Source: a virus (Duplodnaviria; Heunggongvirae; Uroviricota; Caudoviricetes). From it: DNA of 37,741 bases. The notes below the pieces were generated by a model. That model searched no databases. It was not told the DNA's origin and worked only from the letters and a program-made list of their open reading frames with translations. The position numbers and the translations under genes were made by a program. Where the stretch lies: the IMG/VR virus record IMGVR_UViG_2541047834_000001; one strand, 5' to 3'. This document shows, piece after piece, positions 1 through 37,741 of the stretch. How positions within the stretch are numbered: position 1 is the stretch's first letter; each line of letters begins with the position of its first letter.

Positions 1-17
1 ATTGAGTGGGAATGATT
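1..17. repeat. attL core: 17-bp direct repeat ATTGAGTGGGAATGATT, identical to 37725-37741
   Basis: Exact 17/17 identity between the first and last 17 nt of the window; integrase gene lies immediately inside. Confidence 0.8.
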
Positions 18-63
18 AACAGCTAACTCATAGCAACTCATTCCTATTCAGATACTAATTTAA

Positions 64-95
64 CCCTCTGTTTTTACAGAGGGTTTTTGTTTTTA
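64..95 (+). terminator. Rho-independent terminator-like hairpin (CCCTCTG-TTTTTA-CAGAGGG) followed by TTTTTGTTTTTA
   Basis: Perfect 7-bp stem with T-run directly 3' on + strand; lies between att core and integrase. Confidence 0.6.
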
Positions 96-150
96 TGTAT
101 TCATTTCTATTCACTCTACACCATATTTTTCGGCGGTACAGGTGACGGTA

Positions 151-165
151 TTACCTTAAAGGTAT
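151..165. promoter_or_regulatory. Operator-like palindrome TTACC-TTAAA-GGTAt upstream of int (imperfect)
   Basis: Member of the ATTACC-N5-GGTAAT family, one mismatch. Confidence 0.35.
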
Positions 166-207
166 ACTCTCATACCGTCATGAAAATGGTTTCTATACGG
201 GTGAATT

Positions 208-1458
208 GTGCTTACCGATACAAAATTAAAGAACCTCAAGCCACAGGACAAACTGTACAAAGTTTCCGATCGTGACGGGCTGTATGTAGCTGTGCTTACG
301 TCAGGTACGGTCTCGTTTCGCTATGACTACCGTATCAACGGTCGCCGCGAAACACTGGTAATCGGGCAGTATGGGCGTGACGGTATCAGCCTGGCAGAAG
401 CGCGAGAAGAACTGATTGCTGCAAAGAAGCTGCTTAAAGCAGGCCAGTCACCGGCTGCGGCTAAACGTGACGGTATCAAAAAGATTCGTGGTGCCGAGAC
501 GTTTGCGGTACATACCGACAGTTATATGAAACACGTCATCCTGGCTGACAGTACCCGCGCAATGAAACAGGCGGTGATCGACCGTGACATACTTCCGACT
601 CTTGGCAATAAAATGATGGCTGAAATTACCACATCGATGGTTCGTGATTTGTGTGACCGGATTGTCGAACGCGGTGGCCGGGCAACAGCAGTGCAGGCCA
701 GGGAGATCATCAGTAGCGTATACCGTCACGCCAATGACCGTGGTCATGGTTTGTTTAATCCTGCGGCTGACATTAAACCTTCGTCTATCGCCATATTTAA
801 ACCACGAGAGCGAACACTGACACCAGAAGAAATTGGCCTGTTCTTCCGCACGCTGGATGCCATTGGTGCTATGGGCACTATGAAAATGGCTTTAAAACTG
901 GTGCTTATCACTATGGTTCGTAAGGGCGAATTCACCAATGCAACGTGGGATGAAATAGATTTTAAAAAATGGACATGGACAATTCCTCCAGACCGCATGA
1001 AGGGAAGCCGGGCGCACGTTATTTACCTGCCTAAACAGGCACAGGATATATTGGTCGGGTTGCAGATGTGCGCTGGTGGAAGTGAATATCTGGTTCCTGG
1101 TCGTTACAATTTCCGGAAGCCATTATCTAATGCCGCGCTAAACTCTCTGATCGACAGAACGGTGAAAATAATAAATGAAGATGGTGAGCATATTCAGGAC
1201 TTCACTGTACATGATATGCGCCGTACAGCCAGTACGTTGTTGCATGAGGCTGGTTATCCTTCAGACTGGATTGAAAAGGCTCTGGCACATGAGCAGAAAG
1301 GTGTGCGCGCCGTATATAACAAAGCGGAATACGCCAGACAGCGCGCCTACATGTTGCAGCAGTGGGCCGATATGATTGATTCATGGATTGACGGGGAGCA
1401 TACGGATCTGATTCCGTTCTCCCCGTCGAAGTTTGAGAAGTGGATGGCGGGGGAATAA
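208..1458 (+). CDS. int: Tyrosine site-specific integrase (P4-type phage integrase family)
   Basis: 416-aa ORF next to attL; N-terminal arm-binding-like region (YVAV..FRYDYRINGRRE) and C-terminal catalytic region with HDMRRT (HxxR) and RAVYNKAEY (Tyr nucleophile region). Confidence 0.9.
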   Translation: MLTDTKLKNLKPQDKLYKVSDRDGLYVAVLTSGTVSFRYDYRINGRRETLVIGQYGRDGISLAEAREELIAAKKLLKAGQSPAAAKRDGIKKIRGAETFAVHTDSYMKHVILADSTRAMKQAVIDRDILPTLGNKMMAEITTSMVRDLCDRIVERGGRATAVQAREIISSVYRHANDRGHGLFNPAADIKPSSIAIFKPRERTLTPEEIGLFFRTLDAIGAMGTMKMALKLVLITMVRKGEFTNATWDEIDFKKWTWTIPPDRMKGSRAHVIYLPKQAQDILVGLQMCAGGSEYLVPGRYNFRKPLSNAALNSLIDRTVKIINEDGEHIQDFTVHDMRRTASTLLHEAGYPSDWIEKALAHEQKGVRAVYNKAEYARQRAYMLQQWADMIDSWIDGEHTDLIPFSPSKFEKWMAGE

Positions 1459-1461
1459 CGT

Positions 1462-1656
1462 TTAATAGTTCTGCTGATTTTCTTCCATCTCTGCTTCTGC
1501 TGCCAGTGATTCAATTTTGTTTTCGAATATTGCTGACAGTGTTGCAAATTCAGCATCAGTGACAGCGGGAATTGGAACAAACCTGATCCCGCTGTGTGCA
1601 AGCATGTTTGCAGTTTCAAGGCATTTTCTTAAATCTGCTGGTGATGCCCTGTTCAT
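1462..1656 (-). CDS. Hypothetical small protein (64 aa), last gene of leftward early operon
   Basis: ATG at 1656 overlaps the TGA stop of the upstream methyltransferase gene (ATGA coupling); convergent with int. Confidence 0.45.
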   Translation of the reverse strand: MNRASPADLRKCLETANMLAHSGIRFVPIPAVTDAEFATLSAIFENKIESLAAEAEMEENQQNY

Positions 1657-2303
1657 GCAGCACGCTCCCGTCCCTGGTTGTCTGTTGGTGACAGCGGAGC
1701 ATTGCTGAATGCATTTGTTAATCCGCCAATATCCAACGCGTATCCAGGGTGTAGTTGCACTGCCGGGTCTTCGCACTGATTACCCCAAACATCGAAGCCA
1801 TGAGACGTCTGGCGGGCGAACAGTTCAATGCGAGAAACATCGCCTAATAATTGCACAAGTTTTTCACGAACGATATCTGGCTTTCTTGAATGCTCAAGCC
1901 GCGGTGCGGTAAATGACTGAACGATCCCTGCATTAATGCGCGTAGGTAGTTTTCCCTTTACCGCAAACAGGCAATCTTCACTATTGGCGCGAGTCATGTG
2001 TCCCATACCCATAACAAGTTTATCTGGTTGTCGACTACCACATTTTATCCACGTGAAGCCCTTCATCGTCATCAGACGGAATCCCCAGGCTTCAACAACT
2101 TTTAGTGCTTCGAGTGGTTGTGTTGGCACCCACCACATGGCCAACAGACAGTTTTCATCGGCCAAATCCCACACAGGAAGGCGGCAGATATCCAGCACAC
2201 TCATAACCGGATATTTAAAACCGGCACCGCGATTACCATCTGCGGCTTTGTCCCGGTATACCCAGGGTGGATCTGCATAGATTAGTGTGTATTTCTTAGT
2301 CAT
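1653..2303 (-). CDS. DNA N6-adenine methyltransferase (DPPW motif; MT-A70 / phage Dam-like)
   Basis: N-terminus MTKKYTLIYADPPWVY carries the DPPW catalytic motif; ATG at 2303 preceded by GGGGTGG RBS; ORF extends to a GTG at 2315. Confidence 0.75.
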   Translation of the reverse strand: MTKKYTLIYADPPWVYRDKAADGNRGAGFKYPVMSVLDICRLPVWDLADENCLLAMWWVPTQPLEALKVVEAWGFRLMTMKGFTWIKCGSRQPDKLVMGMGHMTRANSEDCLFAVKGKLPTRINAGIVQSFTAPRLEHSRKPDIVREKLVQLLGDVSRIELFARQTSHGFDVWGNQCEDPAVQLHPGYALDIGGLTNAFSNAPLSPTDNQGRERAA

Positions 2304-2595
2304 AAACCACCCCACAACATCCTATGCCGCTATAGTCGCCACGGCGAAGGCCGTTACCTTTTGTGATACATTGGTCCCTGCGAACCGCGATCCTTGCACG
2401 CTCAACATCACCAGAAGCAACATCCATACACTGAAGCCAAAGGTAGGCGGCAATTCGGAATTGCCCTTTTTTCTCTCTTTCAATCGCGCGTTTTTCGATC
2501 TCTATCGCCGCAGGAGTAACGGCGACAATCTTTGACGGACTGCGCATTGAAACCTTATTCATGTGATATTTTTCAAGTCGGCTTAACTTTCTCAC
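2296..2595 (-). CDS. Hypothetical protein (99 aa)
   Basis: ORF in leftward operon; GTG start with GAGGG upstream; 8-nt overlap with methyltransferase start. Confidence 0.4.
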   Translation of the reverse strand: MRKLSRLEKYHMNKVSMRSPSKIVAVTPAAIEIEKRAIEREKKGQFRIAAYLWLQCMDVASGDVERARIAVRRDQCITKGNGLRRGDYSGIGCCGVVYD

Positions 2596-2704
2596 TTAAT
2601 CCAACCCTCTCTGAAAATTAATGCCAGCAGATAAAGCCATGCTGAAACAGAGGCCAGGAATAAGTACCATCCTGACCATTTGCTCCAGTGTCTTAGCAGC
2701 ACAC

Positions 2705-2953
2705 TCATGCAGCGTTGCTCACAGGACGATATACACGTTGCTGAACAGGAGGTTTTTTACCCTGGAACTCTGCCGGGCTTGCTGCCTGACGTTCATCAAG
2801 CCAACGCTCAACTTCGTCACGGTTCCATGCGCAGCGTTTGTCGGTGATATACCAGCGTTTAGGAAATTCCCCTGCGCGCTCCATACGGTCGATAGTGCTC
2901 CATGACAGTGGCACCACCGCCAGGAGTTCCTTCTTACCTAATGCACCTTTCAT
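2705..2953 (-). CDS. AlpA-family phage regulatory protein / excisionase (MerR-like HTH)
   Basis: 82 aa; LLAVVPLSWSTIDRMERAGEFPKRWYITDKRCAWNRDEVERWLDER matches the AlpA/Xis pattern. Confidence 0.8.
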   Translation of the reverse strand: MKGALGKKELLAVVPLSWSTIDRMERAGEFPKRWYITDKRCAWNRDEVERWLDERQAASPAEFQGKKPPVQQRVYRPVSNAA

Positions 2954-3002
2954 AAATACCTCTCTTGGTTGCAGTGCGGCGCGCGTGGCGCCGCGGTGGT
3001 GG

Positions 3003-3884
3003 TTACATAGATGTTTCGTTTAATTCTTCCCGACGAACGCTGTAAACGTCGGTGGCTTTTGCCAGCAGTTCGTCATCATCTGAAAGTTTTTGTGCAATGT
3101 ATTTGTAAGCCTTATCCAGTTCGGAGACAGTGCTGTAATTCATCGCTGCGCTGGTAAAGGCCATCAGCATTTCTTCTGGATCACGGCTATCCGCTTTACG
3201 AGTTTGCTCATCAGGCTTTTTCACTGGTTTAGCGTTGATCAGACTGTTCATTCCCGCAGCAGTAGTTGTTTGCGGAGTAATGTCTCGCTCAACGCGCGGT
3301 GCCGTTTCCTGTAATTCGTCAGGGGTATAAACACCGAGAAGCACATCAGGAGCGTGCAGGCGAGCCCATCGTTTCGTGCAAAGATAGGCAAGCTGCTGGC
3401 GCGGATCCTGTTCCCACAATGGAGAGTTACGCACTCCGGCTTGCGCCATACTGATGGTAAGCTCACGGGGTTCTGCTTCTCCTTTAAGAACTGCTGACAC
3501 AGTTACCGTCAGATTCGGTGATTTATCTGTTTTGCCGTTAACATTCGACCAGTCACCGCTCCAGCGATAATTCAGGCGTGTCGCTAGCAGGCTGGAAGAG
3601 GATACGACCGCGTTTACCAACTGTGCTTCGTAGCCTAACTTTCCGTTTACCACATGCGTTTTCTGCGCCACGGCGAAAGGGTTCATTCCCCACTGTGCCG
3701 CCTGCATGGTCACCGCCAGACAATCGGCAGGTTTGCCTTCAAGATGTTCCGGTACAGTCGCTTTGCTTTGTGACATCAACTCCGCGAAACGCACCAGTTG
3801 ATTCATGCCCTCCGGGCTGAAGATTGCCGCAGCAGTACCTACAGTTGCGCCTGGTTGTGATGTGATTGCGATATCATTGCTCAT
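3003..3884 (-). CDS. Single-strand annealing recombinase, lambda Bet (Red-beta)-like
   Basis: 293 aa; AAQWGMNPF...NGKLGYEAQLV and ERDITP resemble lambda Bet; start overlaps upstream exonuclease stop (ATGA). Confidence 0.7.
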   Translation of the reverse strand: MSNDIAITSQPGATVGTAAAIFSPEGMNQLVRFAELMSQSKATVPEHLEGKPADCLAVTMQAAQWGMNPFAVAQKTHVVNGKLGYEAQLVNAVVSSSSLLATRLNYRWSGDWSNVNGKTDKSPNLTVTVSAVLKGEAEPRELTISMAQAGVRNSPLWEQDPRQQLAYLCTKRWARLHAPDVLLGVYTPDELQETAPRVERDITPQTTTAAGMNSLINAKPVKKPDEQTRKADSRDPEEMLMAFTSAAMNYSTVSELDKAYKYIAQKLSDDDELLAKATDVYSVRREELNETSM

Positions 3885-4702
3885 ACGTACATATCCTGTT
3901 TACGTGCCCAGTCAGGGCGTTTAATAATTTCCACTCCGCCCCACTCATCGTTGATGCGGCATTCGTGATAGGTATTCAGATCCCGGCGGAACAGATCGTG
4001 ACCGGCATCGACATCCGGCGCATCCAGCTCGAACACGCGTACCGGATACCGACCACAATCAATGCTTTCGCTCACGGCAAGAAAGAAAAAACCATGCGGC
4101 TGACCAGTAACCCTCATTGCGCCTTCGCGGTACATTGCGTCCTGCACGTGGTAGCGGAATTCCTCGATGTGGCGTGCAAAACGGTCCATATCTGCAACCT
4201 TTTTCACGTCGACGATCACGTTGTGCTCGTTCAGCCATTTGTCTGGACGAATGCGGCACAACTCACCAGTCTCTTCATCGTTCCAGTACATTGATGCTTC
4301 GCAGTAACCAGGTGCTTCCAGCATCCAGCGTGCCGCCGGGTGAGCCATTGCGCTATCACGCATCAGCTCCAGTTTCCGCCACTGCTCGGCATCAAGTACC
4401 GTAATCCCCATATCCGCTACATCACGAAGAAATGCCTCTTCGTCAGCTTTACCTTGTTTTGTCCGACGATCGAATTTCGGTGAAACGATGAAGCGTTTGT
4501 CAAACTCTCCAGGTTCCAGAAGCAGACAGTGCAGAGCAGTACCCATGTCCAGTGCAGACTTCTTCTCTTCGTCTTCCGGAGCAGCCTTCACCCATTTCAG
4601 AAGGGCAGGGTTCTTAGCCACCATATCTAGCTGCGACTTACTCACGCCGTCACCGGCGTGGTAGTCCTCGTTGCTGATATCGAAATAAATTCCCGGATTC
4701 AT
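3881..4702 (-). CDS. Putative recombination exonuclease (partner of the Bet-like annealase)
   Basis: 273-aa ORF translationally coupled immediately upstream of the bet-like gene; exo-annealase pairing is the standard arrangement; nuclease fold not verified. Confidence 0.6.
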   Translation of the reverse strand: MNPGIYFDISNEDYHAGDGVSKSQLDMVAKNPALLKWVKAAPEDEEKKSALDMGTALHCLLLEPGEFDKRFIVSPKFDRRTKQGKADEEAFLRDVADMGITVLDAEQWRKLELMRDSAMAHPAARWMLEAPGYCEASMYWNDEETGELCRIRPDKWLNEHNVIVDVKKVADMDRFARHIEEFRYHVQDAMYREGAMRVTGQPHGFFFLAVSESIDCGRYPVRVFELDAPDVDAGHDLFRRDLNTYHECRINDEWGGVEIIKRPDWARKQDMYV

Positions 4703-4998
4703 GCCGCGTCCCTCTGCCCATCAATCTGATCAGCCAGATCCCAGCGGGCGATAATTGCCATTGCCTCGCGCCGGTAGGCATCCATTAGTTCTTCGAACTC
4801 AGGGCTGTCTTTAGCGGCCTCCAGTACTTCCTGGCGAACGCCTTTAACTGTTACAACGTCGAAAGTTGATGCCAGTTGATGAAGCCGGATACTCTCAATC
4901 AGTTCAACTTGTCGGTCATATAGCTGTTCTGACAGGCTGTAGTCCTTGTCGAATGCCAGCATGATTTTTTGAAGATTTTTCTGCTGATTAACGTTCAT
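4699..4998 (-). CDS. Hypothetical early protein (about 99 aa)
   Basis: ATG at 4998 preceded by GGGAGGG RBS; stop overlaps exonuclease start (ATGA). Confidence 0.55.
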   Translation of the reverse strand: MNVNQQKNLQKIMLAFDKDYSLSEQLYDRQVELIESIRLHQLASTFDVVTVKGVRQEVLEAAKDSPEFEELMDAYRREAMAIIARWDLADQIDGQRDAA

Positions 4999-5001
4999 TA
5001 T

Positions 5002-5153
5002 CAGCCCTCCCATATCTCGTTATCGTTGGCCACATCGCGAGCTTCTTTGCTGACGAAAGCCCACTTAATGCCTTCCTGTAAGGTGCGGAACTTCCAGCTC
5101 ATGAATCCGCATGCAGTAACGCAGTACCAACCGTTGATGATTTTCCACTGCAT
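5002..5153 (-). CDS. Hypothetical small Cys/Trp-containing protein (50 aa), first gene of leftward operon
   Basis: MQWKIINGWYCVTACGFMSWKF...; GAGG RBS 8 nt upstream; not in supplied ORF track (under size cutoff). Confidence 0.35.
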
Positions 5154-5172
5154 AACTTGTTACCTCGGTCTG

Positions 5173-5187
5173 TTACCGTTGAGGTAA
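5173..5187. promoter_or_regulatory. Operator-like palindrome TTACC-GTTGA-GGTAA (leftward early promoter region)
   Basis: Perfect half-sites; adjacent extra TTACC at 5160. Confidence 0.5.
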
Positions 5188-5234
5188 TAATTATGCGTAT
5201 TTGGTTTGGTGTCAATAGATATGAGTTAAAAAAA

Positions 5235-5249
5235 TTACCCTTAAGGTAA
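5235..5249. promoter_or_regulatory. Operator-like palindrome ATTACC-CTTAA-GGTAAT
   Basis: Perfect 17-bp palindrome frame. Confidence 0.5.
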
Positions 5250-5261
5250 TTGCGCAGGCAA

Positions 5262-5286
5262 TAAAAAAGCCGCCAGAAGGCGGCTT
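5262..5286 (-). terminator. Rho-independent terminator downstream of the repressor gene
   Basis: GCCGCC-TTCT-GGCGGC hairpin followed by TTTTTT on the minus strand. Confidence 0.6.
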
Positions 5287-5306
5287 ACTTACTGAAAAAT
5301 ATGATT

Positions 5307-5891
5307 TTATTGTTTGTTTTTTTCGTTCTGGTTGATGACAAATTCAATGTAACTTTCGATCTTTGCTTTCTCGGTTTCGGGTAACAATGCGTAGCGCGAG
5401 CGGTCATAGTTGATGGTCGCAGGGTCGTGCGGGTGAATCAGTAATTCATAGCCGTGACGCCCGAATGCGGATGCAACATTCTCCAGGGTGGAAATGGAAA
5501 CGCTGACCTCATTGTTTAACAGGCGGCTGATTGTCACCTGGGCGACGCCGGATGCGCGGTGAAGTTTTCCCTGTGTTGAAAGGTCGCGGCTTTCGCTCAT
5601 CCAGCGTTCCAGGTTGTGAGCCGCCAGCTGACCAATGTCGCTTGGGCCGACAGGCTGAAAACCTTCCTGAGAAAGCGAGCGATCGATATCAAGCCAGTTA
5701 CGGGGTTTATTGGCGGCAGCTTCAATTTTTCGCGCAACCTGGTCGCCGATAACCTTCTTGCCAAGAGCCCAGCGGTTTACCAGATTTGCCTGAGTTCCAA
5801 GTTTTTCTGCCATCCGCGTCTGAACACCATTGAATTCACGGTCGATCAAGTCGTTGAGATTTTGCCTGCGGACGTCCTGGATACTTTTCAT
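5307..5891 (-). CDS. Putative immunity repressor with two HTH (XRE-like) domains
   Basis: 194 aa; two helix-turn-helix-like segments (TRMAEKLGTQANLVNRWALGKK and ASGVAQVTISRLLNNEVSVSISTLENVA); divergent from a Cro-like gene across an operator-rich intergenic region. Confidence 0.65.
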   Translation of the reverse strand: MKSIQDVRRQNLNDLIDREFNGVQTRMAEKLGTQANLVNRWALGKKVIGDQVARKIEAAANKPRNWLDIDRSLSQEGFQPVGPSDIGQLAAHNLERWMSESRDLSTQGKLHRASGVAQVTISRLLNNEVSVSISTLENVASAFGRHGYELLIHPHDPATINYDRSRYALLPETEKAKIESYIEFVINQNEKNKQ

Positions 5892-5946
5892 TTTCTGGAA
5901 AATCGCCTCATATATGAATCAGTAGATGATTCAATTTAAAGCAATA

Positions 5947-5999
5947 TTACCCAACAGGTAAATGCACCCCATAGGTAACTATCCTTGATTTTTGTTACC
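5947..5999. promoter_or_regulatory. Divergent promoter/operator region between repressor and cro-like gene
   Basis: TTACC-CAACA-GGTAA (5947-5961) plus inverted repeat CCCATAGGTAAC / GTTACCTTATGGG (5969-6006). Confidence 0.5.
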
Positions 6000-6045
6000 T
6001 TATGGGTGAATATTTATTATCTGAAATAAATATCAGGCAATAGCT

Positions 6046-6276
6046 ATGAGCGATAACGGACATTTCGATTTCAAAAAGCACTGGCTTGCACTTACTCCGG
6101 ATGAGCGTGAAGCCTTCGCACAGGAAGCCGGAACGACGAGTCATTATATCCAGACTCACTTAACAGGTAAGCGCAAAATGCCAGGTAAAGTATTGATGAA
6201 TGGGCTTTTTAAAGCCTGTAAAACAAGACAATGGTTGCGCTCAAAAGCAGAACTGGCATACTTCTTCTACTCATGA
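6046..6276 (+). CDS. Cro / YdaS-like HTH regulator
   Basis: 76 aa; TSHYIQTHLTGKRKMPGKVL resembles the Cro/YdaS family; divergent to the repressor. Confidence 0.65.
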   Translation: MSDNGHFDFKKHWLALTPDEREAFAQEAGTTSHYIQTHLTGKRKMPGKVLMNGLFKACKTRQWLRSKAELAYFFYS

Positions 6277-6298
6277 TATCCAGCTACAACCCTCTGTA

Positions 6299-6320
6299 GA
6301 CCGCCACCCGGCGGTCTTTT
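6299..6320 (+). terminator. Rho-independent terminator (tR1-like) after cro-like gene
   Basis: GACCGCC-ACCC-GGCGGTC hairpin followed by TTTT. Confidence 0.65.
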
Positions 6321-6331
6321 CATATCTATTC

Positions 6332-6346
6332 GTACCTCAAAGGTAA
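6332..6346. promoter_or_regulatory. Operator-like palindrome gTACC-TCAAA-GGTAA
   Basis: One mismatch; just after cro terminator. Confidence 0.4.
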
Positions 6347-6426
6347 TAAAAAACCAAATGTGGTTGATCTTTTTTTTGTGTCAGCACAAAATGACCGTAA
6401 TCCCAATACCAATAACAGGGCTTACC

Positions 6427-6627
6427 ATGGAAATCATTACACGTATTGATGCCGCAAAGCGCGGACTTAAACGCTACTACACCGGAAAAACATGTAAGCA
6501 CGGACATGACAGTGAACGCTGGGTTTACAACGGACACTGTGTTGAGTGCACCATGGAATCAAACCGTCGTATCAGGGCAGAGATTAAGCAGATCATGATT
6601 AATTCCTCCCCACAACATTCAAGCTGA
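6427..6627 (+). CDS. Small zinc-finger-like protein (CxxH...CxxC)
   Basis: MEIITRIDAAKRGLKRYYTGKTCKHGHDSERWVYNGHCVEC...; ATG at 6427; in-frame ORF extends upstream to 6358. Confidence 0.5.
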   Translation: MEIITRIDAAKRGLKRYYTGKTCKHGHDSERWVYNGHCVECTMESNRRIRAEIKQIMINSSPQHSS

Positions 6628-6642
6628 TAGCGGAGATTAATC

Positions 6643-7458
6643 ATGAGCAGACATGCAACAGATTGGGCCTGGGAGACAGATCCAGGTAGCTCGTCATTAA
6701 AGCTCATACTGCTCTCGATGGCTGACAGAGCCGATGAATATAACCTCTGCTACCCCAGCATAGAACGCCTCGTTAAAGACACTTGCCTGAATAAAAAAAC
6801 CGTGCAGGCCGGACTTATATCGCTCATGAAAATGGGGCTTATTTCAGATACCGGAGAGAGAAAGGGAGCGACGAAAAGAGTGCGGGTTTTCTCTCTTAAT
6901 ATAACCAAAAACGGGAACATTAAAGGCAACCGGGAGGGGGGTAATGAACCCGAAAACGGTAATGTTCCCGAAAACGGGAATATACCCAAAAACGGGATGT
7001 TGAATGATCCCAAAAACGGGATGTTGAATGATCCCAAAAACGGGATCCAGAACCAGTCATATAACCAGTCATTTAACCAAGAGAGGGAGAGCAGGACAAA
7101 AACCGGGGATTCTGTGCCTCATGACCCAGGCGCAAACAACGCCGTGATGAATAACTTTGTTCCTCCTGGTGGGCCAGGGCAATTAGGCAAATTTGTCATG
7201 CATGAACAATGGCAGCCATCAGATGACTTTCTTCGGAAAAGCTCATTGCAGGGGATCTACCTGGACAGTCTGCCAACGGCACAGGAACTTGCAGAGTTCA
7301 GAATTTACTGGATGGCTGAGGGTAAGGCATACCATCAGGCACAGTGGGAGCAGAAGCTGGCAAGGCGGCTGCAGATTAGCAGACAGAAGCAATCAACATT
7401 ACCTGATAACAACGTTCCGCACTGGAACAGCCCTGAAGCATGGGAGGATTTCTTGTGA
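6643..7458 (+). CDS. Replication initiation protein, lambda O-like (iteron-containing)
   Basis: 271 aa directly upstream of and coupled to the P-like gene; embedded iteron-like repeats; GGAG RBS. Confidence 0.65.
   Translation: MSRHATDWAWETDPGSSSLKLILLSMADRADEYNLCYPSIERLVKDTCLNKKTVQAGLISLMKMGLISDTGERKGATKRVRVFSLNITKNGNIKGNREGGNEPENGNVPENGNIPKNGMLNDPKNGMLNDPKNGIQNQSYNQSFNQERESRTKTGDSVPHDPGANNAVMNNFVPPGGPGQLGKFVMHEQWQPSDDFLRKSSLQGIYLDSLPTAQELAEFRIYWMAEGKAYHQAQWEQKLARRLQISRQKQSTLPDNNVPHWNSPEAWEDFL
6904..7045. repeat. Iteron-like direct repeats CC(C/A)(A/G)AAAACGGGA, six copies; candidate replication origin
   Basis: Copies at about 6904, 6948, 6967, 6985, 7009, 7033; last two within a perfect 24-bp tandem duplication (6996-7019 / 7020-7043). 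Confidence 0.6.
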
Positions 7459-8240
7459 ACAACGTTTTTACCGCGATACAAAACCGTGACGGAGAAGCCC
7501 TTTCTCGCATGTCAGGTTATGAGCATCAGTACACCAACAATGACAACGTAGTGAACATGTCAGCAGAGAGGCTTGTTGATGCCCTTTTCAAACAGCTGAA
7601 ACAACTGTTTCCGGCGGCAGTGGTAACCAACCTGAAGACGCCAGAGCAGGAAGTTGCTGCAAAACAGCAGTGGATTGCTGCGTTTGCTGAAGGGGGGATC
7701 CGAACCCGTGAACAGGTTTCTGCTGGTATGCGCCACGCTCGCGCCAGTGAATCTCCGTTCTGGCCGTCGCCAGGGCAATTTATCAAGTGGTGCAAAGACA
7801 GCAAGATGGTTCTTGGCGTCACCATTGACGATGTGATGGCGGAGTTTCACCGGTACAGCAAGGAAAAAAGTTTATATCCTGGTGGTCCCGAAAGATTCCC
7901 GTGGCGACATCCGGTTATGTACTGGGTCGTATGTGATACCCGCCGCGCAATGTATCAGCGCCAGCTTAGCGAGATTGAGGTTGAGAAACACGCGCGCAGG
8001 CTGCTCGATGATTGGGCGAAAAAGGTGGCTTCCGGACAGCAGATACCCGATCCGGTGATCAGCATACAGGCAAAGCCAGAACCCATGAGTACGCCTCCGG
8101 ACACAGGGAGAGACGTTTACCATCCACCAGGGCGAAGTTTCGGGTGTATGCCTAACGCCGCCACCCTGGGGGGAATAACACCGGCGCAGTGGCTGATGGA
8201 GGAATACAGGCGGGGAAAGGCGGCAGGATTTATCAAGTAA
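7440..8240 (+). CDS. Replication protein P-like (DnaB helicase loader)
   Basis: QQWIAAFAEGGIRTREQVSAGMRHARASESPFWPSPGQFIKWCKD parallels lambda P (RRQWVLAFRENGITTMEQVNAGMRVARRQNRPFLPSPGQFVAWCRE); alternative GTG start at 7455 overlaps the O-like stop. Confidence 0.85.
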   Translation: MGGFLVNNVFTAIQNRDGEALSRMSGYEHQYTNNDNVVNMSAERLVDALFKQLKQLFPAAVVTNLKTPEQEVAAKQQWIAAFAEGGIRTREQVSAGMRHARASESPFWPSPGQFIKWCKDSKMVLGVTIDDVMAEFHRYSKEKSLYPGGPERFPWRHPVMYWVVCDTRRAMYQRQLSEIEVEKHARRLLDDWAKKVASGQQIPDPVISIQAKPEPMSTPPDTGRDVYHPPGRSFGCMPNAATLGGITPAQWLMEEYRRGKAAGFIK

Positions 8241-8245
8241 TACCA

Positions 8246-8270
8246 GCGCGATAGCGCATTTTTTTACGCC
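8246..8270 (+). terminator. Weak terminator-like hairpin after P-like gene
   Basis: GCGC-GATA-GCGC followed by ATTTTTTTA; short stem. Confidence 0.35.
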
Positions 8271-8277
8271 CACGTAA

Positions 8278-8292
8278 TTACCTAGTGGGTAA
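8278..8292. promoter_or_regulatory. Operator-like palindrome ATTACC-TAGTG-GGTAAT
   Basis: Perfect half-sites; downstream of P-like gene. Confidence 0.5.
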
Positions 8293-8339
8293 TAAAATGT
8301 TCTAACGTCTATTGATTTCATGTCTTATGTGGTTTTTAA

Positions 8340-8354
8340 TTACCTAAGGGGTAA
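8340..8354. promoter_or_regulatory. Operator-like palindrome ATTACC-TAAGG-GGTAA
   Basis: Directly upstream of ATG 8358; preceded by TATGTGGTTTTTAA. Confidence 0.5.
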
Positions 8355-8357
8355 ATC

Positions 8358-8702
8358 ATGAGAAAACAGATACAGGCTCTTGGTCGGCTCAAAACAGGCC
8401 AGATGAACAAAACAGAATCTGCGTATTGCCAGCACCTTGAGCAGCGTAAACGTGCAGGGGAAGTCGCCTGGTATCGGTTCGAGGGTATCAAGCTGCGGCT
8501 GGCTGACAACACGTTTTATACGCCCGATTTCGCTGTGATGCTCGCCACCGGAGAGATGGAACTGCACGAAGTGAAAGGTTTCTGGACCGACGACGCCAGG
8601 GTGAAAACCAAAGTCGCCGCAGATCAGTATCCGTTCCGAATCATCGGGGTAACGGTTAAACCAAAGAAAGCAGGTGGTGGCTGGAATATCGAAGAGTTCT
8701 GA
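8358..8702 (+). CDS. Phage protein, DUF1064-like
   Basis: 114-aa ORF with AGGGG RBS; assignment from recalled family pattern, unverified. Confidence 0.5.
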   Translation: MRKQIQALGRLKTGQMNKTESAYCQHLEQRKRAGEVAWYRFEGIKLRLADNTFYTPDFAVMLATGEMELHEVKGFWTDDARVKTKVAADQYPFRIIGVTVKPKKAGGGWNIEEF

Positions 8703-8763
8703 ATCGACGATCTTTTTAGTTATCAATGTAATCAATAAGTTATGTGGATAAGCGAGGGTAAAG

Positions 8764-9435
8764 ATGGAAAGTAATATCAAAGGGTTAGTTTCCGCCGGGC
8801 ATGAGATGGCTTCGGAACTGAAAGCAGAATGTGGTGCCGTTGATATGCGTAGTGTGGCAAAGCTGATCAGCGATTTGGCAACGCAACTGGAAGTGCAACT
8901 GGTGCGTGCTAATGCGCTGGCGGCGGAGAATGCGAGACTGAAGGCCGGGGCTATGTATTTCTCATATGGCTCTGAATTTAGTTTCGAGTGTCACAAAACT
9001 GCTGAGGAGGCTATCGCTGCTGCTGAGGCTGCAATTGACGACTATAGAGGCGATGCTTGCGATGGATGGAGCGAAGAGGTCGAAAGCATTTGCTGGGGGG
9101 TAATTATTCAGCAGGCAACCAAGGTCGGTGAACGCAAGAAGAGGAAATGCGACAGAGTATCACCATGGATTGAAAGAGTTTGTGATTATGAGCTTCGACC
9201 TAATGTCGAAACCCCAGCCACCGATGCTTTCCTGTCTGAAGTGCGGGCGCAGGGGGTGGATGCTGCCATAGAAGCTGCAAAAAATCTGGTGGCCCAAGAA
9301 TATGAGTATAAGGATTTCAAAGCGGCGCAGAGTGATTGCTGTATGCACCCTGGTTCAGACCTGGTAGGGAAGGTTGAAATGACTGAGTGGTTAGTTGACT
9401 TTGCTGCCCAGCTTCGCAAAGGAGGCAACCAGTGA
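8764..9435 (+). CDS. Hypothetical protein (223 aa)
   Basis: ORF with GAGGG RBS; Cys-containing, Ala/Glu-rich. Confidence 0.55.
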   Translation: MESNIKGLVSAGHEMASELKAECGAVDMRSVAKLISDLATQLEVQLVRANALAAENARLKAGAMYFSYGSEFSFECHKTAEEAIAAAEAAIDDYRGDACDGWSEEVESICWGVIIQQATKVGERKKRKCDRVSPWIERVCDYELRPNVETPATDAFLSEVRAQGVDAAIEAAKNLVAQEYEYKDFKAAQSDCCMHPGSDLVGKVEMTEWLVDFAAQLRKGGNQ

Positions 9436-9698
9436 GTGAGTCAAAATGCCAAATTAATGGCAACAAGATAGAACCGTGCGCGGCGTTGACGCAATCCCTG
9501 GAGCATGACGCTGAATACACGACGCGGAAAGGTCTGCTGAAATACAAAATCTATAACCATGAATTAATTCATTCACAAGACCTGATCATGCTGCGGTCTG
9601 GTGAATTTTCTAAATCACCGATTCGAGTTTCATTTTGCCCGTTCTGTGGTGAAAGTCTGAAAACGTGGGAAGCGGAGGCAACCAGTGAGCAAGATTAA
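9432..9698 (+). CDS. Hypothetical protein (88 aa)
   Basis: GTG start inside conserved GGAGGCAACCAGTGAG cassette; overlaps upstream stop. Confidence 0.45.
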   Translation: MSESKCQINGNKIEPCAALTQSLEHDAEYTTRKGLLKYKIYNHELIHSQDLIMLRSGEFSKSPIRVSFCPFCGESLKTWEAEATSEQD

Positions 9699-10494
9699 CT
9701 ATCAGGCTCTGCGACTGGCGGCAGAGCAGGCAATGCATGACGACTGGGGATTTGATGCGGACCTTTTCCATGAGCTGGTAACACCATCGATTGTGCTGGC
9801 ACTACTGGATGAACGGGAAAGAAACCAGCAATACATCAAATCCCGCGACCAGGAGAACGAGGATATTGCGCTAACGGTAGGGAAGCTGCGCGTTGAACTG
9901 GAAGGCAAAGACAGCAAGATAGCCAATCTTACCGCCGAACGCGATGCTCTTCGTGAAGGTGAGATGGGCGACGCTAGGCATAGCAACACACGGGCCGCAG
10001 CTGATATCTACTTCCAACTGGTCGAGGAGTGCGAAATTCCTGCTGGCGGTTCTCTGGTCGAGTACGTTGACGATATGCGCGAGAAGCTGGAAGCCGCAGA
10101 GAATAACCTCATTGATAGTGAATGCCATGTTGCTGAACTGGAAGAAGCGCTACGCGATAAGCAGGCGTTACTTGAAGCATCAGAAAAGCGCATAGCAGAA
10201 CTGGAAGCACGGGAAATAAAACCAGCCAAAGGTGAAGTTCTTGTCGTTGTTTCTGGTTTTACTGGTTGCGGAAAAAGCGCCATCGCCGGGGAAATAGAAA
10301 TCGCGATGAAGGCTATTGGTGTACCGGTTCAGTGGACTAATGGCGATGCGGAAAAGCGCATGACAGGAGCTGACTGGCTGACAGCGATTGAGATGTACAA
10401 ACCAACAGTGCGCATCGTGGAAGTTAATGTGCCGCGCGCCGCAGGCATTCGCATCAAAGGAGACACAGGAGAACAAAACGATGAAAAACCGTAA
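9685..10494 (+). CDS. Coiled-coil protein, Ead/Ea22-like (tentative)
   Basis: 269 aa; GTG start inside a second GGAGGCAACCAGTGAG cassette; central heptad-rich region. Confidence 0.55.
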   Translation: MSKINYQALRLAAEQAMHDDWGFDADLFHELVTPSIVLALLDERERNQQYIKSRDQENEDIALTVGKLRVELEGKDSKIANLTAERDALREGEMGDARHSNTRAAADIYFQLVEECEIPAGGSLVEYVDDMREKLEAAENNLIDSECHVAELEEALRDKQALLEASEKRIAELEAREIKPAKGEVLVVVSGFTGCGKSAIAGEIEIAMKAIGVPVQWTNGDAEKRMTGADWLTAIEMYKPTVRIVEVNVPRAAGIRIKGDTGEQNDEKP

Positions 10495-10657
10495 AGCAAA
10501 ATTACTTCTTTTATCGCGTTCGACGGGGTACGAGAAGCTACCAATCAGCAATCACAAACGGGCGGTGATCGGCATGTATGGTAGGGTGGTATTCGCATTT
10601 AACTATAAACCCACCGCGTCGCGGAACAGACGAGAGAAGGGGTACGCAGTGCGATGA
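10481..10657 (+). CDS. Small basic protein (58 aa), paralog 1 (MKNRKAK...)
   Basis: ATG with AGGAG-like RBS; ATGA-coupled to next ORF. Confidence 0.35.
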   Translation: MKNRKAKLLLLSRSTGYEKLPISNHKRAVIGMYGRVVFAFNYKPTASRNRREKGYAVR

Positions 10658-10845
10658 AAAATCGTAAGGCAAAGATGCTGATAGCAAAGCCCGGGCAGCG
10701 TATCCGTATCTCAAATCGGCTTGTTATTTACTATAGATATCTGGGTTTTAGGGGGTGTTCCTCTATTCGTTTTTACGGTGTCTGGCGAAACAGAAGCGCA
10801 GCACAAAACCGCTGGAAAAACCACTTTCGCACTAAAGGAGAGTGA
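10654..10845 (+). CDS. Small basic aromatic-rich protein (63 aa), paralog 2 (MKNRKAK...)
   Basis: Shares N-terminal heptapeptide and first ~20 nt with the preceding ORF; ATGA overlap. Confidence 0.35.
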   Translation: MKNRKAKMLIAKPGQRIRISNRLVIYYRYLGFRGCSSIRFYGVWRNRSAAQNRWKNHFRTKGE

Positions 10846-10846
10846 T

Positions 10847-10996
10847 ATGGCTAAGTACATCGTGACTATCGAAGGATTTAATGATTGCAAGGTTGTTGAG
10901 TTTGAAGCAGACACGCCAGAGGATGCCGAAGAAATAGGCAGAGACATATTCTATGAAGAATGCAACTACGGCGTATCACCTGCTACAGAGGACTAA
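10847..10996 (+). CDS. Hypothetical small acidic protein (49 aa)
   Basis: MAKYIVTIEGFNDCKVVEF...; AAAGGAGAG RBS. Confidence 0.5.
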   Translation: MAKYIVTIEGFNDCKVVEFEADTPEDAEEIGRDIFYEECNYGVSPATED

Positions 10997-10999
10997 CAC

Positions 11000-11938
11000 A
11001 TGACCACTATTACCAAAGAGCGACTGCTGACAATCAAGCAGTGGCGCGAAACATACGGACCTGGTAGCAACGTTGTACTGCCAGCAGAAGAAGCGGAAGA
11101 GCTGGCACGGATTGCTCTGGCATCGCTGGAAGCAGAACCGGTGGCATGGACTGATGAAGAGGAACTGCGCGATGTCAGGAAGTATGGTTTCGGTGAGATA
11201 TTTCAGTGTCCGCCAGATAAATATGCGGACCCGCGTCGTGTAATCTCGCTGTATCGCGAGCTGCCAGCACCGGTAGTGCCAGATGATTGGCAACTCGTAC
11301 CTAAGAAAATAACACTGGAAATGGAATGTGCTCTATCAAAAGCTGATAGCTATGAAATTGGTTGGCTATGGGCATTGGCAGCCGCACCTAAATACGAAGT
11401 ACAGAACGCTAAACGCGTGCAAAACGCGCTTAACGCCTGCCGCGCCGCCATGCTTCAGTCCGGAAACTTTCGGGAAAACAAGAATTCGTCAACCAATAAT
11501 TTTCGGGAAATCGCGGAAACGTCAACCAACTATCCGGCAATTCCTAGTGAGGTGTTGTCCGCAATCCTGAAGGTTGCCAGGATTCGTGCCGATTTCGATG
11601 ATTTTGACGGTGACAGGCGAGGTATCGGTGATTGTCTGGATGAGGCTGAGCAAGAGCTTATCGTTACCATTAACAAATATGCCAGTCAGTTGGCAGCAGA
11701 ACCGATAGCGACTAATGACGTTCGAGAGCAGCAGACAGCCGTTCCGCCAGTTCCGGAAATACAGGATGATGTCGCGCAAGCAATTGAAAATCTCAAGCAG
11801 AAGTTAGTGGAATGCAATCGCTATAACTACTGCGCAGATGCAGTTAAAGGCGTAGAGGATGCCTGCCACGCTGCCATGCTTCAGGGTAGGGAACGCCTTG
11901 TTCTGGATGCCGCTACCAGAACCGCCGCAGGAGGTTAA
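11000..11938 (+). CDS. Hypothetical protein (312 aa) with internal repeats
   Basis: Long ORF; repeated peptide N/DAC(R/H)AAMLQ and tandem ~33-bp DNA repeat at 11468-11532. Confidence 0.6.
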   Translation: MTTITKERLLTIKQWRETYGPGSNVVLPAEEAEELARIALASLEAEPVAWTDEEELRDVRKYGFGEIFQCPPDKYADPRRVISLYRELPAPVVPDDWQLVPKKITLEMECALSKADSYEIGWLWALAAAPKYEVQNAKRVQNALNACRAAMLQSGNFRENKNSSTNNFREIAETSTNYPAIPSEVLSAILKVARIRADFDDFDGDRRGIGDCLDEAEQELIVTINKYASQLAAEPIATNDVREQQTAVPPVPEIQDDVAQAIENLKQKLVECNRYNYCADAVKGVEDACHAAMLQGRERLVLDAATRTAAGG

Positions 11939-11941
11939 TTG

Positions 11942-12226
11942 ATGGACTCCTTCGCGAAATATACGATTATTGACTGGATAGCATTCCTTCAGGTTTTGCT
12001 CATCTGGTTTTATATGGCTTACAGGAGTGGACAGTGGATTGTCAGTGTAGCCTGTAGCAAGGGATGGCGTTGGTGGAACCGAAAGAATAAAAAAGCACTG
12101 GCCTTGGATTCGTTTTACGAAGCGTTCAATCTCAACAGCCTTCAGCCTGGTTCTGTCATTGTAGTCACCACTCAAAGCGGCGTGACGATACAAATTCACA
12201 AGCCAAAGGAGGAAGGTCGTGGCTAA
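11942..12226 (+). CDS. Hypothetical small protein, likely membrane-associated
   Basis: ATG at 11942 with GCAGGAGG RBS; hydrophobic N-terminal segment. Confidence 0.5.
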   Translation: MDSFAKYTIIDWIAFLQVLLIWFYMAYRSGQWIVSVACSKGWRWWNRKNKKALALDSFYEAFNLNSLQPGSVIVVTTQSGVTIQIHKPKEEGRG

Positions 12227-12500
12227 CCTGCAACTTGCCGTTAAAGGTGAATACTTCGATGCCATGATTCGCGGAGAGAAAACGGAAGAGTATCGCTTGT
12301 GTAATGACTACTGGAATAAGCGAATTATGTTACGCGAGTATGACCGCCTGATTATCACAAAGGGATATCCGAAGCGCGACGACTCCAGTCGCAGAATTGA
12401 TGTTCCGTATGGAGGGTATGAAATCAAGACAATCACACATCCGCACTTCGGCGATAAACCGGTAAATGTGTTCGCGATAAAGGTAAATATTGATGGCTAA
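12219..12500 (+). CDS. ASCH / DUF3850-like protein
   Basis: GTG start with AAGGAGGAAGG RBS; LAVKGEYFDAMIRGEKTEEYR resembles the ASCH-like pattern (recalled, unverified). Confidence 0.55.
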   Translation: MANLQLAVKGEYFDAMIRGEKTEEYRLCNDYWNKRIMLREYDRLIITKGYPKRDDSSRRIDVPYGGYEIKTITHPHFGDKPVNVFAIKVNIDG

Positions 12501-12831
12501 ATCAGCAGCAGAGCGCAAAGCCGCTCAGAGAGCCAGACAAGCTGCATCTGGTGTGCGTAAGCTGGAAATTGTGCTTGATGCTCAGGAAATTGAAATGCTG
12601 GAGCGTAACTGTGCCACGCGTCGCCCCGGGCGTGCGCCTTACGAATTTGGTGAGTATATAGCGTTACTGATCCGCCAGGATGATGCACGCGTGCGCGGGC
12701 GTATAAAATCGATCAGCAGAAAACGTTGCGGTAAGTGCGGCGAGAGAGTTCCAGTTAATTCATGCCCGTGCAATGGTGACTCGCAATGCTGGGTGACTAA
12801 AGGCTGGCATGAAACGAAATTAATAGTGTGA
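12493..12831 (+). CDS. Zinc-ribbon protein (CxxC...CxC), candidate late-gene regulator
   Basis: Basic N-terminus, C-terminal RKRCGKCGERVPVNSCPCNGDSQC; last early gene before terminator and terminase genes. Confidence 0.5.
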   Translation: MAKSAAERKAAQRARQAASGVRKLEIVLDAQEIEMLERNCATRRPGRAPYEFGEYIALLIRQDDARVRGRIKSISRKRCGKCGERVPVNSCPCNGDSQCWVTKGWHETKLIV

Positions 12832-12839
12832 CATGTCAC
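12828..12839. promoter_or_regulatory. Perfect 12-bp palindrome GTGACATGTCAC (copy 1)
   Basis: Overlaps stop codon of zinc-ribbon gene; terminator 42 nt downstream. Confidence 0.45.
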
Positions 12840-12880
12840 GAGTAGATTATGCATGATGAATTTGATGTGTTTTGAATACT

Positions 12881-12906
12881 GCCGCCAACTATGGCGGCTT
12901 TATTTT
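12881..12906 (+). terminator. Rho-independent terminator upstream of terminase genes (tR'-like)
   Basis: GCCGCCA-ACTA-TGGCGGC hairpin followed by TTTATTTT. Confidence 0.65.
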
Positions 12907-12917
12907 GCATGGTACTA

Positions 12918-12932
12918 TTACCACAACGGTAA
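12918..12932. promoter_or_regulatory. Operator-like palindrome TTACC-ACAAC-GGTAA before terminase genes
   Basis: Immediately 3' of terminator 12881-12906; followed by second TTACC and GGTtA. Confidence 0.45.
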
Positions 12933-12949
12933 CTATTACCACGGTGGTT

Positions 12950-13546
12950 ATGATGCCTGCTGAACCTAAAACCTATAAACGCAAATCAACGCAATTTAAG
13001 CCGCTCACAGCAATGCAGGAGGCTTATTGCCAGTCATACATCAAAACGCCTGAAAACCAGACTCAGGCAGCGATTAATGCAGGATTCTCCCCAAATACAG
13101 CGGCAGTTAAAGCCAGTGTCATGATGCGCGATGAACGCATTCAAAAACGGATTGCCGAGTTGATGGAGGAGCGCAACAAACGAATGCGCGTCAGTGCTGA
13201 TTACGTTCTCATGCGCCTGGTGGAGATCGACCAGATGGACGTGATCGACATCCTCAACGACGATGGGAGCCTTAAGCCAATCCGCGAGTGGCCGAAAATC
13301 TGGCGCACTACGCTTAGCGGCTTTGATCTGTCATCGACCATCATGAACATGAACGAGGATTCGATAGAGACAATCCTCAAAAAAATTAAATGGCCTGACA
13401 AGGTGAAGAACCTCGAACTGATTGGTAAGCACGTCGACGTCAACGCATTCAAAGAACGCCTGGATGTTAATGTGAATGTGACAATTGCTGATCGCATAGC
13501 AGCAGCCAGGAAGCGACTCAAAGAACGTCAGGATGGTAATCAGTGA
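12950..13546 (+). CDS. Terminase small subunit
   Basis: LTAMQEAYCQSYIKTPENQTQAAINAGFSPNTAAVKASVMMRDERIQKRIAELMEE typical of small terminase subunits; coupled (GTGA) to large subunit; in-frame ORF extends to 12872 but that region contains the terminator. Confidence 0.7.
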   Translation: MMPAEPKTYKRKSTQFKPLTAMQEAYCQSYIKTPENQTQAAINAGFSPNTAAVKASVMMRDERIQKRIAELMEERNKRMRVSADYVLMRLVEIDQMDVIDILNDDGSLKPIREWPKIWRTTLSGFDLSSTIMNMNEDSIETILKKIKWPDKVKNLELIGKHVDVNAFKERLDVNVNVTIADRIAAARKRLKERQDGNQ

Positions 13547-15018
13547 CAGATACAGTGTTATCTCCTGAAGAGCAGTTGATCGAGGATATTGCAGGGTTTA
13601 CTCACGATCCGCTTGGTTATGCCCTCTATGCGTTCCCGTGGGGGGAAGAGGGGACTGAACTGGCACATGCCACCGGTCCACGTCAGTGGCAGGCCGATGC
13701 GTTCCGAGAGATACGTGATCACCTGCAGAATCCAGAGACGCGATATCAGCCGCTTATGCTGGCACGCGCTTCTGGTCACGGTATTGGTAAATCCGCATTC
13801 ATCTCAATGCTGATCAACTGGGGCATGTCCACTTGCGAGGATTGTAAGGTCGTGGTGACCGCCAACACCGACAACCAGCTGCGCACCAAGACATGGCCGG
13901 AAATCATCAAATGGTCGAATCTGGCTATCACGAAAGAGTGGTTCACCTGCACCGCCACGGCGATGTACAGCAATGACCCAGGCCACGACAAGCGCTGGCG
14001 AGCTGACGCAATACCGTGGTCTGAGCACAACACAGAGGCGTTCGCCGGGCTGCACAACGAGCGTAAGCGTATCATCGTGGTATTCGATGAAGCATCCAAC
14101 ATTGCCGATCTGGTGTGGGAGGTAGCAGAGGGTGCGCTGACGGACGAAGACACTGAGATTATCTGGGTGGCATTCGGAAACCCTACACGTAACACCGGGC
14201 GTTTCCGCGAATGTTTCCGCAAATATAAACACCGCTGGAAAACTGCGCAGATTGACAGCCGGACGGTGGAAGGCACTAACAAACAGCAGTTGCAGAAATG
14301 GGTTGATGACTACGGGGAAGACAGCGACTTCGTTAAAATCCGTGTGCGCGGCATATTCCCGGATGCATCTGAATTGCAGTTTATCCCTACCGGCCTTACT
14401 GACGAGGCAATGAAACGGGTGGTAACCGCTGCGCAGGTTGCACATGCTCCGGTGATAATCGGCGTTGACCCGGCATACTCCGGCGTTGATGACGCTGTGA
14501 TATACCTGCGGCAGGGGCTGCACAGTAAGGTGCTATGGACTGGTAACAAGACCACCGACGATCTGATTATGGCGAAGCGTATCGCTGACTTTGAAGACCA
14601 GTATCAGGCTGACGCGGTGTTCATCGACTTCGGTTATGGAACCGGTTTGAAGTCAATCGGTGATGGCTGGGGACGTACATGGCAACTTGTTCCGTTCGGC
14701 GGTGCGTCCACTGACCCGCAGATGCTTAACAAGCGTGGGGAGATGTTCAACTCATGTAAGACATGGCTGAGGCTGGGCGGCATGCTGGATGACCAGGAAA
14801 CTGCAGACGACCTGTCGGCGGCAGAGTACAAAGTTCGTGTGGACGGTAAAATCGTTATCGAACCGAAGGAAGATATCAAAGAGCGTCTTGGGCGTTCTCC
14901 TGGTAAAGGCGATGCGCTACTGCTGACGTTTGCTTTCCCGGTCTCGAAACGCATAAATATACCAGGACAGCAAAGCCAGCAGGGAAGGGCCATAACGGAT
15001 TATGACCCTTATGCTTAA
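13543..15018 (+). CDS. Terminase large subunit
   Basis: 491 aa; Walker A-like ARASGHGIGKS, acidic VVFDEASN motif, C-terminal nuclease-like region. Confidence 0.85.
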   Translation: MTDTVLSPEEQLIEDIAGFTHDPLGYALYAFPWGEEGTELAHATGPRQWQADAFREIRDHLQNPETRYQPLMLARASGHGIGKSAFISMLINWGMSTCEDCKVVVTANTDNQLRTKTWPEIIKWSNLAITKEWFTCTATAMYSNDPGHDKRWRADAIPWSEHNTEAFAGLHNERKRIIVVFDEASNIADLVWEVAEGALTDEDTEIIWVAFGNPTRNTGRFRECFRKYKHRWKTAQIDSRTVEGTNKQQLQKWVDDYGEDSDFVKIRVRGIFPDASELQFIPTGLTDEAMKRVVTAAQVAHAPVIIGVDPAYSGVDDAVIYLRQGLHSKVLWTGNKTTDDLIMAKRIADFEDQYQADAVFIDFGYGTGLKSIGDGWGRTWQLVPFGGASTDPQMLNKRGEMFNSCKTWLRLGGMLDDQETADDLSAAEYKVRVDGKIVIEPKEDIKERLGRSPGKGDALLLTFAFPVSKRINIPGQQSQQGRAITDYDPYA

Positions 15019-15069
15019 TCCGCTGGTGGGGATAATGTCGTTGATATCCTCTGGTGAGGATAAAACAAA

Positions 15070-15095
15070 GCCAGCTCATAGGCTGGCTGTTTGTG
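15070..15095. terminator. Bidirectional terminator between convergent terminase and minus-strand gene
   Basis: GCCAGC-TCATAG-GCTGGC hairpin flanked by AAAACAAA and TGTTTGT. Confidence 0.5.
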
Positions 15096-15104
15096 ACATG
15101 CCAC
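15093..15104. promoter_or_regulatory. Near-palindrome GTGACATGCCAC (copy 2)
   Basis: Adjacent to bidirectional terminator 15070-15095, just 3' of minus-strand gene. Confidence 0.4.
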
Positions 15105-15108
15105 GGTG

Positions 15109-15483
15109 TTATTGCTCGCTTAACTTCTGCTTCAGCAAGTAACCTTCGAGCATCCAGATTTTGTTTACAGCATTCTGCCGGGCAATCTTCCGACCAATTT
15201 CTGCATCAAAGTTTTCCGGGCTTGCACAGGCACTCTCTCCGGTGACGGTGAAGCCATTCTTCAGCACCAGTACGCAGAAAGTGAGAAGGTGCAGAGCATC
15301 AGGGGTGGCTTCGACATAAGGCTCCGGATTATAAATAAGGTCATCTTCTTTAGCCTGGTGGTCACCCTGCGCAGCAGTGAAAAAATGCTCACTGCAAATG
15401 AGGCCTTCAATTTTCTCGGGTGTTACACGCGGTGCCGTTTTGCCTTTCTCAACGATTTCTTTTTCGATTTGCTGGTCGTTCAT
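15109..15483 (-). CDS. Hypothetical phage protein (124 aa); possibly N4 gp49 / Sf6 gp66-like
   Basis: Clean minus-strand ORF co-oriented with the tRNA; family assignment tentative. Confidence 0.55.
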   Translation of the reverse strand: MNDQQIEKEIVEKGKTAPRVTPEKIEGLICSEHFFTAAQGDHQAKEDDLIYNPEPYVEATPDALHLLTFCVLVLKNGFTVTGESACASPENFDAEIGRKIARQNAVNKIWMLEGYLLKQKLSEQ

Positions 15484-15681
15484 AATCTCACCTTAAAAAA
15501 ATGCCCGGCGAACCGGGCGAACTGGAAGCAATGAGTTATGCCTTCCGTGGCTGTACGGGTTTACAGCATGAAGTCATCGCAATGGCGTCCTGCTGTAAAA
15601 AGGGCGGTGATAGTCCTTCAAGGGAAACTATCACCGCCAAGCACCTGGAACTTCTGGCATCACGGTCCTTAGGCGTGATTC

Positions 15682-15758
15682 TGGCGTGGCATGCAGGATT
15701 CGAACCTGCGACCAACCGCTTAGAAGGCGGTTGCTCTGTCCAACTGAGCTAATGCCAC
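15682..15758 (-). tRNA. tRNA-Arg (anticodon UCU, reads AGA)
   Basis: 77-nt cloverleaf on minus strand: acceptor GTGGCAT/ATGCCAC, D-stem GCTC/GAGC, anticodon stem ACCGC/GCGGT with loop CTTCTAA, T-arm GCAGG-TTCGAAT-CCTGC, discriminator G, encoded CCA. Confidence 0.9.
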
Positions 15759-15779
15759 AACGCTGAGAGCACTTAGCCT

Positions 15780-16010
15780 GTTAAGGCGCCACACTTTGTC
15801 GCGGCTCCATAAATGCTCTCATCGTTGTACCCTCGTCTCTTCCGAGGCGTCACACCGAATCGCCAGGATGGTGAGTCCTCGGTCCGACGATATGAACGGG
15901 GCTTGCACATTCCGGCTACCTGGTTCGTTTGCCCGAGCAAGGGAGGGTGCCCCTTAAACGTATCCAGACCGCTATCGGCGCATGTGCCATACGCCGTACT
16001 GCTCAAAATA
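15780..16010 (-). other. GC-rich hairpin-dense noncoding region 5' of the tRNA (candidate structured RNA / leader)
   Basis: About 230 nt with several inverted repeats (e.g. CCGAGG...CCTCGG, GAGAGCA...TGCTCTC); overlapping ORFs on both strands look non-protein-like. Confidence 0.3.
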
Positions 16011-16078
16011 AAAGCTCACTCCACCTGTTCAATTTAACGACAAGCCAGTCAGGTTAATAACCGGAATGAACCCTTTGC

Positions 16079-16093
16079 TTACCTGAAAGGTAA
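16079..16093. promoter_or_regulatory. Operator-like palindrome TTACC-TGAAA-GGTAAT between tRNA cassette and portal operon
   Basis: Perfect half-sites in a divergent intergenic region. Confidence 0.5.
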
Positions 16094-16183
16094 TAATTTG
16101 TGCGTTAAATGTCAACTATCTACGATAAATAAATCATATGTGGTTAAATTGGTAATAATTTAATTGCGTACGGAGTCATTGAT

Positions 16184-16390
16184 ATGTGCATGGGGAGCTC
16201 ACCATCAGTGCCTGCAACACCAGAAGTTCAGGTAGCACCACAGGAGCAGGATGCCGCCGTTGTTGATGCCCGCGACGAAGAAACACGTCGCCGTCGCGCT
16301 GCTGCTGGTCGTAGTTCTACGCTGCTTACCGGTTCTCAGGGCGACACATCAACCGCTAATACCAGCGGTAAAACGCTGCTTGGTCAGTAA
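16184..16390 (+). CDS. Hypothetical small protein (68 aa) preceding portal
   Basis: ATG preceded by GGAGTCATTGA, the same RBS context as the portal gene. Confidence 0.45.
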   Translation: MCMGSSPSVPATPEVQVAPQEQDAAVVDARDEETRRRRAAAGRSSTLLTGSQGDTSTANTSGKTLLGQ

Positions 16391-16404
16391 CCGGAGTCAT
16401 TGAA

Positions 16405-18084
16405 ATGGCGGAAACAACTAAAGAGCGATTGAACAAACAGTTCGCACAACTTGAAAGCGAGCGTCAGTCGTTCGAGCCGCACTGGCGCGAGTTGAGTGAT
16501 TACATCAACCCGCGTGGTTCCCGCTTTCTGACTTCTGAGGTCAACCGTAACGATCGACGGAATACACGCATTATTGATTCGACCGGGACTATGGCGGCGC
16601 GCACTCTCGCCAGCGGCATGATGTCAGGCATCACAAGCCCCGCGCGTCCGTGGTTTCGCCTGGCTACGCCAGATCCTGAAATGATGGATTATGGCCCTGT
16701 TAAGTTGTGGCTTGAGGCGGTGCAGAACCGCATGAACGATATGTTCAATAAGTCGAATCTCTATCAGTCGCTGCCGCAGTTATACGGAAGCCTCGGCACA
16801 TACAGCACTGGTGCAATGGCGGTGCTGGAGGATGACGAGGACATCATTCGCACAATGCCATTCCCTATAGGCAGTTACTACCTGGCTAACTCACCTCGTG
16901 GCAGTGTGGACACCTGTTTTCGCAAGTTCTCTATGACTGTTCGTCAGCTTGTTCAGGAGTTCGGGCTAAATAACGTCAGCGAATCCGTAAAAAGCATGTG
17001 GGAAAGCGGCACCTACGAGAAGTGGATTGAAGTGATGCATTCGGTTTACCCGAACATTGACCGCGATACATCGAAGCTGGATAGCAAGAACAAGCCATTC
17101 AAATCGGTTTATTACGAGGTTGGTGGCGATAACGACAAGTTGTTGCGTGAGTCCGGATTCGATGAGTTTCCAATTATGGCTCCGCGCTGGGAAGTTAACG
17201 GCGAAGATGTTTATGGATCATCATGCCCTGGTATGCTGGCGCTTGGACCTGTTAAGGCATTGCAGCTTCTCCAGAAGCGCAAGTCGCAGTTGATTGATAA
17301 AGCCACCAATCCGCCGATGGTTGCTCCGACTTCCCTCAAGAATCAGCGCGCCTCCCTTCTTCCTGGCGACATCACGTATATCGATCAGATTACTGGTCAG
17401 GATGGTTTCAGGCCTGCTTATCTGGTTAACCCCAGTACAGCAGATCTGGTAGCAGACATTCAGGACACCCGCCAAATCATTAACAGCGCCTACTTTGTCG
17501 ATCTGTTCATGATGTTGCAGAACATCAATACCCGCTCGATGCCTGTTGAAGCAGTGATCGAAATGAAAGAAGAAAAGCTTCTGATGTTGGGGCCAGTTCT
17601 GGAGCGTCTGAACGACGAATGTCTTAATCCTCTCATTGACCGCACTTTCTCGATGATGGTGCGTAAAAACATGTTGCCGCCACCGCCTGACGCGATGGAA
17701 GGCATGCCCCTGAAGGTCGAATACATTTCCGTCATGGCTCAGGCGCAGAAGTCTATCGGCCTGTCCAGTCTGGCGTCCACGGTTAACTTCATTGGTCAAC
17801 TTGCGCAAGCGAAACCAGAAGCTCTCGACAAACTCAACGTTGATCAGGCGATCGATGCATTCGCTGATATGTCCGGAGTGTCTCCAACCGTCATTGTTCC
17901 GCAGGAACAGGTTGAGCAGGCTCGCCAGCAACGGGCACAGCAACAACAGCAGCAACAAATGATGGCGATGGGGATGGCGGCGGCACAGGGTGCCAAGACG
18001 CTAAGCGAAGCTAAAACTTCGGAGCCGAGTGTTTTGTCAGCTATGGCGAATGCAGTTAGTGGTCAGGGTGGGCAATCACAATGA
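16405..18084 (+). CDS. Portal (head-tail connector) protein, T7 gp8-like
   Basis: 559 aa; Gln/Ala/Met-rich C-terminus (RQQRAQQQQQQQMMAMGMAAAQGA) like T7-type portals; downstream of terminase. Confidence 0.8.
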   Translation: MAETTKERLNKQFAQLESERQSFEPHWRELSDYINPRGSRFLTSEVNRNDRRNTRIIDSTGTMAARTLASGMMSGITSPARPWFRLATPDPEMMDYGPVKLWLEAVQNRMNDMFNKSNLYQSLPQLYGSLGTYSTGAMAVLEDDEDIIRTMPFPIGSYYLANSPRGSVDTCFRKFSMTVRQLVQEFGLNNVSESVKSMWESGTYEKWIEVMHSVYPNIDRDTSKLDSKNKPFKSVYYEVGGDNDKLLRESGFDEFPIMAPRWEVNGEDVYGSSCPGMLALGPVKALQLLQKRKSQLIDKATNPPMVAPTSLKNQRASLLPGDITYIDQITGQDGFRPAYLVNPSTADLVADIQDTRQIINSAYFVDLFMMLQNINTRSMPVEAVIEMKEEKLLMLGPVLERLNDECLNPLIDRTFSMMVRKNMLPPPPDAMEGMPLKVEYISVMAQAQKSIGLSSLASTVNFIGQLAQAKPEALDKLNVDQAIDAFADMSGVSPTVIVPQEQVEQARQQRAQQQQQQQMMAMGMAAAQGAKTLSEAKTSEPSVLSAMANAVSGQGGQSQ

Positions 18085-18377
18085 CAGATTACGAAGATGA
18101 TCAACTGAAAGAAGAAAACGCCCGTAAGCAATGTGACATGGCACAGCGTGAAATTGATGACATTCGCTTTGTCATGAGCAGTGAACAGGGGCGTCGCGTT
18201 GTCTGGTCGGTGCTGGAGAAAGGCCGTGTGTTTTCCGCTATCTCACCGATGGACGCTATGGCAATGGCATTTAATGAGGGGCAACGCAATCTGGCGCTGG
18301 AACTGTTTCAGCGCGTTATGGCGCATTGCCCTGAACAGTATTTGAAGATGGCCAAAGAGGCCAGTGAACAGGAGTGA
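18081..18377 (+). CDS. Hypothetical protein (98 aa)
   Basis: ATGA-coupled to portal stop. Confidence 0.5.
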   Translation: MTDYEDDQLKEENARKQCDMAQREIDDIRFVMSSEQGRRVVWSVLEKGRVFSAISPMDAMAMAFNEGQRNLALELFQRVMAHCPEQYLKMAKEASEQE

Positions 18378-18379
18378 TC

Positions 18380-19075
18380 ATGAATTTATTTGAGCGTTTG
18401 CTGTATCGCCGTCTTTGCAATGAGCAACCAGTCGATGGTGGAGCAGCTCCGGCTGCGTCAGAACCGTCAGCGCCTGCAGGTGATAACCCTGCTCCAGTTG
18501 GTGATCCATCACAACCGGAAGGTGATAAGCCACAACCTGTTGCTGATGGCGATAAACCTGCTGATGACAAAAAGCCTGAAAACGATAAGCAGGATGAAAA
18601 AAAGGGCGGCGATAAACCAGAGGGTGCGCCTGAGAAGTACGAGTTTCAGGCTGCCGAAGGCGTAGAGCTGGATACAGAAGCGTTGAAGGAATTCGAGCCG
18701 GTGGCGCGAGAACTAAACCTGACCAACGAGCAAGCGCAAAAGCTGGTTGATGCTTATCCGAAGATTCTGGCAGGTGTTCAGCAGCGCCAGGCAGAAGCCT
18801 GGCAGAAAACAACCGAGCAGTGGGCTGCGGATGTAAAAGCTGACAAAGAAATCGGTGGCGACAAGTTGATTTCTAACCTTAGCGCCGCACAGCGTGCGCT
18901 TGACCAGTTCGGGACACCTGAACTCAAAGAATATCTGAACACCACCGGACTGGGTAATCACCCTGATCTGGTCAAAACGTTCGTGAAAATCGGAAAGGCG
19001 ATGTCTGAAGATGGCATGGTCACCGGTGGTAATGAAGGCCAGCGTAGTGCGGCCGAAGTGCTCTATGGCAAATAA
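18380..19075 (+). CDS. Scaffolding protein (acidic, low-complexity)
   Basis: Pro/Asp/Lys/Glu-rich N-terminal half, helical C-terminal half; located between portal and capsid genes; ATG at 18380 with AGGAG RBS. Confidence 0.6.
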   Translation: MNLFERLLYRRLCNEQPVDGGAAPAASEPSAPAGDNPAPVGDPSQPEGDKPQPVADGDKPADDKKPENDKQDEKKGGDKPEGAPEKYEFQAAEGVELDTEALKEFEPVARELNLTNEQAQKLVDAYPKILAGVQQRQAEAWQKTTEQWAADVKADKEIGGDKLISNLSAAQRALDQFGTPELKEYLNTTGLGNHPDLVKTFVKIGKAMSEDGMVTGGNEGQRSAAEVLYGK

Positions 19076-19083
19076 GAGAGGAA

Positions 19084-20076
19084 ATGACAATGGCTGTTAA
19101 AGGCTTAACTGCGCTAACGCTGGCTGACTGGGGTAAGCGCGTCGATCCAAATGGGAAAGTCGATAAGATTATCGAGCTTCTCAATCAAACTAACCCAATT
19201 CTTCAGGATATGCCTTTTGTTGAAGGAAACCTTCCTACCGGACACCGAACCACCATTCGTTCTGGTTTACCTTCTGCTACCTGGCGTTTGCTGAACTATG
19301 GCGTACAGCCAAGCAAATCAACCACGGTGCAGGTCACCGATTCCGTTGGCATGCTGGAAACCTATGCTGAAGTCGATAAGTCACTGGCTGATCTGAACGG
19401 CAATACCGCCGAATTCCGCCTGTCTGAAGACCGCGCATTTATTGAAGCGATGAATCAGCAGATGGCGCAGACGCTGTTTTATGGTGATTCCAGCGTTAAC
19501 CCTCAGCAGTTTATGGGACTGTCCTCCCGCTATTCCAGCCTGTCTGCGGGTAATGCTCAGAACATCATTGATGCTGGTGGCACGGGTACAGATAACACCT
19601 CAATCTGGTTAGTGGTGTGGGGCGAAAACACCGTGCATGGCATCTTCCCGAAAGGGCAGAAGGCTGGCATCCAGATGGAAGATAAAGGCCAGGTGACACT
19701 GGAAGATGCTAATGGCGGCAAGTACGAAGGCTATCGCACCCATTACAAATGGGATAACGGACTTGCTCTGCGTGACTGGCGTTATGTTGTTCGCATTGCA
19801 AACATCGATGTCAGCAATCTTTCAGAACCTTCCTCTGCCGCAAATATTGCGAAGTTGATGGTTAAAGCACTGCATCGCATTCCGAACCGTGGCATGGGGC
19901 GCCCGGTGTTCTACATGAACCGCACTGTAGGCCAGGCTCTTGATTTGCAGTCTCTGGAGAAAACATCTCTGGCGATCAGCGTAAAAGAGACTGAAGGCGA
20001 GTGGTGGACGTCATTCCGTGGTGTACCAATCCGTGAAACTGATGCGCTTCTGGAAACAGAAGCCCGCGTGGTGTAA
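19084..20076 (+). CDS. Major capsid protein
   Basis: 330 aa immediately after scaffold gene, followed downstream by a strong terminator; AGAGAGGA RBS. Confidence 0.75.
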   Translation: MTMAVKGLTALTLADWGKRVDPNGKVDKIIELLNQTNPILQDMPFVEGNLPTGHRTTIRSGLPSATWRLLNYGVQPSKSTTVQVTDSVGMLETYAEVDKSLADLNGNTAEFRLSEDRAFIEAMNQQMAQTLFYGDSSVNPQQFMGLSSRYSSLSAGNAQNIIDAGGTGTDNTSIWLVVWGENTVHGIFPKGQKAGIQMEDKGQVTLEDANGGKYEGYRTHYKWDNGLALRDWRYVVRIANIDVSNLSEPSSAANIAKLMVKALHRIPNRGMGRPVFYMNRTVGQALDLQSLEKTSLAISVKETEGEWWTSFRGVPIRETDALLETEARVV

Positions 20077-20127
20077 CGCCTGTTATTAACCTGTGGGTCG
20101 TAACAGACCCACTAATGGAGAAAGAAG

Positions 20128-20565
20128 ATGATCACCGACAAACTGTTGATGTTCTCCGAAGCACAGGCGGTAACTGATACCGCGGCTTCTACTGACGTAA
20201 TCGATCTCGGTCCAATTGACGGAAAACGTCGTGATATCGGCGTGGGTTACCCGCTTGAGTTTTGGGCGCTGGTTAACACAGCCGCCGCAGCAAGCGGTGA
20301 TGCAACTGTAAACATCCAGTTGCAGACGAGTGAGGATAACAGCTCATGGACCACTATTTATGATAGTGGTGCACTGGCAAAGACCACCCTGACAGCAGGT
20401 AAACGAGTTGTTTCTGCAAAGGTGCCTGCCGGTGTTCAGCGATATCTGCGTGTTAACTACTCCGTCGCAACTGGCCCACTAACGGCTGGCGAATTCACTG
20501 CTGGTATCAGTCTTGATGTTGATGCCAATACGCCGTATCCGATCCGCTCAAAAGTAACTGGTTAA
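20128..20565 (+). CDS. Hypothetical structural protein (145 aa), possible capsid decoration protein
   Basis: GGAGA RBS; Thr/Ala/Gly-rich beta-type composition. Confidence 0.55.
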   Translation: MITDKLLMFSEAQAVTDTAASTDVIDLGPIDGKRRDIGVGYPLEFWALVNTAAAASGDATVNIQLQTSEDNSSWTTIYDSGALAKTTLTAGKRVVSAKVPAGVQRYLRVNYSVATGPLTAGEFTAGISLDVDANTPYPIRSKVTG

Positions 20566-20566
20566 G

Positions 20567-20911
20567 GTGATATCGATGTCAGGTGAGAAACCAAGATACC
20601 GCGTTCTGCGCCTCTCTCATATCCATAACACTCTGTGGCCGGAGGGGGCAGAAATCGAATACGAAGGTGAGCCTGGTAGCGCACTGGAACCTGTTAACGA
20701 TGCAGCCAGACAGGCAAAAGCAAAGGTAGCAGGAAAGGTGACTATGGCAGCAACCAGCACCAAAATCATCAACGATGTGTCAGATGATGGTGAACTGGAT
20801 AAGCTCCGTGAAGAGTACGAATTGCTCTTTAACGAGAAGCCACACCATAACGCCAAAGCCGAAACGCTCCGCGAGAAGATCGCAGATAAGCGTAAAGAAC
20901 TGGGCGTGTAA
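20567..20911 (+). CDS. Hypothetical protein (about 111 aa)
   Basis: Likely ATG at 20576 with AAGGTG RBS; ORF track starts at GTG 20567. Confidence 0.5.
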   Translation: MISMSGEKPRYRVLRLSHIHNTLWPEGAEIEYEGEPGSALEPVNDAARQAKAKVAGKVTMAATSTKIINDVSDDGELDKLREEYELLFNEKPHHNAKAETLREKIADKRKELGV

Positions 20912-20928
20912 GCCTCGCGAATCAGACA

Positions 20929-20949
20929 AGGGGCTTCGGCCCCTTTATT
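20929..20949 (+). terminator. Rho-independent terminator (AGGGGC-TTCG-GCCCCT + TTTATT)
   Basis: GC-rich stem with stable TTCG tetraloop followed by a T-rich tract. Confidence 0.7.
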
Positions 20950-20961
20950 GCAGGAGTGTAT

Positions 20962-21285
20962 ATGGAACTCGTAAACCTCAAAACCGGCACTGACAGCTAC
21001 CAGGATGAGAGCGGAGAAACCAGAACTCGCGATGAATACCCGTGGGGGCTGTGCATCACTCTTAATAACGACACATTGAATAAGCTGAAGGCACAACCTC
21101 AGGGCGTCGGAACAGAAGTGATGATAACTGCAAAGGCTGTTATTCGAGGCCTGTCTGCCAGAGAAACTGACGATGGTGTTAATCGCAGCGCCGATCTGCA
21201 GATCACTGATATGGCGATCGCTCCTGTTTCCGGGGATGTAGAAAAATCAGCGGCTGAAACTCTGTACGGTAACGGAGGTGAGTGA
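20962..21285 (+). CDS. Hypothetical protein (107 aa)
   Basis: ATG at 20962 with CAGGAG RBS. Confidence 0.5.
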   Translation: MELVNLKTGTDSYQDESGETRTRDEYPWGLCITLNNDTLNKLKAQPQGVGTEVMITAKAVIRGLSARETDDGVNRSADLQITDMAIAPVSGDVEKSAAETLYGNGGE

Positions 21286-21890
21286 TGGCCTCTGTAGTAG
21301 AGATCTGTAATCGTGCGCTGTCCAATATTGGCAATAGCCGCAGCATTAACAGCCTGACGGAAGCCAGCAAGGAAGCGGGGGAATGTTCGCTGCACTTTGA
21401 GGCCTGCCGTGATGCTGTGCTTTCTGATTTTGACTGGAACTTTGCTACCAAACGCGTGGCGCTTGCAGATACGAGCAATCCACCGCCTGACTGGGAATAT
21501 GCGTACCAGTACCCGTCCGATTGTCTGCGCATTACTGAAATTATGCTTCCTGGTGTACGCAATCCAACAGCAGCAATGCGCGTTCAGTACGAAGTTGGTG
21601 CAGACACCAACGGAACAGGAAAATTGATCTACACAGACCAGCCGCAGGCATGGCTCAAGTATGTCTCTCGCGTTTCAGATGTAAACATGTTTGATGCCAT
21701 TTTTATGGAGGCGTTGGCCTGGCGTCTTGCGGCAGCCATTAACATGGCGCTGACTGGGAATGCAGACCTCGGTACGTTTGCCCTCAATATGTACAATCGC
21801 GTGATTCTTAGTGCTGGCTCGCATAGCCAGAATGAATCACAGGAACCACAGCCACCGGTTGACGAGTTTACCATTGCGAGGTTGTCCTGA
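21285..21890 (+). CDS. Tail tubular protein A / adaptor-like (T7 gp11 position)
   Basis: About 201 aa, coupled to the 823-aa gene; size and order match gp11-gp12. Confidence 0.5.
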   Translation: MASVVEICNRALSNIGNSRSINSLTEASKEAGECSLHFEACRDAVLSDFDWNFATKRVALADTSNPPPDWEYAYQYPSDCLRITEIMLPGVRNPTAAMRVQYEVGADTNGTGKLIYTDQPQAWLKYVSRVSDVNMFDAIFMEALAWRLAAAINMALTGNADLGTFALNMYNRVILSAGSHSQNESQEPQPPVDEFTIARLS

Positions 21891-24361
21891 TGGCTATCAG
21901 TTGGATCCAGCCCAGCTTTGCCGGTGGTGAGATTGGACCGTCGTTGTACGGTCGTATCGACATGGCGAAGTACCAGGTGGCATTGCGCAAGTGCGATAAC
22001 TTTATCGTGCGGCAGTATGGCGGCGTTGAGAATCGACCTGGTACGCGTTTTGTCGGTGCCGCCAAATACCCAAATCGGAAATGCCGCCTGATACCGTTCC
22101 AGTTCTCGACGGTTCAGACTTATGCTCTGGAGTTCGGACACCAGTACATGCGCGTTATCAAAGATGGTGCGTTGGTGCTGAACAGCAGCAATGTTATTTA
22201 TGAAATTGCCACGCCATATACTGAAGCCGATCTGTTCCGAATTAAATTCACGCAAAGCGCAGACGTGCTTACGCTTGTTCATCCGGCATACCCGCCGAAA
22301 GAGTTGCGTCGCTATGCGCATGACAACTGGCAACTGGTTGATGTGGTAACGAAGAACGGGCCATTTGAAGATATCAATATTGACGAGTCAGTGACGGTTT
22401 ATGCCAGCGCCAGCACCGGGACAATTACGTTAACGGCAAGCGCCTCTATTTTTGGCGCGGAGCAGGTAGGCAAATTGTTCTATCTGGAACAGCCTGCAGT
22501 GGATTCAGTGCCGGTATGGGAAACCAGTAAGAGTACGTCGATTGGCGATATTCGCCGTGCAGACAGTAACTACTATCGCGCCGTTACAGCAGGCAAAACA
22601 GGCACTTTGCGCCCTTCGCATACAGAAGGCACATCATGGGATGGCTGGGGTGGATCGGGTGATGATGATACTGGCATTGAGTGGGAATATCTGCACAGTG
22701 GTTTTGGCATTGCCCGTATCACTGCTGCAAATGGAACTACTGCAACTGCCGAGGTGATTTCCTATATCCCTTCGCAGGTAGTTGGCGAGGATAATGCCAG
22801 CTATAAATGGGCTAAATATGCCTGGAACAGTGTTAATGGTTATCCTGGCACTGTTGTTTATTATCAACAACGTCTTTACTTCGCCGCATCGACTGCGTTC
22901 CCTCAGACTATCTGGGCCAGCCGTACTGGGGATTATAAGGATTTTGGCAAAAGCAATCCTACGCAGGATGACGACAGAATTATCTACACCTATGCCGGGC
23001 GTCAGGTTAATGAGATCCGTCACCTGATTGATGTTGGTTCGCTGGTGGCGCTGACTTCCGGAGGTGAGTACGTCATCACCGGCGACCAGAACAAAGTGTT
23101 AACCCCATCATCATTTGCATTCAGCTCTCAGGGATCAAATGGCTCGAGCAACGTCCCACCAATTGCTGTGGCGAATATTGCTCTGTTCGTCCAGGAGAAA
23201 GGCAGTGTTGTCCGTGATCTGGCCTACTCATTCGATGTTGACGGCTATCAGGGGAACGACCTGACCATCCTTGCCAATCATCTTTTTCAGAAGCACAGCA
23301 TTGTTGACTGGTGCTTCTCTATTGTCCCTTACTCCAGCGCCTTCTGCATTCGTGATGACGGTAAATTACTGGTGATGACCTATTTGCGTGATCAGCAGGT
23401 TTTTGCATGGGCACCACAATCCAGTACCGGAAAATATGAAAGCACATGCAGTATCAGCGAAGGAAATGAAGATGCGGTGTATTTCGTCGTTAACCGAACC
23501 GTTAACGGGCAAACAGTGAGATACATCGAGCGACTGTCCAGCCGTTTATTTACCAGCGATGAAGATGCTTTCTTTGTTGATTCTGGCCTTAGCTATGATG
23601 GAAGAAATACGTCTGACAGAACGATGACCATCACTGGTGGTTCTGGCGAATGGGATTACCACGCGGAATATACAATCAGTATTTCTGGCGGTGCGTACTT
23701 CACCAGTAGTGATGTCGGTGCGCAACTACAGTTCCCTTATACCGGAACTGTTCCTGATACTGGCGATGAAGTGTCAAAAGAATTACGTTGCGACATTATT
23801 TCTGTAACCAGCAACACCGCTGTAGTGGTTCGTGCTAACAGGAACGTCCCGCCATCCCTCAGGAATGTGGCCACCACGAACTGGCAGATGGCGCGCCGGG
23901 CATTTGGCGGCTTGTCTCATCTTGAAGGTCAGACCGTAAACATCCTCTCTGATGCGAACGTGGAACCACAGAAAGTGGTTTCCGGAGGTGCCGTCACGCT
24001 GGAATCTCCGGGGGCTGTAGTGCACATCGGCCTGCCAATAACTGCTGAATTCGAAACACTGGATATCAACATTAACGGACAGGAAACGCTGCTGGACAAA
24101 AAACAGGTGATCCCGTCCGTTACTCTGGTTGTGAATGCCAGTCGCGGCATCTGGGCGACTACGCCCGGCGGTAAATGGTACGAATATCCACAGCGTGAAT
24201 TCGAGTTCTACGATGATCCTGTTGATGATGCTACCGGAAAAGTAGAAGTGAAACTGGACAGTAACTGGGGCAAAAACGGGCGTGTAAAAATCCGTCAGCT
24301 TGACCCGTTGCCGCTGTCTGTTCTTGCCGTTATTCCTCGCCTTACTGTTGGGGGATTCTGA
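21890..24361 (+). CDS. Tail tubular protein B / nozzle-like (T7 gp12 position)
   Basis: 823 aa; size and synteny. Confidence 0.6.
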   Translation: MAISWIQPSFAGGEIGPSLYGRIDMAKYQVALRKCDNFIVRQYGGVENRPGTRFVGAAKYPNRKCRLIPFQFSTVQTYALEFGHQYMRVIKDGALVLNSSNVIYEIATPYTEADLFRIKFTQSADVLTLVHPAYPPKELRRYAHDNWQLVDVVTKNGPFEDINIDESVTVYASASTGTITLTASASIFGAEQVGKLFYLEQPAVDSVPVWETSKSTSIGDIRRADSNYYRAVTAGKTGTLRPSHTEGTSWDGWGGSGDDDTGIEWEYLHSGFGIARITAANGTTATAEVISYIPSQVVGEDNASYKWAKYAWNSVNGYPGTVVYYQQRLYFAASTAFPQTIWASRTGDYKDFGKSNPTQDDDRIIYTYAGRQVNEIRHLIDVGSLVALTSGGEYVITGDQNKVLTPSSFAFSSQGSNGSSNVPPIAVANIALFVQEKGSVVRDLAYSFDVDGYQGNDLTILANHLFQKHSIVDWCFSIVPYSSAFCIRDDGKLLVMTYLRDQQVFAWAPQSSTGKYESTCSISEGNEDAVYFVVNRTVNGQTVRYIERLSSRLFTSDEDAFFVDSGLSYDGRNTSDRTMTITGGSGEWDYHAEYTISISGGAYFTSSDVGAQLQFPYTGTVPDTGDEVSKELRCDIISVTSNTAVVVRANRNVPPSLRNVATTNWQMARRAFGGLSHLEGQTVNILSDANVEPQKVVSGGAVTLESPGAVVHIGLPITAEFETLDININGQETLLDKKQVIPSVTLVVNASRGIWATTPGGKWYEYPQREFEFYDDPVDDATGKVEVKLDSNWGKNGRVKIRQLDPLPLSVLAVIPRLTVGGF

Positions 24362-24825
24362 TGATTGATGTTCAAATTATTCCCGCTACCGAAGAGCATC
24401 TTCAGATGATTTTGCCGGATGTTCGTCAGGCTGATATTGACGAACTGTATGCGGTATCGCTGATGACTACCGAAGATGCGCTGCGCGTTGGTCTTCGCAC
24501 TGCGACTATGGCCTGGTCAGGGTTCGCGAACGGAGAACTGGTAACCATGTTTGGTGTATCTCCGGCGTCAATGATCGGTGGCAATGGTACGCCCTGGCTG
24601 GTAGGAACCAGCCGTATTGAAAAATATCAGAAGACATTTCTGCGCCACTGCCGCCCTGTATTGCAGCAGATGCTGGCAGTTTATCCGCGCCTGGAAAACT
24701 ACGTCGACGAGCGAAACCATGTTGCCAAAGCATGGCTGCACTGGCTTGGATTCAGGCTTGAAGAAGCCGCGCCTTATGGTGCTCTTGGTCTTAATTTCCA
24801 CAGATTTCACATGGAGAGAAAATAA
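24361..24825 (+). CDS. Internal virion protein A-like (gp13 position), hypothetical
   Basis: 154 aa; ATGA-coupled. Confidence 0.5.
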   Translation: MIDVQIIPATEEHLQMILPDVRQADIDELYAVSLMTTEDALRVGLRTATMAWSGFANGELVTMFGVSPASMIGGNGTPWLVGTSRIEKYQKTFLRHCRPVLQQMLAVYPRLENYVDERNHVAKAWLHWLGFRLEEAAPYGALGLNFHRFHMERK

Positions 24826-25370
24826 TGTGCGATCCGGTTATTGCTGGTGGCGCAATGCTCGCCATGAGTGGCATTCAGGCATACACCCAGTACCAACAGG
24901 GAAAGTATGCCTCGAAGGTTGCAGAAGCGAACGCAGATATAGCCACAGCTCAGGCAAATGATGCAATAAACAGAGGTAACGCTGAAGCTGAGCAACGACG
25001 CAGAGAGACCCGACAGCGGCTTGGTACACAGGCGGCGACAATGGGGGCTACCGGCGCTGATTTATCTACAGGTAACGCGCTGGATATATTTGGCGACACT
25101 GCCCAGTTTGGCGCTCTTGATTCGCTGACGACGGTGAATAACGCGCAACGCGAGGCTTACGGTTATCAGGTTCAGGCTGCCAACTATAAAGCAGAAGCCA
25201 GTTCAGCCCGTAAACAGGGGAATGTGGGAGCAGCAACAACATTGCTCACTGCGCCTCTGAAGGCATACGGTGCGTACCAGATGTTTGGTGGGACGTGGAG
25301 TCCGTTTACTCAAAGCACCCCTGCGCCAATCGGGGCAGCAGCAGGAACCAGATTACCCGGAGGATTATAA
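24825..25370 (+). CDS. Internal virion protein B-like (gp14 position), hypothetical
   Basis: 181 aa; Ala/Gln-rich. Confidence 0.5.
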   Translation: MCDPVIAGGAMLAMSGIQAYTQYQQGKYASKVAEANADIATAQANDAINRGNAEAEQRRRETRQRLGTQAATMGATGADLSTGNALDIFGDTAQFGALDSLTTVNNAQREAYGYQVQAANYKAEASSARKQGNVGAATTLLTAPLKAYGAYQMFGGTWSPFTQSTPAPIGAAAGTRLPGGL

Positions 25371-27883
25371 TGCCAGTCGTACCAACAGTATCCGGACGCC
25401 AGGTTGAGAGCCGTGGAGTTCAGTCAGCAGGCTTGCAGACGTTTTCTCAGCCAGGTATTGGTGATGCTTTTGTTCGGGCAGGGACAGAGGCAATTGATGT
25501 TTTGGGGCAGGCAAAACAGCGTGCCAATATCGCTCTGGCTCAGGAGGCATCTCTTAACCTCAGTCAGATAAGCAGTGATCTGCTGAATAACCCTGAAACA
25601 GGTTTGCTTAACCTGAAAGGGAAAAATGCTATTGGAAAAGGCCATGAGTATACGCAGCAGTTTGATGCTCAGGTCGAACAACTGGCTATGTCGCTGCCGG
25701 ATGAACAGGCTCGTAATGCTTTCATGCAGCAGGCGCAGCAGCAGCGCATTCAGTTCACTACGCAGGCCGGGCGGCACGAGATAGGGCAAATTAATGCCTA
25801 CGAAGAAGGTCAGTTTCAGGCGACGCTGCTGAACAATGGTAAAAATGCCGCAGCATTGTATGGCGACAATGCCGCATACGTATTGGCTAATAAGCAAACT
25901 TTCCAGCAAATTGAGGAGTACGGTGCTGCACATGGCTGGAGCGACGAGCAAATACAGGCCAAGAAAATCGAGTTTAAAGAGAAGGTTGCTGATGCAGCAT
26001 TGTCCCAGTGGTCGGCAAACAATGCGACCGCATTCATCCAAAGTAATGGCGAGTTAAGTGATACTGCTGCTGGAGCTCGCCGTGCTGTAACAGATAGTGG
26101 CTCTTCCGAGCGTGTCCGTGGCATACGCAACAATAACCCCGGAAATCTCGAATACAGCAAAACTAATCCGTGGGTAGGCCAGACCGGTGATGATGGTAGA
26201 TTTGCTAAATTCGAAACACCTGAACACGGGATTCGTGCATTAGGGCGGAACCTGATGTCGTATCAGCGGCAGGGTATTGATACCGTCAGCGAGATAATTA
26301 ATCGCTGGGCACCGCCTACTGATAAAAATGACACTATGTCGTATATCAAAGCAGTGTGCGAACAACTTGGCGTTTCTGCTGATGAGCCTCTCGATGCATC
26401 AAATCCTGATACCCTGAAGGCGCTTTGTGCAGCCATTATCCATCATGAGAACGGTAGCCAGCCATACAGTGATCAGAAGTTAACTGCTGGTGTCAGTGCA
26501 GCACTTGGTTTATCAACAATTCCAACCAACACCAAACGCTATACCGGTAATGCAGCATTCGATGCGGCATCTCCTGAGGCTCAGGCAAGTTTTATGCGGC
26601 AGGCGGATCAACTGCGTCGGCAGCAGCAGGCTGAATATAAAACGATGATTGACAGCCAGGTTCGCGATGCGACGGCTGCGTATATGCGTGGCGTTGAATT
26701 TCCTAACCCACCTGGTGAGGCTGATTTTATTGCAGCTTATGGAGTCAGAGAAGGAAACCTGCGATATACCGAGTTTAAGAATACGCAGATCGCCGGACAG
26801 TATATAGGCTCTTTCCGCAACATGCCGACAAGCAGCATTACAGCATATGTTGAGCAATTACGCCCGGATACTGGTGAGACAGGGGAGGGTTATGCGGCTC
26901 GCGCAGCTCTTTATGACAACGTTGTTTCGGCTGCAAATCAGGTGATAAAGCAGCGGCAGTCTGATCCTGTGCAGTTCTCTCTTGCCTCTGGACAGGCAAA
27001 GCCTATCGACATGAGCAATAAGGATAACTTTGGACAGAGCGTTGCCTTGCGTGCCGCTCAGGTCAGTGACCTTGCTAAGTCATATGGCACTCCACTGACG
27101 TTCTTTTCCAAAGACGAGGCCAATCAGATCGGTGTTTTTTTTCGTGATGCTCCAGTTTCCCAACAGGCAGCATATCTCGATACCATCAGGCAGAGCACTG
27201 GTGGTGGGCAGGTGTATATGTCAGCACTACAGCAGATCAGTGCCAACGCTCCATCTGCTGCCGTTGCCGGGATACTGATGGATAAGCCTGGTGGTATTTT
27301 GGCAGAAAAAAACTGGTTTAATCCGGATGTTTCCGTGTCTCCTGAAACCGCTGCGCAGACAATTCTTGCTGGCGCGGCGGCTCGTAAAGGTACTGATGAT
27401 GCGAAAGGTATTCCGATGCCTAAAGATGCTGATCTTCGCCTTGAGTTTTCTGACATGGTGAAGGATGCATTTGCTGGTGATGCTCAGGGGGCATCAATGG
27501 CATACGAGATCGCAAAGGACTATTACGCTGGTGTGATGGCGAAAAAAGGCGTGATATCAGGCGAAATTGACACTGATATCTGGAAACAGGCTGTTAACGT
27601 AGCTACAGGTGGCGTGCATGACTATAACGGAATGGGGAATGTCCTTTTGCCGTGGGGAATGTCTGCAGAGCAATTCGATAAGCAGGTTAATCAGGCTTGG
27701 AATGAACAAGTTGTCGGCTCCGGGATAAAAACACCGCCTGGTCAGTATGGTTTGCAAAGTTACGGCGATAGTCAGTACCTGGTGAAACTTGGTACTGGTT
27801 ATCTGCTGAAAGATGATGGTTCTCCCGTTGTTCTTAATCTGACACAGAAGCGTCAGAGATTCTCCGGAGATATTCCGCAATGA
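25370..27883 (+). CDS. Internal virion / ejection protein (gp15 position) with a conserved domain (GIRNNNPGNLEY...)
   Basis: About 837 aa from ATG at 25370 (TAATG overlap); ORF track extends to 25295. Confidence 0.65.
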   Translation: MPVVPTVSGRQVESRGVQSAGLQTFSQPGIGDAFVRAGTEAIDVLGQAKQRANIALAQEASLNLSQISSDLLNNPETGLLNLKGKNAIGKGHEYTQQFDAQVEQLAMSLPDEQARNAFMQQAQQQRIQFTTQAGRHEIGQINAYEEGQFQATLLNNGKNAAALYGDNAAYVLANKQTFQQIEEYGAAHGWSDEQIQAKKIEFKEKVADAALSQWSANNATAFIQSNGELSDTAAGARRAVTDSGSSERVRGIRNNNPGNLEYSKTNPWVGQTGDDGRFAKFETPEHGIRALGRNLMSYQRQGIDTVSEIINRWAPPTDKNDTMSYIKAVCEQLGVSADEPLDASNPDTLKALCAAIIHHENGSQPYSDQKLTAGVSAALGLSTIPTNTKRYTGNAAFDAASPEAQASFMRQADQLRRQQQAEYKTMIDSQVRDATAAYMRGVEFPNPPGEADFIAAYGVREGNLRYTEFKNTQIAGQYIGSFRNMPTSSITAYVEQLRPDTGETGEGYAARAALYDNVVSAANQVIKQRQSDPVQFSLASGQAKPIDMSNKDNFGQSVALRAAQVSDLAKSYGTPLTFFSKDEANQIGVFFRDAPVSQQAAYLDTIRQSTGGGQVYMSALQQISANAPSAAVAGILMDKPGGILAEKNWFNPDVSVSPETAAQTILAGAAARKGTDDAKGIPMPKDADLRLEFSDMVKDAFAGDAQGASMAYEIAKDYYAGVMAKKGVISGEIDTDIWKQAVNVATGGVHDYNGMGNVLLPWGMSAEQFDKQVNQAWNEQVVGSGIKTPPGQYGLQSYGDSQYLVKLGTGYLLKDDGSPVVLNLTQKRQRFSGDIPQ

Positions 27884-29682
27884 GTTACTTTGGCCTTAAT
27901 CCAGTAAACCAGAATCAGCAGCTTGACGAAGCAGCATCAAATCCAGCTGGCTTTAACAGCGATGTTGGTTTTTTCGACAATGCTGTAGGAGCGGCATTGT
28001 CTGGTTTGTACTCCGGGCTGGTGGCAAAGCCAGATCAGTTGCTATGGGCAGGGATGGATAAAATCGTATCCCCGATTGCTCAGTTTGTTAACGAAAACAC
28101 CTCGATCAATGACACTTCAGTTTCATACATTGCTGAGCAGAGAAAACTAGCAGAGCAGCAGGTTAAGCGGCTGACGCCTGATGCCGCGACAACCGGAACC
28201 GCCGGGCAGGTCCTTTATGGGTTGTTCGATATGGGCGGGCAGGCTGTTGTCGGTACAACGCTCGGTGGTCCGGTCGGAGGTGCTGCGGCGGTAACTTCTC
28301 TACAGGGTTTTTCTGAGTTTGAACGGCTGACAGCACAGGGTGTTGATTTCAGGACGGCGCAGGAAGCGGGATTAGTGCAGGGTATTACTGCTGGTGCCGG
28401 AACACTGATCCCTATGAGCCTCGGGTTACGTGCTGGTGGTGCACTGGCGGAAGGTGTGGCGGCTCAGCTTGCGCGGACGGGTGAAAGTTCAGTGCGACGC
28501 GCCGCAGCAACAGCAGTACGTGCAACGCCAGATATTGCCTATGCCGCAGGTACAAATATTGCGTTCGGTATGGCACAGCGTGGGCTTACTGCAAAAACGC
28601 TTCGTGATGGTGGCTATAGCGAAATGGCTAACCAGTATGATGTGTTGGATCGACAGGCAATTGCTATTGATGCTGTTCTTGGGGTGGCGTTTGGTGGTGT
28701 CGGCAGATTTATTAACTCTCGCGGCGAGTCTACAAGCGCACCAAATTTTTCACCAGTTGATGTTGATGCTGCACTGGCGGCGAATGCCGCTCATCATGCT
28801 GAAATTGATATTGCGCCCGGCGTGCCGATCAACGTGCTTTCGCGCAATTCTCACATTCAGGCTCTGCGAAAAGCTATGTCTGATGTTAGCCAGGGGAGAC
28901 CTGTAGACGTTGCCAGCATTGTTGAGTCTGCATCTTTCAGTGAAATTCCTGGGCGCAAGAGTCTGCTGTCTCAGGCAGTTAATGAGGCTCTGTCATCTGT
29001 AGATGATGGAGTAACGGCGCGCGCTATAGAAAATCGGTTGCTTGAAGAACAGGCCGCGCAGCTTTTGCCGCGTGGCGATAGACAGGTTTACCAGTCTGAA
29101 ATAGCTAATAGCCAACGAATTATTGAAAATCTCACTGAACAGCGCGCACAAATTCTTGCAGAAGAGCCAACCGGTAGCGGTAAATCTTTGTCTCGTGCTC
29201 GATCAGATAAACAGGTCAGACTTCGCGATATTGACCAACGAATCCGGCAGGCACAAGAACGCCTGGAATTTTCCCGTAACGCGTTGGCACCGCATGAGCC
29301 TGGCGGTCAGTTTTTTGAAGCTCGAGCAGAACTGGCACGGAGACAGCAGGCTGAAAGTGAACTTAATGCTCAGGCTGTTTCATTCTATAAAACAGCAGAG
29401 GTCAGGACGCCAGGCGAAGTAGCTCCTTTTGAGCCTGATAAAATATTGCAACAGGCAGAACAAAAAATGATGGCGGATCAGGCAGGAGATATTGATCTGC
29501 GCATAGCTGAAGACTCGCTGCTTGAATCACCTGACATGATAATCACCGTGCTGGATGATGATGGTAATCCACAATCGCGCAGCGCGCGTGAAGTACTGGA
29601 TGAAGCGAACAGGGAAAGTGAGCAGGCAATACAGGATTCCAGCCTGTTTGATGTCGCTGTGGCGTGTTTCTTGAGAGGTTAA
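27880..29682 (+). CDS. Internal virion / ejection protein (N-terminal part of gp16-like function)
   Basis: 600 aa; ATGA-coupled; Ala/Gly-rich N-terminus and coiled-coil C-terminus. Confidence 0.65.
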   Translation: MSYFGLNPVNQNQQLDEAASNPAGFNSDVGFFDNAVGAALSGLYSGLVAKPDQLLWAGMDKIVSPIAQFVNENTSINDTSVSYIAEQRKLAEQQVKRLTPDAATTGTAGQVLYGLFDMGGQAVVGTTLGGPVGGAAAVTSLQGFSEFERLTAQGVDFRTAQEAGLVQGITAGAGTLIPMSLGLRAGGALAEGVAAQLARTGESSVRRAAATAVRATPDIAYAAGTNIAFGMAQRGLTAKTLRDGGYSEMANQYDVLDRQAIAIDAVLGVAFGGVGRFINSRGESTSAPNFSPVDVDAALAANAAHHAEIDIAPGVPINVLSRNSHIQALRKAMSDVSQGRPVDVASIVESASFSEIPGRKSLLSQAVNEALSSVDDGVTARAIENRLLEEQAAQLLPRGDRQVYQSEIANSQRIIENLTEQRAQILAEEPTGSGKSLSRARSDKQVRLRDIDQRIRQAQERLEFSRNALAPHEPGGQFFEARAELARRQQAESELNAQAVSFYKTAEVRTPGEVAPFEPDKILQQAEQKMMADQAGDIDLRIAEDSLLESPDMIITVLDDDGNPQSRSAREVLDEANRESEQAIQDSSLFDVAVACFLRG

Positions 29683-29687
29683 ATTAA

Positions 29688-32162
29688 ATGAGACAGGAAT
29701 GTATACAAGCGGTCCAGCAGGCGGCGCAGCGCACGTTAACGGCGCGAGAAATACAGAACATTGAAGACCGCATTTATCGAAATATGCGCTCCATTGCTCG
29801 TGATGACCCGATGTCGTGGAGACAACTTTCCGAATCAGAGCGGCTATATCGTGCAGCACAATTGGCATCTGAAGAATTACAGCGAGAAGCGGCATTAAAG
29901 AAACGTCGTGTGGCCCTCACTATAGCCGCACGTCAGAGATTGGATAAATTTATCAATAGCTATCAAGGGGCTGATGGGAAACTTGGCGCTCTTAACCGTA
30001 CTATTGCTTTTAATGCAGACGGTAAATCGAATTTCCTCTCTGTTGAATCCAGAACAAAAGCCACTCGTGATTATGCATTGAGTCAATTGCAGGAGGCATT
30101 CGAAGCAGTTGATCCTCGCTTTTTTGGTCTGTTTGAAGATGAAGCGGGCGTACGTGACCTGGTATATGAAATGCGAGGGCAAAATACTGGCAATGCTAAA
30201 GCAAGAAAAGGTGCTAAGGCGTGGAGAGAAGTGACAGAGCTACTGCGCCGCCGGTTTAATGATGCTGGTGGGGACATTGGCTATCTCGAAAACTGGGGGC
30301 TCCCTCAACATCATTCTATGGAAAAGGTTGGGGCGGTATCAAAGGATAAGTGGGTTAGCGATGTTATAGGTAAGCTGGATCGCAAATATTATACCCGAGC
30401 CGATGGACAACTGATGAACGATGCCGAGTTGTCTGCATTTCTTGGAGAGGCTTATAACACGATCGCTACTGGTGGGCTGAATAAGCTTACTGATACCGGA
30501 ATGCGAATTTCCGGCGCACGTGCTAACCGGGGTAATGCATCACGACAGATACATTTCAAAGATGCAGATTCCTATCTGCAATATCAGCAACTTTATGGCG
30601 ATCGCTCTCTATGGGAAATCATGGTCGGTCACCTGGAAGGTATCAGTAAAGATATTGCACTGGTGGAAACATATGGCCCAAACCCCGATCATGTTTTCCG
30701 CTCTCTTCTTGATCAGGTGAAGGCAGAAACGGCAACAGCTAACCCGAGTAAAACCGGTAAAGTCGAGCGGCTGGCGAACAACACAGAGAATCTGTACAAC
30801 TTTATTTCCGGAAAGACACAGCCTGTAGCGAATCCGCACATCGCGCGATGGTCTGACAATATTCGCAACTGGCTGGTTGCCAGCAGACTCGGATCCGCGT
30901 TGCTGTCATCGTTCTCTGATCTTGGAACCATGTATCTGTCTGCGAAGGTTACCAACCTTCCAATGAACCAGTTATTCCGCAACCAGCTTGAAGCTATGGA
31001 CCCAACGAACCGTACAGAACTTGCGCGGGCGCGCCGCGCTGGTCTGGCGATGGAATCTCTACTTGGCAGCGTTAACCGCTGGGCGATGGATAATATGGGG
31101 CCGTCAGTGTCTCGTTGGGCGGCAACGGCGGTAATGCGTGCCAGTGGGCTTACAGCATGGTCAGATGCGCACAAGCGCGCCTATGGCGTAACCATGATGG
31201 GAAGCCTGGGAGAAGTAGTGTCACGAACACCAGACCTTCGTAGCCTCGATGACTCTGATTTTCGTATCCTGAAAAGCAAAGGGATTACTGACACAGACTG
31301 GAGCGTATGGAAGCTGGCGCAACAGGAGGACTGGGGGAACGGTAATAATACGATGCTGACACCGGAAAGCATTATGCGTATCCCTGATTCAGCAGTTAAA
31401 CATCTTGGTGAGCCTGAACGCGTGAAATTTGAGGCAATGCGTAAACTGCTCGGTGCCGTAACTGAAGAAGTTGATATGGCTGTTATTACACCGGGAGCAC
31501 GTGAGCAACTGATAACCGGTTCTGGTATTCAGCGTGGAACATGGAAAGGTGAATTAACGAGAAGTGTTTTCCTGTTTAAATCGTTCCCTATCTCGGTTGT
31601 TATGCGTCACTGGTCACGCGCTATGGGTATGCCGTCTGCTGGTGGGCGTGCGGCATATATTGCGACGTTTATTGCCAGTACGACCATTCTTGGCGCTTTG
31701 TCGCAACAACTTAACGACCTTGCGTCTGGTCGTAATCCTCGAGAGATGACAGGAGAAGATGCCGCAAAATTCTGGCTTGGTGCTCTACTGAAAGGTGGTG
31801 GTCTTGGCCTTTATGGTGACTTTTTATTGTCAGATCACACTAGGTACGGAAGCGGCGCGCTGGCGTCGATGCTTGGCCCGGTAGCTGGTCTGGTTGATGA
31901 CGTAGTGAAGATTGCTCAGGGCATACCGTTAAATGCTGTGGAAGGGAAGAGTGAGCAGACTGGTGGTGATCTGGTGAAGCTGGGGAAAGGTTTGATGCCA
32001 GGTGCGAATCTCTGGTACTTGAAGGCGGCTCTCGATCACATGATCTTTAATCAGATGCAGGAGTATTTTTCACCAGGCTATTTGCGTAAAATGGAGCAAC
32101 GTTCGAAGAAAGAGTTTAACCAGACATACTGGTGGCGACCTCAGGATGTCACTCCGCAATAA
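29688..32162 (+). CDS. Internal virion / ejection protein (gp16-like, large)
   Basis: 824 aa; synteny. Confidence 0.65.
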   Translation: MRQECIQAVQQAAQRTLTAREIQNIEDRIYRNMRSIARDDPMSWRQLSESERLYRAAQLASEELQREAALKKRRVALTIAARQRLDKFINSYQGADGKLGALNRTIAFNADGKSNFLSVESRTKATRDYALSQLQEAFEAVDPRFFGLFEDEAGVRDLVYEMRGQNTGNAKARKGAKAWREVTELLRRRFNDAGGDIGYLENWGLPQHHSMEKVGAVSKDKWVSDVIGKLDRKYYTRADGQLMNDAELSAFLGEAYNTIATGGLNKLTDTGMRISGARANRGNASRQIHFKDADSYLQYQQLYGDRSLWEIMVGHLEGISKDIALVETYGPNPDHVFRSLLDQVKAETATANPSKTGKVERLANNTENLYNFISGKTQPVANPHIARWSDNIRNWLVASRLGSALLSSFSDLGTMYLSAKVTNLPMNQLFRNQLEAMDPTNRTELARARRAGLAMESLLGSVNRWAMDNMGPSVSRWAATAVMRASGLTAWSDAHKRAYGVTMMGSLGEVVSRTPDLRSLDDSDFRILKSKGITDTDWSVWKLAQQEDWGNGNNTMLTPESIMRIPDSAVKHLGEPERVKFEAMRKLLGAVTEEVDMAVITPGAREQLITGSGIQRGTWKGELTRSVFLFKSFPISVVMRHWSRAMGMPSAGGRAAYIATFIASTTILGALSQQLNDLASGRNPREMTGEDAAKFWLGALLKGGGLGLYGDFLLSDHTRYGSGALASMLGPVAGLVDDVVKIAQGIPLNAVEGKSEQTGGDLVKLGKGLMPGANLWYLKAALDHMIFNQMQEYFSPGYLRKMEQRSKKEFNQTYWWRPQDVTPQ

Positions 32163-32171
32163 GGAAGTGTT

Positions 32172-32345
32172 GTGTTTTTAATTATTTTGAGTGTGATAAT
32201 TTCTGGTGGATTGTTATTTATTGACCGCTACAAATATTTTCTTAACCCTCAGACTCAAGCTATTTGCTGGTTCATCTTTGTTGTGCAGGGAGTAGTTCTT
32301 GTTGCAAGCCTTATTGAGGGGAGGCCTCTTATTTTTACTGGGTAA
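32172..32345 (+). CDS. Small hydrophobic membrane protein (57 aa), AT-rich moron
   Basis: GTG start 4 nt after AAGGAAG; VFLIILSVIISGGLLFIDRYKYFLNPQTQAICWFIFVVQGVVLVASLIEGRPLIFTG; about 30% GC; not in ORF track (size cutoff). Confidence 0.4.
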   Translation: MFLIILSVIISGGLLFIDRYKYFLNPQTQAICWFIFVVQGVVLVASLIEGRPLIFTG

Positions 32346-32357
32346 ATAGGTGACTAC

Positions 32358-32654
32358 ATGCAAGCTATAGGATTCATTGTTTATATCGTCGTTGGTCTTT
32401 TTCAGTTGGCAGCAATTATGGCTGGGCTTGAATCATGGTGGGGATTGCACTGGATAATTGCAGCCCCCATTGCTTTCATCGTGAGCTATATTCCATTTGT
32501 TGGAGCGATTGTTGGTATGGTTGGCGCTGTGGATGTATGGCGGTGGGAGTGGTGGCAGGCTGGCCTTCTCTTCTTTGGTGGGATCATCTTTGCTATTGTC
32601 TGCGGTGGAATGTCATCATTTTTCGAATGGCTATCATTCAGAAAAGGGACGTGA
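32358..32654 (+). CDS. Trp-rich integral membrane protein (98 aa, about 3 TM)
   Basis: Hydrophobic segments; stop embedded in GTGACATGTCAC palindrome; followed by terminator. Confidence 0.55.
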   Translation: MQAIGFIVYIVVGLFQLAAIMAGLESWWGLHWIIAAPIAFIVSYIPFVGAIVGMVGAVDVWRWEWWQAGLLFFGGIIFAIVCGGMSSFFEWLSFRKGT

Positions 32655-32662
32655 CATGTCAC
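32651..32662. promoter_or_regulatory. Perfect 12-bp palindrome GTGACATGTCAC (copy 3)
   Basis: Overlaps stop codon of membrane-protein gene; terminator hairpin starts 2 nt downstream. Confidence 0.45.
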
Positions 32663-32663
32663 A

Positions 32664-32688
32664 GGCCGCTTTCGCGGCCTTTAAATTT
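32664..32688 (+). terminator. Terminator hairpin GGCCGC-TTTC-GCGGCC + TTTAAATTT
   Basis: Perfect 6-bp GC stem with T-rich tail; between convergent genes. Confidence 0.55.
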
Positions 32689-32962
32689 ACCGGGTTTGTT
32701 TTCGTAATTGTTCGGCACAATAGTCGAGATGTGTTTGCAGATCCTGCATAGACATCTGTGAGCTGGTGACATAGTTAATCAGTGCAGTCAGTTCGGCAAG
32801 TGGGCCATCGACATTAAATCCATCCTTATCGAGATCCCGGAGTAATTTCATCAAGTGCGATCCCTCCACCAGTGACCTGACGCCTCCCGGCGTGTGAATC
32901 CTTTCGGTAAATCCGTCTTCCAGTGGATAGTGATACTGCTGCATCTTATCTTCTCCATGCAA
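32687..32962 (-). CDS. Hypothetical soluble protein (91 aa), reverse-oriented moron with own promoter region
   Basis: Only minus-strand gene in the structural module; upstream intergenic 32963-33139 contains an ATTACC-N5-GGTAAT site. Confidence 0.55.
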   Translation of the reverse strand: MHGEDKMQQYHYPLEDGFTERIHTPGGVRSLVEGSHLMKLLRDLDKDGFNVDGPLAELTALINYVTSSQMSMQDLQTHLDYCAEQLRKQTR

Positions 32963-33020
32963 TAACTGTATATTTATACAGTATCAAATAATTTGTTTGC
33001 TATCCAGCACGTTTTGCAAA

Positions 33021-33035
33021 TTACCCGAAAGGTAA
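33021..33035. promoter_or_regulatory. Operator-like palindrome ATTACC-CGAAA-GGTAAT between moron gene and tail fibre gene
   Basis: Perfect half-sites; followed at 33067 by TATGTGGTTTTTAA. Confidence 0.5.
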
Positions 33036-33139
33036 TATCTATTCGTATTCACAGTCTTTCTATCCATATGTGGTTTTTAAGGTAATAGAATAACCAGATA
33101 TGCGGCGCAACGGGTGCTGCGACTATCTGGAGATTTAAC

Positions 33140-35329
33140 ATGACGGTCTCAACCGAAGTTGACCACAACGAATACACCGGTAACGGCGTTACGACATCAT
33201 TTCCGTATACCTTCCGTATTTTCAAAAAAACCGACCTGGTTGTTCAGGTGTCTGACCTGAACGGGAACGTAACAGAATTGGTTCTGGATACCGGTTATAA
33301 GGTAACTGGAGCGGGCACTTATAGTGGCGGTGAAGTGGTTCTCCCGTCGCCGCTTGCTGCTGGATGGCGAATTACGATAGAGCGTGTGCTTGATGTGGTG
33401 CAGGAGACTGATCTTCGCAATCAGGGAAAATTTTTCCCCGAAGTTCATGAGGATGCATTTGACTACCTGACGATGCTGATCCAGCGATGTTTCGGGTGGT
33501 TCAGACGTGCATTGATGAAACCATCTTTGCTTGCAAAATATTACGATGCAAAGCAAAACAGAATTTCTAACCTTGCAGATCCATCACTTGAGCAGGACGC
33601 TGTAAATAATCGCTCAATGCGTAATTATGTCGATGCTGCAATCGCCGGGGTTGTTGGTGGTTTTGGTTGGTTTATACCGTCAGGAAGCGGGGCAAGACAA
33701 CGAACATTTCAAAGCAAAATGAGGGATATAATTTCTCCTTGTGATTACGAAGATAATATTTTTATGATTAAGGAGTTGATATCCAAAGGCAAAAATGCCG
33801 CTGTTTTTAACTCATATTATACTTTTGTTATTACTGTTGGCGAATGGGGTGATTACCCTACACTCAAAGATGCAATCATTGCAGCCCAGTCAATGAGACC
33901 TATGTGGGATGGTGGTAATGCTTTCTGCGAAATAAGAATTAAGACCGGGCATATTATCAACTATCAAATTGAATTCAGTTCAGGTGTTGATTTGTCTTGG
34001 ATTAAAATAACATCAGAAGACTCAGTGGTTTTCTCTGACACTCGTTTGTTTACTAAAATCGTTAGAACGTATTACGAATACAAGTATTTATTTTACATTT
34101 GCGATGCAGCAAAAAGTCCTGTATTTGCTATTCAGATCGAAGAAAATAGAGATGATAGCGATGTTTGTGCATTTATTGTAACTCAAAAAGCTGAACTTAA
34201 TTTCTATCCGTATTCAGGTGCTCGAAAGTTCTACGTTGGAATTCATGGTAGTTTTGGTGCAAAAATTAGTGCATATCATACCGGATGTGCTCCTGATGAG
34301 GAAAGTGTTGCTGCATATATGCCAGAAGGGTATTACGTATGTGATTTTTCTTATAGCAGATACTCTTCCCTGCAACTGGTAAATAATGTCAAGGCATCAA
34401 TGCCTGTAAGCAAGTTTGAACGGTGCACAGAGAGTACGGTTGCGTCAGTTAATTGTATTTATAATGTTAAAGCAGATTTTCAGGGGTCAAGTGCAAGCTA
34501 TTGTTATATAGGATGGAATGTAAGAGATGGTTCAAATGTTAATATACGCGACCATAAAACTATACATTGCTCATATCGTGGATTAACCTGCATTCATACA
34601 GCATATGTTGATGCAAGACGACATGACGTTGAAGAAAGTGATGCAGAAACAAGTGGTAAAGTCCTTGAACCAAATATTGAAAAAGGTTTTTATGGATGTG
34701 CACTTGGTGTGCGTATTGATGGTGCGGGTTGCGTTGATGTTGCTGGTAATGATATGCGCAATTGTGGAACAGCCGTTAATGCAGACACTGGTGCTGTTAT
34801 TTCAGGAAAGGCTGTAGATATCTCAGGGGCTGAGCTGGGATTTGATTGCCATGCAGGAGCATCTGTTAATTTTCCAAGGCTATGGGGTACAGATATAAAA
34901 AAATTAATGCACCTCCAAGATGGTGTAAGGTTTAACTCTAATATTTGTCATGTATTTGGTGCAAATCCCACAAAAGATATTAGATGGATTGATGTAGAGA
35001 GATCTGAAGCTTCTTTTATGAATGCAACGCTGGATGCAGATTCAGGATTTATTGCCGACTGTGGTAGTAGGATAACCATTGAAGGAAGTAAAGTTAAAAA
35101 CCAAACAATAAGAAGTTTTTTTGGATCATATGTGGCTATAAATAATACTGTTGCTGACAGAACTTATTCAGATATAGCCGATGTTCCGCAGTTGACTATT
35201 AGTGGAGGATCTTTTATTTCTGCTACAGGATATTCTAATTCTGACTCCAGCCCTCTGAGGTTGAGCACAACACGAAATACACTTGGCGTTGGAGGAGCTA
35301 TATTTTCAACCAATGGGGAAGTTTCATGA
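33140..35329 (+). CDS. Tail fibre / tailspike protein (conserved N-terminal adaptor, variable AT-rich distal domain)
   Basis: 729 aa; N-terminus (NEYTGNGVTTSFPYTF...NRISNLADPSLEQDAVNNRSMRNY) resembles podovirus tail-fibre anchors; distal portion about 35% GC. Confidence 0.75.
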   Translation: MTVSTEVDHNEYTGNGVTTSFPYTFRIFKKTDLVVQVSDLNGNVTELVLDTGYKVTGAGTYSGGEVVLPSPLAAGWRITIERVLDVVQETDLRNQGKFFPEVHEDAFDYLTMLIQRCFGWFRRALMKPSLLAKYYDAKQNRISNLADPSLEQDAVNNRSMRNYVDAAIAGVVGGFGWFIPSGSGARQRTFQSKMRDIISPCDYEDNIFMIKELISKGKNAAVFNSYYTFVITVGEWGDYPTLKDAIIAAQSMRPMWDGGNAFCEIRIKTGHIINYQIEFSSGVDLSWIKITSEDSVVFSDTRLFTKIVRTYYEYKYLFYICDAAKSPVFAIQIEENRDDSDVCAFIVTQKAELNFYPYSGARKFYVGIHGSFGAKISAYHTGCAPDEESVAAYMPEGYYVCDFSYSRYSSLQLVNNVKASMPVSKFERCTESTVASVNCIYNVKADFQGSSASYCYIGWNVRDGSNVNIRDHKTIHCSYRGLTCIHTAYVDARRHDVEESDAETSGKVLEPNIEKGFYGCALGVRIDGAGCVDVAGNDMRNCGTAVNADTGAVISGKAVDISGAELGFDCHAGASVNFPRLWGTDIKKLMHLQDGVRFNSNICHVFGANPTKDIRWIDVERSEASFMNATLDADSGFIADCGSRITIEGSKVKNQTIRSFFGSYVAINNTVADRTYSDIADVPQLTISGGSFISATGYSNSDSSPLRLSTTRNTLGVGGAIFSTNGEVS

Positions 35330-35622
35330 TTAAGAGCATTGATGTCACTCCATTTCTTCACTCGCTTTGCGCTTTTGCGGCTCAGGTACTGGTTGGTATT
35401 TTTACCGGAAACTGGGCTTACGGTGCGATAGCCGGTTGTACGTTCTTCATTGCGCGTGAACACACCCAGGCAGAATATCGCTGGATAGAAAAGTTTGGGA
35501 AAGGGAAACGTATCAACATGCCGTGGTGGGGAGGTTTTGATCCACGCGTGTGGGATGTGGGAAGTCTGTTGGATTTTGCTGTTCCTGTTGTTTTTTGTTT
35601 TTGTGTTTATTTCTCTATTTGA
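35326..35622 (+). CDS. Small membrane protein (98 aa) coupled to tail fibre gene
   Basis: ATGA overlap with tail fibre stop; two hydrophobic segments. Confidence 0.5.
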   Translation: MIKSIDVTPFLHSLCAFAAQVLVGIFTGNWAYGAIAGCTFFIAREHTQAEYRWIEKFGKGKRINMPWWGGFDPRVWDVGSLLDFAVPVVFCFCVYFSI

Positions 35623-35627
35623 CTGCT

Positions 35628-35650
35628 ACCGCGCCATTAAATGGTGCGGT
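35628..35650. promoter_or_regulatory. 23-bp near-palindrome ACCGCGCCATTAAATGGTGCGGT upstream of lysis cassette
   Basis: Inverted repeat with one G/T mismatch in intergenic 35623-35824. Confidence 0.4.
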
Positions 35651-35752
35651 ATTCAACCTGCTCTTCACTGTTTGTTTCTTCAGAGTCATGTAAAAGGTGA
35701 GCTTTATTCTCGGCATGAAAAACAGGGAATTGACGATGTTAAAGTAACAAAA

Positions 35753-35766
35753 AACCATAAATGGTT
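35753..35766. promoter_or_regulatory. Palindrome AACCAT-AA-ATGGTT overlapping a -10-like ATAAAT
   Basis: Shares CCAT(T)AAATGG core with 35628-35650; TTGACG 17 bp upstream. Confidence 0.4.
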
Positions 35767-35824
35767 TATTATGCGTAATGCTTTACTGTTCAGGAGGTTG
35801 TTATGCATATAAACGGTGGAAAAC

Positions 35825-36229
35825 ATGTCAGCTCAACTAACCAGTGAAACTTTAAATCAGTGGCTTAGCATGAGTTCTCTGGCGGCGGTGATAGCAGGAG
35901 TTCCTCCTGAGGTTGCTTTGGGTGCTTTGGCTGGAGCGGTAATTTTTGTTACCTCTGCAGTAGAGTACCCCATCCGTCGCCGGGTGCTCCTGTCGATGCT
36001 CAGCTTTCTTTGCGGCCTTCTCTTTTACAAACCAGCAGCATCAATTCTTATCGGCATAGCCAGCCTGATCCCTACCATCACGCAGGACTCTTTTGAAAAA
36101 GGGATTGTTTTCTCTGCAGGCGCATTCGTGTCAGCAATTGTCGCTGTGCGTATTGGTATATGGCTCTATCACCGTTCCGATAATCCACGCGAGTTAATTC
36201 CGGGGAGAAAAGACGATGGTAACGCATGA
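35825..36229 (+). CDS. Membrane protein, possible holin/antiholin
   Basis: Multiple TM segments; directly upstream of and overlapping the next membrane gene and endolysin; start may be GTG 35816. Confidence 0.45.
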   Translation: MSAQLTSETLNQWLSMSSLAAVIAGVPPEVALGALAGAVIFVTSAVEYPIRRRVLLSMLSFLCGLLFYKPAASILIGIASLIPTITQDSFEKGIVFSAGAFVSAIVAVRIGIWLYHRSDNPRELIPGRKDDGNA

Positions 36230-36524
36230 GTTTTTTTTGCTTATCACCAATGCAGTTATTTGCACTGGCATAGCAATTCGCGTTGTCACATTCCGGCGTA
36301 ACGGCTCTCAACACCGAAGGTGGGGAGGATGGCTTGCTTATTTCCTGATTGTTGCTGCGGCCAGTATTCCTGTTCGTGTCGCCTATGCAATCTGGTTACG
36401 TACGCCAATGGCTGTGGATTTATCTGAGGTCATTATCAACGCTGTCATGCTGGCTGCGGTTATTAAAACGCGCGGTAACGTCGTTCAAATTTTTAAAGTA
36501 TCGAGGTCTAAACATGGAGATTAA
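36216..36524 (+). CDS. Putative holin (3 TM, charged C-terminus)
   Basis: 102 aa with three hydrophobic segments and basic tail, immediately upstream of the endolysin gene. Confidence 0.5.
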
Positions 36525-37143
36525 ACAATTCCAGCGAGCTGCTGGTATCAGCGAGGCACTGGCCGCACGCTGGTTCTCGCATATAACTTCTGCGATGAAA
36601 GAGTTTGGTATCAGCAAAGCAGAAGATCAGGCAATGTTTATTGCTCAAGTCGGGCATGAGTCTGGGAGCTTCACCAGGTTGCAGGAGAATTTCAACTACA
36701 GTGTCAGCGGACTGGCTAACTTCGTTCGGGCTGGGCGTCTCACTCAGGGGCAGGCTAATGCACTGGGGCGCCGTGCTGGTGAAGCACCATTGCCACTTGA
36801 GCGCCAGCGCGCGATCGCAAATCTGGTATACAGCAAACGCATGGGGAACAATGCCCCTGGTGATGGCTGGAATTACCGAGGGCGCGGACTTATCCAGATT
36901 ACCGGTTTGAATAACTATCGTGATTGCGGAAACGGTCTGAAGGTTGACCTGCTGGAGAGCCCTGAACTGCTGGCGCAGGACGAATATGCGGCTCGTAGCG
37001 CGGCGTGGTTCTTCGTCAGCAAAGGCTGCATGAAGTATACCGGCGATATTGTACGTGTAACTCTGATTATCAATGGTGGCAGAAACGGTATCGACGACCG
37101 GCGTGCGCGGTACATCACAGCAAGTAAGGTACTGGCGGTATGA
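36514..37143 (+). CDS. Endolysin, glycoside hydrolase family 19 (chitinase-like lysozyme)
   Basis: [12 protein letters not shown]...[16 protein letters not shown] motifs typical of GH19 endolysins; ATG at 36514. Confidence 0.8.
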
Positions 37144-37637
37144 TCTGGGCATTTGTAAAAGCATACCGTAAACAGTTACTTATCGTGGCGATGCTTGCTG
37201 TTCTGGTCATATCAGGAGTTGTTGCCTGGAATGTGCACGGCATCCGTCAGTACGATGCCGGGTATGCGCAGGCGAAGGAAGATCAGAAACAGGCTGATGA
37301 TAAGTTAAGGTCACAGCGTGAGCAGGAGAAAACACAAATTGAACGTGAAGCACAATCCCGTATCGATGCGGCGCGTGCTGATGCTGAGTATGCTAATTCC
37401 GCTGCTGACAGCATGCGCGCCGAGCTTGACAAAACCAGGCGGCTCGCCGAACACTATACCGGATCTTTCCCCCCTGGCACGCCAGCCAGCAAGGTCATCG
37501 GTGTGCTCGCCGACATGCTTGAAGAAAGCAACCGAGTTTACAACGCAACAGCAACTGAGGCTGAAAAGTATCGTATCGCAGGGGAATTCTGCGAGCAGCA
37601 ATACGATTCACTGAAGAAGCAAAAATCGTGGCACTGA
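37140..37637 (+). CDS. Rz-like i-spanin
   Basis: N-terminal TM ([18 protein letters not shown]) followed by charged coiled-coil; ATGA-coupled to endolysin. Confidence 0.7.
37366..37614 (+). CDS. Rz1-like o-spanin lipoprotein embedded in the +1 frame of Rz
   Basis: [20 protein letters not shown]: signal peptide with lipobox LTAC; Pro-rich mature part; entirely inside the Rz ORF. Confidence 0.6.
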   Translation: MRRVLMLSMLIPLLTACAPSLTKPGGSPNTIPDLSPLARQPARSSVCSPTCLKKATEFTTQQQLRLKSIVSQGNSASSNTIH

Positions 37638-37724
37638 TTTCCGGTGACGGTATATAAAACGGTATGGTGAAAATCAGGTTACAGAAAGTTGTTACCAGTC
37701 AATTGGTTATGCATGCCGTAAATA

Positions 37725-37741
37725 ATTGAGTGGGAATGATT
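37725..37741. repeat. attR core: 17-bp direct repeat identical to 1-17
   Basis: Exact repeat at window end. Confidence 0.8.

Follow-up and report, generated by a model that had tools for sequence, protein, structure and literature searches.

One Uetakevirus prophage, very probably integrated at the 3' end of guaA and cut at both attachment cores

Results

The DNA analysed here, which we call the window, is a 37,741-nt stretch that opens and closes with the same 17-bp sequence. Between the two copies lie a tyrosine integrase gene, placed just inside the left copy, minus-strand genes for a likely excisionase and a prophage repressor, the terminase, head, tail and tailspike genes, and a lysis cassette at the right end (Table 1). 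The original prediction had read this arrangement as one complete prophage, with the integrase immediately inside attL and the lysis genes next to the right-hand repeat, and both positions hold. With the core counted once, the prophage measures 37,724 bp.

Table 1. Coordinates of the features in the window
Feature	Position	Strand	Remarks
Left att core copy (attL)	1..17	+	Bases 1-15 are the last four guaA codons and the stop
Imperfect inverted repeat / RNA hairpin	3..50	+	Core 3-15 (TGAGTGGGAATGA) pairs with 38-50 (TCATTCCTATTCA); inner 4-bp hairpin 22-25/31-34
Intrinsic terminator	62..95	+	Stem 62-85, T-rich tail
Arm-type integrase repeat GTGACGGTAT, P' arm, predicted site	142..151	+	Decamer annotated as an integrase site in the epsilon15 record
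Inverted one-mismatch copy of GTGACGGTAT	172..181		
Tyrosine integrase, epsilon15 cluster, P4-like	208..1458	+	Pfam Arm-DNA-bind_3, Phage_int_M, Phage_integrase
AlpA-family small DNA-binding protein, likely excisionase	2705..2953	-	Pfam Phage_AlpA; epsilon15 homologue annotated "excisionase and transcriptional regulator"
Prophage repressor, double HTH	5307..5891	-	100% identical to the PAS61 repressor
Terminase small subunit (12872-13546) and large subunit (13543-15018)	12872..15018	+	
Portal, small protein, protease, major capsid protein	16405..20076	+	Portal 559 aa, the phiV10 length
Other head, tail and internal virion genes, then tailspike (33140-35329)	20128..35329	+	Full-length PAS61 matches, with two exceptions
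Lysis cassette: two holins, GH19 endolysin, DUF2514 Rz-like spanin	35816..37637	+	
Arm-type integrase repeat GTGACGGTAT, P arm, predicted site	37644..37653	+	
Palindrome CAATTGGTTATG-NNNNN-CGTAAATAATTG running into the core	37700..37728	+	
Right att core copy (attR)	37725..37741	+	In relatives, followed by the native guaA terminator, then yfgI

From the integrase to the lysis cassette (Rz), the gene order of the window follows that of the free phages PAS61 and phiV10 gene by gene; the window matches 43 of the 49 PAS61 proteins in the same order, nearly all of them at full length. The first 25 kb align with phiv142-3 and PAS61 at ~97.6% identity and 86-87% coverage. The structural genes are full length by comparison with PAS61; the two exceptions to full-length matching between 20128 and 35329 are an internal virion protein with a divergent middle (25295-27883) and the receptor-binding part of the tailspike. 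Overall, the genome-wide nucleotide similarity, the shared gene order and a set of modules that is the same as in phiV10 place the window in Uetakevirus. Set against ZX5, phiV10 and epsilon15, it has the same core (attgagtgggaatgatt), the same 190-bp distance from core to integrase, the same post-core terminator, GTGACGGTAT arms and gene order, and the same integrase, which is 98.8% identical to that of the group member PAS61; only cargo and variable parts differ.

Both copies of the core, ATTGAGTGGGAATGATT, lie on the plus strand without mismatches, and a search of the whole window allowing two mismatches found no further copy. Shuffled versions of the window gave a mean of 0.02 matches, and two copies arose in 0 of 100 shuffles. 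In related E. coli genomes the core is the end of guaA: it reads ATT GAG TGG GAA TGA, encoding I-E-W-E-stop, plus TT, the translation ends in ...PATIEWE*, and in strain F719 the guaA coding sequence ends at the position of window base 15. A scan of both window ends found no tRNA or tmRNA, and no Rfam family matched there at its gathering score, with positions 1-260 giving only sub-threshold matches driven by the terminator. The core thus lacks the character of a tRNA, tmRNA or sRNA target, and the integration target is the 3' end of the protein-coding gene guaA, in keeping with the earlier expectation of a non-tRNA site. Because the stop codon lies inside the core, guaA is left intact after integration, and the integrase gene points in the same direction as guaA.

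The window itself carries no flanks, and we therefore inferred the host junctions from relatives, using strain F719 for the left side and strain 118UI for the right. At attL of F719 the host base to the left of the core is C where the phage has A, and at attR of 118UI the host base to the right is T where the phage has A; since host and phage mismatch at both -1 and +1, the repeat is exactly 17 bp and no longer. Beyond the core, 118UI has the host terminator, an IS200C and yfgI. The source of the window would accordingly have guaA on its left flank and, on its right, TGACCCTGCAC...CCCTCTGTTACTACAGAGGG followed by yfgI. A search of 5426 complete E. coli genomes found no exact source of the window, and the best matches to the two ends come from different strains, F719 on the left (99.7%) and GPEC1186 on the right (99.9%).

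We reconstructed attP by joining the right end of the window to its left end through one copy of the core. The product aligns without gaps to the corresponding region of PAS61 (1017 nt, 94.7%) and of phiV10 (616 nt spanning the core, 96.8%), and with two gaps to that of epsilon15 (617 nt, 84%), which bears out the claim that the prophage is complete. The 17-mer occurs once each in the PAS61 and phiV10 genomes. The integrase reading frame begins 190 nt past the left core, and its three Pfam domains all score above cut-off (PF13356, 72 bits; PF22022, 46 bits; PF00589, 71 bits); the motifs H-D-M-R and A-L-A-H ... V-Y-N-K-A-E-Y can be read within 1200-1340. This three-domain architecture, together with insertion at the guaA 3' end with the published core, assigns the enzyme to the epsilon15 cluster of integrases.

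Repeated arm-type sites flank the core on both sides, as they do in a lambda-type attP. Five exact copies of GTGACGGTAT are present, at 37644, 142, 377, 467 and 720 (the last on the minus strand), all within 730 nt of a core, and three of them fall inside the integrase gene (377-386, 467-476 and 720-729). Allowing up to one mismatch, ~1.7 matches would be expected in the whole window, and the observed count was reached in 0 of 100 shuffles. The 5-nt centre of the palindrome that runs into the right core (37712-37716) is hypervariable among relatives, and the corresponding part of the epsilon15 record carries annotated IHF sites. As in lambda, then, there are arm-type repeats around a short core, a separate small excisionase gene and IHF sites annotated in a relative, and we infer that the attP would be of the lambda type. 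Recombination between attP and attB would have duplicated the core, with strand exchange predicted to fall within the sub-sequence GAGTGGGAATGAT.

The hairpin that had been predicted at 64-95 was recovered as a stem of 10 bp (62-85) with TTTGTTTTT after it (-15.9 kcal/mol, z = -6.0), a G+C-rich stem-loop with a U-tract that has the structure of an intrinsic terminator. In the lysogen, the phage DNA after the guaA stop codon consists of a 46-nt spacer and then this terminator, whose stem (CCCTCTGT/ACAGAGGG) has the same sequence as that of the native guaA terminator, which now lies at attR. At the other end, the lysis cassette stops 87 nt before the right core. We found no terminator-like site between 37637 and 37725, so that the native guaA terminator beyond attR is the first one after the lysis operon; in the free phage, that first place after the lysis genes belongs to the terminator at 62-95, ahead of int. 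The phage terminator would end guaBA transcription and shield int from read-through, and upon integration guaBA and the phage lysis operon would in practice exchange terminators that are nearly identical. On this comparison, the proposal that the phage supplies a replacement 3' end and terminator for its target stands, with a spacer that is phage-borne.

We give a little under even odds to a different emphasis: the terminator at 62-95 may be primarily a phage device that ends the late/lysis operon and insulates int, its service to guaA being a by-product. In the free phage it is the sole terminator on the way from the Rz-like gene to int, the GenBank records for phiV10 and for epsilon15 label the equivalent element after the core simply as a phage terminator, and the phage stem is conserved even in L030, L013 and L044, where the host guaA terminator at attR is of a different type (GCCCGCG...CGCGGGC). 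However, the phage stem is base for base the native guaA terminator stem of Escherichia, Serratia, Buttiauxella, Dryocola and others, and in integrase-free Citrobacter the whole spacer matches the phage too, which points to descent from a guaA 3' UTR and not to independent invention. The two roles are also mutually compatible. The terminator swap, together with a foreign and strongly structured guaA 3' UTR in E. coli, is the one item here that is perhaps worth a short follow-up.

That structure begins within the core. The hairpin at 3-50 has a folding energy of -18.8 kcal/mol (z = -4.9) and includes three G.U pairs, which restricts good folding to the guaA-sense strand; over 21 variants, 93% of cells retain the pairing. 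A covariation test of this core/P'-arm hairpin gave no compensatory changes, with the shuffle control equal to the observed value; the test is uninformative here, since the coding sequence that forms the 5' arm does not vary. E. coli's own guaA does not have the core hairpin, and the segment from core to terminator resembles the guaA 3' UTR of integrase-free Citrobacter. One reading, which we consider unlikely, is that window positions 1-95 are a transplanted native enterobacterial guaA 3' UTR, including a strand-specific hairpin that locks the stop codon (3-15) against 38-50. Were it true, the guaBA mRNA of E. coli lysogens would acquire a new 3' end upon integration, lysis-gene transcripts of the free phage would finish in this same structure, and the structure might serve mRNA processing or stability in both settings; the integrase-free Citrobacter segment would then point to the host lineage that donated the phage arm. 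A literature search for a guaA 3'-UTR sRNA in enterobacteria turned up no paper.

The phage-like guaA 3' UTR of integrase-free Citrobacter could instead be the scar of a lost prophage, left by recombination between the near-identical phage and host terminators, and not the native source. We consider this less likely than not. The integrase-free Citrobacter spacers fall within phage diversity (over the variable 46 nt, 87% to epsilon15 and 85% to Citrobacter lysogens), and their similarity to the phage ends exactly at the terminator T-tract. Against a scar, the expected chimera of guaA, phage spacer, terminator and yfgI has no full-length, high-identity match in the 5426 E. coli genomes, where the best full-length matches to the chimera query are ordinary empty sites at 86%. 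Moreover, Enterobacter sp. R1, Atlantibacter, Buttiauxella and Dryocola carry graded, partly phage-like spacers with the host genes yfgG and pdeF directly after them, a pattern that resembles vertical descent.

Discussion

We read the window as the integrated genome of a single temperate podovirus in the genus Uetakevirus (the epsilon15/phiV10 group), placed at the 3' end of guaA and cut at both att cores, and put the probability of this reading at about 0.93. The site is well defined in hosts: 4571 of the 5426 complete E. coli genomes, K-12 included, have an uninterrupted attB, as the original prediction required of a true core. Some 16% of complete E. coli genomes have an occupied guaA 3' end, and roughly two in three of these carry this integrase type; the integrase stands beside guaA in 534-554 genomes (~10% of complete E. 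coli).

It is very unlikely that the window is a single core-to-core segment from prophages arrayed in tandem, or from a concatemer in replication, with at least one end being an attP-like junction to another copy. Such arrangements do occur, in that the right core of GPEC1186, the genome closest to the right end, leads directly into a second identical prophage copy, with the same protein accessions in both. However, the integrase has a median of one place per genome, with guaA directly to its left in 537 records, and the sequence of the core-to-core unit is the same either way, leaving the phage and its att site unchanged. We reject outright an origin of the 17-bp repeat by chance or by transposon-type target-site duplication, given the shuffle control and given that free phage genomes have a single 17-mer, located between Rz and int, and empty host sites likewise a single one, which identifies conservative site-specific recombination and not target duplication.

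As a discovery, an integrated prophage at this position has little importance; what can be said for the original prediction is that its inference from raw sequence was right. Earlier publications already cover att site, core sequence and phage group alike, and the finding is correct but ordinary. The attP of ZX5 is exactly this 17-mer, located 190 bp 5' of int, its attB lies at the guaA 3' end, and integration there was verified by PCR and Sanger sequencing (PMC9782041); the same paper states that this site had been shown for phiV10 and epsilon15 (PMC9782041). The epsilon15 integrase cluster has been placed at the guaA 3' flank (PMC8138268), and TL-2011b has been located in guaA (PMC3293862). 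For annotation, the window can confidently be labelled a guaA-integrated Uetakevirus prophage.

Elements of another kind use the same target. Islands of the GIsul2/CMGI-3 cluster also insert at the guaA 3' end by means of a tyrosine integrase, with the E. coli K-12 attB as the empty site, and the core proposed for GIsul2-type elements, GAGTGGGA, equals bases 4-11 of the 17-mer. Unlike the present prophage, these are resistance-gene islands and not phages, and their att sites are 19 bp long, with only the 8-bp centre shared.

In phage 21 and e14, which target icd, and in the tRNA-targeting P4 and P22, a phage-borne 3' end of the gene keeps the target functional. Here, by comparison, only 15 coding bases are duplicated, and the replacement consists mainly of an untranslated tail and a terminator. 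The arrangement also recalls lambda sib, in that a strong hairpin adjoins att and changes its position relative to the genes upon integration. In contrast to lambda, int lies downstream of attP and not upstream, and for this reason a lambda-style sib effect on the int mRNA is impossible in the same geometry. RNase III cleavage appears as an annotation only, in the epsilon15 record.

The window is the shortest among the group members compared. Relative to other Uetakevirus members it is without the polymerase-type conversion genes, the O-antigen acetylase and the Bro-N anti-repressor, the last two of which occupy variable slots in PAS61 and phiV10, and it differs in the receptor-binding part of the tailspike and in some early genes at 8764-11940. 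Judged by gene content, the prophage may be poorly inducible if induction requires the anti-repressor.

Two candidate defects were considered and rejected. A pseudogene at 32690-33067 on the minus strand was discarded, RefSeq relatives annotating a shorter 85-aa gene there (32687-32944). Similarly, a truncated portal was suspected by comparison with the 735-aa portal of PAS61 and was ruled out, the phiV10 portal also being 559 aa long. The PAS61 portal matches the window in two segments that overlap, a pattern suggestive of an internal duplication within the PAS61 protein.

The attachment core is the 3′ end of guaA

We searched the whole window for ATTGAGTGGGAATGATT and found two exact copies, one at each end (Table), with no third copy in the window even when two mismatches were allowed. 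Dinucleotide-preserving shuffles gave a mean of 0.02 matches to the 17-mer, and two copies occurred in 0 of 100 shuffles. The left 2.5 kb of the window is matched in 554 of 5426 complete E. coli genomes, nearly always with the GMP synthase gene, guaA, annotated directly to its left. In E. coli strain F719, the guaA coding sequence ends at window base 15 and the junction reads ...ACC ATT GAG TGG GAA TGA TT (translation ...PATIEWE*); the core therefore comprises the four final guaA codons, the stop codon, and the next two bases. The base to the left of the core is C in the host versus A in the phage, and the base to the right is T in the host versus A in the phage, so that the identity extends over exactly 17 bp. 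The original prediction described a complete prophage bounded by a perfect, non-tRNA direct repeat, with the integrase just interior to the left copy and lysis genes at the right end, probably inserted at the 3′ end of a protein-coding gene or sRNA; that description is accurate, its observations are confirmed, and its interpretation is supported, with a protein-coding gene as the target.

In E. coli strain 118UI, the right end of a related prophage is followed by TGACCCTGCACTATGAATGAACAAAACCCTCTGTTACTACAGAGGGTTTTTT, then by an IS200C, and then by the usual guaA neighbors yfgI, yfgH, yfgG, and pdeF. The IS200C copy (6290-6900 of the locus) lies downstream of attR, directly after the native guaA terminator, and shows further mobile-element traffic at this locus.

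These assignments are correct and already known, given the published core, the published placement in guaA, and an annotated terminator; the main claim is nothing new. For the related phage ZX5, attgagtgggaatgatt was reported as the attP core, which lies 190 bp 5′ of the integrase, with attB at the guaA 3′ end and with attB, attL, and attR confirmed by PCR and Sanger sequencing (PMC9782041). The same paper states that this sequence had been shown to be the attP of phiV10 and epsilon15, and phage TL-2011b was located in guaA (PMC3293862).

Positions of features in the window
Feature	Position	Remark
attL core	1-17	
Core hairpin	3-50	stem 3-15/38-50
Terminator	62-95	stem 62-85, T-rich tail to 95
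Exact GTGACGGTAT copies	37644, 142, 377, 467, 720 (-)	
Inverted GTGACGGTAT copy	172	one mismatch
Integrase ORF	from 208	
AlpA-family gene	2705-2953	epsilon15 homologue annotated as excisionase
tRNA-Arg	15682-15758 (-)	anticodon UCU (rare AGA codon); 73 bits to Rfam tRNA
Portal gene	16405-18084	559 aa
Variable gene slots	32172-33140; 35326-35816	small proteins of unknown function: phrog_3075, phrog_450, phrog_1443
Last lysis gene	ends 37637	
Palindrome	37700-37728	CAATTGGTTATG-NNNNN-CGTAAATAATTG; centre 37712-37716
attR core	37725-37741	

The window is a phage genome opened at attP

The first 25 kb of the window align at ~97.5% identity, over 79-87% of their length, with the free phages phiv142-3, vB_EcoP_PAS61, HEMP4, ZX5, and TL-2011b; they also match phiV10 and, more distantly, epsilon15-like Salmonella phages. 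All annotated members of this matched set belong to the genus Uetakevirus. We translated each PAS61 gene and searched it against the window, which revealed the same gene order throughout: integrase, methyltransferase, AlpA-type regulator, RecT, exonuclease, repressor, Cro-side genes, and DnaT-like and P-like replication proteins, followed by terminase, portal, protease, capsid, tail and internal proteins, tailspike, two holins, endolysin, and an Rz-like protein. We then rebuilt attP by joining the window’s last 517 bases to bases 18-517. The rebuilt site aligns with PAS61 gaplessly over all 1017 nt (94.7% identity), and across the core with phiV10 at 96.8% (gapless) and with epsilon15 at 84% (two gaps). 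PAS61 and phiV10 each carry the 17-mer once per genome, between the Rz-like gene and int. The window is one complete prophage, a phage genome opened at attP, as expected of an attL-to-attR segment.

Differences from relatives fall in the usual variable slots. Unlike PAS61 and phiV10, the window lacks an O-antigen acetylase and a Bro-N anti-repressor; unlike the related prophage of E. coli strain GPEC1186, it lacks a YafO toxin; and the distal part of the tailspike and small early genes also differ. The repressor has no Pfam match to a peptidase domain, which puts inducibility without the anti-repressor in question.

The window’s portal protein has the same length as that of phiV10. The PAS61 portal (15937-18144 in that genome), annotated at 735 aa, is the exception: it aligns with the window portal as two segments that overlap (residues 1-293 and 250-735), suggesting an internal duplication in PAS61. 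The tRNA-Arg gene, on the opposite strand, separates the terminase genes from the portal gene; it also occurs in the GPEC1186 relative, and the phiV10 record has no annotated tRNA.

Integration is predicted to exchange near-identical terminators

The predicted terminator hairpin after the left core is present, and the phiV10 and epsilon15 records already annotate it. guaA and int run in the same direction. Integration leaves guaA with its own stop codon followed by a phage-borne 46-nt spacer and this terminator, which is expected to stop guaBA transcripts before they reach int. No terminator occurs in the window from the Rz-like gene to the right core, so that the same terminator would close the lysis operon in the free phage; in a lysogen, the native guaA terminator on the far side of attR would take over that role. 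The phage and native terminators share the same stem, CCCTCTGT/ACAGAGGG, and differ in the loop alone, suggesting that the guaBA and lysis operons swap near-identical terminators on integration and that the phage supplies guaA with a replacement.

Core bases 3-15, including the guaA stop codon, can also base-pair with bases 38-50, an imperfect inverted copy, to form a stem of 13 bp that encloses a 4-bp hairpin (-18.8 kcal/mol, z = -4.9). With three G.U pairs in the stem, the hairpin folds well only in guaA-sense RNA. Across 21 arm variants, 93% of cells retain the pairing; the 5′ arm, being invariant coding sequence, leaves no room for covariation. Members of the phage family and integrase-free Citrobacter conserve the hairpin; nothing equivalent exists in the guaA tail native to E. 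coli. In the epsilon15 record, an RNase III site is marked over part of this region, and we found no discussion of the hairpin in the literature searched. We regard it as a lead only, and consider it unlikely that the stretch from core to terminator is a transplanted copy of a guaA 3′ UTR whose RNA hairpin is functional.

Integrase binding sites and proposed strand exchange

The integrase contains Arm-DNA-binding, central, and catalytic domains, as in P4-like tyrosine recombinases. All exact copies of the decamer GTGACGGTAT are found no more than 730 nt from a core, and none of the shuffles came near this number. The epsilon15 GenBank record annotates GTGACGGTAT as an integrase binding site, with IHF sites around the core. 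These features are consistent with a lambda-type intasome that would exchange strands inside the 17-bp identity. The exchange most likely occurs within GAGTGGGAATGAT, judging from its invariance in lysogens of other genera and from the core proposed for GIsul2 islands, which use the same host site (GAGTGGGA, contained in GAGTGGGAATGAT).

A palindrome to the left of the right core overlaps the first four core bases. Its centre reads CATGC here and takes 32 different pentamers among 97 related prophages, with invariant flanks. Another patch of variation is found ~38-60 nt to the left of the core.

Occupancy of the guaA site in E. coli

A 186-nt empty-site probe (guaA end, core, and host terminator) matched without interruption in 4571 of 5426 genomes, DH5alpha and MG1655 among them, confirming that uninfected relatives hold an intact attB. 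The site is split in the remaining 855, of which about 534-554 carry this integrase type; ~300 genomes must therefore hold other elements there, with GIsul2-type islands as one published candidate. GPEC1186 (NZ_CM142789.1 4396000-4445999) carries a related 41.7-kb prophage twice, as identical head-to-tail copies, with the second integrase beginning right after the first copy’s right core and the same protein accessions in both. This arrangement reflects either two lysogenic copies in tandem at guaA or replicating phage DNA that was assembled in this form.

Origin of the core-to-terminator segment

A search of one genome for each bacterial species, requiring a guaA end with this terminator stem after it, identified 33 loci. 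Prophage-free Escherichia, Serratia, Buttiauxella, Dryocola, Klebsiella indica, and others have this stem as that of their native guaA terminator. Two Citrobacter genomes lack an integrase at guaA and have all 48 nt from stop codon to terminator phage-like: C. amalonaticus (host genes for a regulator, yfgG, and pdeF downstream) and Citrobacter sp. NCU1 (a torC-like host cytochrome gene downstream). The variable part of the Citrobacter spacer is 87% identical to epsilon15, and the likeness ends at the T-tract. The Atlantibacter hermannii spacer is phage-like at its start (631 nt of downstream contig covered), and Enterobacter sp. R1 shares the spacer in part only. We favor, without regarding the matter as settled, a model in which the phage acquired this arm by capture from a host guaA UTR of this kind. 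Alternatively, the phage-like UTR in Citrobacter hosts could be the scar of a lost prophage, but no such scar occurs among the 5426 E. coli genomes, which argues for capture.

In a Pseudescherichia MAG, three adjacent AT-rich ORFs (212, 411, and 338 aa) occupy the interval ~0.7-3.5 kb past guaA, between its terminator and yfgG. They are on the opposite strand, have no neighboring integrase, and resemble a small inserted island that may be a defence system. Two Gram-positive records, Brevibacterium sp. UMB10442 (a 336-bp contig identical to the E. coli guaA site) and Vagococcus sp. WN89Y, show an enterobacterial guaA end and terminator and are probably contaminating contigs.

Follow-up and report, generated by a model that had tools for sequence, protein, structure and literature searches.

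What does a 9-bp word, TGACGGTAT, do near both ends of a guaA-inserted prophage? The stretch analyzed here (the window, 37,741 nucleotides) is a complete prophage of the phiV10/epsilon15 type (Uetakevirus), and a sequence-only reading had proposed that the clustered 9-mers are arm-type sites of its integrase. Each in-silico expectation that we tried supported this proposal, and we consider TGACGGTAW the likely arm-type recognition site of the prophage's P4-type integrase, acting by the mechanism proposed below. The 9-mers are very probably the accessory sites of the phage's own integrase, a feature to be expected, and at its core the finding is already known, as the four direct copies are annotated in the epsilon15 GenBank record. 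We found no binding or recombination experiments on this phage group in the searchable literature.

An identical 17-mer, ATTGAGTGGGAATGATT, opens and closes the window and thereby bounds the prophage, in keeping with the attL/attR framing proposed earlier. This core is the 3' end of guaA, comprising its final codons I-E-W-E-stop, and the copy at 1..17 matches the attB sequence of E. coli K-12 without a difference. The core has been experimentally confirmed in vB_EcoP_ZX5 (PMC9782041). On the plus strand the guaA end (1-15) is followed by a terminator (62-95), the arm array (131-180) and the int start (208). The phage-borne terminator takes the place of the native guaA terminator and is near-identical to aaaaccctctgttactacagagggtttttt, the sequence downstream of attB in K-12; in other lineages, terminator-flanking repeats of CTATCG and CTGGCA types could be recognized by eye. 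Between core and terminator lies TCATTCCTATTCA, which is 85% complementary to core TGAGTGGGAATGA and is a candidate core-type or accessory site.

Table 1. Recombination-related features of the prophage and all exact copies of the 9-mer, in window coordinates.
Feature	Position	Strand	Basis or remark
attL core ATTGAGTGGGAATGATT	1..17	+	exact 17-mer at both window ends
Core-like inverted repeat TCATTCCTATTCA	38..50	+	repeat search on phiV10 attP; block conserved among 8 attPs
Rho-independent terminator, phage-borne	62..95	+	stem 62-85, then T run
Core-like repeat, second copy TCATTTCTATTCA	101..113	+	repeat search on phiV10 attP; conserved in 8 attPs
P'-arm site a, CGGCGGTAC (degenerate, 3 mismatches)	131..139	+	12-bp register with site b
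P'-arm site b, TGACGGTAT exact	143..151	+	126 bp past core
P'-arm site c, TAAAGGTAT (degenerate)	157..165	+	overlaps conserved TATACT
P'-arm site d, inverted copy (ATACCGTCA on + strand)	172..180	-	exact match
int, P4-type heterobivalent tyrosine integrase, 416 aa, GTG start	208..1458	+	domain content
In-gene site +170, TGACGGTAT	378..386	+	codons xxT GAC GGT ATC
In-gene site +260, TGACGGTAT	468..476	+	conservation rank 7/1240
In-gene site +304, inverted copy, 1 mismatch (ATACCGACA)	512..520	-	conservation rank 20/1240
Exact copy inside int	720..728	-	non-conserved; rank 959/1240 for nucleotide conservation
AlpA-family gene	2705..2953	-	PF05930; homologous epsilon15 gp33 annotated 'excisionase and transcriptional regulator'
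Interior exact copy, virion gene	26280..26288	-	kept in phiV10 (98% local identity); GATACGGTTAAC in epsilon15
Interior exact copy	33674..33682	-	homologous region absent from phiV10 and epsilon15
P-arm site 1, TGACGGTAT exact	37645..37653	+	80 bp upstream of core
P-arm site 2, AAACGGTAT (2 mismatches)	37657..37665	+	12-bp register with site 1
IHF-like element TCAATTGGTTA	37699..37709	+	relaxed consensus only; between P-arm sites and core; moderately conserved
attR core, copy two of 17-bp core	37725..37741	+	exact 17-mer match

Counting both strands of the whole window, we identified 8 exact matches to TGACGGTAT against 0.27 expected, a number reached in 0 of 100 shuffles; five lie within the first 728 bp and one within the last 97 bp. 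The enrichment reported earlier (five or six copies against about 0.3) therefore stands with a corrected count. Of the coordinates given with it, 143-151(+), 172-180(-) and 37645-37653(+) are right, as is the partial ACGGTAT at 37659-37665, while the copies placed at 368-376 and 467-475 lie at 378-386 and 468-476; exact copies at 720-728(-), 26280-26288(-) and 33674-33682(-) had been overlooked. Five exact copies are conserved (143+, 172-, 378+, 468+ and 37645+), together with four degenerate ones (131+, 157+, 512- and 37657+). The copy at 720..728, where relatives have TACCGTTAT, TACCGGTAC or TACCGACAT, is probably fortuitous, and those at 26280 and 33674 look like the product of chance.

A similar density elsewhere, which the sequence-only reading had named as evidence against itself, was not observed, as the motif occurs at chance level outside int genes. 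The 50 kb around guaA in E. coli K-12 contain no copy of TGACGGTAT. In 120 kb flanking 36 related loci there are 7 background copies, only 1 of them outside an int gene; the non-int share of this sequence is an estimated ~90 kb, for which ~0.7 copies are expected. The phiV10 and epsilon15 genomes hold 7 copies each, 6 of which fall in the attP-int region.

The motif has nothing in common with core ATTGAGTGGGAATGATT and is present on both arms of the reconstructed attP. On the P arm, site 1 does not vary among 8/8 free-phage attPs, even though the Rz 3' ends next to it are of two sequence types, and AAAACGGTA at site 2 is likewise invariant; GTGACGGTATATAAAACGGTA forms an invariant island in these attPs, flanked by the divergent Rz ends and a variable spacer. 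Distant attPs carry an equivalent 12-bp tandem pair (for example TGACGGTATagaTGACGGTAT in L199). On the P' arm, site b is invariant in 16/16 aligned enterobacterial relatives. In the Klebsiella relatives the position of site a holds an exact TGACGGTAT (L007, L008, L018) and that of site c holds TTACGGTAT; among the relatives compared, CGGTA of site a and GGTATA of site c are invariant. An inverted copy occupies the place equivalent to site d in nearly all guaA-targeting relatives.

By comparing the attP arms of related phages, a check proposed with the original observation, we found position and orientation conserved in 8 free-phage attPs and ~30 guaA-inserted elements. The latter come from alpha-, beta- and gamma-proteobacteria, with an Int identity of 47-90%, and they share a layout in which a tandem pair (12-bp register) precedes an inverted copy and direct copies follow; the P-arm tandem pair also appears in four distant attP contigs. 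The consensus of 183 sites is exactly 9 bp long, T G A C G G T A W. Elements whose integrases have ≤38% identity and other targets lack the motif and carry unrelated repeats of their own.

Sister lineages revealed that motif and integrase change together. In these, all copies on both arms have switched to ATGGTAT or AGGGTAT, and the hexamers are mutually exclusive. Counting against the arm-site reading, three apparent attP junctions (L150, L152 and L153) are mixed, the P arm having ACGGTAT and the P' arm ATGGTAT. Of ~400 alignment columns of Int, just two separate the classes; they are residue 40 (D/N) and residue 47 (R/Q/Y), each within the Arm-DNA-binding domain; the combinations are D40/R47, N40/Q47 (ATGGTAT) and N40/Y47 (AGGGTAT). 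Contacts of Arg to C:G and of Gln to T:A would agree with common base-contact preferences. As each motif class is probably a clade, about two evolutionary events underlie this covariation.

The copies within int could in principle be an accident of coding. Sites 378 and 468 both encode (R)DGI in common E. coli codons, the conserved Int motif DRDG yields CGTGACGG a third time, and exact copies that are not conserved do exist at 720, 26280 and 33674, all of which would suit an origin in a preferred-codon R-D-G-I motif plus chance. Across 21 int genes, however, in which only 5% of third positions are invariant, 378..386 is the longest invariant nucleotide run and ranks 1/1240 for nucleotide conservation; the codon preceding it encodes R, C, I, P, A or S and always keeps its final T, and in homologues from beta- and alpha-proteobacteria different codons specify SGL, AGI or EGL at this place. 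Four conserved copies, moreover, are non-coding. Codon variation and conservation rank thus refute such an origin for the conserved copies, where we regard it as highly improbable; it stands only for 720, 26280 and 33674. Site +260 reads CGT/AGT/GCT GAC GGT ATY or AAA across relatives, and site +304, which sits within the palindrome CGGTACATACCG (506-517), corresponds to an exact ATACCGTCA in Morganella and to TTACCGTCA in Pantoea, Edwardsiella, Chromobacterium, Aquitalea and Rhodocyclaceae. The in-gene copies are among the most conserved nucleotide stretches of int, kept while the encoded residue varies, and because they are under this DNA-level constraint the two counted earlier were rightly included. 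To our knowledge, arm sites 360-500 bp from the core and within the recombinase gene are unusual for intasomes.

Two further explanations concern what binds the motif, or whether it acts as RNA. The inverted repeat at 143-180 could form a stem-loop in the int 5' leader, such as an RNase III processing site: its two 9-mers complement each other perfectly, pairing is seen in 96% of cells from 16 relatives, and the epsilon15 record labels 26874-26912 'RNaseIII'. We judge this very unlikely, since compensatory changes were found in 0/9 pairs. The 5' arm is invariant and the 3' arm changes one-sidedly, leaving 5 cells unpaired, such that changes in site d are never compensated in the direct copy. 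The fold is also not significantly stabler than shuffles (z=-1.6), its MFE structure does not contain the full 9-bp stem, and an RNA element leaves unexplained the P-arm, tandem and in-gene copies as well as the sequence that its arms share with them. Alternatively, the 9-mers could be bound by the AlpA-family excisionase or another phage regulator coevolving with Int. An AlpA-family gene is present in the window and in epsilon15 and is the neighbor of int in GIsul2 on pAB3, so that this gene, too, could change in step with the motif. In KplE1 the int-proximal arm has several sites for the directionality factor TorI, and these overlap the int promoter (PMC2951348). That the sites lie on both arms in tandem pairs, that the sole class-discriminating Int residues fall in its arm-binding domain, and that separate lineage-specific repeats flanking the terminator (TCATTYCTATTCA here) are available to another protein make this explanation improbable, though less so than the stem-loop.

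The integrase itself has the domain content that arm-site recognition by Int calls for. The gene is 98% identical to phiV10 int, and its product contains PF13356 (Arm-DNA-bind_3; residues 2-87, E=3.9e-20), PF22022 and PF00589; the PDB relatives 3JU0 and 3JTZ are apo N-domains, and modeling of the N-domain structure reached only low confidence (pLDDT 57). From homology, the AlpA-family gene is a candidate excisionase (recombination directionality factor). A search for the strict IHF consensus WATCAANNNNTTR gave no match, with relaxed matches only at 37699 and 37719(-), and IHF sites are marked at the corresponding place in the epsilon15 record. A promoter search of 1-600 turned up no sigma-70 consensus ahead of int; the conserved TATACT at 163-168, for which no -35 was found, is a possible -10 element.

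From the positions, conservation and covariation of the sites and the domains of Int, we infer the following mechanism. In the circular phage genome the window ends would be joined into a single attP, with a P arm formed by the tandem pair ~70-80 bp left of the core, and a P' arm of three direct and one inverted site 115-165 bp to its right, just upstream of int; three more sites would follow within the coding sequence (+170, +260 and inverted +304). The N-terminal domain of Int would engage the 9-mers and its C-terminal domains the core at the guaA 3' end, and arm-core bridging with DNA bending, probably by IHF, would build the intasome for integration. Excision from attL x attR would use the same bridging plus the AlpA-family excisionase. 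Since the P' array follows the phage-borne terminator and precedes the int start codon, Int occupying it would most likely repress its own transcription, as in KplE1 IntS, and the in-gene sites may extend either this autoregulation or the P' arm.

Known systems share parts of this arrangement. Phage epsilon15 agrees with our prophage in core, guaA target, terminator and int, and its record (NC_004775.2 / AY150271.2; Kropinski et al. 2007, Virology 369:234) annotates four 10-mers, GTGACGGTAT, as integrase protein_bind at 26651, 26873, 27108 and 27198, the homologues of 37644-37653, 142-151, 377-386 and 467-476. These integrase sites are known as annotations only; the record labels the inverted copy RNaseIII rather than an Int site, and it has no entry for P-arm site 2, for the degenerate copies on the P' arm or for the inverted in-gene copy at +304; the phiV10 record annotates none of these sites. 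As in lambda-type attPs (P1, P2, P'1-P'3), a short core-unrelated motif occurs on both arms, adjacent sites being in near-helical register, with candidate IHF-like elements between arm and core and a separate N-terminal arm-binding domain in the integrase. Unlike in lambda, that domain is of another Pfam family (Arm-DNA-bind_3, P4 type). The int gene points away from the core, P' sites lie both upstream of it and inside it and reach ~500 bp from the core, and integration occurs at the 3' end of a protein gene and not at an intergenic site.

KplE1 (CPS-53), with IntS and TorI, shows the same order and orientation of target gene, attL and int, and in both prophages arm-type sites occupy a ~200-bp gap that must hold the int promoter, which lies within the recombination region because int reads away from attL. 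There, arm-type sites overlap the intS promoter and negative autoregulation has been shown experimentally (PMC2951348). The KplE1 target is the tRNA gene argW and its arm motif differs; the further sites within the int coding sequence set our prophage apart, and autoregulation in it is proposed by analogy. GIsul2 and related guaA-targeting islands (PMC9376610) share the integrase family, guaA 3' core GAGTGGGA, P' architecture and a nearby AlpA-family gene. With N40/Q47, the Int of GIsul2 falls into the sister specificity class; the repeats of the island (on pAB3) are of the ATGGTAT type, and there are no in-gene copies at +170/+260; arm sites go unmentioned in that paper (PMC9376610).

Tentatively, we propose that the guaA-targeting integrase family uses one 9-bp arm site whose fourth base may be read by residue 47 (with 40), and that part of the arm or operator has shifted into the gene. 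The proposed code on the Arm-DNA-bind_3 beta-hairpin would pair Arg with C, Gln with T and Tyr with G, and if true would make recognition simple and swappable in a domain that is not known from any solved complex with DNA. The enterobacterial branch would then have moved part of its P' arm/operator into int (+170, +260, +304), placing an in-gene DNA motif under stronger selection than the amino acid it encodes, and Int bound at the in-gene sites would either regulate its own gene or stretch the intasome to ~500 bp.

The 9-mer TGACGGTAT, which the sequence-only reading had proposed as a candidate integrase arm-type site, occurs in eight exact copies on the two strands of the window against 0.27 expected, and 0 of 100 shuffles reached eight. 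That reading had overlooked three of these copies and so tallied too few; its partial ACGGTAT at 37659-37665 stands, and its copies at 368-376 and 467-475 really lie at 378-386 and 468-476. The whole-window count, which it had named as a check, comes out in its favour, with non-int background at chance level: seven background copies fall in 120 kb flanking related loci, only one of them outside int genes, where about 0.7 would be expected in an estimated ~90 kb. We found no copy in 50 kb of E. coli K-12. The related phages phiV10 and epsilon15 have seven copies each, six of the seven in the attP-int region and the lone interior copy differently placed in each. The window copy at 26280 is absent from epsilon15 and that at 33674 has no homologue in phiV10 or epsilon15; the interior copies are chance occurrences, and we rejected them as functional sites together with the copy at 720, which ranks 959 of 1240 in conservation. 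The int genes hold the other six exact background copies, an unexplained excess beyond the conserved sites; sporadic copies at non-conserved positions inside int, numbered from its start, are seen in related loci L010 (+774), L015 (+512), L018 (+649), L029 and L031 (+559) and L038 (+1028), and at window 720-728.

Exact copies of TGACGGTAT from the whole-window count
Start	End	Strand	Place
143	151	+	P' arm
172	180	-	P' arm
378	386	+	within int
468	476	+	within int
720	728	-	within int
26280		-	interior
33674		-	interior
37645		+	P arm

An identical 17-mer, ATTGAGTGGGAATGATT, opens and closes the window, translates as I-E-W-E-stop, and is the same as the 3' end of guaA in E. coli K-12; it is also the att core confirmed experimentally for vB_EcoP_ZX5, phiV10, and epsilon15 (PMC9782041). 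The window is therefore a complete prophage, from attL to attR, and we reconstructed attP by placing its left end after its right end. Its first 1.5 kb are 98-99% identical to phiV10-type phages and ~81% identical to epsilon15, SPN1S and Tyrion, all of the genus Uetakevirus. The phage brings its own near-exact copy of guaA's native terminator, at 62-95 (its sequence is aaccctctgtttttacagagggttttt; that of the host, aaaaccctctgttactacagagggtttttt, follows the guaA stop closely in the K-12 attB locus L219, on the minus strand near 30958), and integration would therefore restore guaA termination and shield int from guaA read-through.

When the phiV10 attP was searched for repeats without prior bias, the motif family came first. 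Eight contiguous attPs were aligned together with one attL (nucleotide identity of int, 74-98%), and in this alignment the P-arm sequence GTGACGGTATATAAAACGGTA forms an invariant island, flanked by upstream Rz 3' ends of two sequence types and by ~25 bp that vary freely. Within it, the sites at 37645 and 37657 form a tandem pair in a 12-bp register. The two Rz/spanin types (window ~37570-37640 compared with L001-L009) look unrelated among otherwise similar phages and come together precisely at the first P-arm site, so the edge of attP is a mosaic boundary. The P' array includes the direct and inverted copies at 143-151 and 172-180, and because Klebsiella phages read TGACGGTATaccTGACGGTATtaccaTTACGGTAT...GTACCGTCA in this arm, window 131-139 (CGGCGGTAC) and 157-165 (TAAAGGTAT) are degenerate members of it. 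At 147-155, GGTATTACC presents back-to-back half-sites. A strict IHF consensus gave no match. The 183 CGGTA-anchored intergenic copies yield the consensus T G A C G G T A W, and positions beyond these nine bases are uninformative.

We scanned species-representative genomes for relatives of Int, from 90% down to 25% identity. Those that share 47% identity or more all lie immediately 3' of guaA, in Enterobacterales, Morganella, Edwardsiella, Oceanimonas, Tolumonas, Chromobacterium and Aquitalea as well as in Rhodocyclaceae, Cupriavidus, Aromatoleum, Rhizobacter, Caulobacter and Phenylobacterium. Between core and int, each has 3-6 TGACGGTAW copies in a common architecture: two direct copies in tandem, then an inverted one 30-40 bp further on, and finally one or two more in direct orientation ahead of the start codon. 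Integrases of at most 38% identity, with other targets, lack TGACGGTAW copies and have their own repeats instead, such as CATGGGCACAA. Comparison with the attP arms of relatives, a further check that had been suggested, thus shows motif position and architecture kept at Int identities of 47% and above.

The copies inside int could in principle be products of codon-driven chance, and we examined this in 21 int genes of 61-98% nucleotide identity, ranking 1240 nine-nucleotide windows by conservation. Invariance at third codon positions is limited to 5%, and the stretch of the 1248-nt gene that stays unchanged for longest coincides exactly with TGACGGTAT at 378-386, the first-ranked window; the copy at 468 ranks 7 and that at 512 ranks 20. 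The codon preceding the 378 copy encodes R, C, I, P, A or S and always keeps its final T, which refutes coding chance for the conserved copies. Beta- and alpha-proteobacterial homologues have SGL, AGI or EGL at this place, in unrelated codons and without the motif. Where the window has the 512-520 copy (ATACCGACA), Morganella matches ATACCGTCA exactly and several distant lineages have TTACCGTCA. A palindrome overlapping this copy, CGGTA-CA-TACCG at 506-517 in codons V-H-T-D, is perfect and invariant in the phiV10/epsilon15 group, and the half-sites at 147-155 resemble it. In-gene copies are found in the gamma-proteobacterial branch with a short core-to-int spacer (about 204-240 bp) and are absent where a longer spacer, of ~310 bp, contains two additional direct copies, which looks like site turnover with function preserved. 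Alpha-proteobacterial loci L037, L040, L041 and L048 (Caulobacter, Phenylobacterium) have an exact TGACGGTAT at int +65, over conserved DRDG[MI], where enterobacterial int reads TGACGGGCT; this copy may be a lineage-specific in-gene site or a coding coincidence. These patterns point to selection at the DNA level within int, a point added by the present analysis.

Sister lineages share the core and attP architecture and differ in the base 5' of GGTAT. For this comparison we used viral contigs in which the core is preceded by phage DNA rather than guaA. The tandem ACGGTAT pair recurs in the P arm of ACGGTAT-type elements L137, L141, L148 and L199. Other elements carry CATGGTAT in all copies of both arms (L145, L160, L164, L168, L176, L178, L179); with L147, L157, L189 and L220 they make up the ATGGTAT class, and a single element, L167, represents AGGGTAT. 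Upstream of int the three hexamers exclude one another. When 28 integrases were aligned, just two columns told the classes apart. At residue 40, all 16 ACGG sequences have D, and all 11 ATGG sequences and the one AGGG sequence have N; at residue 47 the ACGG, ATGG and AGGG classes have R, Q and Y. The two residues fall within the segment FRYDYRxNGRRET of the arm-binding domain and are placed on the two strands of a beta-hairpin in a low-confidence single-sequence AlphaFold model of Int(1-111) (pLDDT 57), of which only the strand pattern was used. The integrase of GIsul2, a guaA-targeting antibiotic-resistance island on pAB3, has N40/Q47 and ATGGTA repeats. As the motif classes are probably clades, the covariation amounts to about two independent events and is suggestive, not proof. 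Three contigs (L150, L152, L153) join an ACGGTAT-type P arm with an epsilon15-like Rz end to an ATGGTAT-type P' arm and Int. We set aside a true hybrid attP, which would contradict the covariation, in favour of a simpler tandem junction: int is no more than ~1-5 kb from an end of these ~38-44 kb contigs and the L150 P' arm equals that of GIsul2, which suggests two different elements in tandem at guaA.

Two other readings of the repeats were weighed. The epsilon15 GenBank record annotates 'RNaseIII' on the 143-180 inverted repeat, which would make it an RNA hairpin; 16 relatives show zero compensatory changes there and its stability is not significant, and we reject this reading. Binding of the 9-mers by the excisionase rather than by Int is disfavoured, as the 9-mers occupy both arms, the covarying residues belong to the N-domain of Int, and the terminator is flanked by conserved repeats of a separate family, TCATTYCTATTCA at 38-50 and 101-113, which resemble an inverted core (85% complementary to the core sequence TGAGTGGGAATGA). 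The left half of the core also recurs, inverted, next to the core in the P arm (phiV10 I3; about 37696-37712), and by eye CTATCG- or CTGGCA-type repeats occupy the TCATTYCTATTCA place in other lineages. All of these repeats are candidates for additional core-type or excisionase sites.

The best-supported model is the classical heterobivalent one. Int has Arm-DNA-bind_3, central and catalytic domains; its N-domains would bind the arm 9-mers and its C-terminal domains the core at guaA, with bending proteins between. Excision would be directed by the AlpA-family protein encoded at 2705-2953, whose epsilon15 homologue is annotated as excisionase. Given the terminator copy at 62-95, int transcription should start between about 95 and 208, within the arm array; a sigma-70 scan of window 1-600 found no consensus promoter. 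Negative autoregulation by Int has been demonstrated for the same geometry in KplE1 (PMC2951348), and Int bound at the arm array may likewise repress int.

Conservation and covariation support the 9-mers as very probable arm-type sites, a well-known kind of feature already annotated in a close relative: the epsilon15 record has four protein_bind features labelled 'integrase', each GTGACGGTAT, homologous to window 37644, 142, 377 and 467, along with IHF sites and a terminator. Because arm sites are expected in a P4-type attP and these ones are annotated in epsilon15, the finding as first posed is of minor importance. Our literature search, with the epsilon15 genome paper outside its scope, found no binding experiment on the motif and no paper combining guaA with arm-type sites; text matches to the motif were unrelated primers. 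The points added here are of moderate specialist interest. An experimentally tractable nine-site map is of modest value for phiV10-type phages, which are serotype-converting and used in O157 detection and typing. One arm-site architecture is common to guaA-targeting phages and islands in three proteobacterial classes, including the resistance island GIsul2, which differs in belonging to the sister specificity class. The three specificity classes yield a two-residue hypothesis for how a P4-type arm-binding domain may read its sites, and the predicted in-gene copies illustrate clearly how binding sites for a recombinase can lie within the gene that encodes it and constrain its coding sequence.

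What the first reader, a model, noticed from the sequence alone, without database searches (positions are those of the whole stretch)
151..33035. A single palindrome, ATTACC-N5-GGTAAT, recurs at 10 promoter-proximal sites in every module of the prophage
Sites: 151 (before int, imperfect), 5173 and 5235 (leftward early promoter region), 5947 (repressor/cro intergenic, plus a related GGTAAC-N16-GTTACC inverted repeat at 5974-5999), 6332 (after cro terminator, one mismatch), 8278 and 8340 (after the P-like gene), 12918 (between late terminator and terminase), 16079 (between tRNA cassette and portal), 33021 (between moron gene and tail fibre). All are intergenic. A fixed 10-nt palindrome frame is expected well under 0.1 times by chance in 37.7 kb. 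The spread across early, replication, late and tail promoters suggests one dimeric DNA-binding protein (the tandem-HTH repressor or another phage factor) or a phage-specific promoter element coordinating the whole genome, which is unlike the usual OL/OR-only operator layout of lambdoid phages.
Basis: partly seen in the sequence, partly recalled or inferred. Interest (0 to 1): 0.75.

Follow-up and report, generated by a model that had tools for sequence, protein, structure and literature searches.

The report
Repressor operators of an epsilon15-like prophage
The repeated palindrome is real and strongly conserved, but it is the binding site already annotated for the main repressor of epsilon15/phiV10-type phages, so this is a rediscovery of a known regulatory layout.

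Summary
TTACC-N5-GGTAA occurs 8 times perfectly and 4 times with one mismatch; shuffles give 0.53 at that stringency. All 12 sites lie in the roughly 7% of the window that is non-coding.

The window is a complete phiV10/epsilon15-type podovirus prophage (genus Uetakevirus), running from att core to att core. It is not a lambdoid phage.

The public epsilon15 records already annotate this same palindrome as a repressor-binding site at seven dispersed places:
- before the small terminase gene,
- before the portal cluster,
- before the tail fibre gene,
- three times at the leftward early promoter,
- after the replication genes.

The window's 194-aa repressor is a full-length homologue of Salmonella phage SPC32H Rep (PDB 5D50), and its recognition helix NLVNRW is invariant. 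An Ant antirepressor homologue with a perfect LexA box is also present.

Motif, positions and spacings are conserved in 11 genomes from eight host genera and in 117 viral contigs. The spacings are a triple site at OR, 62-bp pairs bracketing two early promoters, and an 18-bp pair at the terminase gene.

The most likely mechanism is that tetrameric Rep silences every transcription unit directly, and LexA-controlled Ant releases them together. Direct binding was not tested here. The site at 151 is ambiguous.

A second, unannotated palindrome, AACCATATATGGTT, accompanies several operators. It is the only possibly new item.

The parts
5307..5891 (-). Rep, the prophage repressor (194 aa); the presumed binder of the palindrome
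   Evidence: Full-length match to SPC32H Rep, PDB 5D50 (E 4e-42). The recognition helix NLVNRW is invariant in 5 orthologues that share only 42-78% identity. It is 100% identical to the ZX5 ORF21 repressor, whose overexpression removes free phage and cuts holin and endolysin mRNA by more than 99.9%.
5946..5962 (.). OR site a (ATTACCCAACAGGTAAA), nearest to rep
   Evidence: The triple OR site with spacings of 17 and 30/31 bp is conserved in 11 genomes.
5963..5979 (.). OR site b, degenerate (TGCACCCCATAGGTAAC)
   Evidence: Two mismatches. It is placed by orthology with the perfect second site of epsilon15 and SPC32H, 17 bp from site a.
5994..6010 (.). OR site c (GTTACCTTATGGGTGAA), inside the spacer of the predicted rightward promoter (-35 TTGATT 5985-5990, -10 GAATAT 6008-6013)
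   Evidence: CTTGATTTTT and the site are conserved in both sequence groups.
5234..5250 (.). PL distal operator, 62 bp from the proximal one
5172..5188 (.). PL proximal operator. It overlaps the last two bases of the -10 and covers the start-site region of the leftward early promoter (TTGACA 5215-5210, 17 nt, AATTAT 5192-5187, minus strand).
   Evidence: The unit operator-18nt-TTGACA-17nt-(A/G)AT(T/C)AT|TACC is conserved in 11 genomes.
6331..6347 (.). One-mismatch operator (CGTACCTCAAAGGTAAT) after the terminator of the cro-like gene and before gp40 and the replication genes
   Evidence: It is orthologous in phiV10, Tyrion and BUCT711, always imperfect, and more degenerate in epsilon15 and SPC32H.
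8277..8293 (.). Distal operator of the promoter that follows the replication genes
8339..8355 (.). Proximal operator of the same promoter (-35 TTGATT 8312-8317, -10 TTTAAT 8335-8340). Its spacer also holds the ribosome-binding site of the gene starting at 8358.
   Evidence: The 61-63 bp pair is conserved in 11 genomes.
12917..12933 (.). First operator of the terS pair, after the terminator at 12881-12898
   Evidence: It corresponds to the epsilon15 site annotated 'repressor' at 12-27.
12935..12951 (.). Second operator of the terS pair, 18 bp from the first (one mismatch). It overlaps the Shine-Dalgarno GGTGG of terS (ATG 12953).
16078..16094 (.). Single operator upstream of the gp3/portal operon
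   Evidence: It sits at the same offset, with invariant half-sites, in 117 viral contigs giving 79 distinct upstream sequences. It corresponds to epsilon15 2931-2947.
33020..33036 (.). Single operator in the divergent ant / tail-fibre intergenic region
   Evidence: It corresponds to epsilon15 19895-19911.
150..166 (.). Ambiguous near-match (ATTACCTTAAAGGTATA) upstream of int
   Evidence: It carries GGTAT in all 6 genomes and overlaps the integrase arm-type repeat GTGACGGTAT at 142-151. The epsilon15 record annotates this place as integrase and RNase III sites, not as a repressor site.
32687..32944 (-). Ant antirepressor homologue
   Evidence: 88% identical to SPC32H Ant.
32966..32981 (.). LexA box CTGTATATTTATACAG upstream of ant
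   Evidence: Read directly from the sequence. That ant is LexA-controlled in SPC32H (Kim & Ryu 2013) is my recollection and was not verified here.

Best explanation
The palindrome ATTACC-N5-GGTAAT is the operator of Rep, the prophage's own repressor (5307-5891).

Rep belongs to the SPC32H/epsilon15 Rep family. It has an N-terminal HTH DNA-binding domain, a middle dimerisation domain and a C-terminal tetramerisation domain.

In the lysogen, Rep tetramers would occupy operators at every transcription unit:
- Three adjacent sites at OR, one of them inside the -35/-10 spacer of the rightward promoter.
- Two pairs 62 bp apart, about six helical turns. In each pair the proximal site covers -10/+1 and the distal site lies about 60 bp upstream. 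These pairs bracket the leftward early promoter and the promoter after the replication genes. One tetramer carries two pairs of DNA-binding domains, so it could clamp both sites.
- An 18-bp pair over the terS ribosome-binding site.
- Single sites upstream of the portal and tail-fibre units. Relatives also have one before the lysis unit.

Induction would not use repressor cleavage. DNA damage removes LexA from the ant promoter (box at 32966-32981). Ant then dismantles Rep tetramers, and all units are released together.

Shown here: the motif, its statistics, its positions relative to predicted promoters, its conservation, and the homologies of Rep and Ant.
Taken from the literature and from annotation: Rep is the repressor, it is a tetramer, and Ant inactivates it.
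Inferred: that Rep binds each of these sites, that one tetramer bridges the 62-bp pairs, and that the late units are repressed directly.
For: - Statistics and exclusively non-coding location.
- The epsilon15 GenBank and RefSeq records annotate the identical palindrome as protein_bind 'repressor / lysogeny' at 7 dispersed sites.
- Rep is homologous to PDB 5D50 over its full length, and the recognition helix is invariant despite only 42% overall identity.
- Motif, positions and spacings are conserved in Escherichia, Salmonella, Enterobacter, Klebsiella, Citrobacter, Erwinia, Superficieibacter and Scandinavium elements.
- Half-sites are invariant while the N5 spacer and the flanks vary. The spacer is 78% A+T and its central base is almost always A or T. 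This is what a protein site looks like, not an RNA stem.
- Operators overlap the core elements of predicted sigma-70 promoters.
- Five loci whose repressor-like N-terminal domain has a different recognition helix have no perfect site.
- Literature: Rep binds palindromic sites as a tetramer and Ant breaks the tetramer (PMC9638917); the domain layout (PMC9986798); the identical ZX5 repressor shuts off lytic transcription (PMC9782041).
- An Ant homologue and a LexA box are present.
Against: - No binding experiment could be read or run. The primary papers (Kropinski 2007; Kim & Ryu 2013; Kim 2016) are not in the library, so how the epsilon15 annotation was derived is unknown.
- PMC9986798 states that the mechanism of repression by this Rep 'has not been extensively characterized'.
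- No heteroimmune relative was found, so I could not test whether the motif co-varies with the repressor.
- The cro-like protein (6046-6276) could bind the same sites.
- Single operators 50-62 bp upstream of the late units do not overlap an obvious core promoter, so direct repression there is an inference.
- Site 151 may be an integrase arm site instead.
Confidence: 0.85

Rival explanations
1. The sites are bound mainly by another phage regulator, such as the cro-like HTH protein (6046-6276) or the gp49-like regulator (12490-12831). They would then act in the lytic programme rather than in lysogenic silencing.
For: The 76-aa product matches a PHROG family of transcriptional repressors. It is the first gene expressed from the rightward promoter. 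In lambda-type switches Cro shares operators with the repressor (established knowledge).
Against: The epsilon15 record assigns the sites to the repressor. Literature summaries say Rep binds palindromic sites. A second, different palindrome (AACCATATATGGTT) is available as a site for a second regulator. Sharing of the sites by both proteins is not excluded.
Confidence: 0.1
2. The palindrome is an element of a phage-specific promoter, or the binding site of a host transcription factor.
For: Sites lie close to transcription-unit starts, and GGTAAT resembles a weak -10 hexamer.
Against: The position relative to -35/-10 is not fixed: it is in the spacer, over -10/+1, or about 60 bp upstream. The palindrome is symmetric and occurs upstream of units on both strands. 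It travels with the Rep gene across eight host genera.
Confidence: 0.03
3. The palindromes act as RNA hairpins, for example processing, attenuation or nut-like sites.
For: Each can form a stem of 5-7 pairs, mostly with a five-base loop, reminiscent of boxB.
Against: The stems are weak (-3.3 to -5.2 kcal/mol). The half-site sequence is invariant with no compensatory changes across 75 distinct sites. Loop sequences vary freely. Several sites lie upstream of the predicted start site and so would not be transcribed.
Confidence: 0.02

Closest known systems
Repressor-binding sites annotated in Salmonella phage epsilon15 (AY150271.2 / NC_004775.2; Kropinski et al. 2007)
   Same: The palindrome is identical (ATTACC-N5-GGTAAT). 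The places are orthologous: before terS, before the portal cluster, before the tail fibre gene, at the leftward promoter, and after the replication genes.
   Different: The window is a phiV10-type E. coli prophage whose Rep is only 42% identical. The phiV10 record itself carries no operator annotation. The epsilon15 record does not annotate its three OR sites, the second site of the terS pair or the proximal site of the post-replication pair; all of these are also found in epsilon15.
SPC32H Rep-Ant switch (PDB 5D50/5D4Z; Kim & Ryu 2013, Kim et al. 2016)
   Same: Rep is homologous over its whole length. Ant is 88% identical. A LexA box lies before ant. The SPC32H genome carries the same operator set.
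   Different: Nothing functional was tested on this prophage. I could not read which operators were studied experimentally.
Phage P1 C1 repressor with many dispersed operators (my own knowledge)
   Same: One repressor directly controls many scattered transcription units, including late functions.
   Different: P1 operators are asymmetric 17-mers, and C1 is unrelated to Rep.
Mycobacteriophage L5 gp71 'stoperators' (my own knowledge; multiple asymmetric operators are mentioned in the abstract of PMC1934351)
   Same: Repressor sites are spread through the genome, well beyond the immunity region.
   Different: Stoperators are asymmetric, depend on orientation, and lie within transcribed regions to block elongation. 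Here the sites are palindromic and sit at promoters or just after terminators.
Lambda CI with its OL/OR operators, and looping repressors such as pLS20 Rco
   Same: OR is tripartite and lies between divergent repressor and cro-like genes. A tetramerisation domain suited to bridging two operators is present.
   Different: There are additional operators at delayed-early, packaging, head, tail and (in relatives) lysis units. Induction uses an antirepressor rather than RecA-mediated cleavage.

Membership tests
Uetakevirus (epsilon15/SPC32H-type) Rep-operator system | Repressor homologous to SPC32H Rep over its DNA-binding, dimerisation and tetramerisation domains | tested here: met
   phmmer against PDB: 5D50_A, E 4e-42, residues 1-190 of 194.
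Uetakevirus (epsilon15/SPC32H-type) Rep-operator system | Conserved recognition helix in the N-terminal domain | tested here: met
   N36-L37-V38-N39-R40-W41 are invariant in 5 orthologues.
Uetakevirus (epsilon15/SPC32H-type) Rep-operator system | The same palindrome at positions orthologous to the annotated epsilon15 repressor sites | tested here: met
Uetakevirus (epsilon15/SPC32H-type) Rep-operator system | Small Ant antirepressor gene preceded by a LexA box | tested here: met
   Ant is 88% identical to SPC32H Ant. CTGT-N8-ACAG lies at 32966-32981.
Uetakevirus (epsilon15/SPC32H-type) Rep-operator system | Physical binding of Rep to the palindrome | not testable with these tools
   This needs a gel-shift, footprint or ChIP experiment. 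The primary papers are not held.
Lambda-type immunity region (operators only at OL and OR) | Tripartite operator between divergent repressor and cro-like genes | tested here: met
   Sites at 5947, 5964 and 5995.
Lambda-type immunity region (operators only at OL and OR) | Operators restricted to the two early promoters | tested here: not met
   Further sites lie at 6332, 8278/8340, 12918/12936, 16079 and 33021.
Stoperator-type silencing (mycobacteriophage L5) | Asymmetric, orientation-dependent sites inside transcribed regions | tested here: not met
   The sites are palindromic. They overlap core promoters or lie upstream of them.

The most novel reading that the evidence does not exclude
Uetakeviruses may run their whole programme on a two-palindrome code. 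Every unit, including head, tail and lysis, would have its own promoter gated directly by the Rep operator (ACC-N5-GGT core). Next to it would sit a second, unannotated palindrome, AACCATATATGGTT (ACC-N6-GGT core), bound by a second, unidentified phage regulator, for example the cro-like or the gp49-like protein. At the portal, tail-fibre and lysis promoters this second site takes the place of the -35 element. The timing of late genes would then be set by a site-specific activator or repressor rather than by a lambda-Q-type antitermination cascade.
Probability: 0.3. Interest if true: 0.45.

Novelty: already known. Interest (0 to 1): 0.2.

Why it matters
It matters little as a discovery. The same palindrome is publicly annotated as the repressor site of epsilon15, and the repressor-antirepressor pair has solved structures from SPC32H.

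The useful by-products are practical:
- phiV10-type prophages, which are common in E. coli, can now be given a full operator map.
- The conserved 62-bp operator pairs suggest how a tetrameric repressor engages promoters. The cited literature says this mechanism is not well characterised.
- The second palindrome marks candidate late promoters whose regulator is unknown.

Tried and rejected
- I tried to read Kropinski 2007 (PMC2698709, PubMed 17825342), Kim & Ryu 2013 (PMC3807360) and Kim 2016 (PMC4983836). None is held.
- Full-text searches for the motif found nothing relevant.
- I looked for heteroimmune relatives, with the same virion genes but a different repressor, to test whether motif and repressor co-vary. 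None turned up among phage records or among 117 viral contigs.
- The genome-contig search was seeded on the recognition helix, so it could not return variants of that helix. Five distant N-terminal homologues came in through the other seed. They have a different helix and no motif, which is only weak support.
- PDB and Pfam searches on the cro-like and gp49-like proteins gave nothing.
- I considered and rejected these readings:
  - Chance.
  - RNA hairpins.
  - A boxB/nut analogy.
  - A methylase or restriction target, because the sites are exclusively intergenic.
  - A centromere-like set of sites as in N15, because this element integrates and the sites overlap promoters.
  - A DnaA-box reading of the second motif, because it fits only one instance.
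- I could not place the rep promoter with confidence.


Full report

Yes.
- The strict 17-mer ATTACC-N5-GGTAAT occurs 3 times. One hundred dinucleotide-preserving shuffles gave none.
- The 10-base core TTACC-N5-GGTAA occurs 8 times perfectly and 4 more times with one mismatch. Shuffles gave a mean of 0.53 at that stringency.
- All 12 sites fall in non-coding DNA, which is only about 7% of the window. Hits with two mismatches are scattered through coding DNA and behave as noise, with one exception at 5964.
It misses 12936 and the OR sites at 5964 and 5995. The 'GGTAAC-N16-GTTACC' repeat is just the facing halves of those two OR sites.

**2. What is the element?**

- The window matches Escherichia phages phiv142-3 and phiV10 at about 98% identity over the region tested (5000-9000).
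- It runs exactly from one att core (ATTGAGTGGGAATGATT, 1-17) to the other (37725-37741). This is the guaA attachment core reported for phage ZX5.
- It is therefore a complete epsilon15/phiV10-type podovirus prophage (genus Uetakevirus), not a lambdoid phage. Most of it is collinear with phiV10; the 8.9-12.2 kb stretch and the ant/tail-fibre module (about 32.2-35.7 kb) differ.

**3. Is the motif already known?**

- The GenBank and RefSeq records of epsilon15 carry seven protein_bind features labelled 'repressor / lysogeny'.
- I read those coordinates, and every one is ATTACC-N5-GGTAAT.
- They lie before terS, before gp3/portal, before the tailspike gene, three times downstream of the repressor gene, and after the replication gene.
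- The phiV10 record has no such features.
- The primary papers were not available. From memory only, the 2007 epsilon15 genome paper proposed this palindrome as the operator.

**4. Who binds it?**

- The 194-aa product of 5307-5891 aligns over its full length with SPC32H Rep (PDB 5D50, E 4e-42).
- The window Rep is 78% identical to the Tyrion Rep and 43-44% identical to the BUCT711, epsilon15 and SPC32H Reps. The N-terminal recognition helix NLVNRW is invariant in all five. All of these genomes carry the same palindrome.
- Secondary literature gives three facts. Rep has an N-terminal DNA-binding domain, a middle dimerisation domain and a C-terminal tetramerisation domain (PMC9986798). It binds palindromic DNA as a tetramer, with each pair of DNA-binding domains drawn from different dimers. 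A tetrameric antirepressor, Ant, breaks it up (PMC9638917).
- The ZX5 repressor is 100% identical to the window protein. When overexpressed it abolishes free phage and lowers holin and endolysin transcripts by more than 99.9% (PMC9782041).
- The window also encodes an Ant homologue (32687-32944, 88% identical). It is preceded by a perfect LexA box at 32966-32981.

**5. Comparative evidence**

- Eleven genomes and prophages from eight host genera keep the motif and its geometry. The hosts are Escherichia, Salmonella, Enterobacter, Klebsiella, Citrobacter, Erwinia, Superficieibacter and Scandinavium.
- The conserved geometry is:
  - a triple site between rep and the cro-like gene, with spacings of 17 and 30/31 bp;
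  - a pair 61-63 bp apart at the leftward early promoter;
  - a second pair 61-63 bp apart after the replication genes;
  - an 18-bp pair before terS;
  - single sites before the portal unit, the tail fibre gene and (in relatives) the lysis cassette.
- In 117 viral contigs, giving 79 distinct upstream sequences, the portal-upstream operator sits at the same offset. Its half-sites are essentially invariant while the flanks vary.
- Over 75 distinct perfect-core sites the spacer is free but 78% A+T, and its central base is almost always A or T.
- This pattern fits a protein-DNA site. It does not fit an RNA stem: there are no compensatory changes, and the hairpins are weak at -3.3 to -5.2 kcal/mol.

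**6. Anatomy relative to promoters**

- Leftward early promoter and post-replication promoter. All 11 genomes share the unit operator, 18 nt, TTGACA or TTGAnn, 17 nt, then a -10 hexamer whose last two bases are the first two of the proximal ATTACC (the window's PL also). The proximal operator therefore covers about -8 to +9. The distal operator lies 62 bp upstream, about six helical turns.
- OR. The third site lies inside the spacer of the predicted rightward promoter, between TTGATT (5985-5990) and GAATAT (6008-6013).
- terS. The second site overlaps the Shine-Dalgarno sequence.
- These arrangements are classical promoter occlusion. The 62-bp pairs fit a tetramer with two pairs of DNA-binding domains. 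That last point is an inference.

**7. Sites that need care**

- Site 151 has GGTAT instead of GGTAA in all six genomes compared.
- It overlaps the repeat GTGACGGTAT. The epsilon15 record labels the orthologous repeat as an integrase arm site.
- It may be an arm-site cluster rather than an operator, or it may be both.
- The operator found before the lysis cassette in phiV10, epsilon15, SPC32H and Tyrion is absent here. I attribute this to the different tail-fibre module in this prophage.

**8. A second motif**

- Near several operators lies a different palindrome with consensus AACCATATATGGTT. Its core is ACC-N6-GGT, whereas the Rep operator core is ACC-N5-GGT.
- It occurs at 6352, 16132, 33062 and 35753 with at most two mismatches, against 0.135 expected. 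A partial copy lies at 8321-8334.
- It is orthologously conserved and is not annotated in epsilon15.
- Before the portal, tail-fibre and lysis units it is followed after 7 nt by a -10-like hexamer (TAATAA, TAATAG or TATAAT), and there is no recognisable -35.
- In some relatives a copy lies in the spacer of the early promoters.
- Its binder is unknown. The cro-like and gp49-like proteins are candidates, but neither matched any Pfam family or PDB sequence.

**9. Verdict**

- The 'promoter element' alternative is rejected.
- The feature is already known from epsilon15 and SPC32H, so interest is low.
- The residual novelty lies in the conserved 62-bp operator pairs and in the second palindrome.

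Noticed in passing
window 6352-6365, 16132-16145, 33062-33075, 35753-35766 (partial copy at 8321-8334): A second conserved palindrome with consensus AACCATATATGGTT lies 5-40 bp downstream of Rep operators, except at 35753, where the operator is missing in this prophage. There are four sites with at most two mismatches, against 0.135 expected. It is orthologous in phiV10, epsilon15, SPC32H and Tyrion and is not annotated in epsilon15. At the portal, tail-fibre and lysis units it is followed after 7 nt by a -10-like hexamer, with no -35. The binder is unknown.
   Followed up: partly
window 32966-32981 and 32687-32944 (minus strand): A perfect LexA box, CTGTATATTTATACAG, lies directly upstream of a homologue of the SPC32H antirepressor Ant (88% identity). 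This implies SOS induction through an antirepressor rather than through repressor cleavage.
   Followed up: partly
window 1-17 and 37725-37741; 142-151, 377-386, 467-476, 37644-37653 (plus strand) and 720-729 (minus strand): The window is bounded by the 17-bp att core ATTGAGTGGGAATGATT (the guaA site reported for phage ZX5). It carries five copies of GTGACGGTAT, the repeat annotated in epsilon15 as an integrase arm-type site. One copy overlaps the doubtful 'operator' at 150-166.
   Followed up: partly
window about 6966-7060, inside the O/DnaT-like gene 6643-7458: Four direct repeats of CCC(A/G)AAAACGGGA(T/A) occur here, two of them within identical 24-bp units. They look like origin iterons.
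   Followed up: no
window 12872-12955: The phiV10-style start of terS (TTG at 12872) would place a strong terminator (12881-12898) and two operators inside the gene. The conserved start is the ATG at 12953, as annotated in epsilon15 and Tyrion.
   Followed up: partly
window 33263-35753 and 32165-32687: The tail-fibre module and the region before ant differ from phiV10. A 98-aa gene of unknown function (32358-32654) replaces the Bro-N gene of phiV10. The Rep operator that precedes the lysis cassette in relatives is missing here.
   Followed up: partly
   Followed up: yes

Follow-up and report, generated by a model that had tools for sequence, protein, structure and literature searches.

The window analyzed here, a stretch of 37,741 nucleotides of viral DNA, is a whole phiV10-like (epsilon15-like, Uetakevirus) temperate prophage of E. 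coli, and it carries an intact orphan methyltransferase (MTase) gene of the MT-A70 family, whose product probably methylates double-stranded DNA at GATC in a Dam-like manner. The MTase is 98% identical to gp33 of phiV10 (216 aa in both), from which it differs by four amino-acid substitutions, and the prophage is otherwise collinear with phiV10.

The gene is already known: its annotation dates back to the phiV10 genome (PhiV10p33, YP_512288.1; "DNA methyltransferase / putative adenine methylase"), and PGAP has given it a name in hundreds of E. coli genomes. Of 5426 complete E. coli genomes, 569 contain the int–DUF1382–MTase–PerC block, in which PGAP calls the gene "MT-A70 family methyltransferase". 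In phiV10 the gene has the same neighbors (int, DUF1382, PerC, a small transmembrane protein, AlpA and RecT) and the same overlaps with them. The literature searched contained no experimental characterization of either the window MTase or phiV10 gp33. As an annotated gene in a family with characterized GATC-specific members, it carries little weight as a discovery. Its remaining value is that of a natural comparison for a question raised in 2023, namely whether prophage MT-A70 enzymes act on DNA (GATC) or, with a partner, on 16S rRNA, controlling prophage induction. The phiV10 version combines the catalytic core of the Stx-phage enzyme with another tail and lacks PNB-2, the partner of that enzyme, and it may be informative on the features that set the substrate.

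A complete MT-A70 domain

The gene and its catalytic motif are located as follows.

1653..2303, minus strand: MTase ORF with an ATG start, 216 aa; orphan N6-adenine methyltransferase of the MT-A70 family (class beta), counterpart of phiV10 gp33
2262..2273, minus strand: motif IV DPPW, residues 11-14, read directly in the translation as 'LIYADPPWVY'

A sequence-only reading of this DNA had described the product as a DPPW N6-adenine methyltransferase, and our data agree, assigning it to the MT-A70 type. Residues 5-176 align with positions 1-172 of the 172 positions of the Pfam MT-A70 profile (PF05063), with a score of 80 bits (E 2.6e-22) against a curated cut-off of 23.9 bits. The MTase also matched PHROG 359, "DNA methyltransferase" (E 3e-120), and the PADLOC model MTase_II, a REBASE-derived model of Type II MTases (E 2.7e-77), while no NCBIfam model matched either the MTase or its small neighbors. 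Across 56 homologs, P12 and W14 of the motif never vary, and D11 and P13 each occur in 90% or more. The placement of the (D/N)PP(W/Y) motif IV near the N-terminus is the motif order of the beta class, and the protein is a minimal single domain of 216 aa without a separate target-recognition domain.

The AF2 model of the MTase (pLDDT 79.9, pTM 0.80) has the METTL3/MTA1-like fold. The top Foldseek matches in the PDB were MTA1 of Tetrahymena (7yi8_B) and METTL3 (5il1_A), with E values of about 1e-12 and TM scores of 0.6-0.74, and a sequence search of the PDB likewise retrieved MTA1 (4e-13) and METTL3. The domain search suggested in that reading thus returned a complete MT-A70 domain and no different fold. 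Judging from sequence and model, the window gene is an intact SAM-dependent N6-adenine methyltransferase of class beta (MT-A70), with catalysis as its predicted activity.

Gene coupling and the leftward operon

The genes and sites surrounding the MTase are listed below.

208..1458, plus strand: P4-type tyrosine integrase, from the ORF list; phiV10 gp31
1462..1656, minus strand: DUF1382 family gene, 64 aa, downstream of the MTase (Pfam PF07131, E 1.8e-30); phiV10 gp32
1653..1670, minus strand: MTase/DUF1382 gene junction, with a Shine-Dalgarno GGGAG within the 'GRER' codons and an ATGA stop/start overlap
2296..2562, minus strand: PerC-family small regulator, upstream of the MTase, 88 aa from its ATG (Pfam PF06069, E 1.6e-6); phiV10 gp34
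2705..2953, minus strand: AlpA/excisionase-like gene (Pfam Phage_AlpA, E 3.1e-5; PHROG 66 "excisionase and transcriptional regulator", E 2e-16)
5187..5215, minus strand: candidate sigma-70 promoter of the leftward operon, TTGACA-17-AATTAT, from a consensus scan only (10/12 positions)

The MTase is the penultimate gene of a compact leftward operon that comprises the genes for an exonuclease, RecT, AlpA/Xis, a small membrane protein, the PerC-family protein, the MTase and the DUF1382 protein. The AlpA/excisionase-like gene stands at the head of the int-proximal part of this operon. The integrase gene is convergent with the operon, the two stop codons lying 3 nt apart. The MTase gene had been placed between the excisionase region and int and described as coupled to small flanking ORFs, and both statements hold. 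At its 3' end, the MTase stop codon and the start codon of the DUF1382 gene form the overlap ATGA (1653-1656), the junction reading …CAGGGACGGGAGCGTGCTGCATGA on the minus strand; at its 5' end, the MTase gene overlaps the end of the PerC-family gene by 8 nt (ATGACTAA, 2296-2303). A 4-nt overlap with the next ORF is likewise seen in many homologs, which terminate in '…RAA*' or '…EAA*'. Translation of the MTase is coupled to both of its neighbors. The PerC-family gene matched PHROG 868, "transcriptional activator" (E 3.6e-61), and its reading frame extends upstream to a GTG at 2595.

The candidate promoter at 5187..5215 may drive the leftward operon. It sits just downstream of the terminator of the repressor gene (5286..5267), for which the phiV10 annotation has a terminator at the equivalent position, and we found no terminator-like site on the minus strand between the candidate promoter and position 1462. 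The timing of MTase expression would presumably follow that of the operon; in phiPA8, the MTase gene has a promoter of its own.

Orphan status

No restriction endonuclease gene adjoins the MTase, whose neighbors are the PerC, DUF1382, AlpA and integrase genes, and neither a homology comparison of the rest of the prophage with the annotated phiV10 genome nor Pfam and PHROG scans of the window-specific segments revealed one, several of the ORFs there being hypothetical. A restriction enzyme hidden in window-specific DNA was considered and rejected, there being no Pfam or PHROG match. Membership in a known defense system was rejected as well, since PADLOC matched generic Type II MTase models only; the cognate endonuclease gene that lies next to the MTase gene in a Type II restriction-modification system is missing here, only the MTase component being detected. 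Because no restriction enzyme gene was found, the label "orphan" is justified, in agreement with the earlier claim that no endonuclease gene is adjacent.

The C-terminal tail

The C-terminal 40 or so residues had been singled out as unusual, and a frameshift or a fusion had been suggested as the cause. The first part of this claim stands, as residues 178-216 fall outside the Pfam model. They consist of two segments.

1731..1772, minus strand: residues 178-191, a C-terminal beta-hairpin (…PAVQLHPGYAL), with AF2 strands at 182-185 and 188-191 and pLDDT of about 75-83
1656..1730, minus strand: residues 192-216, a lineage-specific extension, with a helix at 192-199 followed by the disordered 'SNAPLSPTDNQGRERAA' (AF2)

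Although the hairpin lies beyond the Pfam model, its motif 'xxVxLxPGxA' is found in most homolog tails. The extension is common to phiV10, Enterobacter phage Tyrion and prophages of Salmonella (P0007) and Enterobacter hormaechei (P0070), and it is missing from SPC32H, from the Stx-phage enzymes and from most other homologs. When nearly identical variants from E. coli are compared, the tail has a 4.5-fold higher density of variable sites than the core (Fisher p=0.0012).

The explanation by frameshift or by fusion with the downstream ORF, which would make the product damaged or chimeric, draws on the position of the last 40 or so residues beyond the Pfam model and on the DUF1382 frame, which is open for 42 codons upstream of the DUF1382 ATG and overlaps the tail. 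However, some 40 open codons are expected by chance at a rate of about 0.15, the alternative open frame is not conserved among homologs, and the tail contains no slippery heptamer or homopolymer. Moreover, the phiV10 protein agrees with that of the window in both length and tail, and this tail recurs in the Salmonella and Enterobacter prophages. The comparison with Tyrion also bears on this point: the last 48 nt of the gene are 94% identical to those of the window, the rest of the gene being only about 75% identical, and the last 16 codons show three synonymous and no amino-acid changes, a pattern that resembles purifying selection. AF2 folds residues 178-199 (pLDDT 75-83), with values below 50 for residues 202-216. 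A true frameshift variant, the homolog P0096, reads '…EDGSATTPRIRVGYWRINK…', unlike the window. We therefore rejected a frameshift or fusion origin, which seems exceedingly improbable. By alignment and model, the C-terminal 39 residues are no artifact, the first 14 being the beta-hairpin of the fold and the other 25 a largely disordered, lineage-specific appendage. The final 'GRERAA*' codons also serve the next gene, as they contain its ribosome-binding site and the ATGA overlap. With a tail that is normal for its lineage rather than frameshifted, the finding becomes an ordinary one.

A probable GATC methylase

Dam-like methylation of GATC is the activity suggested by the relatives of the MTase. 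The methylase of the O104:H4 Stx phage P13374 is 83% identical to it over residues 1-187, and enzymes of this M.EcoGV type are reported to methylate GATC in vivo (PMC10810198; GATC listing in PMC6602927). The MT-A70 protein p32 of Serratia phage BZS1 was found to be GATC-specific by MboI/DpnI digestion and is 75% identical to the homolog of phage HK639 (PMC7556043), to which the window MTase is 45% identical. M.EfaBMDam of Tn1549 is also GATC-specific (PMC7556043). Characterized GATC enzymes thus bracket the window MTase, its putative specificity being derived from relatives at 45-83% identity.

Some observations on these relatives qualify this picture. The purified Stx-phage enzyme was nearly inactive on dam- DNA in vitro, and in the view of the authors of that work, the GATC methylation reported for M.EcoGV may be an artifact of over-expression (PMC10810198). 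Two variable loops (residues 86-98 and 125-131) also occur as two alleles among homologs, suggesting that specificity might differ within the family. GATC is mildly under-represented in the prophage, with an observed/expected ratio of 0.72, a value that says nothing for or against the proposed target.

By analogy with these relatives, DNA would be the substrate, GATC the target, and the biological role may be outlined as follows. Once the leftward operon is on, the MTase would make phage DNA, and incidentally host DNA, more heavily or completely methylated at GATC. Such methylation could shield the progeny from m6A-sensitive GATC restriction in new hosts, and it might also tune prophage or host gene expression and induction. 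Protection from host restriction, the role usually ascribed to phage orphan methyltransferases, would be a generic expectation only; where the E. coli host is Dam+, a further GATC methylase is for the most part redundant, and this applies to the GATC activity of the relatives.

Alternatively, the MTase may be a relaxed or non-specific adenine DNA methyltransferase, like M.EcoGII, Hia5 or the Serratia prophage OS31 enzyme, giving broad anti-restriction protection. Non-specific adenine MTases do exist in phages and prophages (PMC3299994, PMC7556043), the purified Stx-phage ortholog was weakly and non-specifically active on both DNA and RNA (PMC10810198), and a minimal protein of 216 aa without a separate target-recognition domain is consistent with such behavior. 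Nevertheless, M.EcoGII, Hia5 and the OS31 enzyme are all absent from the sequence matches of the window MTase, the literature searched gave no non-specific member of the MT-A70 subgroup, and the MT-A70-type relatives M.EcoGV type, BZS1 p32 and M.EfaBMDam are reported as GATC-specific (PMC7556043, PMC6602927). Relaxed specificity has, in our opinion, a slim chance of being correct.

A possible partner-dependent RNA methyltransferase

The closest studied ortholog, that of the Stx phage, points to a different activity, with reported control of prophage induction and methylation of 16S rRNA together with a partner (PMC10810198). It binds PNB-2, encoded by the co-transcribed upstream gene, at a 1:1 ratio and prefers 16S rRNA and 30S subunits, and the partner was proposed to bind to the last 27 residues of the enzyme (PMC10810198). 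The window MTase could likewise be the catalytic subunit of an RNA (16S rRNA) methyltransferase similar to M.EcoPA8orf6770P, needing a small co-expressed targeting partner, possibly the PerC-family or the DUF1382 protein docked through the C-terminal tail, and modulating translation and prophage induction instead of restriction. In line with this, the two enzymes share a core that is 83-84% identical, the window MTase is coupled to small proteins on both sides, and a DUF1382 gene is also located 3' of the Stx-phage MTase gene. Phage MT-A70 genes are repeatedly found just 3' of genes for small proteins with a wHTH and/or PerC domain, with wHTH-PerC fusions in this position in Buttiauxella. Eukaryotic MT-A70 enzymes are generally heteromers, and those in the METTL3-METTL14 and MTA1 complexes were the top structural matches of our model.

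Of the sequence features of the Stx-phage holoenzyme (Gong et al. 2023), however, only the catalytic ortholog is present in the window. A tblastn search revealed no PNB-2 homolog anywhere in the window, PNB-2 has no similarity to the PerC protein (nor does the latter resemble ORF08 of P13374), and the Stx-type C-terminal segment of about 27 residues is replaced by an unrelated tail; a PNB-2 homolog in the window and kinship between PNB-2 and PerC were therefore both rejected. We also compared tails and neighbors at 43 loci (the window, four phages and 38 species-representative genomes), clustering the immediate upstream and downstream ORFs. The neighbors were very diverse, including PerC, wHTH, DndB, NinB-like, RusA-like (the last two assigned by eye), DUF1382 and other proteins, and tail type was independent of either neighbor, which led us to reject co-variation of the tail with a neighboring partner gene. 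Tyrion shares the window tail, yet has other genes on both sides, PerC neighbors occur with five different tails, and the upstream gene varies even among Stx phages with an identical enzyme. In addition, the rRNA result comes from SAM-consumption assays in which the modified base was not mapped (PMC10810198). Taken together, a 16S rRNA methyltransferase of the Stx-phage kind appears unlikely. A related version, in which the tail (helix 192-199 plus the disordered end) recruits the co-translated PerC-family or DUF1382 protein and redirects the enzyme to a non-GATC or RNA target such as rRNA, strikes us as improbable; if true, about 10% of E. coli genomes would have nucleic-acid methylation linked to the PerC-type family of virulence regulators.

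Rare in-frame PerC-MTase fusions were observed in two homologs (P0003 and P0001), which may be assembly errors.

Comparison with known systems

The Stx2a-phage MTases (M.EcoPA8orf6770P of phiPA8; M.EcoGV type of P13374) show, over residues 1-187, the 83-84% identity mentioned above, and they share with the window MTase the variable loops 'KCGxRQxDKLVMGMG' and 'NAGI(V/I)QSF'. Both genes are orphans close to int, and each precedes a DUF1382 gene, the DUF1382 homologs being 49-53% identical. The C-terminal 25-30 or so residues are, in contrast, unrelated, diverging after 'WGNQC..P', and the wHTH protein PNB-2 is encoded upstream in the Stx phages, where the window has the PerC-family gene. The backbones also differ, lambdoid Sepvirinae for the Stx phages and Uetakevirus for the window.

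More distant are BZS1 p32, the HK639 MTase and M.EfaBMDam, which belong to the same Pfam family and are also small single-domain orphans, often beside an integrase gene, but with only about 45% identity and with other tails and neighbors. METTL3-METTL14 (m6A in mRNA) and the ciliate MTA1 complex (6mA in DNA) have the fold and the DPPW motif in common with the window MTase; nonetheless, identity is about 20%, and they are obligate heteromers with extra domains and subunits, as opposed to a stand-alone domain of 216 aa.

Dam of E. coli (class alpha, PF02086) and the phage Dam of PF05869 type (for instance M.EcoVT2Dam) are orphans too and probably share the GATC target, although they are unrelated to the window MTase in sequence class and motif order (PMC7556043). 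If the GATC prediction is true, the window MTase and these enzymes would represent a case of convergent specificity.

A common phiV10-like prophage gene

Around the methyltransferase gene, the window shares 98% DNA identity with Escherichia phage phiV10. Comparison of the whole window showed a complete phiV10-like (epsilon15-like, Uetakevirus) prophage, permuted at its attachment site, in which replacements relative to phiV10 are limited to a few segments. The phiV10 counterpart, gp33 ('DNA methyltransferase / putative adenine methylase'), is equally long and lies among the same neighbors (gp31 int, gp32 DUF1382, gp34 PerC, gp35 small membrane protein and gp36 AlpA). Complete E. coli genomes yielded 546 records that match the initial 3 kb of the window with at least 95% identity, and 569 of 5426 such genomes match it at any identity; PGAP names the product in those genomes 'MT-A70 family methyltransferase'. 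It is a common prophage gene, already known and annotated, and its locus indicates no new mechanism.

The ORF has 216 codons. A mechanical ORF list extends it upstream by four codons, to a GTG at 2315, but we place the start at the ATG at 2303 because homologues all open with 'M-x-x-KYTLIYADPPW'. The sequence-only reading had located and described the gene correctly, with DPPW at residues 11-14 and overlapping flanking genes:

208..1458, P4-type integrase gene, convergent with the methyltransferase operon
1653-1656, ATGA start/stop overlap with the downstream DUF1382 gene (64 aa)
1653..2303 (-), methyltransferase gene
2296..2562 (-), upstream gene for a PerC-family small regulator, terminating 8 nt within the methyltransferase gene (ATGACTAA)
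2705..2953, AlpA/excisionase-like gene

Consensus scans predicted a terminator after the repressor gene (5286..5267), a good σ70-like site downstream of it (5215..5187), and no terminator on the methyltransferase strand between that site and 1462. Given this candidate promoter and the lack of a terminator after it, these pattern scans make the methyltransferase plausibly the penultimate gene of a leftward operon.

None of the neighbors is a nuclease. The annotated phiV10 genome, collinear with the rest of the prophage, contains no restriction enzyme, and in the window-specific segments Pfam and PHROGs identified only Ead/Ea22, DUF4752, tail-fibre proteins and proteins of unassigned function. 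The gene is thus an orphan, as had been proposed. Among 43 loci (the window, four phages and 38 species-representative genomes), the MT-A70 gene is in nearly all cases coupled by overlap to the genes on both sides. These neighbors are highly diverse and include PerC-family, small winged-helix, DndB and DUF1382 genes, as well as NinB- and RusA-type genes judged by eye. Such an arrangement is typical of a mobile accessory gene residing in phage early regions.

A PerC-domain protein lies directly upstream in six of the 43 loci, as in the window, L023, L024, L025 and L031. In Buttiauxella, the upstream PerC domain is fused to an N-terminal winged-helix domain. Rare in-frame PerC-methyltransferase fusions from read assemblies (P0003 and P0001) are perhaps homopolymer errors.

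Fold and C-terminal tail

The entire Pfam MT-A70 profile (PF05063) aligned to residues 5-176 (E = 2.6e-22), PHROG 359 ('DNA methyltransferase') matched residues 1-204, and the REBASE-derived Type II methyltransferase model of PADLOC gave E = 2.7e-77. Among solved structures, MTA1, the DNA 6mA methyltransferase of Tetrahymena, is nearest by sequence (E = 4e-13), together with human METTL3. The catalytic domains of both were also the best Foldseek matches (E ~1e-12, TM 0.6-0.74) to an AlphaFold2 model built with 56 homologues as input (mean pLDDT 79.9, pTM 0.80). Domain and structure searches thus gave the expected MT-A70 fold and no different one, confirming the adenine methyltransferase family.

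The last 40 residues had been thought unusual and possibly the result of a frameshift or fusion. The Pfam model reaches only as far as 'FDVWGNQC' (residue ~177), and nearly all homologues (120 from databases and 38 genomic loci) run ~15-25 residues further, with the pattern 'xxVxLxPGxA…'. Residues 182-191 form a β-hairpin in the AlphaFold model (pLDDT around 80), and this stretch is part of the domain. The remaining 25 residues comprise a short helix (192-199, 'LDIGGLTN') and the disordered 'SNAPLSPTDNQGRERAA' (pLDDT below 50). This extension is common to phiV10, Enterobacter phage Tyrion, Salmonella cluster P0007 and Enterobacter hormaechei P0070, and is partly present in a Cedecea protein (P0011). 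A frameshifted relative, P0096, reads '…EDGSATTPRIRVGYWRINK…', the alternative frame, and is unlike the window enzyme. No slippery heptamer or homopolymer was found in the tail, and the 42 codons over which the DUF1382 frame is open are not a conserved feature of other phages. A frameshift or fusion origin is therefore rejected.

The tail is loosely constrained overall, and near-identical E. coli variants vary at 9 of its 39 residues against 9 of 177 in the core (Fisher p=0.0012). The Tyrion enzyme is 81% identical in protein and ~75% in DNA, and the last 16 codons differ from it by three synonymous changes and no amino-acid change. The extreme C-terminus is odd yet conserved because the terminal codons (…GGA CGG GAG CGT GCT GCA TGA) hold the Shine-Dalgarno sequence GGGAG and the ATGA overlap that serve the gene downstream. 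Many homologues likewise terminate in '…RAA*' or '…EAA*' and overlap the following ORF by 4 nt.

The final 48 nt of the gene (1653..1700 (-)) are 94% identical to Tyrion, against ~75% elsewhere in the gene, despite different downstream genes, and this end resembles a conserved module junction in which the Shine-Dalgarno sequence and the ATGA overlap both lie. Two unlike genes upstream of the Stx-phage methyltransferase have only their final ~21 residues in common ('…LYIDEFENAL').

Predicted activity

Dam-like methylation of GATC in DNA is the best prediction for the enzyme, and a fairly probable one, because close and distant relatives both have that specificity. Over residues 1-187 the methylase of P13374, an O104:H4 Stx phage, is 83% identical to it, and other Stx2a-phage copies match that methylase at 99.5% identity. 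The P13374 methylase is of the M.EcoGV type; such enzymes are listed as GATC-specific (PMC6602927), and their over-production is reported to yield GATC methylation in vivo (Fang et al. 2012, as cited in PMC10810198). The HK639 homologue is 45% identical to the window enzyme; Serratia phage BZS1 p32, an MT-A70 enzyme 75% identical to that homologue, rendered the DNA of a dam- host MboI-resistant and DpnI-sensitive (PMC7556043). Tn1549 M.EfaBMDam, from the same subgroup, is cited in the latter paper as GATC-specific. The function first proposed from the sequence was generic.

A partner-dependent or RNA-directed role seems unlikely for the window enzyme, even though it has its catalytic core in common with a Stx-phage orthologue for which such a role is described. 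That orthologue reportedly raises spontaneous prophage induction and virulence, is almost inactive alone in vitro, and forms a 1:1 complex with the upstream-gene product PNB-2, which its C-terminal 27 residues may bind; the complex prefers 16S rRNA and 30S subunits (Gong, Chakraborty and Koudelka, PMC10810198). Faint hints in the same direction come from the recurrence of small winged-helix and/or PerC-domain proteins directly 5' of phage MT-A70 genes, their fusion in Buttiauxella, the DUF1382 gene following both the Stx and phiV10 methyltransferase genes, and the rare, perhaps erroneous, PerC-methyltransferase fusions. However, we found no PNB-2 homologue in the window, where the upstream PerC-family gene is unrelated to PNB-2 and the tail is unrelated to the Stx-phage tail. 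Across the 43 loci, tail type did not track with either neighbor: Tyrion has the window-type tail but different genes on both sides, PerC neighbors accompany five different tails, and Stx phages with identical enzymes differ in their upstream genes. Such a role thus lacks specific support at this locus.

With the same core as the Stx-phage enzyme, a different tail and no PNB-2, the window enzyme offers a natural comparison for deciding whether prophage MT-A70 enzymes target GATC in DNA or rRNA, which is its sole practical use.

Two surface loops, residues 86-98 and 125-131 (~2010..2048 and ~1911..1931, -), occur as two alleles among homologues: 'KCGSRQPDKLVM' with 'NAGIVQSF' in the window and Stx phages, and 'HKTNKHKGNSAI' with 'DASICQHV' in most other homologues, Tyrion and SPC32H among them. 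Allele and tail type assort independently, implying intragenic recombination, and the loops are candidate substrate-contact loops.

Other features of the prophage

Two segments have no phiV10 counterpart. The nin-like region at 8945..12218 encodes Ead/Ea22, DUF4752 and a 312-aa ORF of unassigned function (11000..11938). The segment 32165..35753 holds a tail-fibre gene (33140..35329) differing from that of phiV10, and its O-antigen-modification region is replaced; these differences suggest another host serotype specificity than that of phiV10.

ARAGORN identified a tRNA-Arg (anticodon TCT) at 15682..15758 (-), collinear with phiV10 ~2851-2927. It maps antisense within the CDS of hypothetical protein PhiV10p04 (2672..2923 +), so that this annotation is perhaps spurious.

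RecT and a 273-aa ORF, a presumed exonuclease in the place of the Tyrion 'putative exodeoxyribonuclease', are two distinct ATGA-coupled genes (3003..3884 (-) and 3881..4702 (-)), whereas phiV10 RefSeq annotates one 'RecE-RecT fusion' of 1761 nt. Within the window, 3428-3607 has no alignment to phiV10.

Among palindromic tetranucleotides (observed/expected over the whole window, maximal-order Markov), CTAG stands at 0.24, GGCC at 0.55, AGCT at 0.67 and GATC at 0.72. CTAG avoidance is usual in enterobacteria, and the depletion of GGCC and AGCT possibly reflects restriction avoidance.

Follow-up and report, generated by a model that had tools for sequence, protein, structure and literature searches.

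The repressor locus and the prophage that carries it

The stretch of DNA analysed here (hereafter referred to as the window) is 37,741 nucleotides long, and contains a gene for an immunity repressor, rep, that is transcribed divergently from a Cro-like open reading frame (ORF). The features of the locus and of the distant region that turned out to be related to it are listed in Table 1. The Cro-like ORF is syntenic with SPC32H_042 and with epsilon15 gp39. On the other side of rep, the terminator-like hairpin lies at a place equivalent to that of an annotated rho-independent terminator in the phiV10 record.

Table 1. Positions of the features discussed in the text, in window coordinates.
Feature	Position	Strand	Location or evidence
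P4-type integrase	208..1458
Operator-like palindrome TTACCGTTGAGGTAA	5173..5187	.	Downstream of rep, head of leftward early operon
Operator-like palindrome TTACCCTTAAGGTAA	5235..5249	.	Downstream of rep
Intrinsic-terminator-like hairpin AAGCCGCC-TTCT-GGCGGCTT, then T run	5260..5287	-	Directly after rep; read from the sequence
rep, 194-aa immunity repressor (SPC32H Rep family)	5307..5891	-	ATG start; 5D50_A match over residues 1-190
Rep C-terminal tail, residues 151-194	5310..5441	-	5D50/5D4Z alignment reaching residue 190
Rep second HTH-like domain, residues 85-150	5442..5639	-	Pfam; 5D4Z_A match; AF2 helices
Rep N-terminal HTH domain, residues 1-70, presumed operator-binding	5682..5891	-	Pfam, PHROG, AF2 helices
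Operator-like palindrome TTACCCAACAGGTAA	5947..5961	.	rep-cro intergenic; motif search
Weaker operator-like site GCACCCCATAGGTAA, 2 mismatches	5964..5978	.	rep-cro intergenic
Operator-like palindrome TTACCTTATGGGTGA, 1 mismatch	5995..6009	.	rep-cro intergenic; motif search
Cro-like 76-aa ORF, predicted	6046..6276	+	Divergent from rep; phrog_35 'transcriptional repressor', E 5.6e-13
GC-rich hairpin, likely bidirectional terminator	32663..32680	.	Terminator scan; between convergent 98-aa membrane-protein ORF and ant
ant, 85-aa antirepressor homologue	32687..32944	-	5D50_E match; SPC32H Ant ~88% identity
Shine-Dalgarno GGAG	32953..32956	-	8 nt upstream of ant ATG; invariant in five-phage alignment
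Putative LexA (SOS) box AACTGTATATTTATACAGTA	32964..32983	.	Pattern search; 18/20 consensus match; five-phage alignment
Operator-like palindrome TTACCCGAAAGGTAA	33021..33035	.	Between ant and tailspike gene

The att core ATTGAGTGGGAATGATT is present at position 1 of the window and again at 37725..37741, and the window is therefore an entire prophage, bounded by attL and attR. Judged from these ends, it is a complete phiV10/epsilon15-like (Uetakevirus) prophage, with the lysis genes at its right end. The immunity region has 96–98% DNA identity to Escherichia Uetakevirus phages, a group of epsilon15-like podophages that includes vB_EcoP_PAS61, phiV10 and phiv142-3 (97–98%). Rep itself does not differ in any residue from the repressors of phiV10 (PhiV10p40), vB_EcoP_ZX5 (ORF21), PAS61 and others (100% identity), and is 98.5% identical to that of TL-2011b. 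The phiV10 GenBank record describes PhiV10p40 as having 'two helix-turn-helix motifs (Pfam PF01381)' and as similar to the putative repressor epsilon15p38. The att core is common to this prophage and to phiV10, ZX5, PAS61 and TL-2011b; two products of phiV10, the Bro-N protein and the O-acetyltransferase (oac), are missing from the prophage, whose tailspike also differs from that of phiV10. In the ZX5 study, the same core was described as the attP of phiV10, epsilon15 and ZX5, and ZX5 was found to integrate at the 3′ end of guaA (PMC9782041). With this att core, the prophage in the window seems to occupy the guaA att site as well.

A search of the window for the palindrome TTACC-N5-GGTAA, with one mismatch allowed, yielded 12 sites where 0.53 would be expected, a number that was reached in 0 of 100 shuffles. 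The alternative spacing, TTACC-N6-GGTAA, was not found anywhere in the window, and N5 is the correct spacing. The sites at 5173 and 5235 follow closely on the terminator of rep and head the leftward early operon. On the ant strand, a conserved TTGCAA hexamer lies two bases away from the palindrome at 33021..33035. Apart from these and the sites between rep and cro, matches at 151, 6332, 8278, 8340, 12918, 12936 and 16079 are found close to where other transcription units start. The motif occurs at syntenic positions in SPC32H, phiV10 and epsilon15. In the epsilon15 GenBank record, the equivalent sites downstream of rep and near ant are annotated as 'protein_bind: repressor, lysogeny', and the repressor as 'HHpred: 5d50_A'. 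From the motif and its placement, we infer that Rep binds the TTACC-N5-GGTAA sites in this prophage.

One phage record labels the product of 5307..5891 a 'plasmid maintenance system antidote protein VapI', and there is a weak Pfam match to YdaS_toxin, which might suggest an accessory XRE-type regulator or an antitoxin rather than an immunity repressor. However, the gene is divergent from a Cro-like gene and has operator palindromes on both sides, no toxin ORF was noticed adjoining it, and its product has full-length homology to the functionally characterised Rep protein of SPC32H. Moreover, the identical protein from ZX5, ORF21, blocks lytic growth: when it was overexpressed, free phage was abolished, and the endolysin and holin transcripts were reduced by more than 99.9% (PMC9782041). 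We therefore consider a role other than that of the immunity repressor to be extremely improbable.

Domain structure of Rep and the absence of an S24 module

The Pfam family HTH_3 matches Rep in two separate stretches, with a whole-protein E of 1.2e-9 and the best stretch at residues 106–147. The second HTH-like domain is also matched by the Pfam families HTH_26 and LacI. At the other end of the protein, residues 21–61 match the Cro-like YdaS model with an E of 3e-4, which is under the Pfam cut-off, and the N-terminus matches the repressor PHROGs 5736 (E 2.8e-11) and 12107 (E 4.1e-10). Taken together, the two HTH_3 stretches and the N-terminal YdaS and PHROG matches indicate that both HTH segments are real.

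An AlphaFold2 (AF2) model of Rep, made from an input alignment of 44 sequences and with a mean pLDDT of 70.5, is all-helical, with bundles at residues 4–59 and 85–148 and a short helical tail at residues 164–193. The N-terminal domain consists of helices 4–19, 24–31, 35–43 and 50–59, with pLDDT values of 80–90, and the second domain of helices 85–100, 107–114, 118–125 and 133–142, with pLDDT values for the domain of 62–78. The tail is the low-confidence part of the model (pLDDT 42–67). Although both domains are HTH folds, a BLASTP comparison of the two halves of Rep gave no significant similarity (best E 0.027, over 19 residues) and thus no support for a recent internal duplication.

When the AF2 model was compared to the PDB with Foldseek, all chains at E < 1e-3 belonged to either 5D50 or 5D4Z, crystal structures that are listed as 'Rep-Ant complex' and 'Repressor' and that come from a temperate phage of Salmonella. 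The source phage is SPC32H, whose annotated rep is the matching sequence. In sequence comparisons, phmmer aligned residues 1–190 of Rep with residues 2–197 of 5D50_A ('Repressor') with an E of 4e-42, while the C-terminal part, residues 89–190, matched 5D4Z_A with an E of 4e-20. Overall, Rep is 42% identical to SPC32H Rep (BLASTP E 2e-53); the N-terminal domain reaches 54%, the tail 48% and the second HTH domain 34%. The second HTH-like domain is the counterpart of the first part of the crystallised SPC32H fragment, Rep 92–198. According to PMC9986798, the C-terminal domain of SPC32H Rep is responsible for both tetramerisation and Ant binding. The tail of Rep is homologous to the SPC32H region with these roles, for which the names 'CAD' and TetDloop are in use.

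No match to Peptidase_S24 (PF00717) was found in Rep by Pfam search, even at E ≤ 1, and the family was likewise found in 0 of 86 Rep homologues. There is no Ala-Gly or Cys-Gly dipeptide among the 194 residues of the protein. Rep thus lacks both of the defining features of the S24 autocleaving repressors that were tested, the S24 domain and the cleavage-site dipeptide. LexA, CI, UmuD and other S24 chains were also absent from the 50 best listed Foldseek matches in the PDB. About 45 residues remain after the second HTH, and these are predicted by AF2 to be helical, unlike the β fold of S24. The S24 fold comprises about 120 residues and is β-rich, so this part of Rep is too short to accommodate it.

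The low confidence of the model over these last 45 residues provides the only opening for a divergent module that was missed by the profile searches and that would allow RecA-stimulated self-cleavage of Rep. Given the lack of the domain and of the dipeptide, the short and helical nature of the region, and the position of 5D50 and 5D4Z at the top of the structural matches, we regard the existence of such a module as barely credible. In the work of Kim and Ryu from 2013, the SPC32H repressor is also said to stay uncleaved during the SOS response. The original prediction had described a 194-residue protein divergent to cro, with two HTH segments and without a LexA/S24-type autocleavage domain or an Ala-Gly site. 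All of this was borne out: the ORF is exact, on the minus strand, both HTH segments were recovered in the Pfam matches and as helical bundles, and the Peptidase_S24 search that had been proposed as a check came back negative, in agreement with the homologues, the dipeptide search, the AF2 model and Foldseek.

The ant gene and its upstream region

The ORF at 32687..32944, in the same window and 27 kb away from rep, encodes a protein that matches chain E of PDB entry 5D50, 'Anti-repressor protein', with an E of 4e-47, and that is 88% identical to the Ant proteins of SPC32H and SPC32N, whose genes are annotated as ant. It is the sole Ant match within the window. The ATG at 32944 was favoured as the start codon over a TTG upstream, at 32962, and aligns with the annotated start of SPC32H ant. 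No Pfam family was found for Ant above the cut-off, including Bro-N or ANT/KilAC domains, while a partial match was obtained to the C-terminal end of phrog_1760, 'anti-repressor' (E 4.5e-7). Ant is 97.6–100% identical to the corresponding proteins of the Escherichia phages phiV10, vB_EcoP_ZX5, vB_EcoP_PAS61 and TL-2011b. The order of genes, with the virion-structural operon followed by ant on the opposite strand and then the tailspike gene, is shared with SPC32H and epsilon15, and the epsilon15 record has a terminator annotated at the place equivalent to the GC-rich hairpin at 32663..32680.

The pattern CTGT-N8-ACAG, the core of a LexA box, has three matches in the window. One of these, CTGTATATTTATACAG at 32966..32981, is located 21 nt from the ATG of ant, and the complete box agrees with the consensus TACTGTATATATATACAGTA in 18 of 20 positions. 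At 15551 and 20091, the spacers are GC-rich and agreement with the consensus is limited to 12 and 9 of 20 positions, respectively; these two matches were rejected as LexA boxes. A CTG-N10-CAG sequence upstream of cro (6021..6036) was also rejected: it lacks the CTGT and ACAG arms, and no equivalent was found by reading the rep-cro region of SPC32H.

We aligned the region upstream of ant from the window with those of SPC32H, SPC32N, epsilon15 and Klebsiella phage BUCT711. The LexA box, the GGAG sequence and the upstream palindrome fall in the same alignment columns in all five phages. Within the box, one base separates SPC32N from SPC32H: a C in the CAG arm is changed to A. This is reportedly the very mutation that, in the 2013 work of Kim and Ryu, gave constitutive synthesis of Ant. 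By homology with SPC32H, host LexA would be expected to bind the box upstream of ant in this prophage as well.

A simple consensus promoter scan did not identify a –35/–10 pair for ant, and the position of the LexA box relative to the transcription start is therefore based on the alignment and on the SPC32H paper. By eye, the best, though tentative, candidate for the ant promoter is the conserved TTGCAA next to the operator, together with a weak –10 sequence seventeen bases further on.

The suggestion in the original prediction that induction might depend on an antirepressor, and not on self-cleavage, is supported by the homology to SPC32H Rep. The accompanying statements, that there was no obvious antirepressor gene and that the induction route was open, did not survive: the recognisable ant gene and its near-consensus LexA box make the route predictable from the published SPC32H system. 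The box was recovered by the very search that had been proposed, for LexA boxes upstream of small ORFs, and lies directly upstream of ant.

We also weighed a different or additional trigger that would make the small Ant dispensable: a Bro-N antirepressor, competition by Cro when induction is spontaneous, or a COG2856/ImmA-type protease acting as a partner. A Bro-N protein is present in relatives of this prophage, and its overexpression decreased lysogeny by ZX5; the ZX5 study, which does not mention the small Ant, credits Bro-N as the antirepressor, and reports spontaneous phage release from ZX5 lysogens at around 1e7 PFU/mL (PMC9782041). In addition, the C-terminus of phiV10 Bro-N weakly resembles the N-terminal part of Ant. 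However, there is no Bro-N homologue in the window, where the sole tblastn signal was a short Ant-like stretch overlapping ant, and no ImmA-like metalloprotease ORF was noticed among the ORFs beside rep. The strong conservation of ant and of its LexA box is also hard to reconcile with a dispensable Ant. Such a trigger is thus very unlikely, if somewhat less so than self-cleavage of Rep.

A predicted Rep/Ant switch and its known counterparts

The full-length homology of Rep to a repressor that was crystallised together with its antirepressor fits induction by way of Ant rather than by RecA-stimulated self-cleavage. An SPC32H-type Rep/Ant switch very probably explains how this prophage is induced. 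This reading draws on what was shown directly: Rep and Ant are homologous to their SPC32H counterparts, the domains of Rep are laid out in the same way, no S24 module is present, a LexA box lies upstream of ant, and the operator motif is both over-represented and syntenic. PMC9638917 describes SPC32H Rep on DNA as a tetramer, and tetrameric Ant as binding two Rep dimers, thereby breaking the tetramer; Ant acts on the C-terminal oligomerisation domain of the repressor, without competing for the DNA-binding surface. According to PMC7380047, which cites Kim and Ryu 2013, Ant is made once LexA has cleaved itself, and the repressor is then inhibited through protein-protein contact.

Transferred to the present prophage, tetramers of Rep would occupy the TTACC-N5-GGTAA operators that flank rep and head other operons, keeping the prophage silent, while host LexA on the SOS box upstream of the ant ribosome-binding site would keep ant off. 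Upon DNA damage, activation of RecA would lead to self-cleavage of LexA, transcription of ant and synthesis of Ant. Ant would then bind to the C-terminal domains of Rep, splitting the DNA-binding tetramer into dimers and causing Rep to leave its operators, with Rep itself remaining uncleaved throughout. By analogy with SPC32H, we infer non-cleavage of Rep, contact between Rep and Ant, and disassembly of the tetramer for this prophage; induction by DNA damage without repressor cleavage can be expected. Since Rep is only 42% identical to its SPC32H counterpart, and 34% in the second HTH domain, the contact with Ant could differ in detail.

Ant is considerably better conserved than Rep, with 88% identity to SPC32H, compared to 42% for Rep, and 84% compared to 42% for epsilon15. 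As Ant is conserved so far above Rep across the genus, a single Ant might be able to inactivate Reps that differ in sequence, and possibly in immunity, allowing cross-induction of epsilon15-like prophages in one cell or community. Separately, the operator at 33021..33035 abuts the ant promoter region, and Rep might therefore repress ant together with LexA. Both ideas are tentative, and we consider them more doubtful than probable. If true, the joint control of ant by Rep and LexA would lock the gene doubly, and the appearance of Ant would set off a positive feedback.

The discovery value of the locus is small, as the repressor is identical to those of published phages and the mechanism can be predicted from the crystallised homologous Rep-Ant complex. 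Its value lies in annotation: the ORF at 32687..32944 and its LexA box should be labelled as an SOS-controlled antirepressor. Of the E. coli Uetakevirus records that were found with Ant as the query, most annotate the small gene as 'hypothetical protein'. This leaves a small annotation gap, shared by the paper on ZX5, which has identical Rep and Ant proteins and credits Bro-N (PMC9782041).

The prophage shares several elements with lambda CI, LexA and P22 C2, including an N-terminal HTH of the Cro/C1 type, the divergent arrangement of rep and cro, and multiple palindromic operators. Those repressors combine an HTH with Peptidase_S24, whereas Rep lacks the S24 domain and the cleavage dipeptide, and a second HTH-like domain stands where they have the protease. 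A second comparison can be made with phage 186 Tum and the Salmonella prophages Gifsy and Fels-2. The SPC32H Ant is, by the account of Kim and Ryu, said to be structurally distinct from antirepressors of the Tum, Gifsy and Fels-2 type. The likeness is a functional one, as these systems follow the same logic of a non-cleavable repressor and a small, LexA-repressed antirepressor (PMC7380047; PMC3121763).

The closest counterpart is SPC32H itself, the Salmonella phage for which the Rep/Ant switch was originally reported (Kim and Ryu 2013, J Virol; Kim et al. 2016, PNAS). Its Rep has the same layout, consisting of an N-terminal HTH, a second HTH-like domain and a C-terminal tail, and rep is flanked by the same TTACC-N5-GGTAA palindrome; between rep and cro, SPC32H has two exact sites and one with a single mismatch, whereas the present prophage has two strong sites and a weak one. 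In SPC32H, as here, the structural operon and the tailspike gene enclose ant, which is on the opposite strand and has an aligned LexA box. The SPC32H Ant has 86 residues, compared to 85 in the present protein, which has a one-residue deletion near the N-terminus. The hosts differ, E. coli for this prophage and Salmonella for SPC32H. Every defining feature of the SPC32H Rep/Ant family that can be tested in sequence was found in the window, namely the Rep homology, the domain layout, the cognate ant gene and the LexA box. The switch predicted here would thus be an ordinary example of the already known SPC32H-type system.

Operator-like sites and extent of the prophage

Because both ends carry the att core ATTGAGTGGGAATGATT, the window represents an entire integrated prophage, extending from attL to attR. 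The same core serves as attP in phiV10, epsilon15 and ZX5, and ZX5 integrates at the 3' end of guaA (PMC9782041).

Seven copies of the operator-like palindrome TTACC-N5-GGTAA, the presumed site of the repressor Rep, were found in the window beyond the immunity and ant regions. Most of them are intergenic and located where transcription units start, upstream of int, of ORFs in the replication module and of the portal operon. Two neighbouring sites, 12918 and 12936, fall inside terS, at the 5' end of its reading frame when the start is called at TTG 12872. The sites have syntenic counterparts in phiV10 and epsilon15. The pattern suggests that many operons are silenced directly by the repressor.

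The stretch from the rightmost rep-cro operator to the ATG of cro contains a perfect inverted repeat of 9 bp, ATATTTATT-N6-AATAAATAT, for which reading of the SPC32H intergenic sequence revealed no counterpart. The repeat includes a CTG-N10-CAG motif (6021..6036), which was considered as a LexA box and fits poorly.

Features of the window and of phiV10
Feature	Position	Remarks
att core ATTGAGTGGGAATGATT	1..17 and 37725..37741	
TTACC-N5-GGTAA sites	151, 6332, 8278, 8340, 12918, 12936, 16079	
RecT-like gene	3003..3884	
RecE/exonuclease VIII-like gene	3881..4702	
Inverted repeat upstream of cro	6011..6036	perfect, 9 bp
Two small membrane-protein ORFs	32172..32654	57 aa and 98 aa
Tailspike	33140..35329	729 aa; no Pfam family
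phiV10 Bro-N protein p23	phiV10 19646..20230	

Ant and Rep among relatives

When the proteins of the window were compared with phage records across Uetakevirus, Rep (5307..5891) was found to be much less conserved than the antirepressor Ant (32687..32944). Ant and Rep identities to the window were 88% and 42% in SPC32H, 84% and 42% in epsilon15, 63% and 45% in Klebsiella phage BUCT711, and 86% and 78% in Enterobacter phage Tyrion, respectively. With Ant conserved so far above Rep, a single Ant could act on divergent Reps.

The N-terminal part of Ant weakly resembles the last ≈40 residues of the phiV10 Bro-N protein p23 (tblastn E 0.001; matching stretch 32849..32971, minus strand). A further match of Ant, with E 4.5e-7, is to the C-terminal end of phrog_1760, "anti-repressor". 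Several relatives have two to three Ant-like places per genome. From these resemblances and the multiple Ant-like places, it seems that an Ant-like module also occurs fused to Bro-N domains; the window itself has no Bro-N gene.

Comparison with phiV10

The RecT-like and RecE/exonuclease VIII-like genes are two separate, overlapping ORFs in the window, whereas the phiV10 record has a single fused RecE-RecT protein, p37. The O-acetyltransferase gene oac of phiV10 is missing from the window (no tblastn match), the tailspike is shorter than the annotated 875-aa tail fibre protein of phiV10, and the position of phiV10 p21–p23 is occupied by the two small membrane-protein ORFs, the larger of which matches phrog_3075. 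Together, these differences in oac, tailspike and small ORFs probably reflect an O-antigen specificity different from that of phiV10.

Follow-up and report, generated by a model that had tools for sequence, protein, structure and literature searches.

The window (the whole stretch of DNA that was analysed, 37,741 nucleotides, here 37.7 kb) belongs to a phiV10-like E. coli podophage. Its replication initiator gene contains the whole of a candidate origin and is overlapped at its end by a gene for a lambda-P-like helicase loader. Both genes belong to a rightward early operon, whose features around the locus are as follows.

5992–6020, + strand: tentative candidate rightward early promoter, TTGTTA-17-TATTAT, from a consensus scan alone
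6298–6317, + strand: terminator-like hairpin in a tR1-like position, 3' of the early promoter and 5' of the initiator gene
6643–7458, + strand: replication initiator gene, 271 aa, from the ORF list
6643–6903, + strand: coding part for the HTH_36 N-domain, winged-helix-type, aa 1–87 (Pfam)
7180–7437, + strand: coding part for the DnaT-like C-domain, aa 180–265 (PDB matches, PF17948)
7440–8240, + strand: lambda-P-like helicase-loader gene (Pfam, PHROG)

The initiator is 97–99% identical to phiV10 gp43 and its relatives and matches PHROG 1032, "replication initiation protein" (E 1.5e-108). Within it, Pfam places HTH_36 at aa 18–67 (E 1.8e-10) and DnaT (PF17948) at aa 184–252 (E 1.1e-15), and the C-domain also matches the C-terminal domain of E. 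coli DnaT (PDB 9zbt, 6aep, 4ou6 and 2ru8; E about 1e-20). The HTH_36 N-domain is presumed to be the iteron-binding domain of the initiator, and the DnaT-like C-domain presumably contacts the P-like loader, single-stranded DNA or both. The loader gene matches Pfam Phage_lambda_P (PF06992, E 1.5e-56) and PHROG 109 (E 2.4e-92). AlphaFold2, run on the initiator as a single sequence, gave a model (mean pLDDT 37.7) that was unusable for judging either linker disorder or a winged-helix fold. In current annotations, initiator genes of this kind go under the names "primosomal protein", "DnaT-like" or "pyocin large subunit".

The sequence-only reading had described the initiator gene as O-like, a term that is justified by architecture and PHROG family alone; Pfam assigns it HTH_36 and DnaT rather than Phage_rep_O. 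Set against the lambda O family (Phage_rep_O, PHROG 277), the N-domain gave no Phage_rep_O match, HTH_36 being its only Pfam assignment, and the C-domain is not of the lambda O type. Homology by direct comparison was considered and rejected: alignment of the N-domain with lambda O aa 1–125 gave an hhalign probability of 8.5% and an E of 0.004, which is too weak. The sole link between the initiator and lambda O is an indirect one, in that both match PHROG 678 and 345.

The candidate promoter lies 5' of a cro/cII-like gene (6046–6276) and opposite a divergent repressor gene (5307–5891); if this weak match is indeed a promoter, it would direct transcription towards the origin. At the site of the hairpin, the phiV10 annotation has a putative rho-independent terminator.

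The repeat array and the DNA 3' of it

Between the HTH_36 (aa 18–67) and DnaT-like (aa 184–252) coding parts lies an array of six repeats, 6904–7045, on which direct reading, Tandem Repeats Finder, a repeat search and a pattern search agree. The repeats, here called iterons, and the features that follow them are listed below.

6904–6916, + strand: iteron 1, ACCAAAAACGGGA; degenerate, starts ACC, 45 bp 5' of iteron 2
6949–6961, + strand: iteron 2, CCCGAAAACGGTA; part of the 18-bp unit, ends GGTA
6967–6979, + strand: iteron 3, CCCGAAAACGGGA; with its flanks, TTCCCG-AAAA-CGGGAA, 6-bp dyad arms (5 + 1 inner pair)
6985–6997, + strand: iteron 4, CCCAAAAACGGGA; first copy of the 24-bp unit
7009–7021, + strand: iteron 5, GATCCCAAAAACGGGATG; 5-bp dyad arms ATCCC/GGGAT, has a GATC site
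7033–7045, + strand: iteron 6, GATCCCAAAAACGGGATC; 6-bp dyad arms, last iteron
7049–7084, + strand: three 12-mer boxes, AGAACCAGTCAT, ATAACCAGTCAT and TTAACCAAGAGA (repeat searches)
7075–7110, + strand: strand-asymmetric purine-rich tract, top strand 81% purines (composition)

The pattern CC(C/A)(A/G)AAAACGG(G/T)A occurs six times at 6904–7045, as compared to 0.39 copies expected by chance from shuffles, none of 100 of which reached six. At no more than one mismatch, CCMRAAAACGGKA was found at 6904, 6949, 6967, 6985, 7009 and 7033, each time on the + strand and the six together inside 142 bp, and the same search revealed no second iteron cluster elsewhere in the 37.7-kb window. The six copies that the sequence-only reading had reported are thus real, though its consensus fits two of them imperfectly: copy 2 (6949) ends GGTA rather than GGGA, and copy 1 (6904) starts ACC. 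Its perfect 24-bp tandem duplication is borne out as well; Tandem Repeats Finder, the kind of check that it had proposed, recovered both a 24-bp unit (2.6 copies, 100% identical, 6985–7046) and an 18-bp unit (6940–6995).

A central A4–A5 tract is present in each iteron, flanked by dyad arms of 5–6 bp in iterons 3, 5 and 6 and of 2–3 bp in iterons 1, 2 and 4. All six copies are read in one frame and encode the repetitive peptide ...NGNVPENGNIPKNGMLNDPKNGMLNDPKNG..., as had been claimed. Of all 30-mers in the initiator gene, the two with the lowest stability flank the array, and the lower of them contains iteron 1 (6904–6916).

The repeat AACCAGTCAT, said to occur twice from 7056, is present, but its copies start at 7051 and 7063 and are part of the three 12-mers. 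These boxes, which adjoin iteron 6 in a placement conserved in 63 loci, are a candidate DNA-unwinding or secondary-binding element. In the window the boxes have 35% GC, and the segment at 7049–7082, with the same GC content, has a 30-mer stability z of 1.8; close relatives have one to three copies of the box. Across the 63 diverse loci, three GAAYC 12/13-mers per locus follow the last iteron as (A/G)GAAYC boxes at a spacing of 12 + 13 bp, read in two frames, and A-rich tracts occur after the boxes in relatives. The purine-rich tract at 7075–7110, which may also have a functional role, has within it a degenerate half site resembling an iteron, ACAAAAACCGGGGA (7096–7109), the counterpart of which reads ACAAAAAACGGGGA in phiV10 and BP9. 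In a composition and stability scan, nothing beside the iterons was as strongly AT-rich as the 39-bp region of lambda, neither the 12-mer segment nor the purine-rich tract; the least stable DNA of the neighbourhood, less stable than the 12-mer segment, is intergenic (5910–6036 and 8290–8370). No DnaA box (TTWTNCACA) was found in 6000–8400.

Minus-strand ORFs at 6750–7037 and 6920–7072 were judged, like the terminator-like matches in the array, to be by-products of the repeats. Those matches nevertheless bear on one alternative, that the array has nothing to do with the initiator and is a site for another factor (a host, packaging or recombination protein), a structured RNA or an antisense terminator. 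Weak minus-strand terminator-like hairpins do exist at 7036–7017 and 7012–6993, and GATC inside three of the units could bind SeqA or be a Dam target. However, the hairpins have just 6 pairs, 3 of them G-C, and are by-products of the dyads and A-tract; an Rfam scan of 5000–9000 returned no family at or near the array; and the Vibrio and Acinetobacter versions of the motif are without GATC. A host factor is further disfavored by the strict co-occurrence of the motif with one DNA-binding domain family in hosts from Enterobacteriaceae to Sphingomonadales, and we regard the whole alternative as very improbable.

Reading frame, codon use and linkage of the motif

A second explanation is that the repeats are a feature of the protein only, a slippage-prone, low-complexity PKNG/PENG linker under selection for length or flexibility, with the origin elsewhere, for example in AT-rich intergenic DNA. 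It would account for the single frame of the six copies in the window and for a Pro/Gly/Asn-rich peptide typical of linkers, and it is in keeping with a copy number that shifts by in-frame units and with the intergenic position of the least stable DNA nearby. Because all six window copies share one frame, the argument from frame depends on relatives. Related viral contigs were near-identical E. coli loci only and were used for copy-number statistics, and diversity was taken from a genome collection, in which 80 prophage loci from other species were picked by N-domain similarity alone (40–87% N-domain identity); the N-domain is all that they have in common with the present initiator.

In these 80 loci, CCC[AG]AAAACGG has 92 strict matches in the linker zone immediately 3' of the N-domain (40.7 kb) as compared to 4 outside it (3 plus-strand matches and 1 minus-strand match, in 211 kb); the matches are not independent events, and the counts are raised by tandem duplication and common descent. 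The motif is therefore specific to strand and position, and its matches are distributed 63/23/6 over the three frames, all of which are used, yielding unrelated peptides. Among named relatives, CCCAAAAACGG is read as TQKRD in GF-2, as YTQKRE in PPompW and as DPKTE in Vibrio H20, rather than as PKNG. Where the peptide is P[KE]NG (77 peptides), synonymous positions are invariant or nearly so:

Pro as CCC: 77/77, background 15%
Lys as AAA: 57/57, background 65%
Glu as GAA: 20/20, background 61%
Asn as AAC: 74/77, background 55%

A peptide repeat pure and simple was rejected on this frame and codon evidence. Also against a protein-only feature are the dyad symmetry of each unit, which is meaningless for a peptide, and the covariation of the motif with the N-domain rather than with linker length or the C-domain; we consider that explanation scarcely tenable. 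These comparisons instead indicate that the repeats are a DNA-level element, conserved independently of reading frame. Because the same DNA yields PKNG, xQKR or PKT peptides in relatives, the repeat peptide is a tolerated by-product, encoded because the sites occupy an interdomain linker. The proposal that a candidate origin and a linker are co-encoded is thereby upheld, and the locus may serve in teaching as a clean natural example of a DNA-binding-site constraint that overrides codon choice and shapes a protein linker.

The partners of the motif vary. Together with the N-domain, it is combined in GF-2 with a lambda-O C-domain and P, in AP22 with a neighbouring DnaB-type helicase and in H20 with another C-domain, and the Uetakeviruses SPN1S, ZX5 and Tyrion, which keep the DnaT-like C-domain with other N-domains, are without the motif and have other repeats instead. 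In this distribution, the iteron motif follows the DNA-binding N-domain rather than the C-domain. The N-domain family (PHROG 1032/6643/391) spans Gamma-, Beta- and Alphaproteobacteria, and its iterons include the variants TCCCAAAAACGGGA, GTCCCAACGTTGGGAC and GTACCAATATTGGTAC. The prophage module is present in 424 of 5426 complete E. coli genomes (about 8%), and across 78 near-identical E. coli loci the iteron number ranges from 4 to 9 in unit-length, in-frame steps, much as lambda has 4 iterons and Stx phages have 6 (PMC7466680).

A lambda-type origin as the probable function

Location of an origin inside the initiator gene is an ordinary arrangement among temperate phages. The array at 6904–7045 is very probably the iteron set of such an origin, of lambda type and inside the phage's own initiator gene, as the sequence-only reading had proposed; computational support for it comes from the excess of matches over chance, the position of the array, the lambda-P homologue, conservation of the motif as DNA, its linkage to the N-domain, the dyads, the conserved GAAYC boxes, the stepwise variation in copy number and the low-stability 30-mers on either side. 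The locus would thus represent a lambda-type origin organisation in an initiator family other than that of lambda O. Under such a scheme, dimers of the HTH_36 N-domain would bind each roughly 19-bp dyad unit, AAnnnnCCCrAAAACGGkA, to form an O-some-like complex. This complex might then destabilise the adjacent 12-mer and purine-rich segment (7049–7110), the weakest step of the scheme, and the DnaT-like C-domain would, judging from domain homology and gene order, recruit the lambda-P-like loader bound to the host DnaB helicase.

The same N-domain sites could instead be mainly regulatory, with strand opening elsewhere: a transcriptional roadblock for the distal initiator/P message (autoregulation), a device for titration or handcuffing, or a basis of incompatibility between co-resident prophages. 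Plasmid iterons do have control roles. Here, the array is flanked by the promoter on one side and the P-like gene on the other, where a bound protein could impede transcription, a strong AT-rich tract is missing beside it, and a polymorphism of 4–9 copies is what one would expect of a tunable control element. However, the window has no second iteron cluster, and what lies directly 3' of the array in 63 loci, conserved 12/13-mer boxes with an A-rich or purine-asymmetric tract, resembles the opening half of an origin. In lambda, the only well-studied analogue, an array so arranged is itself the origin (PMC7466680, PMC6022878). We thus think a mainly regulatory role unlikely and favor the origin.

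The (A/G)GAAYC-N4-CA three-box element might be more than easily melted DNA. It occurs in Enterobacteriaceae and as far afield as Acinetobacter, Vibrio and Pseudoalteromonas, and it travels with the N-domain whatever the C-domain or helicase-loading partner. One could speculate, although we would not yet favor the idea, that it is a sequence-specific second recognition element of the initiator family, for example for single-strand capture by the initiator, as with DnaA-trios or the RK2 13-mers, and that the 4–9 iteron polymorphism of otherwise identical E. coli prophages then tunes how strongly they replicate or how incompatible they are with prophages in the same host.

Searches of the literature for the iteron sequence, for phiV10/epsilon15 origins and for prophage initiators with intragenic iterons turned up no account of this origin, and no published binding or origin-firing experiments were found for this initiator family. 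The analysis pins the probable origin of phiV10-type (Uetakevirus) phages and of an E. coli prophage module to a 200-bp segment, and it defines an iteron consensus and flanking boxes for a widespread initiator family (PHROG 1032/6643/391 N-domain). Uses can be foreseen in phage engineering, phagemid and vector design, the interpretation of prophage induction coverage profiles, and annotation. The finding repeats the lambda paradigm conceptually and is therefore useful rather than surprising.

Comparison with known origins

The iterons of plasmids are usually found outside the rep gene, without dyad symmetry and with DnaA boxes nearby, whereas the units here are intragenic and dyad-symmetric and 6000–8400 is free of DnaA boxes. 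The iteron plasmids (RK2, P1, F, pSC101 and R6K) do combine repeated initiator sites with an adjacent unwinding element of sequence-specific 13-mers, for both of which this locus has candidate counterparts. In RK2 the exact sequence and number of the 13-mers matter, and plasmid iterons bind Rep monomers (PMC5043065).

Likeness to ori-lambda, a comparison that the sequence-only reading had proposed, is closer. In both, the origin (a probable one here) lies mid-gene, in the linker between a DNA-binding N-domain and a loader-binding C-domain; direct repeats spaced 18–24 bp apart have a hyphenated dyad around a central A-tract (TCCCTCAAAACGAGGGA in lambda, ATCCCAAAAACGGGAT here); a purine-asymmetric tract is promoter-distal (PMC5043065); a lambda-P homologue is encoded next, in a rightward early operon; and the iteron number differs between relatives (PMC7466680). 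The differences are that the N-domain here is HTH_36 by Pfam rather than Phage_rep_O and the C-domain DnaT-like rather than of lambda O type; that the arms are shorter (5–7 bp versus about 7–8 bp in lambda), with a unit core of about 14–19 bp; that the iterons of the window are all in one reading frame, lambda's own being read in three, as are those of the relatives of the present phage; and that sequence-conserved 12/13-mer GAAYC boxes take the place of lambda's plain 39-bp high-AT tract.

Stx phages (933W, P27) have six iterons as compared to four in lambda, the extra ones having arisen by duplication and being needed for efficient replication (PMC7466680). The present locus likewise has six iterons in the initiator gene, here with a recent tandem duplication, but the Stx-phage origins are true lambda-O-family origins, nearly identical to lambda's, whereas both the initiator family and the iteron sequence differ here.

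For the origins of Edwardsiella phage GF-2 and the PHROG 391 and PHROG 1032/6643 initiators, there is apparently no experimental characterisation in the literature. GF-2 gp62 shares 50% identity with the N-domain described here, and its gene carries the iteron core TCCCAAAATTGGGA three times and CCCAAAAACGGGA once, in another frame, with 24-bp spacing and GAAYC boxes. Unlike in the present phage, this N-domain/origin module is joined to a lambda-O-type C-domain, which shows modular exchange at the linker.

The repeat array in the initiator gene

The window represents a phiV10-like temperate podophage of E. coli (genus Uetakevirus), in which the initiator gene (6643-7458, + strand) shows 97-99% identity with phiv142-3, EC.W1-9, PAS61 and phiV10; the phiV10 counterpart, gp43, is annotated as a replication initiation protein, the function also given to PHROG 1032, to which the product is assigned (E 1.5e-108). 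Pfam places HTH_36 at aa 18-67 of the protein and a DnaT DNA-binding domain at aa 184-252, and the C-domain matches solved structures of the E. coli DnaT C-terminal domain (PDB 9zbt, 6aep, 4ou6 and 2ru8; E about 1e-20). The arrangement around the initiator gene (repressor, cro/cII-like gene, hairpin, P homologue) thus matches a lambdoid rightward early operon.

Features around the initiator gene
5307-5891, - strand: divergent two-HTH repressor, upstream of the initiator gene
5992-6020, + strand: promoter-like site belonging to the cro/cII-like gene
6046-6276, + strand: cro/cII-like gene, upstream of the initiator gene
6298-6317, + strand: terminator-like hairpin, upstream of the initiator gene
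6427-6627, + strand: small conserved Cys/His-rich ORF directly 5' of the initiator gene (PHROG 1081, unknown function; phiV10 gp42)
7440-8240, + strand: lambda-P homologue (PF06992, E 1.5e-56), overlapping the end of the initiator gene

The two HTH regions of the repressor (aa 21-61, weakly YdaS-like, and aa 106-147, HTH_3) are unusual compared with single-HTH CI repressors, as the phiV10 annotation likewise notes, and the ORF at 6427-6627 has a CKHGH...HCVEC motif with weak likeness to endonuclease VII-type zinc modules. An early region of phiV10 type, with repressor, initiator and P, also occupies the right end (133.4-137.2 kb) of GenBank PP488543.1 ("Escherichia phage BP9"), a 138-kb record classed as Vequintavirus that looks like a chimeric assembly or mixed lysate.

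The sequence-only reading had proposed a six-copy repeat in an O-like gene, and direct reading of 6400-7700, Tandem Repeats Finder and a repeat search bear this out. Searched with one mismatch at most, CCMRAAAACGGKA matches six times, always on the + strand (starts 6904, 6949, 6967, 6985, 7009 and 7033; start-to-start distances 45, 18, 18, 24 and 24 bp), and nowhere else in the 37.7 kb, against an expectation of 0.39; none of 100 dinucleotide-preserving shuffles reached six. The perfect 24-bp tandem it described is likewise there, as 2.6 identical copies at 6985-7046 (Tandem Repeats Finder). Its coordinates and peptide were right overall, with three details to amend: copy 2 ends in GGTA, copy 1 starts with ACC, and AACCAGTCAT starts at 7051 and 7063. 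Three 12-mers follow the array.

Boxes after the iterons
7049-7060, + strand: box 1, AGAACCAGTCAT, directly 3' of the last iteron
7061-7072, + strand: box 2, ATAACCAGTCAT
7073-7084, + strand: box 3, TTAACCAAGAGA

Selection on DNA or on peptide

All six iterons are read in frame with the 271-aa ORF, each giving T/P-K/E-N-G; because they share one frame, the key question is whether the repeat matters as DNA or as peptide. Relatives sharing the N-domain alone (Edwardsiella GF-2, 50% identity; Vibrio H20, 44%; Acinetobacter AP22, 40%; E. coli PPompW prophage, 35%) all have the motif directly after that domain, as in the window, and partly in other frames: ACC CAA AAA CGG GA in GF-2 and PPompW gives TQKR(D/E), and GAC CCA AAA ACG GAA in H20 gives DPKTE. 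In a diverse set of 80 loci from one-genome-per-species contigs, picked by N-domain peptide patterns only (40-87% N-domain identity; hosts including Vibrio, Pseudoalteromonas, Marinomonas, Acinetobacter, Providencia, Yersinia, Edwardsiella, Burkholderiaceae and Sphingomonadales), the strict core CCC[AG]AAAACGG has 92 coding-strand matches in 40.7 kb of linker zones, in frames 1:2:3 as 63:23:6, and only three + strand and one - strand match in 211 kb outside them, these motif counts and the codon counts below being of non-independent events (tandem copies and shared descent).

Codon use in 77 linker P[KE]NG peptides, with background from the same genes
Pro, CCC: 77/77 (background 15%)
Lys, AAA: 57/57 (background 65%)
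Glu, GAA: 20/20 (background 61%)
Asn, AAC: 74/77 (background 55%)

Synonymous positions are thus essentially invariant, and the frame and codon pattern, seen across many genera, is the signature of selection on DNA sequence. Together with strand and covariation, this evidence from frame and codon excludes a repeat of the peptide alone. The linker between the domains tolerates the repetitive peptide as a by-product; in lambda, O can stay functional after small in-frame deletions in the corresponding region (PMC6022878).

Copy number also varies. In 78 loci from phages and prophages whose N-domains are 99-100% identical, four to nine iterons are found, gained or lost as whole 18-bp or 24-bp units, with one to three AACCAGTCAT boxes; relative to the window, BP9 is 24 bp shorter and phiV10 12 bp longer, and protein-database homologues of 279, 287, 291 and 311 aa follow the same pattern. 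Of 5426 complete E. coli genomes, 424 carry the gene.

Inheritance with the N-terminal domain

The N-domain and motif occur together with a DnaT-like C-domain and P-like loader in the window, with a lambda-O-type C-domain (PHROG 277/2357 match, aa 159-279) and P in GF-2, with yet another C-domain in H20, and beside a DnaB-type helicase gene in AP22. In the sibling Uetakeviruses SPN1S, ZX5 and Tyrion, unrelated N-domains precede the DnaT-like C-domain; these phages have no copy of the motif and, at the same linker position, carry GTCCGC/GCGGAC dyads, GTAACGC/GCGTTAC and three GGATCAG. Repeat type therefore tracks the N-terminal DNA-binding domain, as would be expected of cognate binding sites. 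Such sites could serve mainly in regulation, by roadblock, titration or incompatibility, but we consider this improbable as their primary role; a regulatory role may accompany origin function.

Acinetobacter prophages L116, L119 and L133 have the variants AGTCCCAAC(A/G)WYGGRAC or AGTACCAACATTGGAAC in several frames (gene positions about 295-445), which suggests that N-domain and iteron specificity co-evolve within the family. At the linker/C-domain junction of initiators with different N-domains and the same DnaT-like C-domain lies the box AAAACCCC(A/T)C(A/T)C (peptide KTPH/KTPL; relative loci L088, about 1430-1445; L089, about 1393-1408; L090, about 1648-1660; L007, about 1990-2005), probably a recombination joint for swapping N-domain-plus-origin modules.

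The array as a candidate origin

With their flanks, the iterons are dyad-symmetric (GATCCC-AAAAAC-GGGATC, TTCCCG-AAAA-CGGGAA), with arms of 5-6 bp in iterons 3, 5 and 6 (iteron 3: 5 plus 1 inner pair) and 2-3 bp in iterons 1, 2 and 4. A conserved AA 5-6 nt upstream extends the site to roughly 19 bp (AAnnnnCCCrAAAACGGkA). Among relatives, fully palindromic versions occur in Acinetobacter (GTCCCAACGTTGGGAC, GTACCAATATTGGTAC) and GF-2 (TCCCAAAATTGGGA). In 63 of the 80 diverse loci, three (A/G)GAAYC-N4-CA boxes, 12 and 13 bp apart, follow the last iteron, the third out of frame with the other two, and an A-rich tract usually comes after the boxes, as also in H20.

Binding of the array by another factor, or a role for it as RNA, is unlikely: Rfam gives no match, the minus-strand terminator-like matches are by-products of the dyads, and GATC sites are unconserved outside enterobacterial versions. 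The hairpins concerned (7036-7017 and 7012-6993), like the minus-strand ORFs 6750-7037 and 6920-7072, appear to arise from the dyad repeats and the A-tract (a T-run on that strand) and not to be real features. Three GATC (Dam) sites lie in or beside the last three iterons (7006, 7030 and 7044; window mean one per 286 bp), in a AATGATCCC context shared with the enterobacterial relatives GF-2, L091, L094, L134 and L143 and absent from Vibrio and Acinetobacter versions; an influence of Dam/SeqA on the candidate origin is possible.

The repeats of the array are dyad-symmetric, strand-specific and independent of reading frame, and they are inherited together with a winged-helix-type initiator domain. 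A conserved box element adjoins them, and array and boxes both lie inside the initiator gene, upstream of the P-like loader gene. By analogy with lambda (PMC7466680, PMC6022878, PMC5043065), initiator dimers on the iterons would form an O-some-like complex, torsional stress aided by early-promoter transcription would open 7049-7110, and the DnaT-like C-domain would recruit the P-like loader and host DnaB; that domain may also hold single-stranded DNA, given that Pfam labels the DnaT C-domain DNA-binding and RefSeq annotation labels it ssDNA-binding. The boxes (7049-7084) are 35% GC, and the tract after them (7075-7110) is 81% purines on the top strand; the lambda AT-rich region is likewise strand-asymmetric in purine distribution (PMC5043065). 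By nearest-neighbour stability, the gene's two least stable 30-mers border the array, at 6895-6924 (z 2.3) and 7056-7085 (z 1.8). Intergenic DNA nearby is clearly less stable than either, and no lambda-like high-AT tract adjoins the array, which makes unwinding the least secure step in the model. A degenerate iteron-like site, ACAAAAACCGGGGA, lies beyond the boxes at 7096-7109 (ACAAAAAACGGGGA in phiV10 and BP9), so binding sites may bracket the putative unwinding segment.

The repeat array is well supported as a real feature, useful for annotation and engineering, and a neat, if conceptually unsurprising, case of dual coding. We found no description of the candidate origin or its iteron sequence in a literature search that covered subscription papers thinly, so an earlier mention is possible. 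The initiator stands outside the Pfam lambda-O family, and direct profile comparison of its N-domain with lambda O is weak; that both N-domains match PHROG 678 and 345 is all that suggests a remote relation. The single units closely parallel those of lambda, where each iteron (ATCCCTCAAAACGAGGGA or a variant) is a hyphenated inverted repeat of 18 bp that takes one O dimer (PMC6022878). Lambda iterons are also read in three frames, as the motif is among the relatives. Lambda and Stx phages, with four and six iterons, show the same kind of variation, the extra Stx copies being required for efficient replication (PMC7466680). By organisation, and in the features testable in silico, the array is a well-supported candidate for a lambda-type origin.

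Follow-up and report, generated by a model that had tools for sequence, protein, structure and literature searches.

The question raised by this locus is why a 14-mer, TATGTGGTTTTTAA, should stand in identical form in two distant intergenic regions of a viral genome, and whether it belongs to a promoter element. The stretch that we analysed (IMGVR_UViG_2541047834_000001, 37,741 nucleotides, hereafter the window) is a complete phiV10/epsilon15-like (Uetakevirus) prophage. The first-pass annotation had reported the two copies, variants at two further places and palindromes in the same regions, and had suggested a composite promoter element. Both exact copies were recovered on the + strand (Table 1), with TTACC-N5-GGTAA near each, as was ATATGTGGTT at 16136-16145; AAATGTGGTT is present, but at 6356-6365 and not at 6357-6366, a shift of one. 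The string ATGTGGTT occurs four times in the window (6358, 8327, 16138 and 33068, all on the + strand). The exact 14-mer repeat by itself is not significant: about three repeated 14-mers are expected by chance per 37.7-kb window (mononucleotide shuffles), and several other 14- to 16-mer repeats, chance-looking and in coding DNA, are present. The four occurrences of ATGTGGTT are also marginal only, as 6 of 100 shuffles reach this count. The significance of the motif comes from its context and conservation, not from the bare repeat.

Neither the 14-mer nor ATGTGGTT proved to be the functional unit. The unit is a 14-bp dyad beginning 5 nt upstream of the 14-mer, with consensus A-w-y-C-r-T-A|T-R-T-G-G-T-T and ideal form AACCATATATGGTT, and the 14-mer corresponds to its right half plus flank. 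The last 5 nt of the first copy (TTTAA) fall within a -10-like hexamer (8335-8340), and three of the last five in the tail-fibre copy vary across the population. In a comparison of 46 distinct sites (five site classes, many lineages), six of the seven left-half positions have a commonest base complementary to that of the right-hand partner, and positions 1, 4, 7 | 8 and 10-14 carry more than 1.3 bits each. Where four sites had been claimed, six were found in the window, the missed ones being that of the lysis promoter and a weak copy in the leftward early promoter PL (Table 1). All six lie between genes, five of them at the start of a rightward unit (replication, nin-like, head, tail fibre and lysis genes). 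The dyad is annotated in none of the genome records examined, and is apparently a conserved, undescribed feature of phiV10/epsilon15-type prophages.

Table 1. Positions of dyads, putative repressor operators and related features in the window.
Feature	Position	Strand	Sequence	Remarks
Weak dyad-like site	5193..5206		ATGCGTATTTGGTT	17-bp spacer of leftward early promoter PL
Repressor gene	5307..5891	-		Product homologous to solved SPC32H Rep
Cro-like helix-turn-helix gene	6046..6276	+		epsilon15 gp39 homolog
Putative Rep operator, one mismatch	6332..6346		GTACCTCAAAGGTAA	Adjoins site D
Dyad site D	6352..6365		AACCAAATGTGGTT	5 nt past operator 6332-6346
Putative Rep operator	8278..8292		TTACCTAGTGGGTAA	Upstream of nin promoter
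Dyad site A (nin-like promoter)	8321..8334		TGTCTTATGTGGTT	Weak left half
14-mer copy 1	8326..8339	+	TATGTGGTTTTTAA	Right half of nin dyad + 5 nt of -10-like hexamer
Putative Rep operator	8340..8354		TTACCTAAGGGGTAA	5 nt after dyad
epsilon15 gp49-like gene	12490..12831	+		Annotated 'transcriptional regulator' (phrog_536); last gene before terminase genes
Putative Rep operator	16079..16093			Head-operon region, 45 nt upstream of TGTGGTT; also adjoins conserved leftward TTGACA box (16115-16110)
Dyad site C (head/portal operon promoter)	16132..16145		AATCATATGTGGTT	Followed by AAATT, then GGTAATAAT
Operator half-site	16151..16156	+	GGTAAT	Overlaps -10-like TAATAA/AATAAT; 5 nt after dyad
Putative Rep operator	33021..33035			33 nt upstream of TGTGGTT, 31 nt upstream of 14-mer copy 2; abuts divergent antirepressor promoter
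Dyad site B (tail-fibre promoter)	33062..33075		ATCCATATGTGGTT	
14-mer copy 2	33067..33080	+	TATGTGGTTTTTAA	Right half of tail-fibre dyad + 5 nt
Invariant block	33081..33091	+	GGTAATAGAAT	Operator half-site GGTAAT (33081-33086) + -10-like TAATAG/TAGAAT
Dyad site E (lysis-cassette promoter)	35753..35766		AACCATAAATGGTT	

Seven Uetakevirus genomes were scanned with dyad weight matrices, the window at a threshold of at least 10 bits and six relatives at at least 13 bits. Each genome gave four to six matches, all belonging to intergenic site classes except one coding match in phiV10, a genome-wide specificity that is partly circular because the matrices were derived from the sites themselves. Among unrelated phages, ZF40 gave 0 matches and pOW20-A one weak coding match. 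A matrix built from non-E. coli lineages only recovered five window positions at 12 bits or more, all intergenic, as compared with a mean of 1.5 in shuffled sequence.

Co-occurrence in related prophages had been proposed as a check on the element, and relatives in E. coli, Salmonella, Klebsiella and Enterobacter do share the five site classes and their locations, with four or five sites in each genome; the portal-class site is also found in more distant viral contigs. At the head-operon promoter, the 45 nt from operator to TRTGGTT are retained even in lineages with unalignable sequence in between, and one lineage has 34 nt (45 minus 11). The tail-fibre block TATCCATATrTGGTTTT is invariant save at its R position (G/A) in 55 distinct aligned upstream sequences, window included, while its flanks vary. 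Similarly, some 39 upstream variants of the lysis promoter have nothing in common left of the dyad and everything in common from the dyad onward, and many lysis promoters have a perfect dyad without a canonical operator. Site D is placed between the terminator behind the cro-like gene and the replication genes (gene start 6427). A conserved GATC and a T-run come after it, and Salmonella-type contigs have a perfect AACCATATATGGTT in this position.

From its location we infer that the dyad is a promoter element. At PL, nin and lysis alike it takes those 14 bp of a 17-bp spacer that directly adjoin the -10 box: site A is the -10-proximal part of the spacer from TTGATT (8312-8317) to TTTAAT (8335-8340), site E lies between GTAACA (35744-35749) and TATTAT (35767-35772), and the PL copy between a -35 at 5215-5210 and a -10 at 5192-5187. 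Enterobacter phage BUCT554 has a strong PL dyad, epsilon15 none. The head and tail-fibre promoters appear to lack a -35 box, and the dyad sits where one would be; a consensus scan reported no sigma-70-type promoter at either site. Measured to the best -10-like hexamer, the gap after the dyad is 0-1 nt at nin, 7-8 nt at the head promoter, 0 or 7 nt at lysis and 7 or 10 nt at tail fibre. The GGTAAT half-site after site C is kept in all lineages, but 4-7 nt from TGGTT.

The TTACC-N5-GGTAA palindromes are annotated as repressor sites in the epsilon15 record, and are presumably bound by the product of the window's repressor gene. The dyad is a second, distinct class of site; what holds of the composite element is a conserved cis-element lying with palindromes in promoter regions at fixed spacings, but not its unity. 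Centre-to-centre distances between operator and dyad take only the values 19.5, 40.5, 41.5, 42.5, 43.5 and 52.5 bp, fixed per class and near whole helical turns, placing the dyads on the same helical face as the nearest operator; for chance occurrences of this composite pattern in bacterial genomes the spacing distribution is flat. Both the predicted start site and the ribosome-binding site for the gene at 8358 fall within the operator at 8340-8354, and no repressor palindrome occurs upstream of site E in this window.

Judging from these sequence patterns, the dyad is most likely the docking site of a phage regulator. That it represents a second regulatory site class, at which a dimeric phage-encoded protein would bind and set the timing of middle and late transcription, seems to us an evenly balanced proposition. 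Each rightward post-immediate-early unit would then have one dyad in its core promoter, with a weak copy in PL. At the head and tail-fibre promoters the bound protein would be a required activator, as at P1 Lpa or lambda CII sites, while at the sigma-70-type promoters (nin, PL and the window's lysis promoter) it may compete with RNA polymerase or modulate it. A search of the literature found no transcription start or binding data for phiV10/epsilon15-type phages; the motif, its symmetry, positions, conservation and spacing are observed, whereas protein binding, the identity of the binder and the sign of regulation are inferred. Many lysis-cassette variants, the window's included, are operator-free yet must stay silent in the lysogen, which fits a promoter needing a lytic-phase factor. 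On the other hand, the inconstant distance from dyad to -10 sits poorly with an activator of strict geometry and better suits a repressor, and at three promoters, one of them late (lysis), the dyad is inside the spacer, a position in which binding normally represses.

Repression might come from Rep itself, if the dyad (ACC-N6-GGT) were an auxiliary operator, a weaker-binding form of the Rep/Cro palindrome (ACC-N5-GGT). A Rep tetramer would place one of its two DNA-binding units on a canonical operator and the other on the dyad over the core promoter, and the resulting short in-phase loops, or neighbouring contacts where the distance is 19.5 bp, would silence the middle and late promoters in the lysogen. 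The two site classes occur in the same genomes and intergenic regions, are palindromic and share an ACC/GGT half-site core and helical face. A spacing strictly near whole turns is characteristic of DNA looping, the dyad overlaps the RNA polymerase-binding region in every case, and the epsilon15 record predicts an IHF site between operator and dyad at the tail-fibre promoter. The window's repressor is also homologous to SPC32H Rep, which is reported in PMC9638917 (after Kim et al. 2016) to sit on DNA as a tetramer in which the members of each DNA-binding domain pair belong to different dimers. Nevertheless, we consider this origin unlikely. The Rep/Cro operator is a 15-bp TTACC-N5-GGTAA (often ATTACC..GGTAAT) and the dyad a 14-bp AACCA-N4-TGGTT, whose inner spacing is 1 bp longer, whose centre is AT-only and whose flanks outside the core differ (AA..TT against TT..AA), and the two take different positions within promoters. 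Moreover, at many lysis promoters with a perfect dyad a tetramer would find no canonical operator to hold on to, two canonical operators 62 bp apart are already present at PL and nin, loops of 40-52 bp would be very tight, and the lytic activation of promoters without a -35 box would be left unexplained.

It is improbable that host RNA polymerase alone reads TRTGGTT, as a -35 substitute, an extended -10 or a spacer signal, with no separate regulator. The block does always fall between about -36 and -13 with respect to plausible -10 hexamers, it is oriented like the downstream genes except for the weak PL copy, and its TRTG resembles the TRTGn '-16 region' motif reportedly found in extended -10 promoters. 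However, with TRTGn taken as an extended -10 the next hexamer would start with TT and lack the essential A at -11: the six bases after TRTGG are TTTTTA, TTAAAT or TTTATT, never with A second, and so depart from TRTGnTATAAT (TG at -15/-14, A at -11, T at -7). The left half is conserved symmetrically, whereas RNA polymerase elements are asymmetric; the offset to candidate -10 hexamers differs among site classes, and the PL copy is reversed relative to transcription.

A role in RNA, as a hairpin, processing or antitermination signal in 5' leaders read through from upstream, appears more doubtful still. Several units are preceded by terminators, + strand genes follow five of the six copies, the epsilon15 record has a predicted RNase III site whose start coincides exactly with the TGTGGTT of the lysis promoter, and in one lysis variant a symmetric double change (CCGTTTACGG) leaves the palindrome intact. 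Yet the possible hairpin has only 5 bp with two G-C pairs, folding z-scores of the five regions range from -0.15 to -2.5 with stable structures elsewhere in the leaders, the nin motif lies between -35 and -10 and would not be transcribed from that promoter, and the PL copy is antisense to PL transcription. The dyad sites gave no match to an Rfam family, the sole window match to Rfam 15 (covariance models, gathering score) being a tRNA at 15685-15758. Finally, that we see a chance repeat, or passively conserved duplicated promoter DNA without function of its own, agrees with the repeat counts given above for the 14-mer and ATGTGGTT but is hardly credible, as the comparative data already contradict it: persistence at all five places across genera with diverging flanks, spacing preserved over unalignable spacers, a block invariant in the population save one G/A position, and window matrix matches confined to intergenic DNA.

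For a phage regulator docking at the dyad, none of the binders considered stands out. The gp39 homolog most likely binds the repressor's palindromes, judging from a homolog in a Psychrobacter phage that lies opposite a classical CI repressor among ATACC-N5-GGTAT operators. The gp49-like product is an unproven candidate: homologs are present in phages without the dyad, which argues against it, and its structure model is of low confidence and without a fold match. The zinc-finger domain of gp40 is widespread in unrelated phages, which likewise speaks against that protein. Among the window proteins screened, none matched the CII, Mor/C or Ogr families.

Compared with known systems, the dyad may loosely resemble the Lpa-dependent late promoters of phage P1 with their '-22 region', where a short inverted repeat lies just upstream of the -10 with no -35 annotated in the P1 record, heads many late units and coexists with dispersed repressor operators. 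The activator gene of P1, lpa, is directly upstream of the pacA/pacB terminase genes, as the gp49-like gene is directly upstream of terminase genes here. The large terminase subunit of phiV10 is annotated as PacB-like. However, the P1 repeat, AAGTnACTT, is unrelated in sequence to AACCATATATGGTT, with no similarity to the dyad in the P1 sequences extracted; it has 9 bp and a fixed 4-nt gap to TAnnnT, as against 14 bp and gaps of 0, 7, 8 or 10 nt to -10-like hexamers, and the dyad, unlike it, is also found at early and middle promoters. BLASTP of the gp49-like product, the only one compared, found no similarity to P1 Lpa (E = 21).

The sites of lambda CII (PRE, PI, PaQ), Mu C/Mor and P2 Ogr are likewise activator sites replacing a missing or poor -35, but the dyad resembles neither the direct repeats of CII (TTGC-N6-TTGC), which serve lysogeny promoters, nor the Mu and P2 sites, which lie further upstream, around -43 to -55. 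P2 Cox, 186 Apl and Mu Ner are small second regulators whose sites are distinct from those of the immunity repressor and which turn down early promoters; the likeness is that of a second small regulator with its own sites, the difference that the repressor's palindromes are most likely also the sites of the Cro-like protein here. A lambda Q-type late promoter (Q-binding element/qut) does not fit, with no match to a Q antiterminator family among the early proteins screened and the dyad at five or six separate units as against a single late promoter with a terminator behind it. Half of the sites read TATGGTT, which destroys the CACA of the DnaA box (TTATNCACA, reverse complement TGTGNATAA), and the 3' part of the dyad is T-rich, not ATAA. 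The dyad has no CTGT/ACAG of the LexA (SOS) box (CTGT-N8-ACAG); a true LexA box lies elsewhere in the window, at 32966-32981. By direct reading no dyad copy fits the IHF site WATCAANNNNTTR, and in the epsilon15 record the predicted IHF sites are next to the dyads and do not coincide with them.

The motif T(G/A)TGGTT recurs in the same five intergenic regions across the relatives that we compared (phiV10, epsilon15, SPN1S, BUCT554 from Enterobacter, Kp4865-1 from Klebsiella, PAT1 and several hundred IMG/VR contigs), and it is the right half of a 14-bp dyad-symmetric site (hereafter the dyad). This cis-regulatory site is real and conserved, and has apparently not been described before. Among 46 distinct sites, the commonest base of the left half complements its mirror position at six of seven positions, and positions C4 and G11 are nearly invariant. 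A matrix scan of the window at ≥10 bits returned six sites, none of them in coding DNA, and a matrix built from non-E. coli lineages alone matched five window positions at ≥12 bits, against a shuffle mean of 1.5. Related genomes carry four to six matches each at ≥13 bits, in the same site classes bar one coding match in phiV10; the scan gave no match in ZF40 and a single weak, coding one in pOW20-A. Full-text literature searches with the motif strings retrieved unrelated papers only, none on phage regulation, and no description of the dyad was found in the searchable literature or in the GenBank annotations examined.

The first-pass annotation had reported a 14-mer repeated exactly at 8326-8339 and 33067-33080, with shorter variants elsewhere, as part of a composite promoter element. 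The two 14-mers do lie at these positions, and the four copies of ATGTGGTT were also located correctly, except for one coordinate that is off by one. Since about three repeated 14-mers occur per shuffled window, such an exact repeat is not improbable in itself, and several other 14-16-mer repeats are present in the coding DNA of the window; the claim therefore depends on context and conservation, and both bear it out. A conserved cis-element was thus rightly flagged, but its limits were wrongly drawn: the true unit is the 14-bp dyad, whose right half alone was seen because it is stronger than the left, and the 'TAA' inside the proposed 14-mer corresponds to three bases that vary freely at the tail-fibre promoter.

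According to megablast against phage records, identities to the window are 96-97% for phiv142-3, PAS61, TL-2011b and ZX5 (57-75% of a 12-kb sample aligned) and for phiV10 (41% aligned), and about 80% for parts of epsilon15 and SPN1S. These matches place the window in the genus Uetakevirus. With an att core at both ends, the window is exactly one complete prophage, from attL to attR; the same core sequence has been reported as attP/attB in ZX5, which integrates at the 3' end of guaA (PMC9782041). The genes are ordered as integrase, leftward early operon, repressor, cro-like, replication, nin-like, terminase, head and tail, antirepressor, tail fibre and lysis cassette. The tail-fibre promoter region is present in 528 of 5,426 complete E. 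coli genomes, so about one in ten carries a prophage of this type. The replication-initiator gene contains about 2.3 tandem copies of a 24-bp unit, CCCAAAAACGGGATGTTGAATGAT (6985-7040), which are probably origin iterons. The longest open reading frame of the small terminase, from TTG at 12872 as annotated in phiV10, crosses a terminator (12881-12898) and two operators (12918-12950); translation probably begins instead at an ATG near 12953, the start annotated in epsilon15.

Genes and dyads of the prophage, with matrix scores and operator-dyad centre distances by site class
Feature	Position	Strand	Score (bits)	Sequence	Distance (bp)
att core, 17-bp direct repeat	1-17 and 37725-37741 (both window ends)			ATTGAGTGGGAATGATT	
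Dyad, leftward early promoter PL (weak)	5193		12.0		19.5
Repressor gene	5307-5891	minus			
cro-like gene	6046-6276				
Dyad, replication genes (after cro)	6352		19.0		19.5
Replication-initiator gene	6643-7458				
Dyad, nin-like genes	8321		13.5	TGTCTTATGTGGTT	42.5 (listed with 41.5); 19.5 to downstream operator
epsilon15 gp49-like gene (last of the nin-like genes, then terminase genes)	12490-12831				
Dyad, head operon	16132		21.2	AATCATATGTGGTT	52.5
Antirepressor gene	32687-32944	minus			
Dyad, tail fibre	33062		22.3	ATCCATATGTGGTT	40.5
Tail fibre gene	33140-35329				
Dyad, lysis cassette (distance for variants with an operator)	35753		19.6	AACCATAAATGGTT	43.5
Dyad, phiV10 lysis and Salmonella-type site after cro				AACCATATATGGTT	

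Conservation around the dyad is selective. In 55 distinct aligned sequences upstream of the tail fibre gene, the window included, TATCCATATrTGGTTTT and GGTAATAGAAT are invariant bar the R position (G/A), while the three bases between these two blocks and the stretch between operator and dyad vary freely. At the head operon, the distance from the palindrome TTACC-N5-GGTAA to TRTGGTT is kept at exactly 45 nt in distant lineages despite an unalignable spacer, and is 34 nt in one lineage. About 39 variants upstream of the lysis cassette have nothing in common left of the dyad, and conservation sets in at its first base; many, including that of the window, are devoid of any palindrome.

The lysis-cassette variants carry many unrelated upstream modules of conversion or moron genes (35740-35753 in the window; loci L282-L361), and homology among them starts exactly with the dyad, as though this site marked a module boundary. 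In the head-operon region, all lineages keep TGTCAA (the reverse of TTGACA; 16110-16115) in the interval from operator to dyad; it probably provides the -35 box for leftward transcription, under operator control, of a tRNA (15685-15758, minus strand) and an Sf6 gene-66-like ORF.

The palindrome TTACC-N5-GGTAA itself occurs 12 times in the window at ≤1 mismatch, versus 0.5 expected. Its assignment as the operator of the repressor Rep rests on GenBank features of epsilon15 and on PDB homology: the epsilon15 record labels equivalent palindromes as repressor-binding sites, before the terminase genes, the head operon, the tail fibre and one nin-region gene as well as in the left operator region, and the window repressor matches the solved Rep of SPC32H (5D50_A, E = 4e-42). 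Similarly, the gene at 32687-32962, whose true start is probably 32944, matches the SPC32H antirepressor Ant (5D50_E, E = 5e-47), and a perfect LexA box (CTGTATATTTATACAG, 32966-32981) lies about 20 nt upstream of ant. LexA box, Ant and Rep agree with the published LexA-Ant-Rep induction pathway of SPC32H, and the position of the box fits an SOS-controlled antirepressor induction of that kind. The lysis-lysogeny switch (Rep, Ant, LexA) of this phage family has been studied; on middle and late gene turn-on we found nothing in the literature searched, and promoter mapping is absent from the papers on ZX5 and on the phiV10 reporter phage. A further operator-like palindrome with one mismatch, TTACCTTAAAGGTAT (151-165), about 45 nt upstream of the integrase gene, is kept in phiV10, epsilon15, SPN1S, BUCT554 and Kp4865-1.

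Operators and dyads are geometrically related. Their centres are separated by 19.5, 40.5, 41.5, 42.5, 43.5 or 52.5 bp only, every distance being ≤1.5 bp off whole helical turns. When viral contigs were scanned for AACCATATATGGTT and bacterial genomes for the composite pattern, chance matches vastly outnumbered a few genuine Uetakevirus ones, and the scans were useful only as a null for spacing; the spacings of the chance matches to the composite pattern in the bacterial genomes have a flat distribution. At PL, nin and the window lysis promoter, -35-like and -10-like boxes are separated by a 17-bp spacer, of which the dyad occupies the 14 bases adjoining the -10 box. PL (5173-5249) and the nin-like promoter (8278-8354) are architectural twins: in each, a pair of Rep operators is set exactly 62 bp apart, with one member about 20 bp ahead of the -35 box and its partner over the predicted start site, and the 17-bp spacer holds a dyad-like site, which suggests promoter duplication or a shared looping design. 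No acceptable -35 box was found at the head and tail-fibre promoters, where the dyad lies 7-10 nt upstream of -10-like hexamers (TAATAA/AATAAT or TAATAG/TAGAAT) that overlap the operator half-site GGTAAT.

A regulatory function for the dyad is plausible. We favour a putative dimeric phage-encoded regulator that would use the dyad to control middle and late promoters, acting positively at those devoid of a -35 box, negatively or as a modulator where the dyad sits in a normal spacer, and in geometric coupling with Rep-bound operators. The closest analogue in design is the late promoter of P1, with an inverted repeat just upstream of the -10 box and no annotated -35 box, the repeat recurring at all 11 late promoters (PMC10695390). 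However, sequence, size and gap differ, and BLASTP of the gp49-like protein against the P1 late promoter activator Lpa found no Lpa homolog; at best, the dyad may work like the P1 system without being a member of it. Activation of MerR type does not apply, as the spacers are 17 bp rather than 19-20 bp and no -35 box occurs at 19-20 bp.

The main rival explanation is that Rep itself binds the dyad as an auxiliary operator, a reading supported by the ACC/GGT core common to dyad and palindrome, by their helical phasing and by the two DNA-binding units of the Rep tetramer, but weakened by dyads that stand alone at lysis promoters and because some activator would be required anyway. We consider it unlikely that a tetrameric, antirepressor-controlled Rep of the SPC32H type has a bipartite operator with the dyad as its second half, and forms very small loops around each middle or late promoter. 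One pair of Rep DNA-binding domains would then occupy TTACC-N5-GGTAA and the other the ACC-N6-GGT dyad at the core promoter, two, four or five helical turns away. If true, this would give a functional reason for the reported 'trans' domain pairing of Rep, linking its unusual structure to genome-wide silencing, with a single repressor shutting down the entire 38-kb genome one unit at a time. An intrinsic RNA polymerase element is disfavoured by the dyad symmetry, an RNA element by weak folding and the lack of an Rfam match, and a chance repeat by the comparative data; direct comparison with consensus sequences excluded a DnaA box, CRP half-site, sigma-54 promoter, T4 MotA box, boxA-like element, IHF site and LexA site. 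Whatever its binder, the dyad offers a mutable handle that labels every regulated promoter and points to a missing regulator, and a compact cis-element for engineering late-expressed reporters, in a family whose members are already used as reporter and typing phage (phiV10) and as a model for antirepressor-controlled induction (SPC32H).

As for the regulator that we favour, the early proteins universal across genera are the methylase, the PerC-like and AlpA-like proteins, the homologs of epsilon15 gp36 and gp37, Rep, gp39 (Cro-like), gp40 (zinc finger), the gp49-like protein and Ant; the Sodalis phage phiSG1 was excluded as a distant relative, being too degraded and chimeric. Like lpa in P1, the gp49-like gene immediately precedes the terminase genes; the N-terminal region of its product is of strand-helix-helix type, and the protein contains a cysteine cluster. 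Homologs occur also in ZF40, N15 and Vibrio phages, of which ZF40 alone was examined: it encodes a 67% identical homolog and a Q-like antiterminator of its own, yet lacks a dyad site, which speaks against this protein by co-occurrence; the argument is not decisive because the putative DNA-contact strand differs at three positions. A Foldseek search with its AlphaFold model (pLDDT 66) gave no PDB match at E < 5. The zinc-finger domain of gp40 is widespread in unrelated phages. gp39 was at first attractive, with an invariant helix-turn-helix (TTSHYIQTHLTG), recognition helix included, and a distribution confined to Uetakeviruses in the phage collection, apart from one homolog in the Psychrobacter phage pOW20-A. 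It was downgraded because that homolog lies in a classical cI-cro region with ATACC-N5-GGTAT operators; by analogy with other Cro/CI pairs, the expected targets of gp39 are the palindromes.

In pOW20-A, an unrelated myovirus (L599, 9640-9710 and 8760-8800), the gp39 homolog stands opposite a classical CI repressor, and the operators have the same core as the Uetakevirus Rep operator; a Cro-plus-operator module seems common to phages with quite different repressors. The 5' leader of the tail fibre gene contains a stable hairpin (33094-33130; folding energy of the 90-nt region -24.9 kcal/mol, z = -2.5), almost invariant in the 55 aligned sequences, which may act in processing or in translational control. 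Immediately after the dyad that follows the cro terminator there is always a Dam site, GATC, and then a run of six to eight T (6366-6377), an arrangement conserved from E. coli to Klebsiella relatives.
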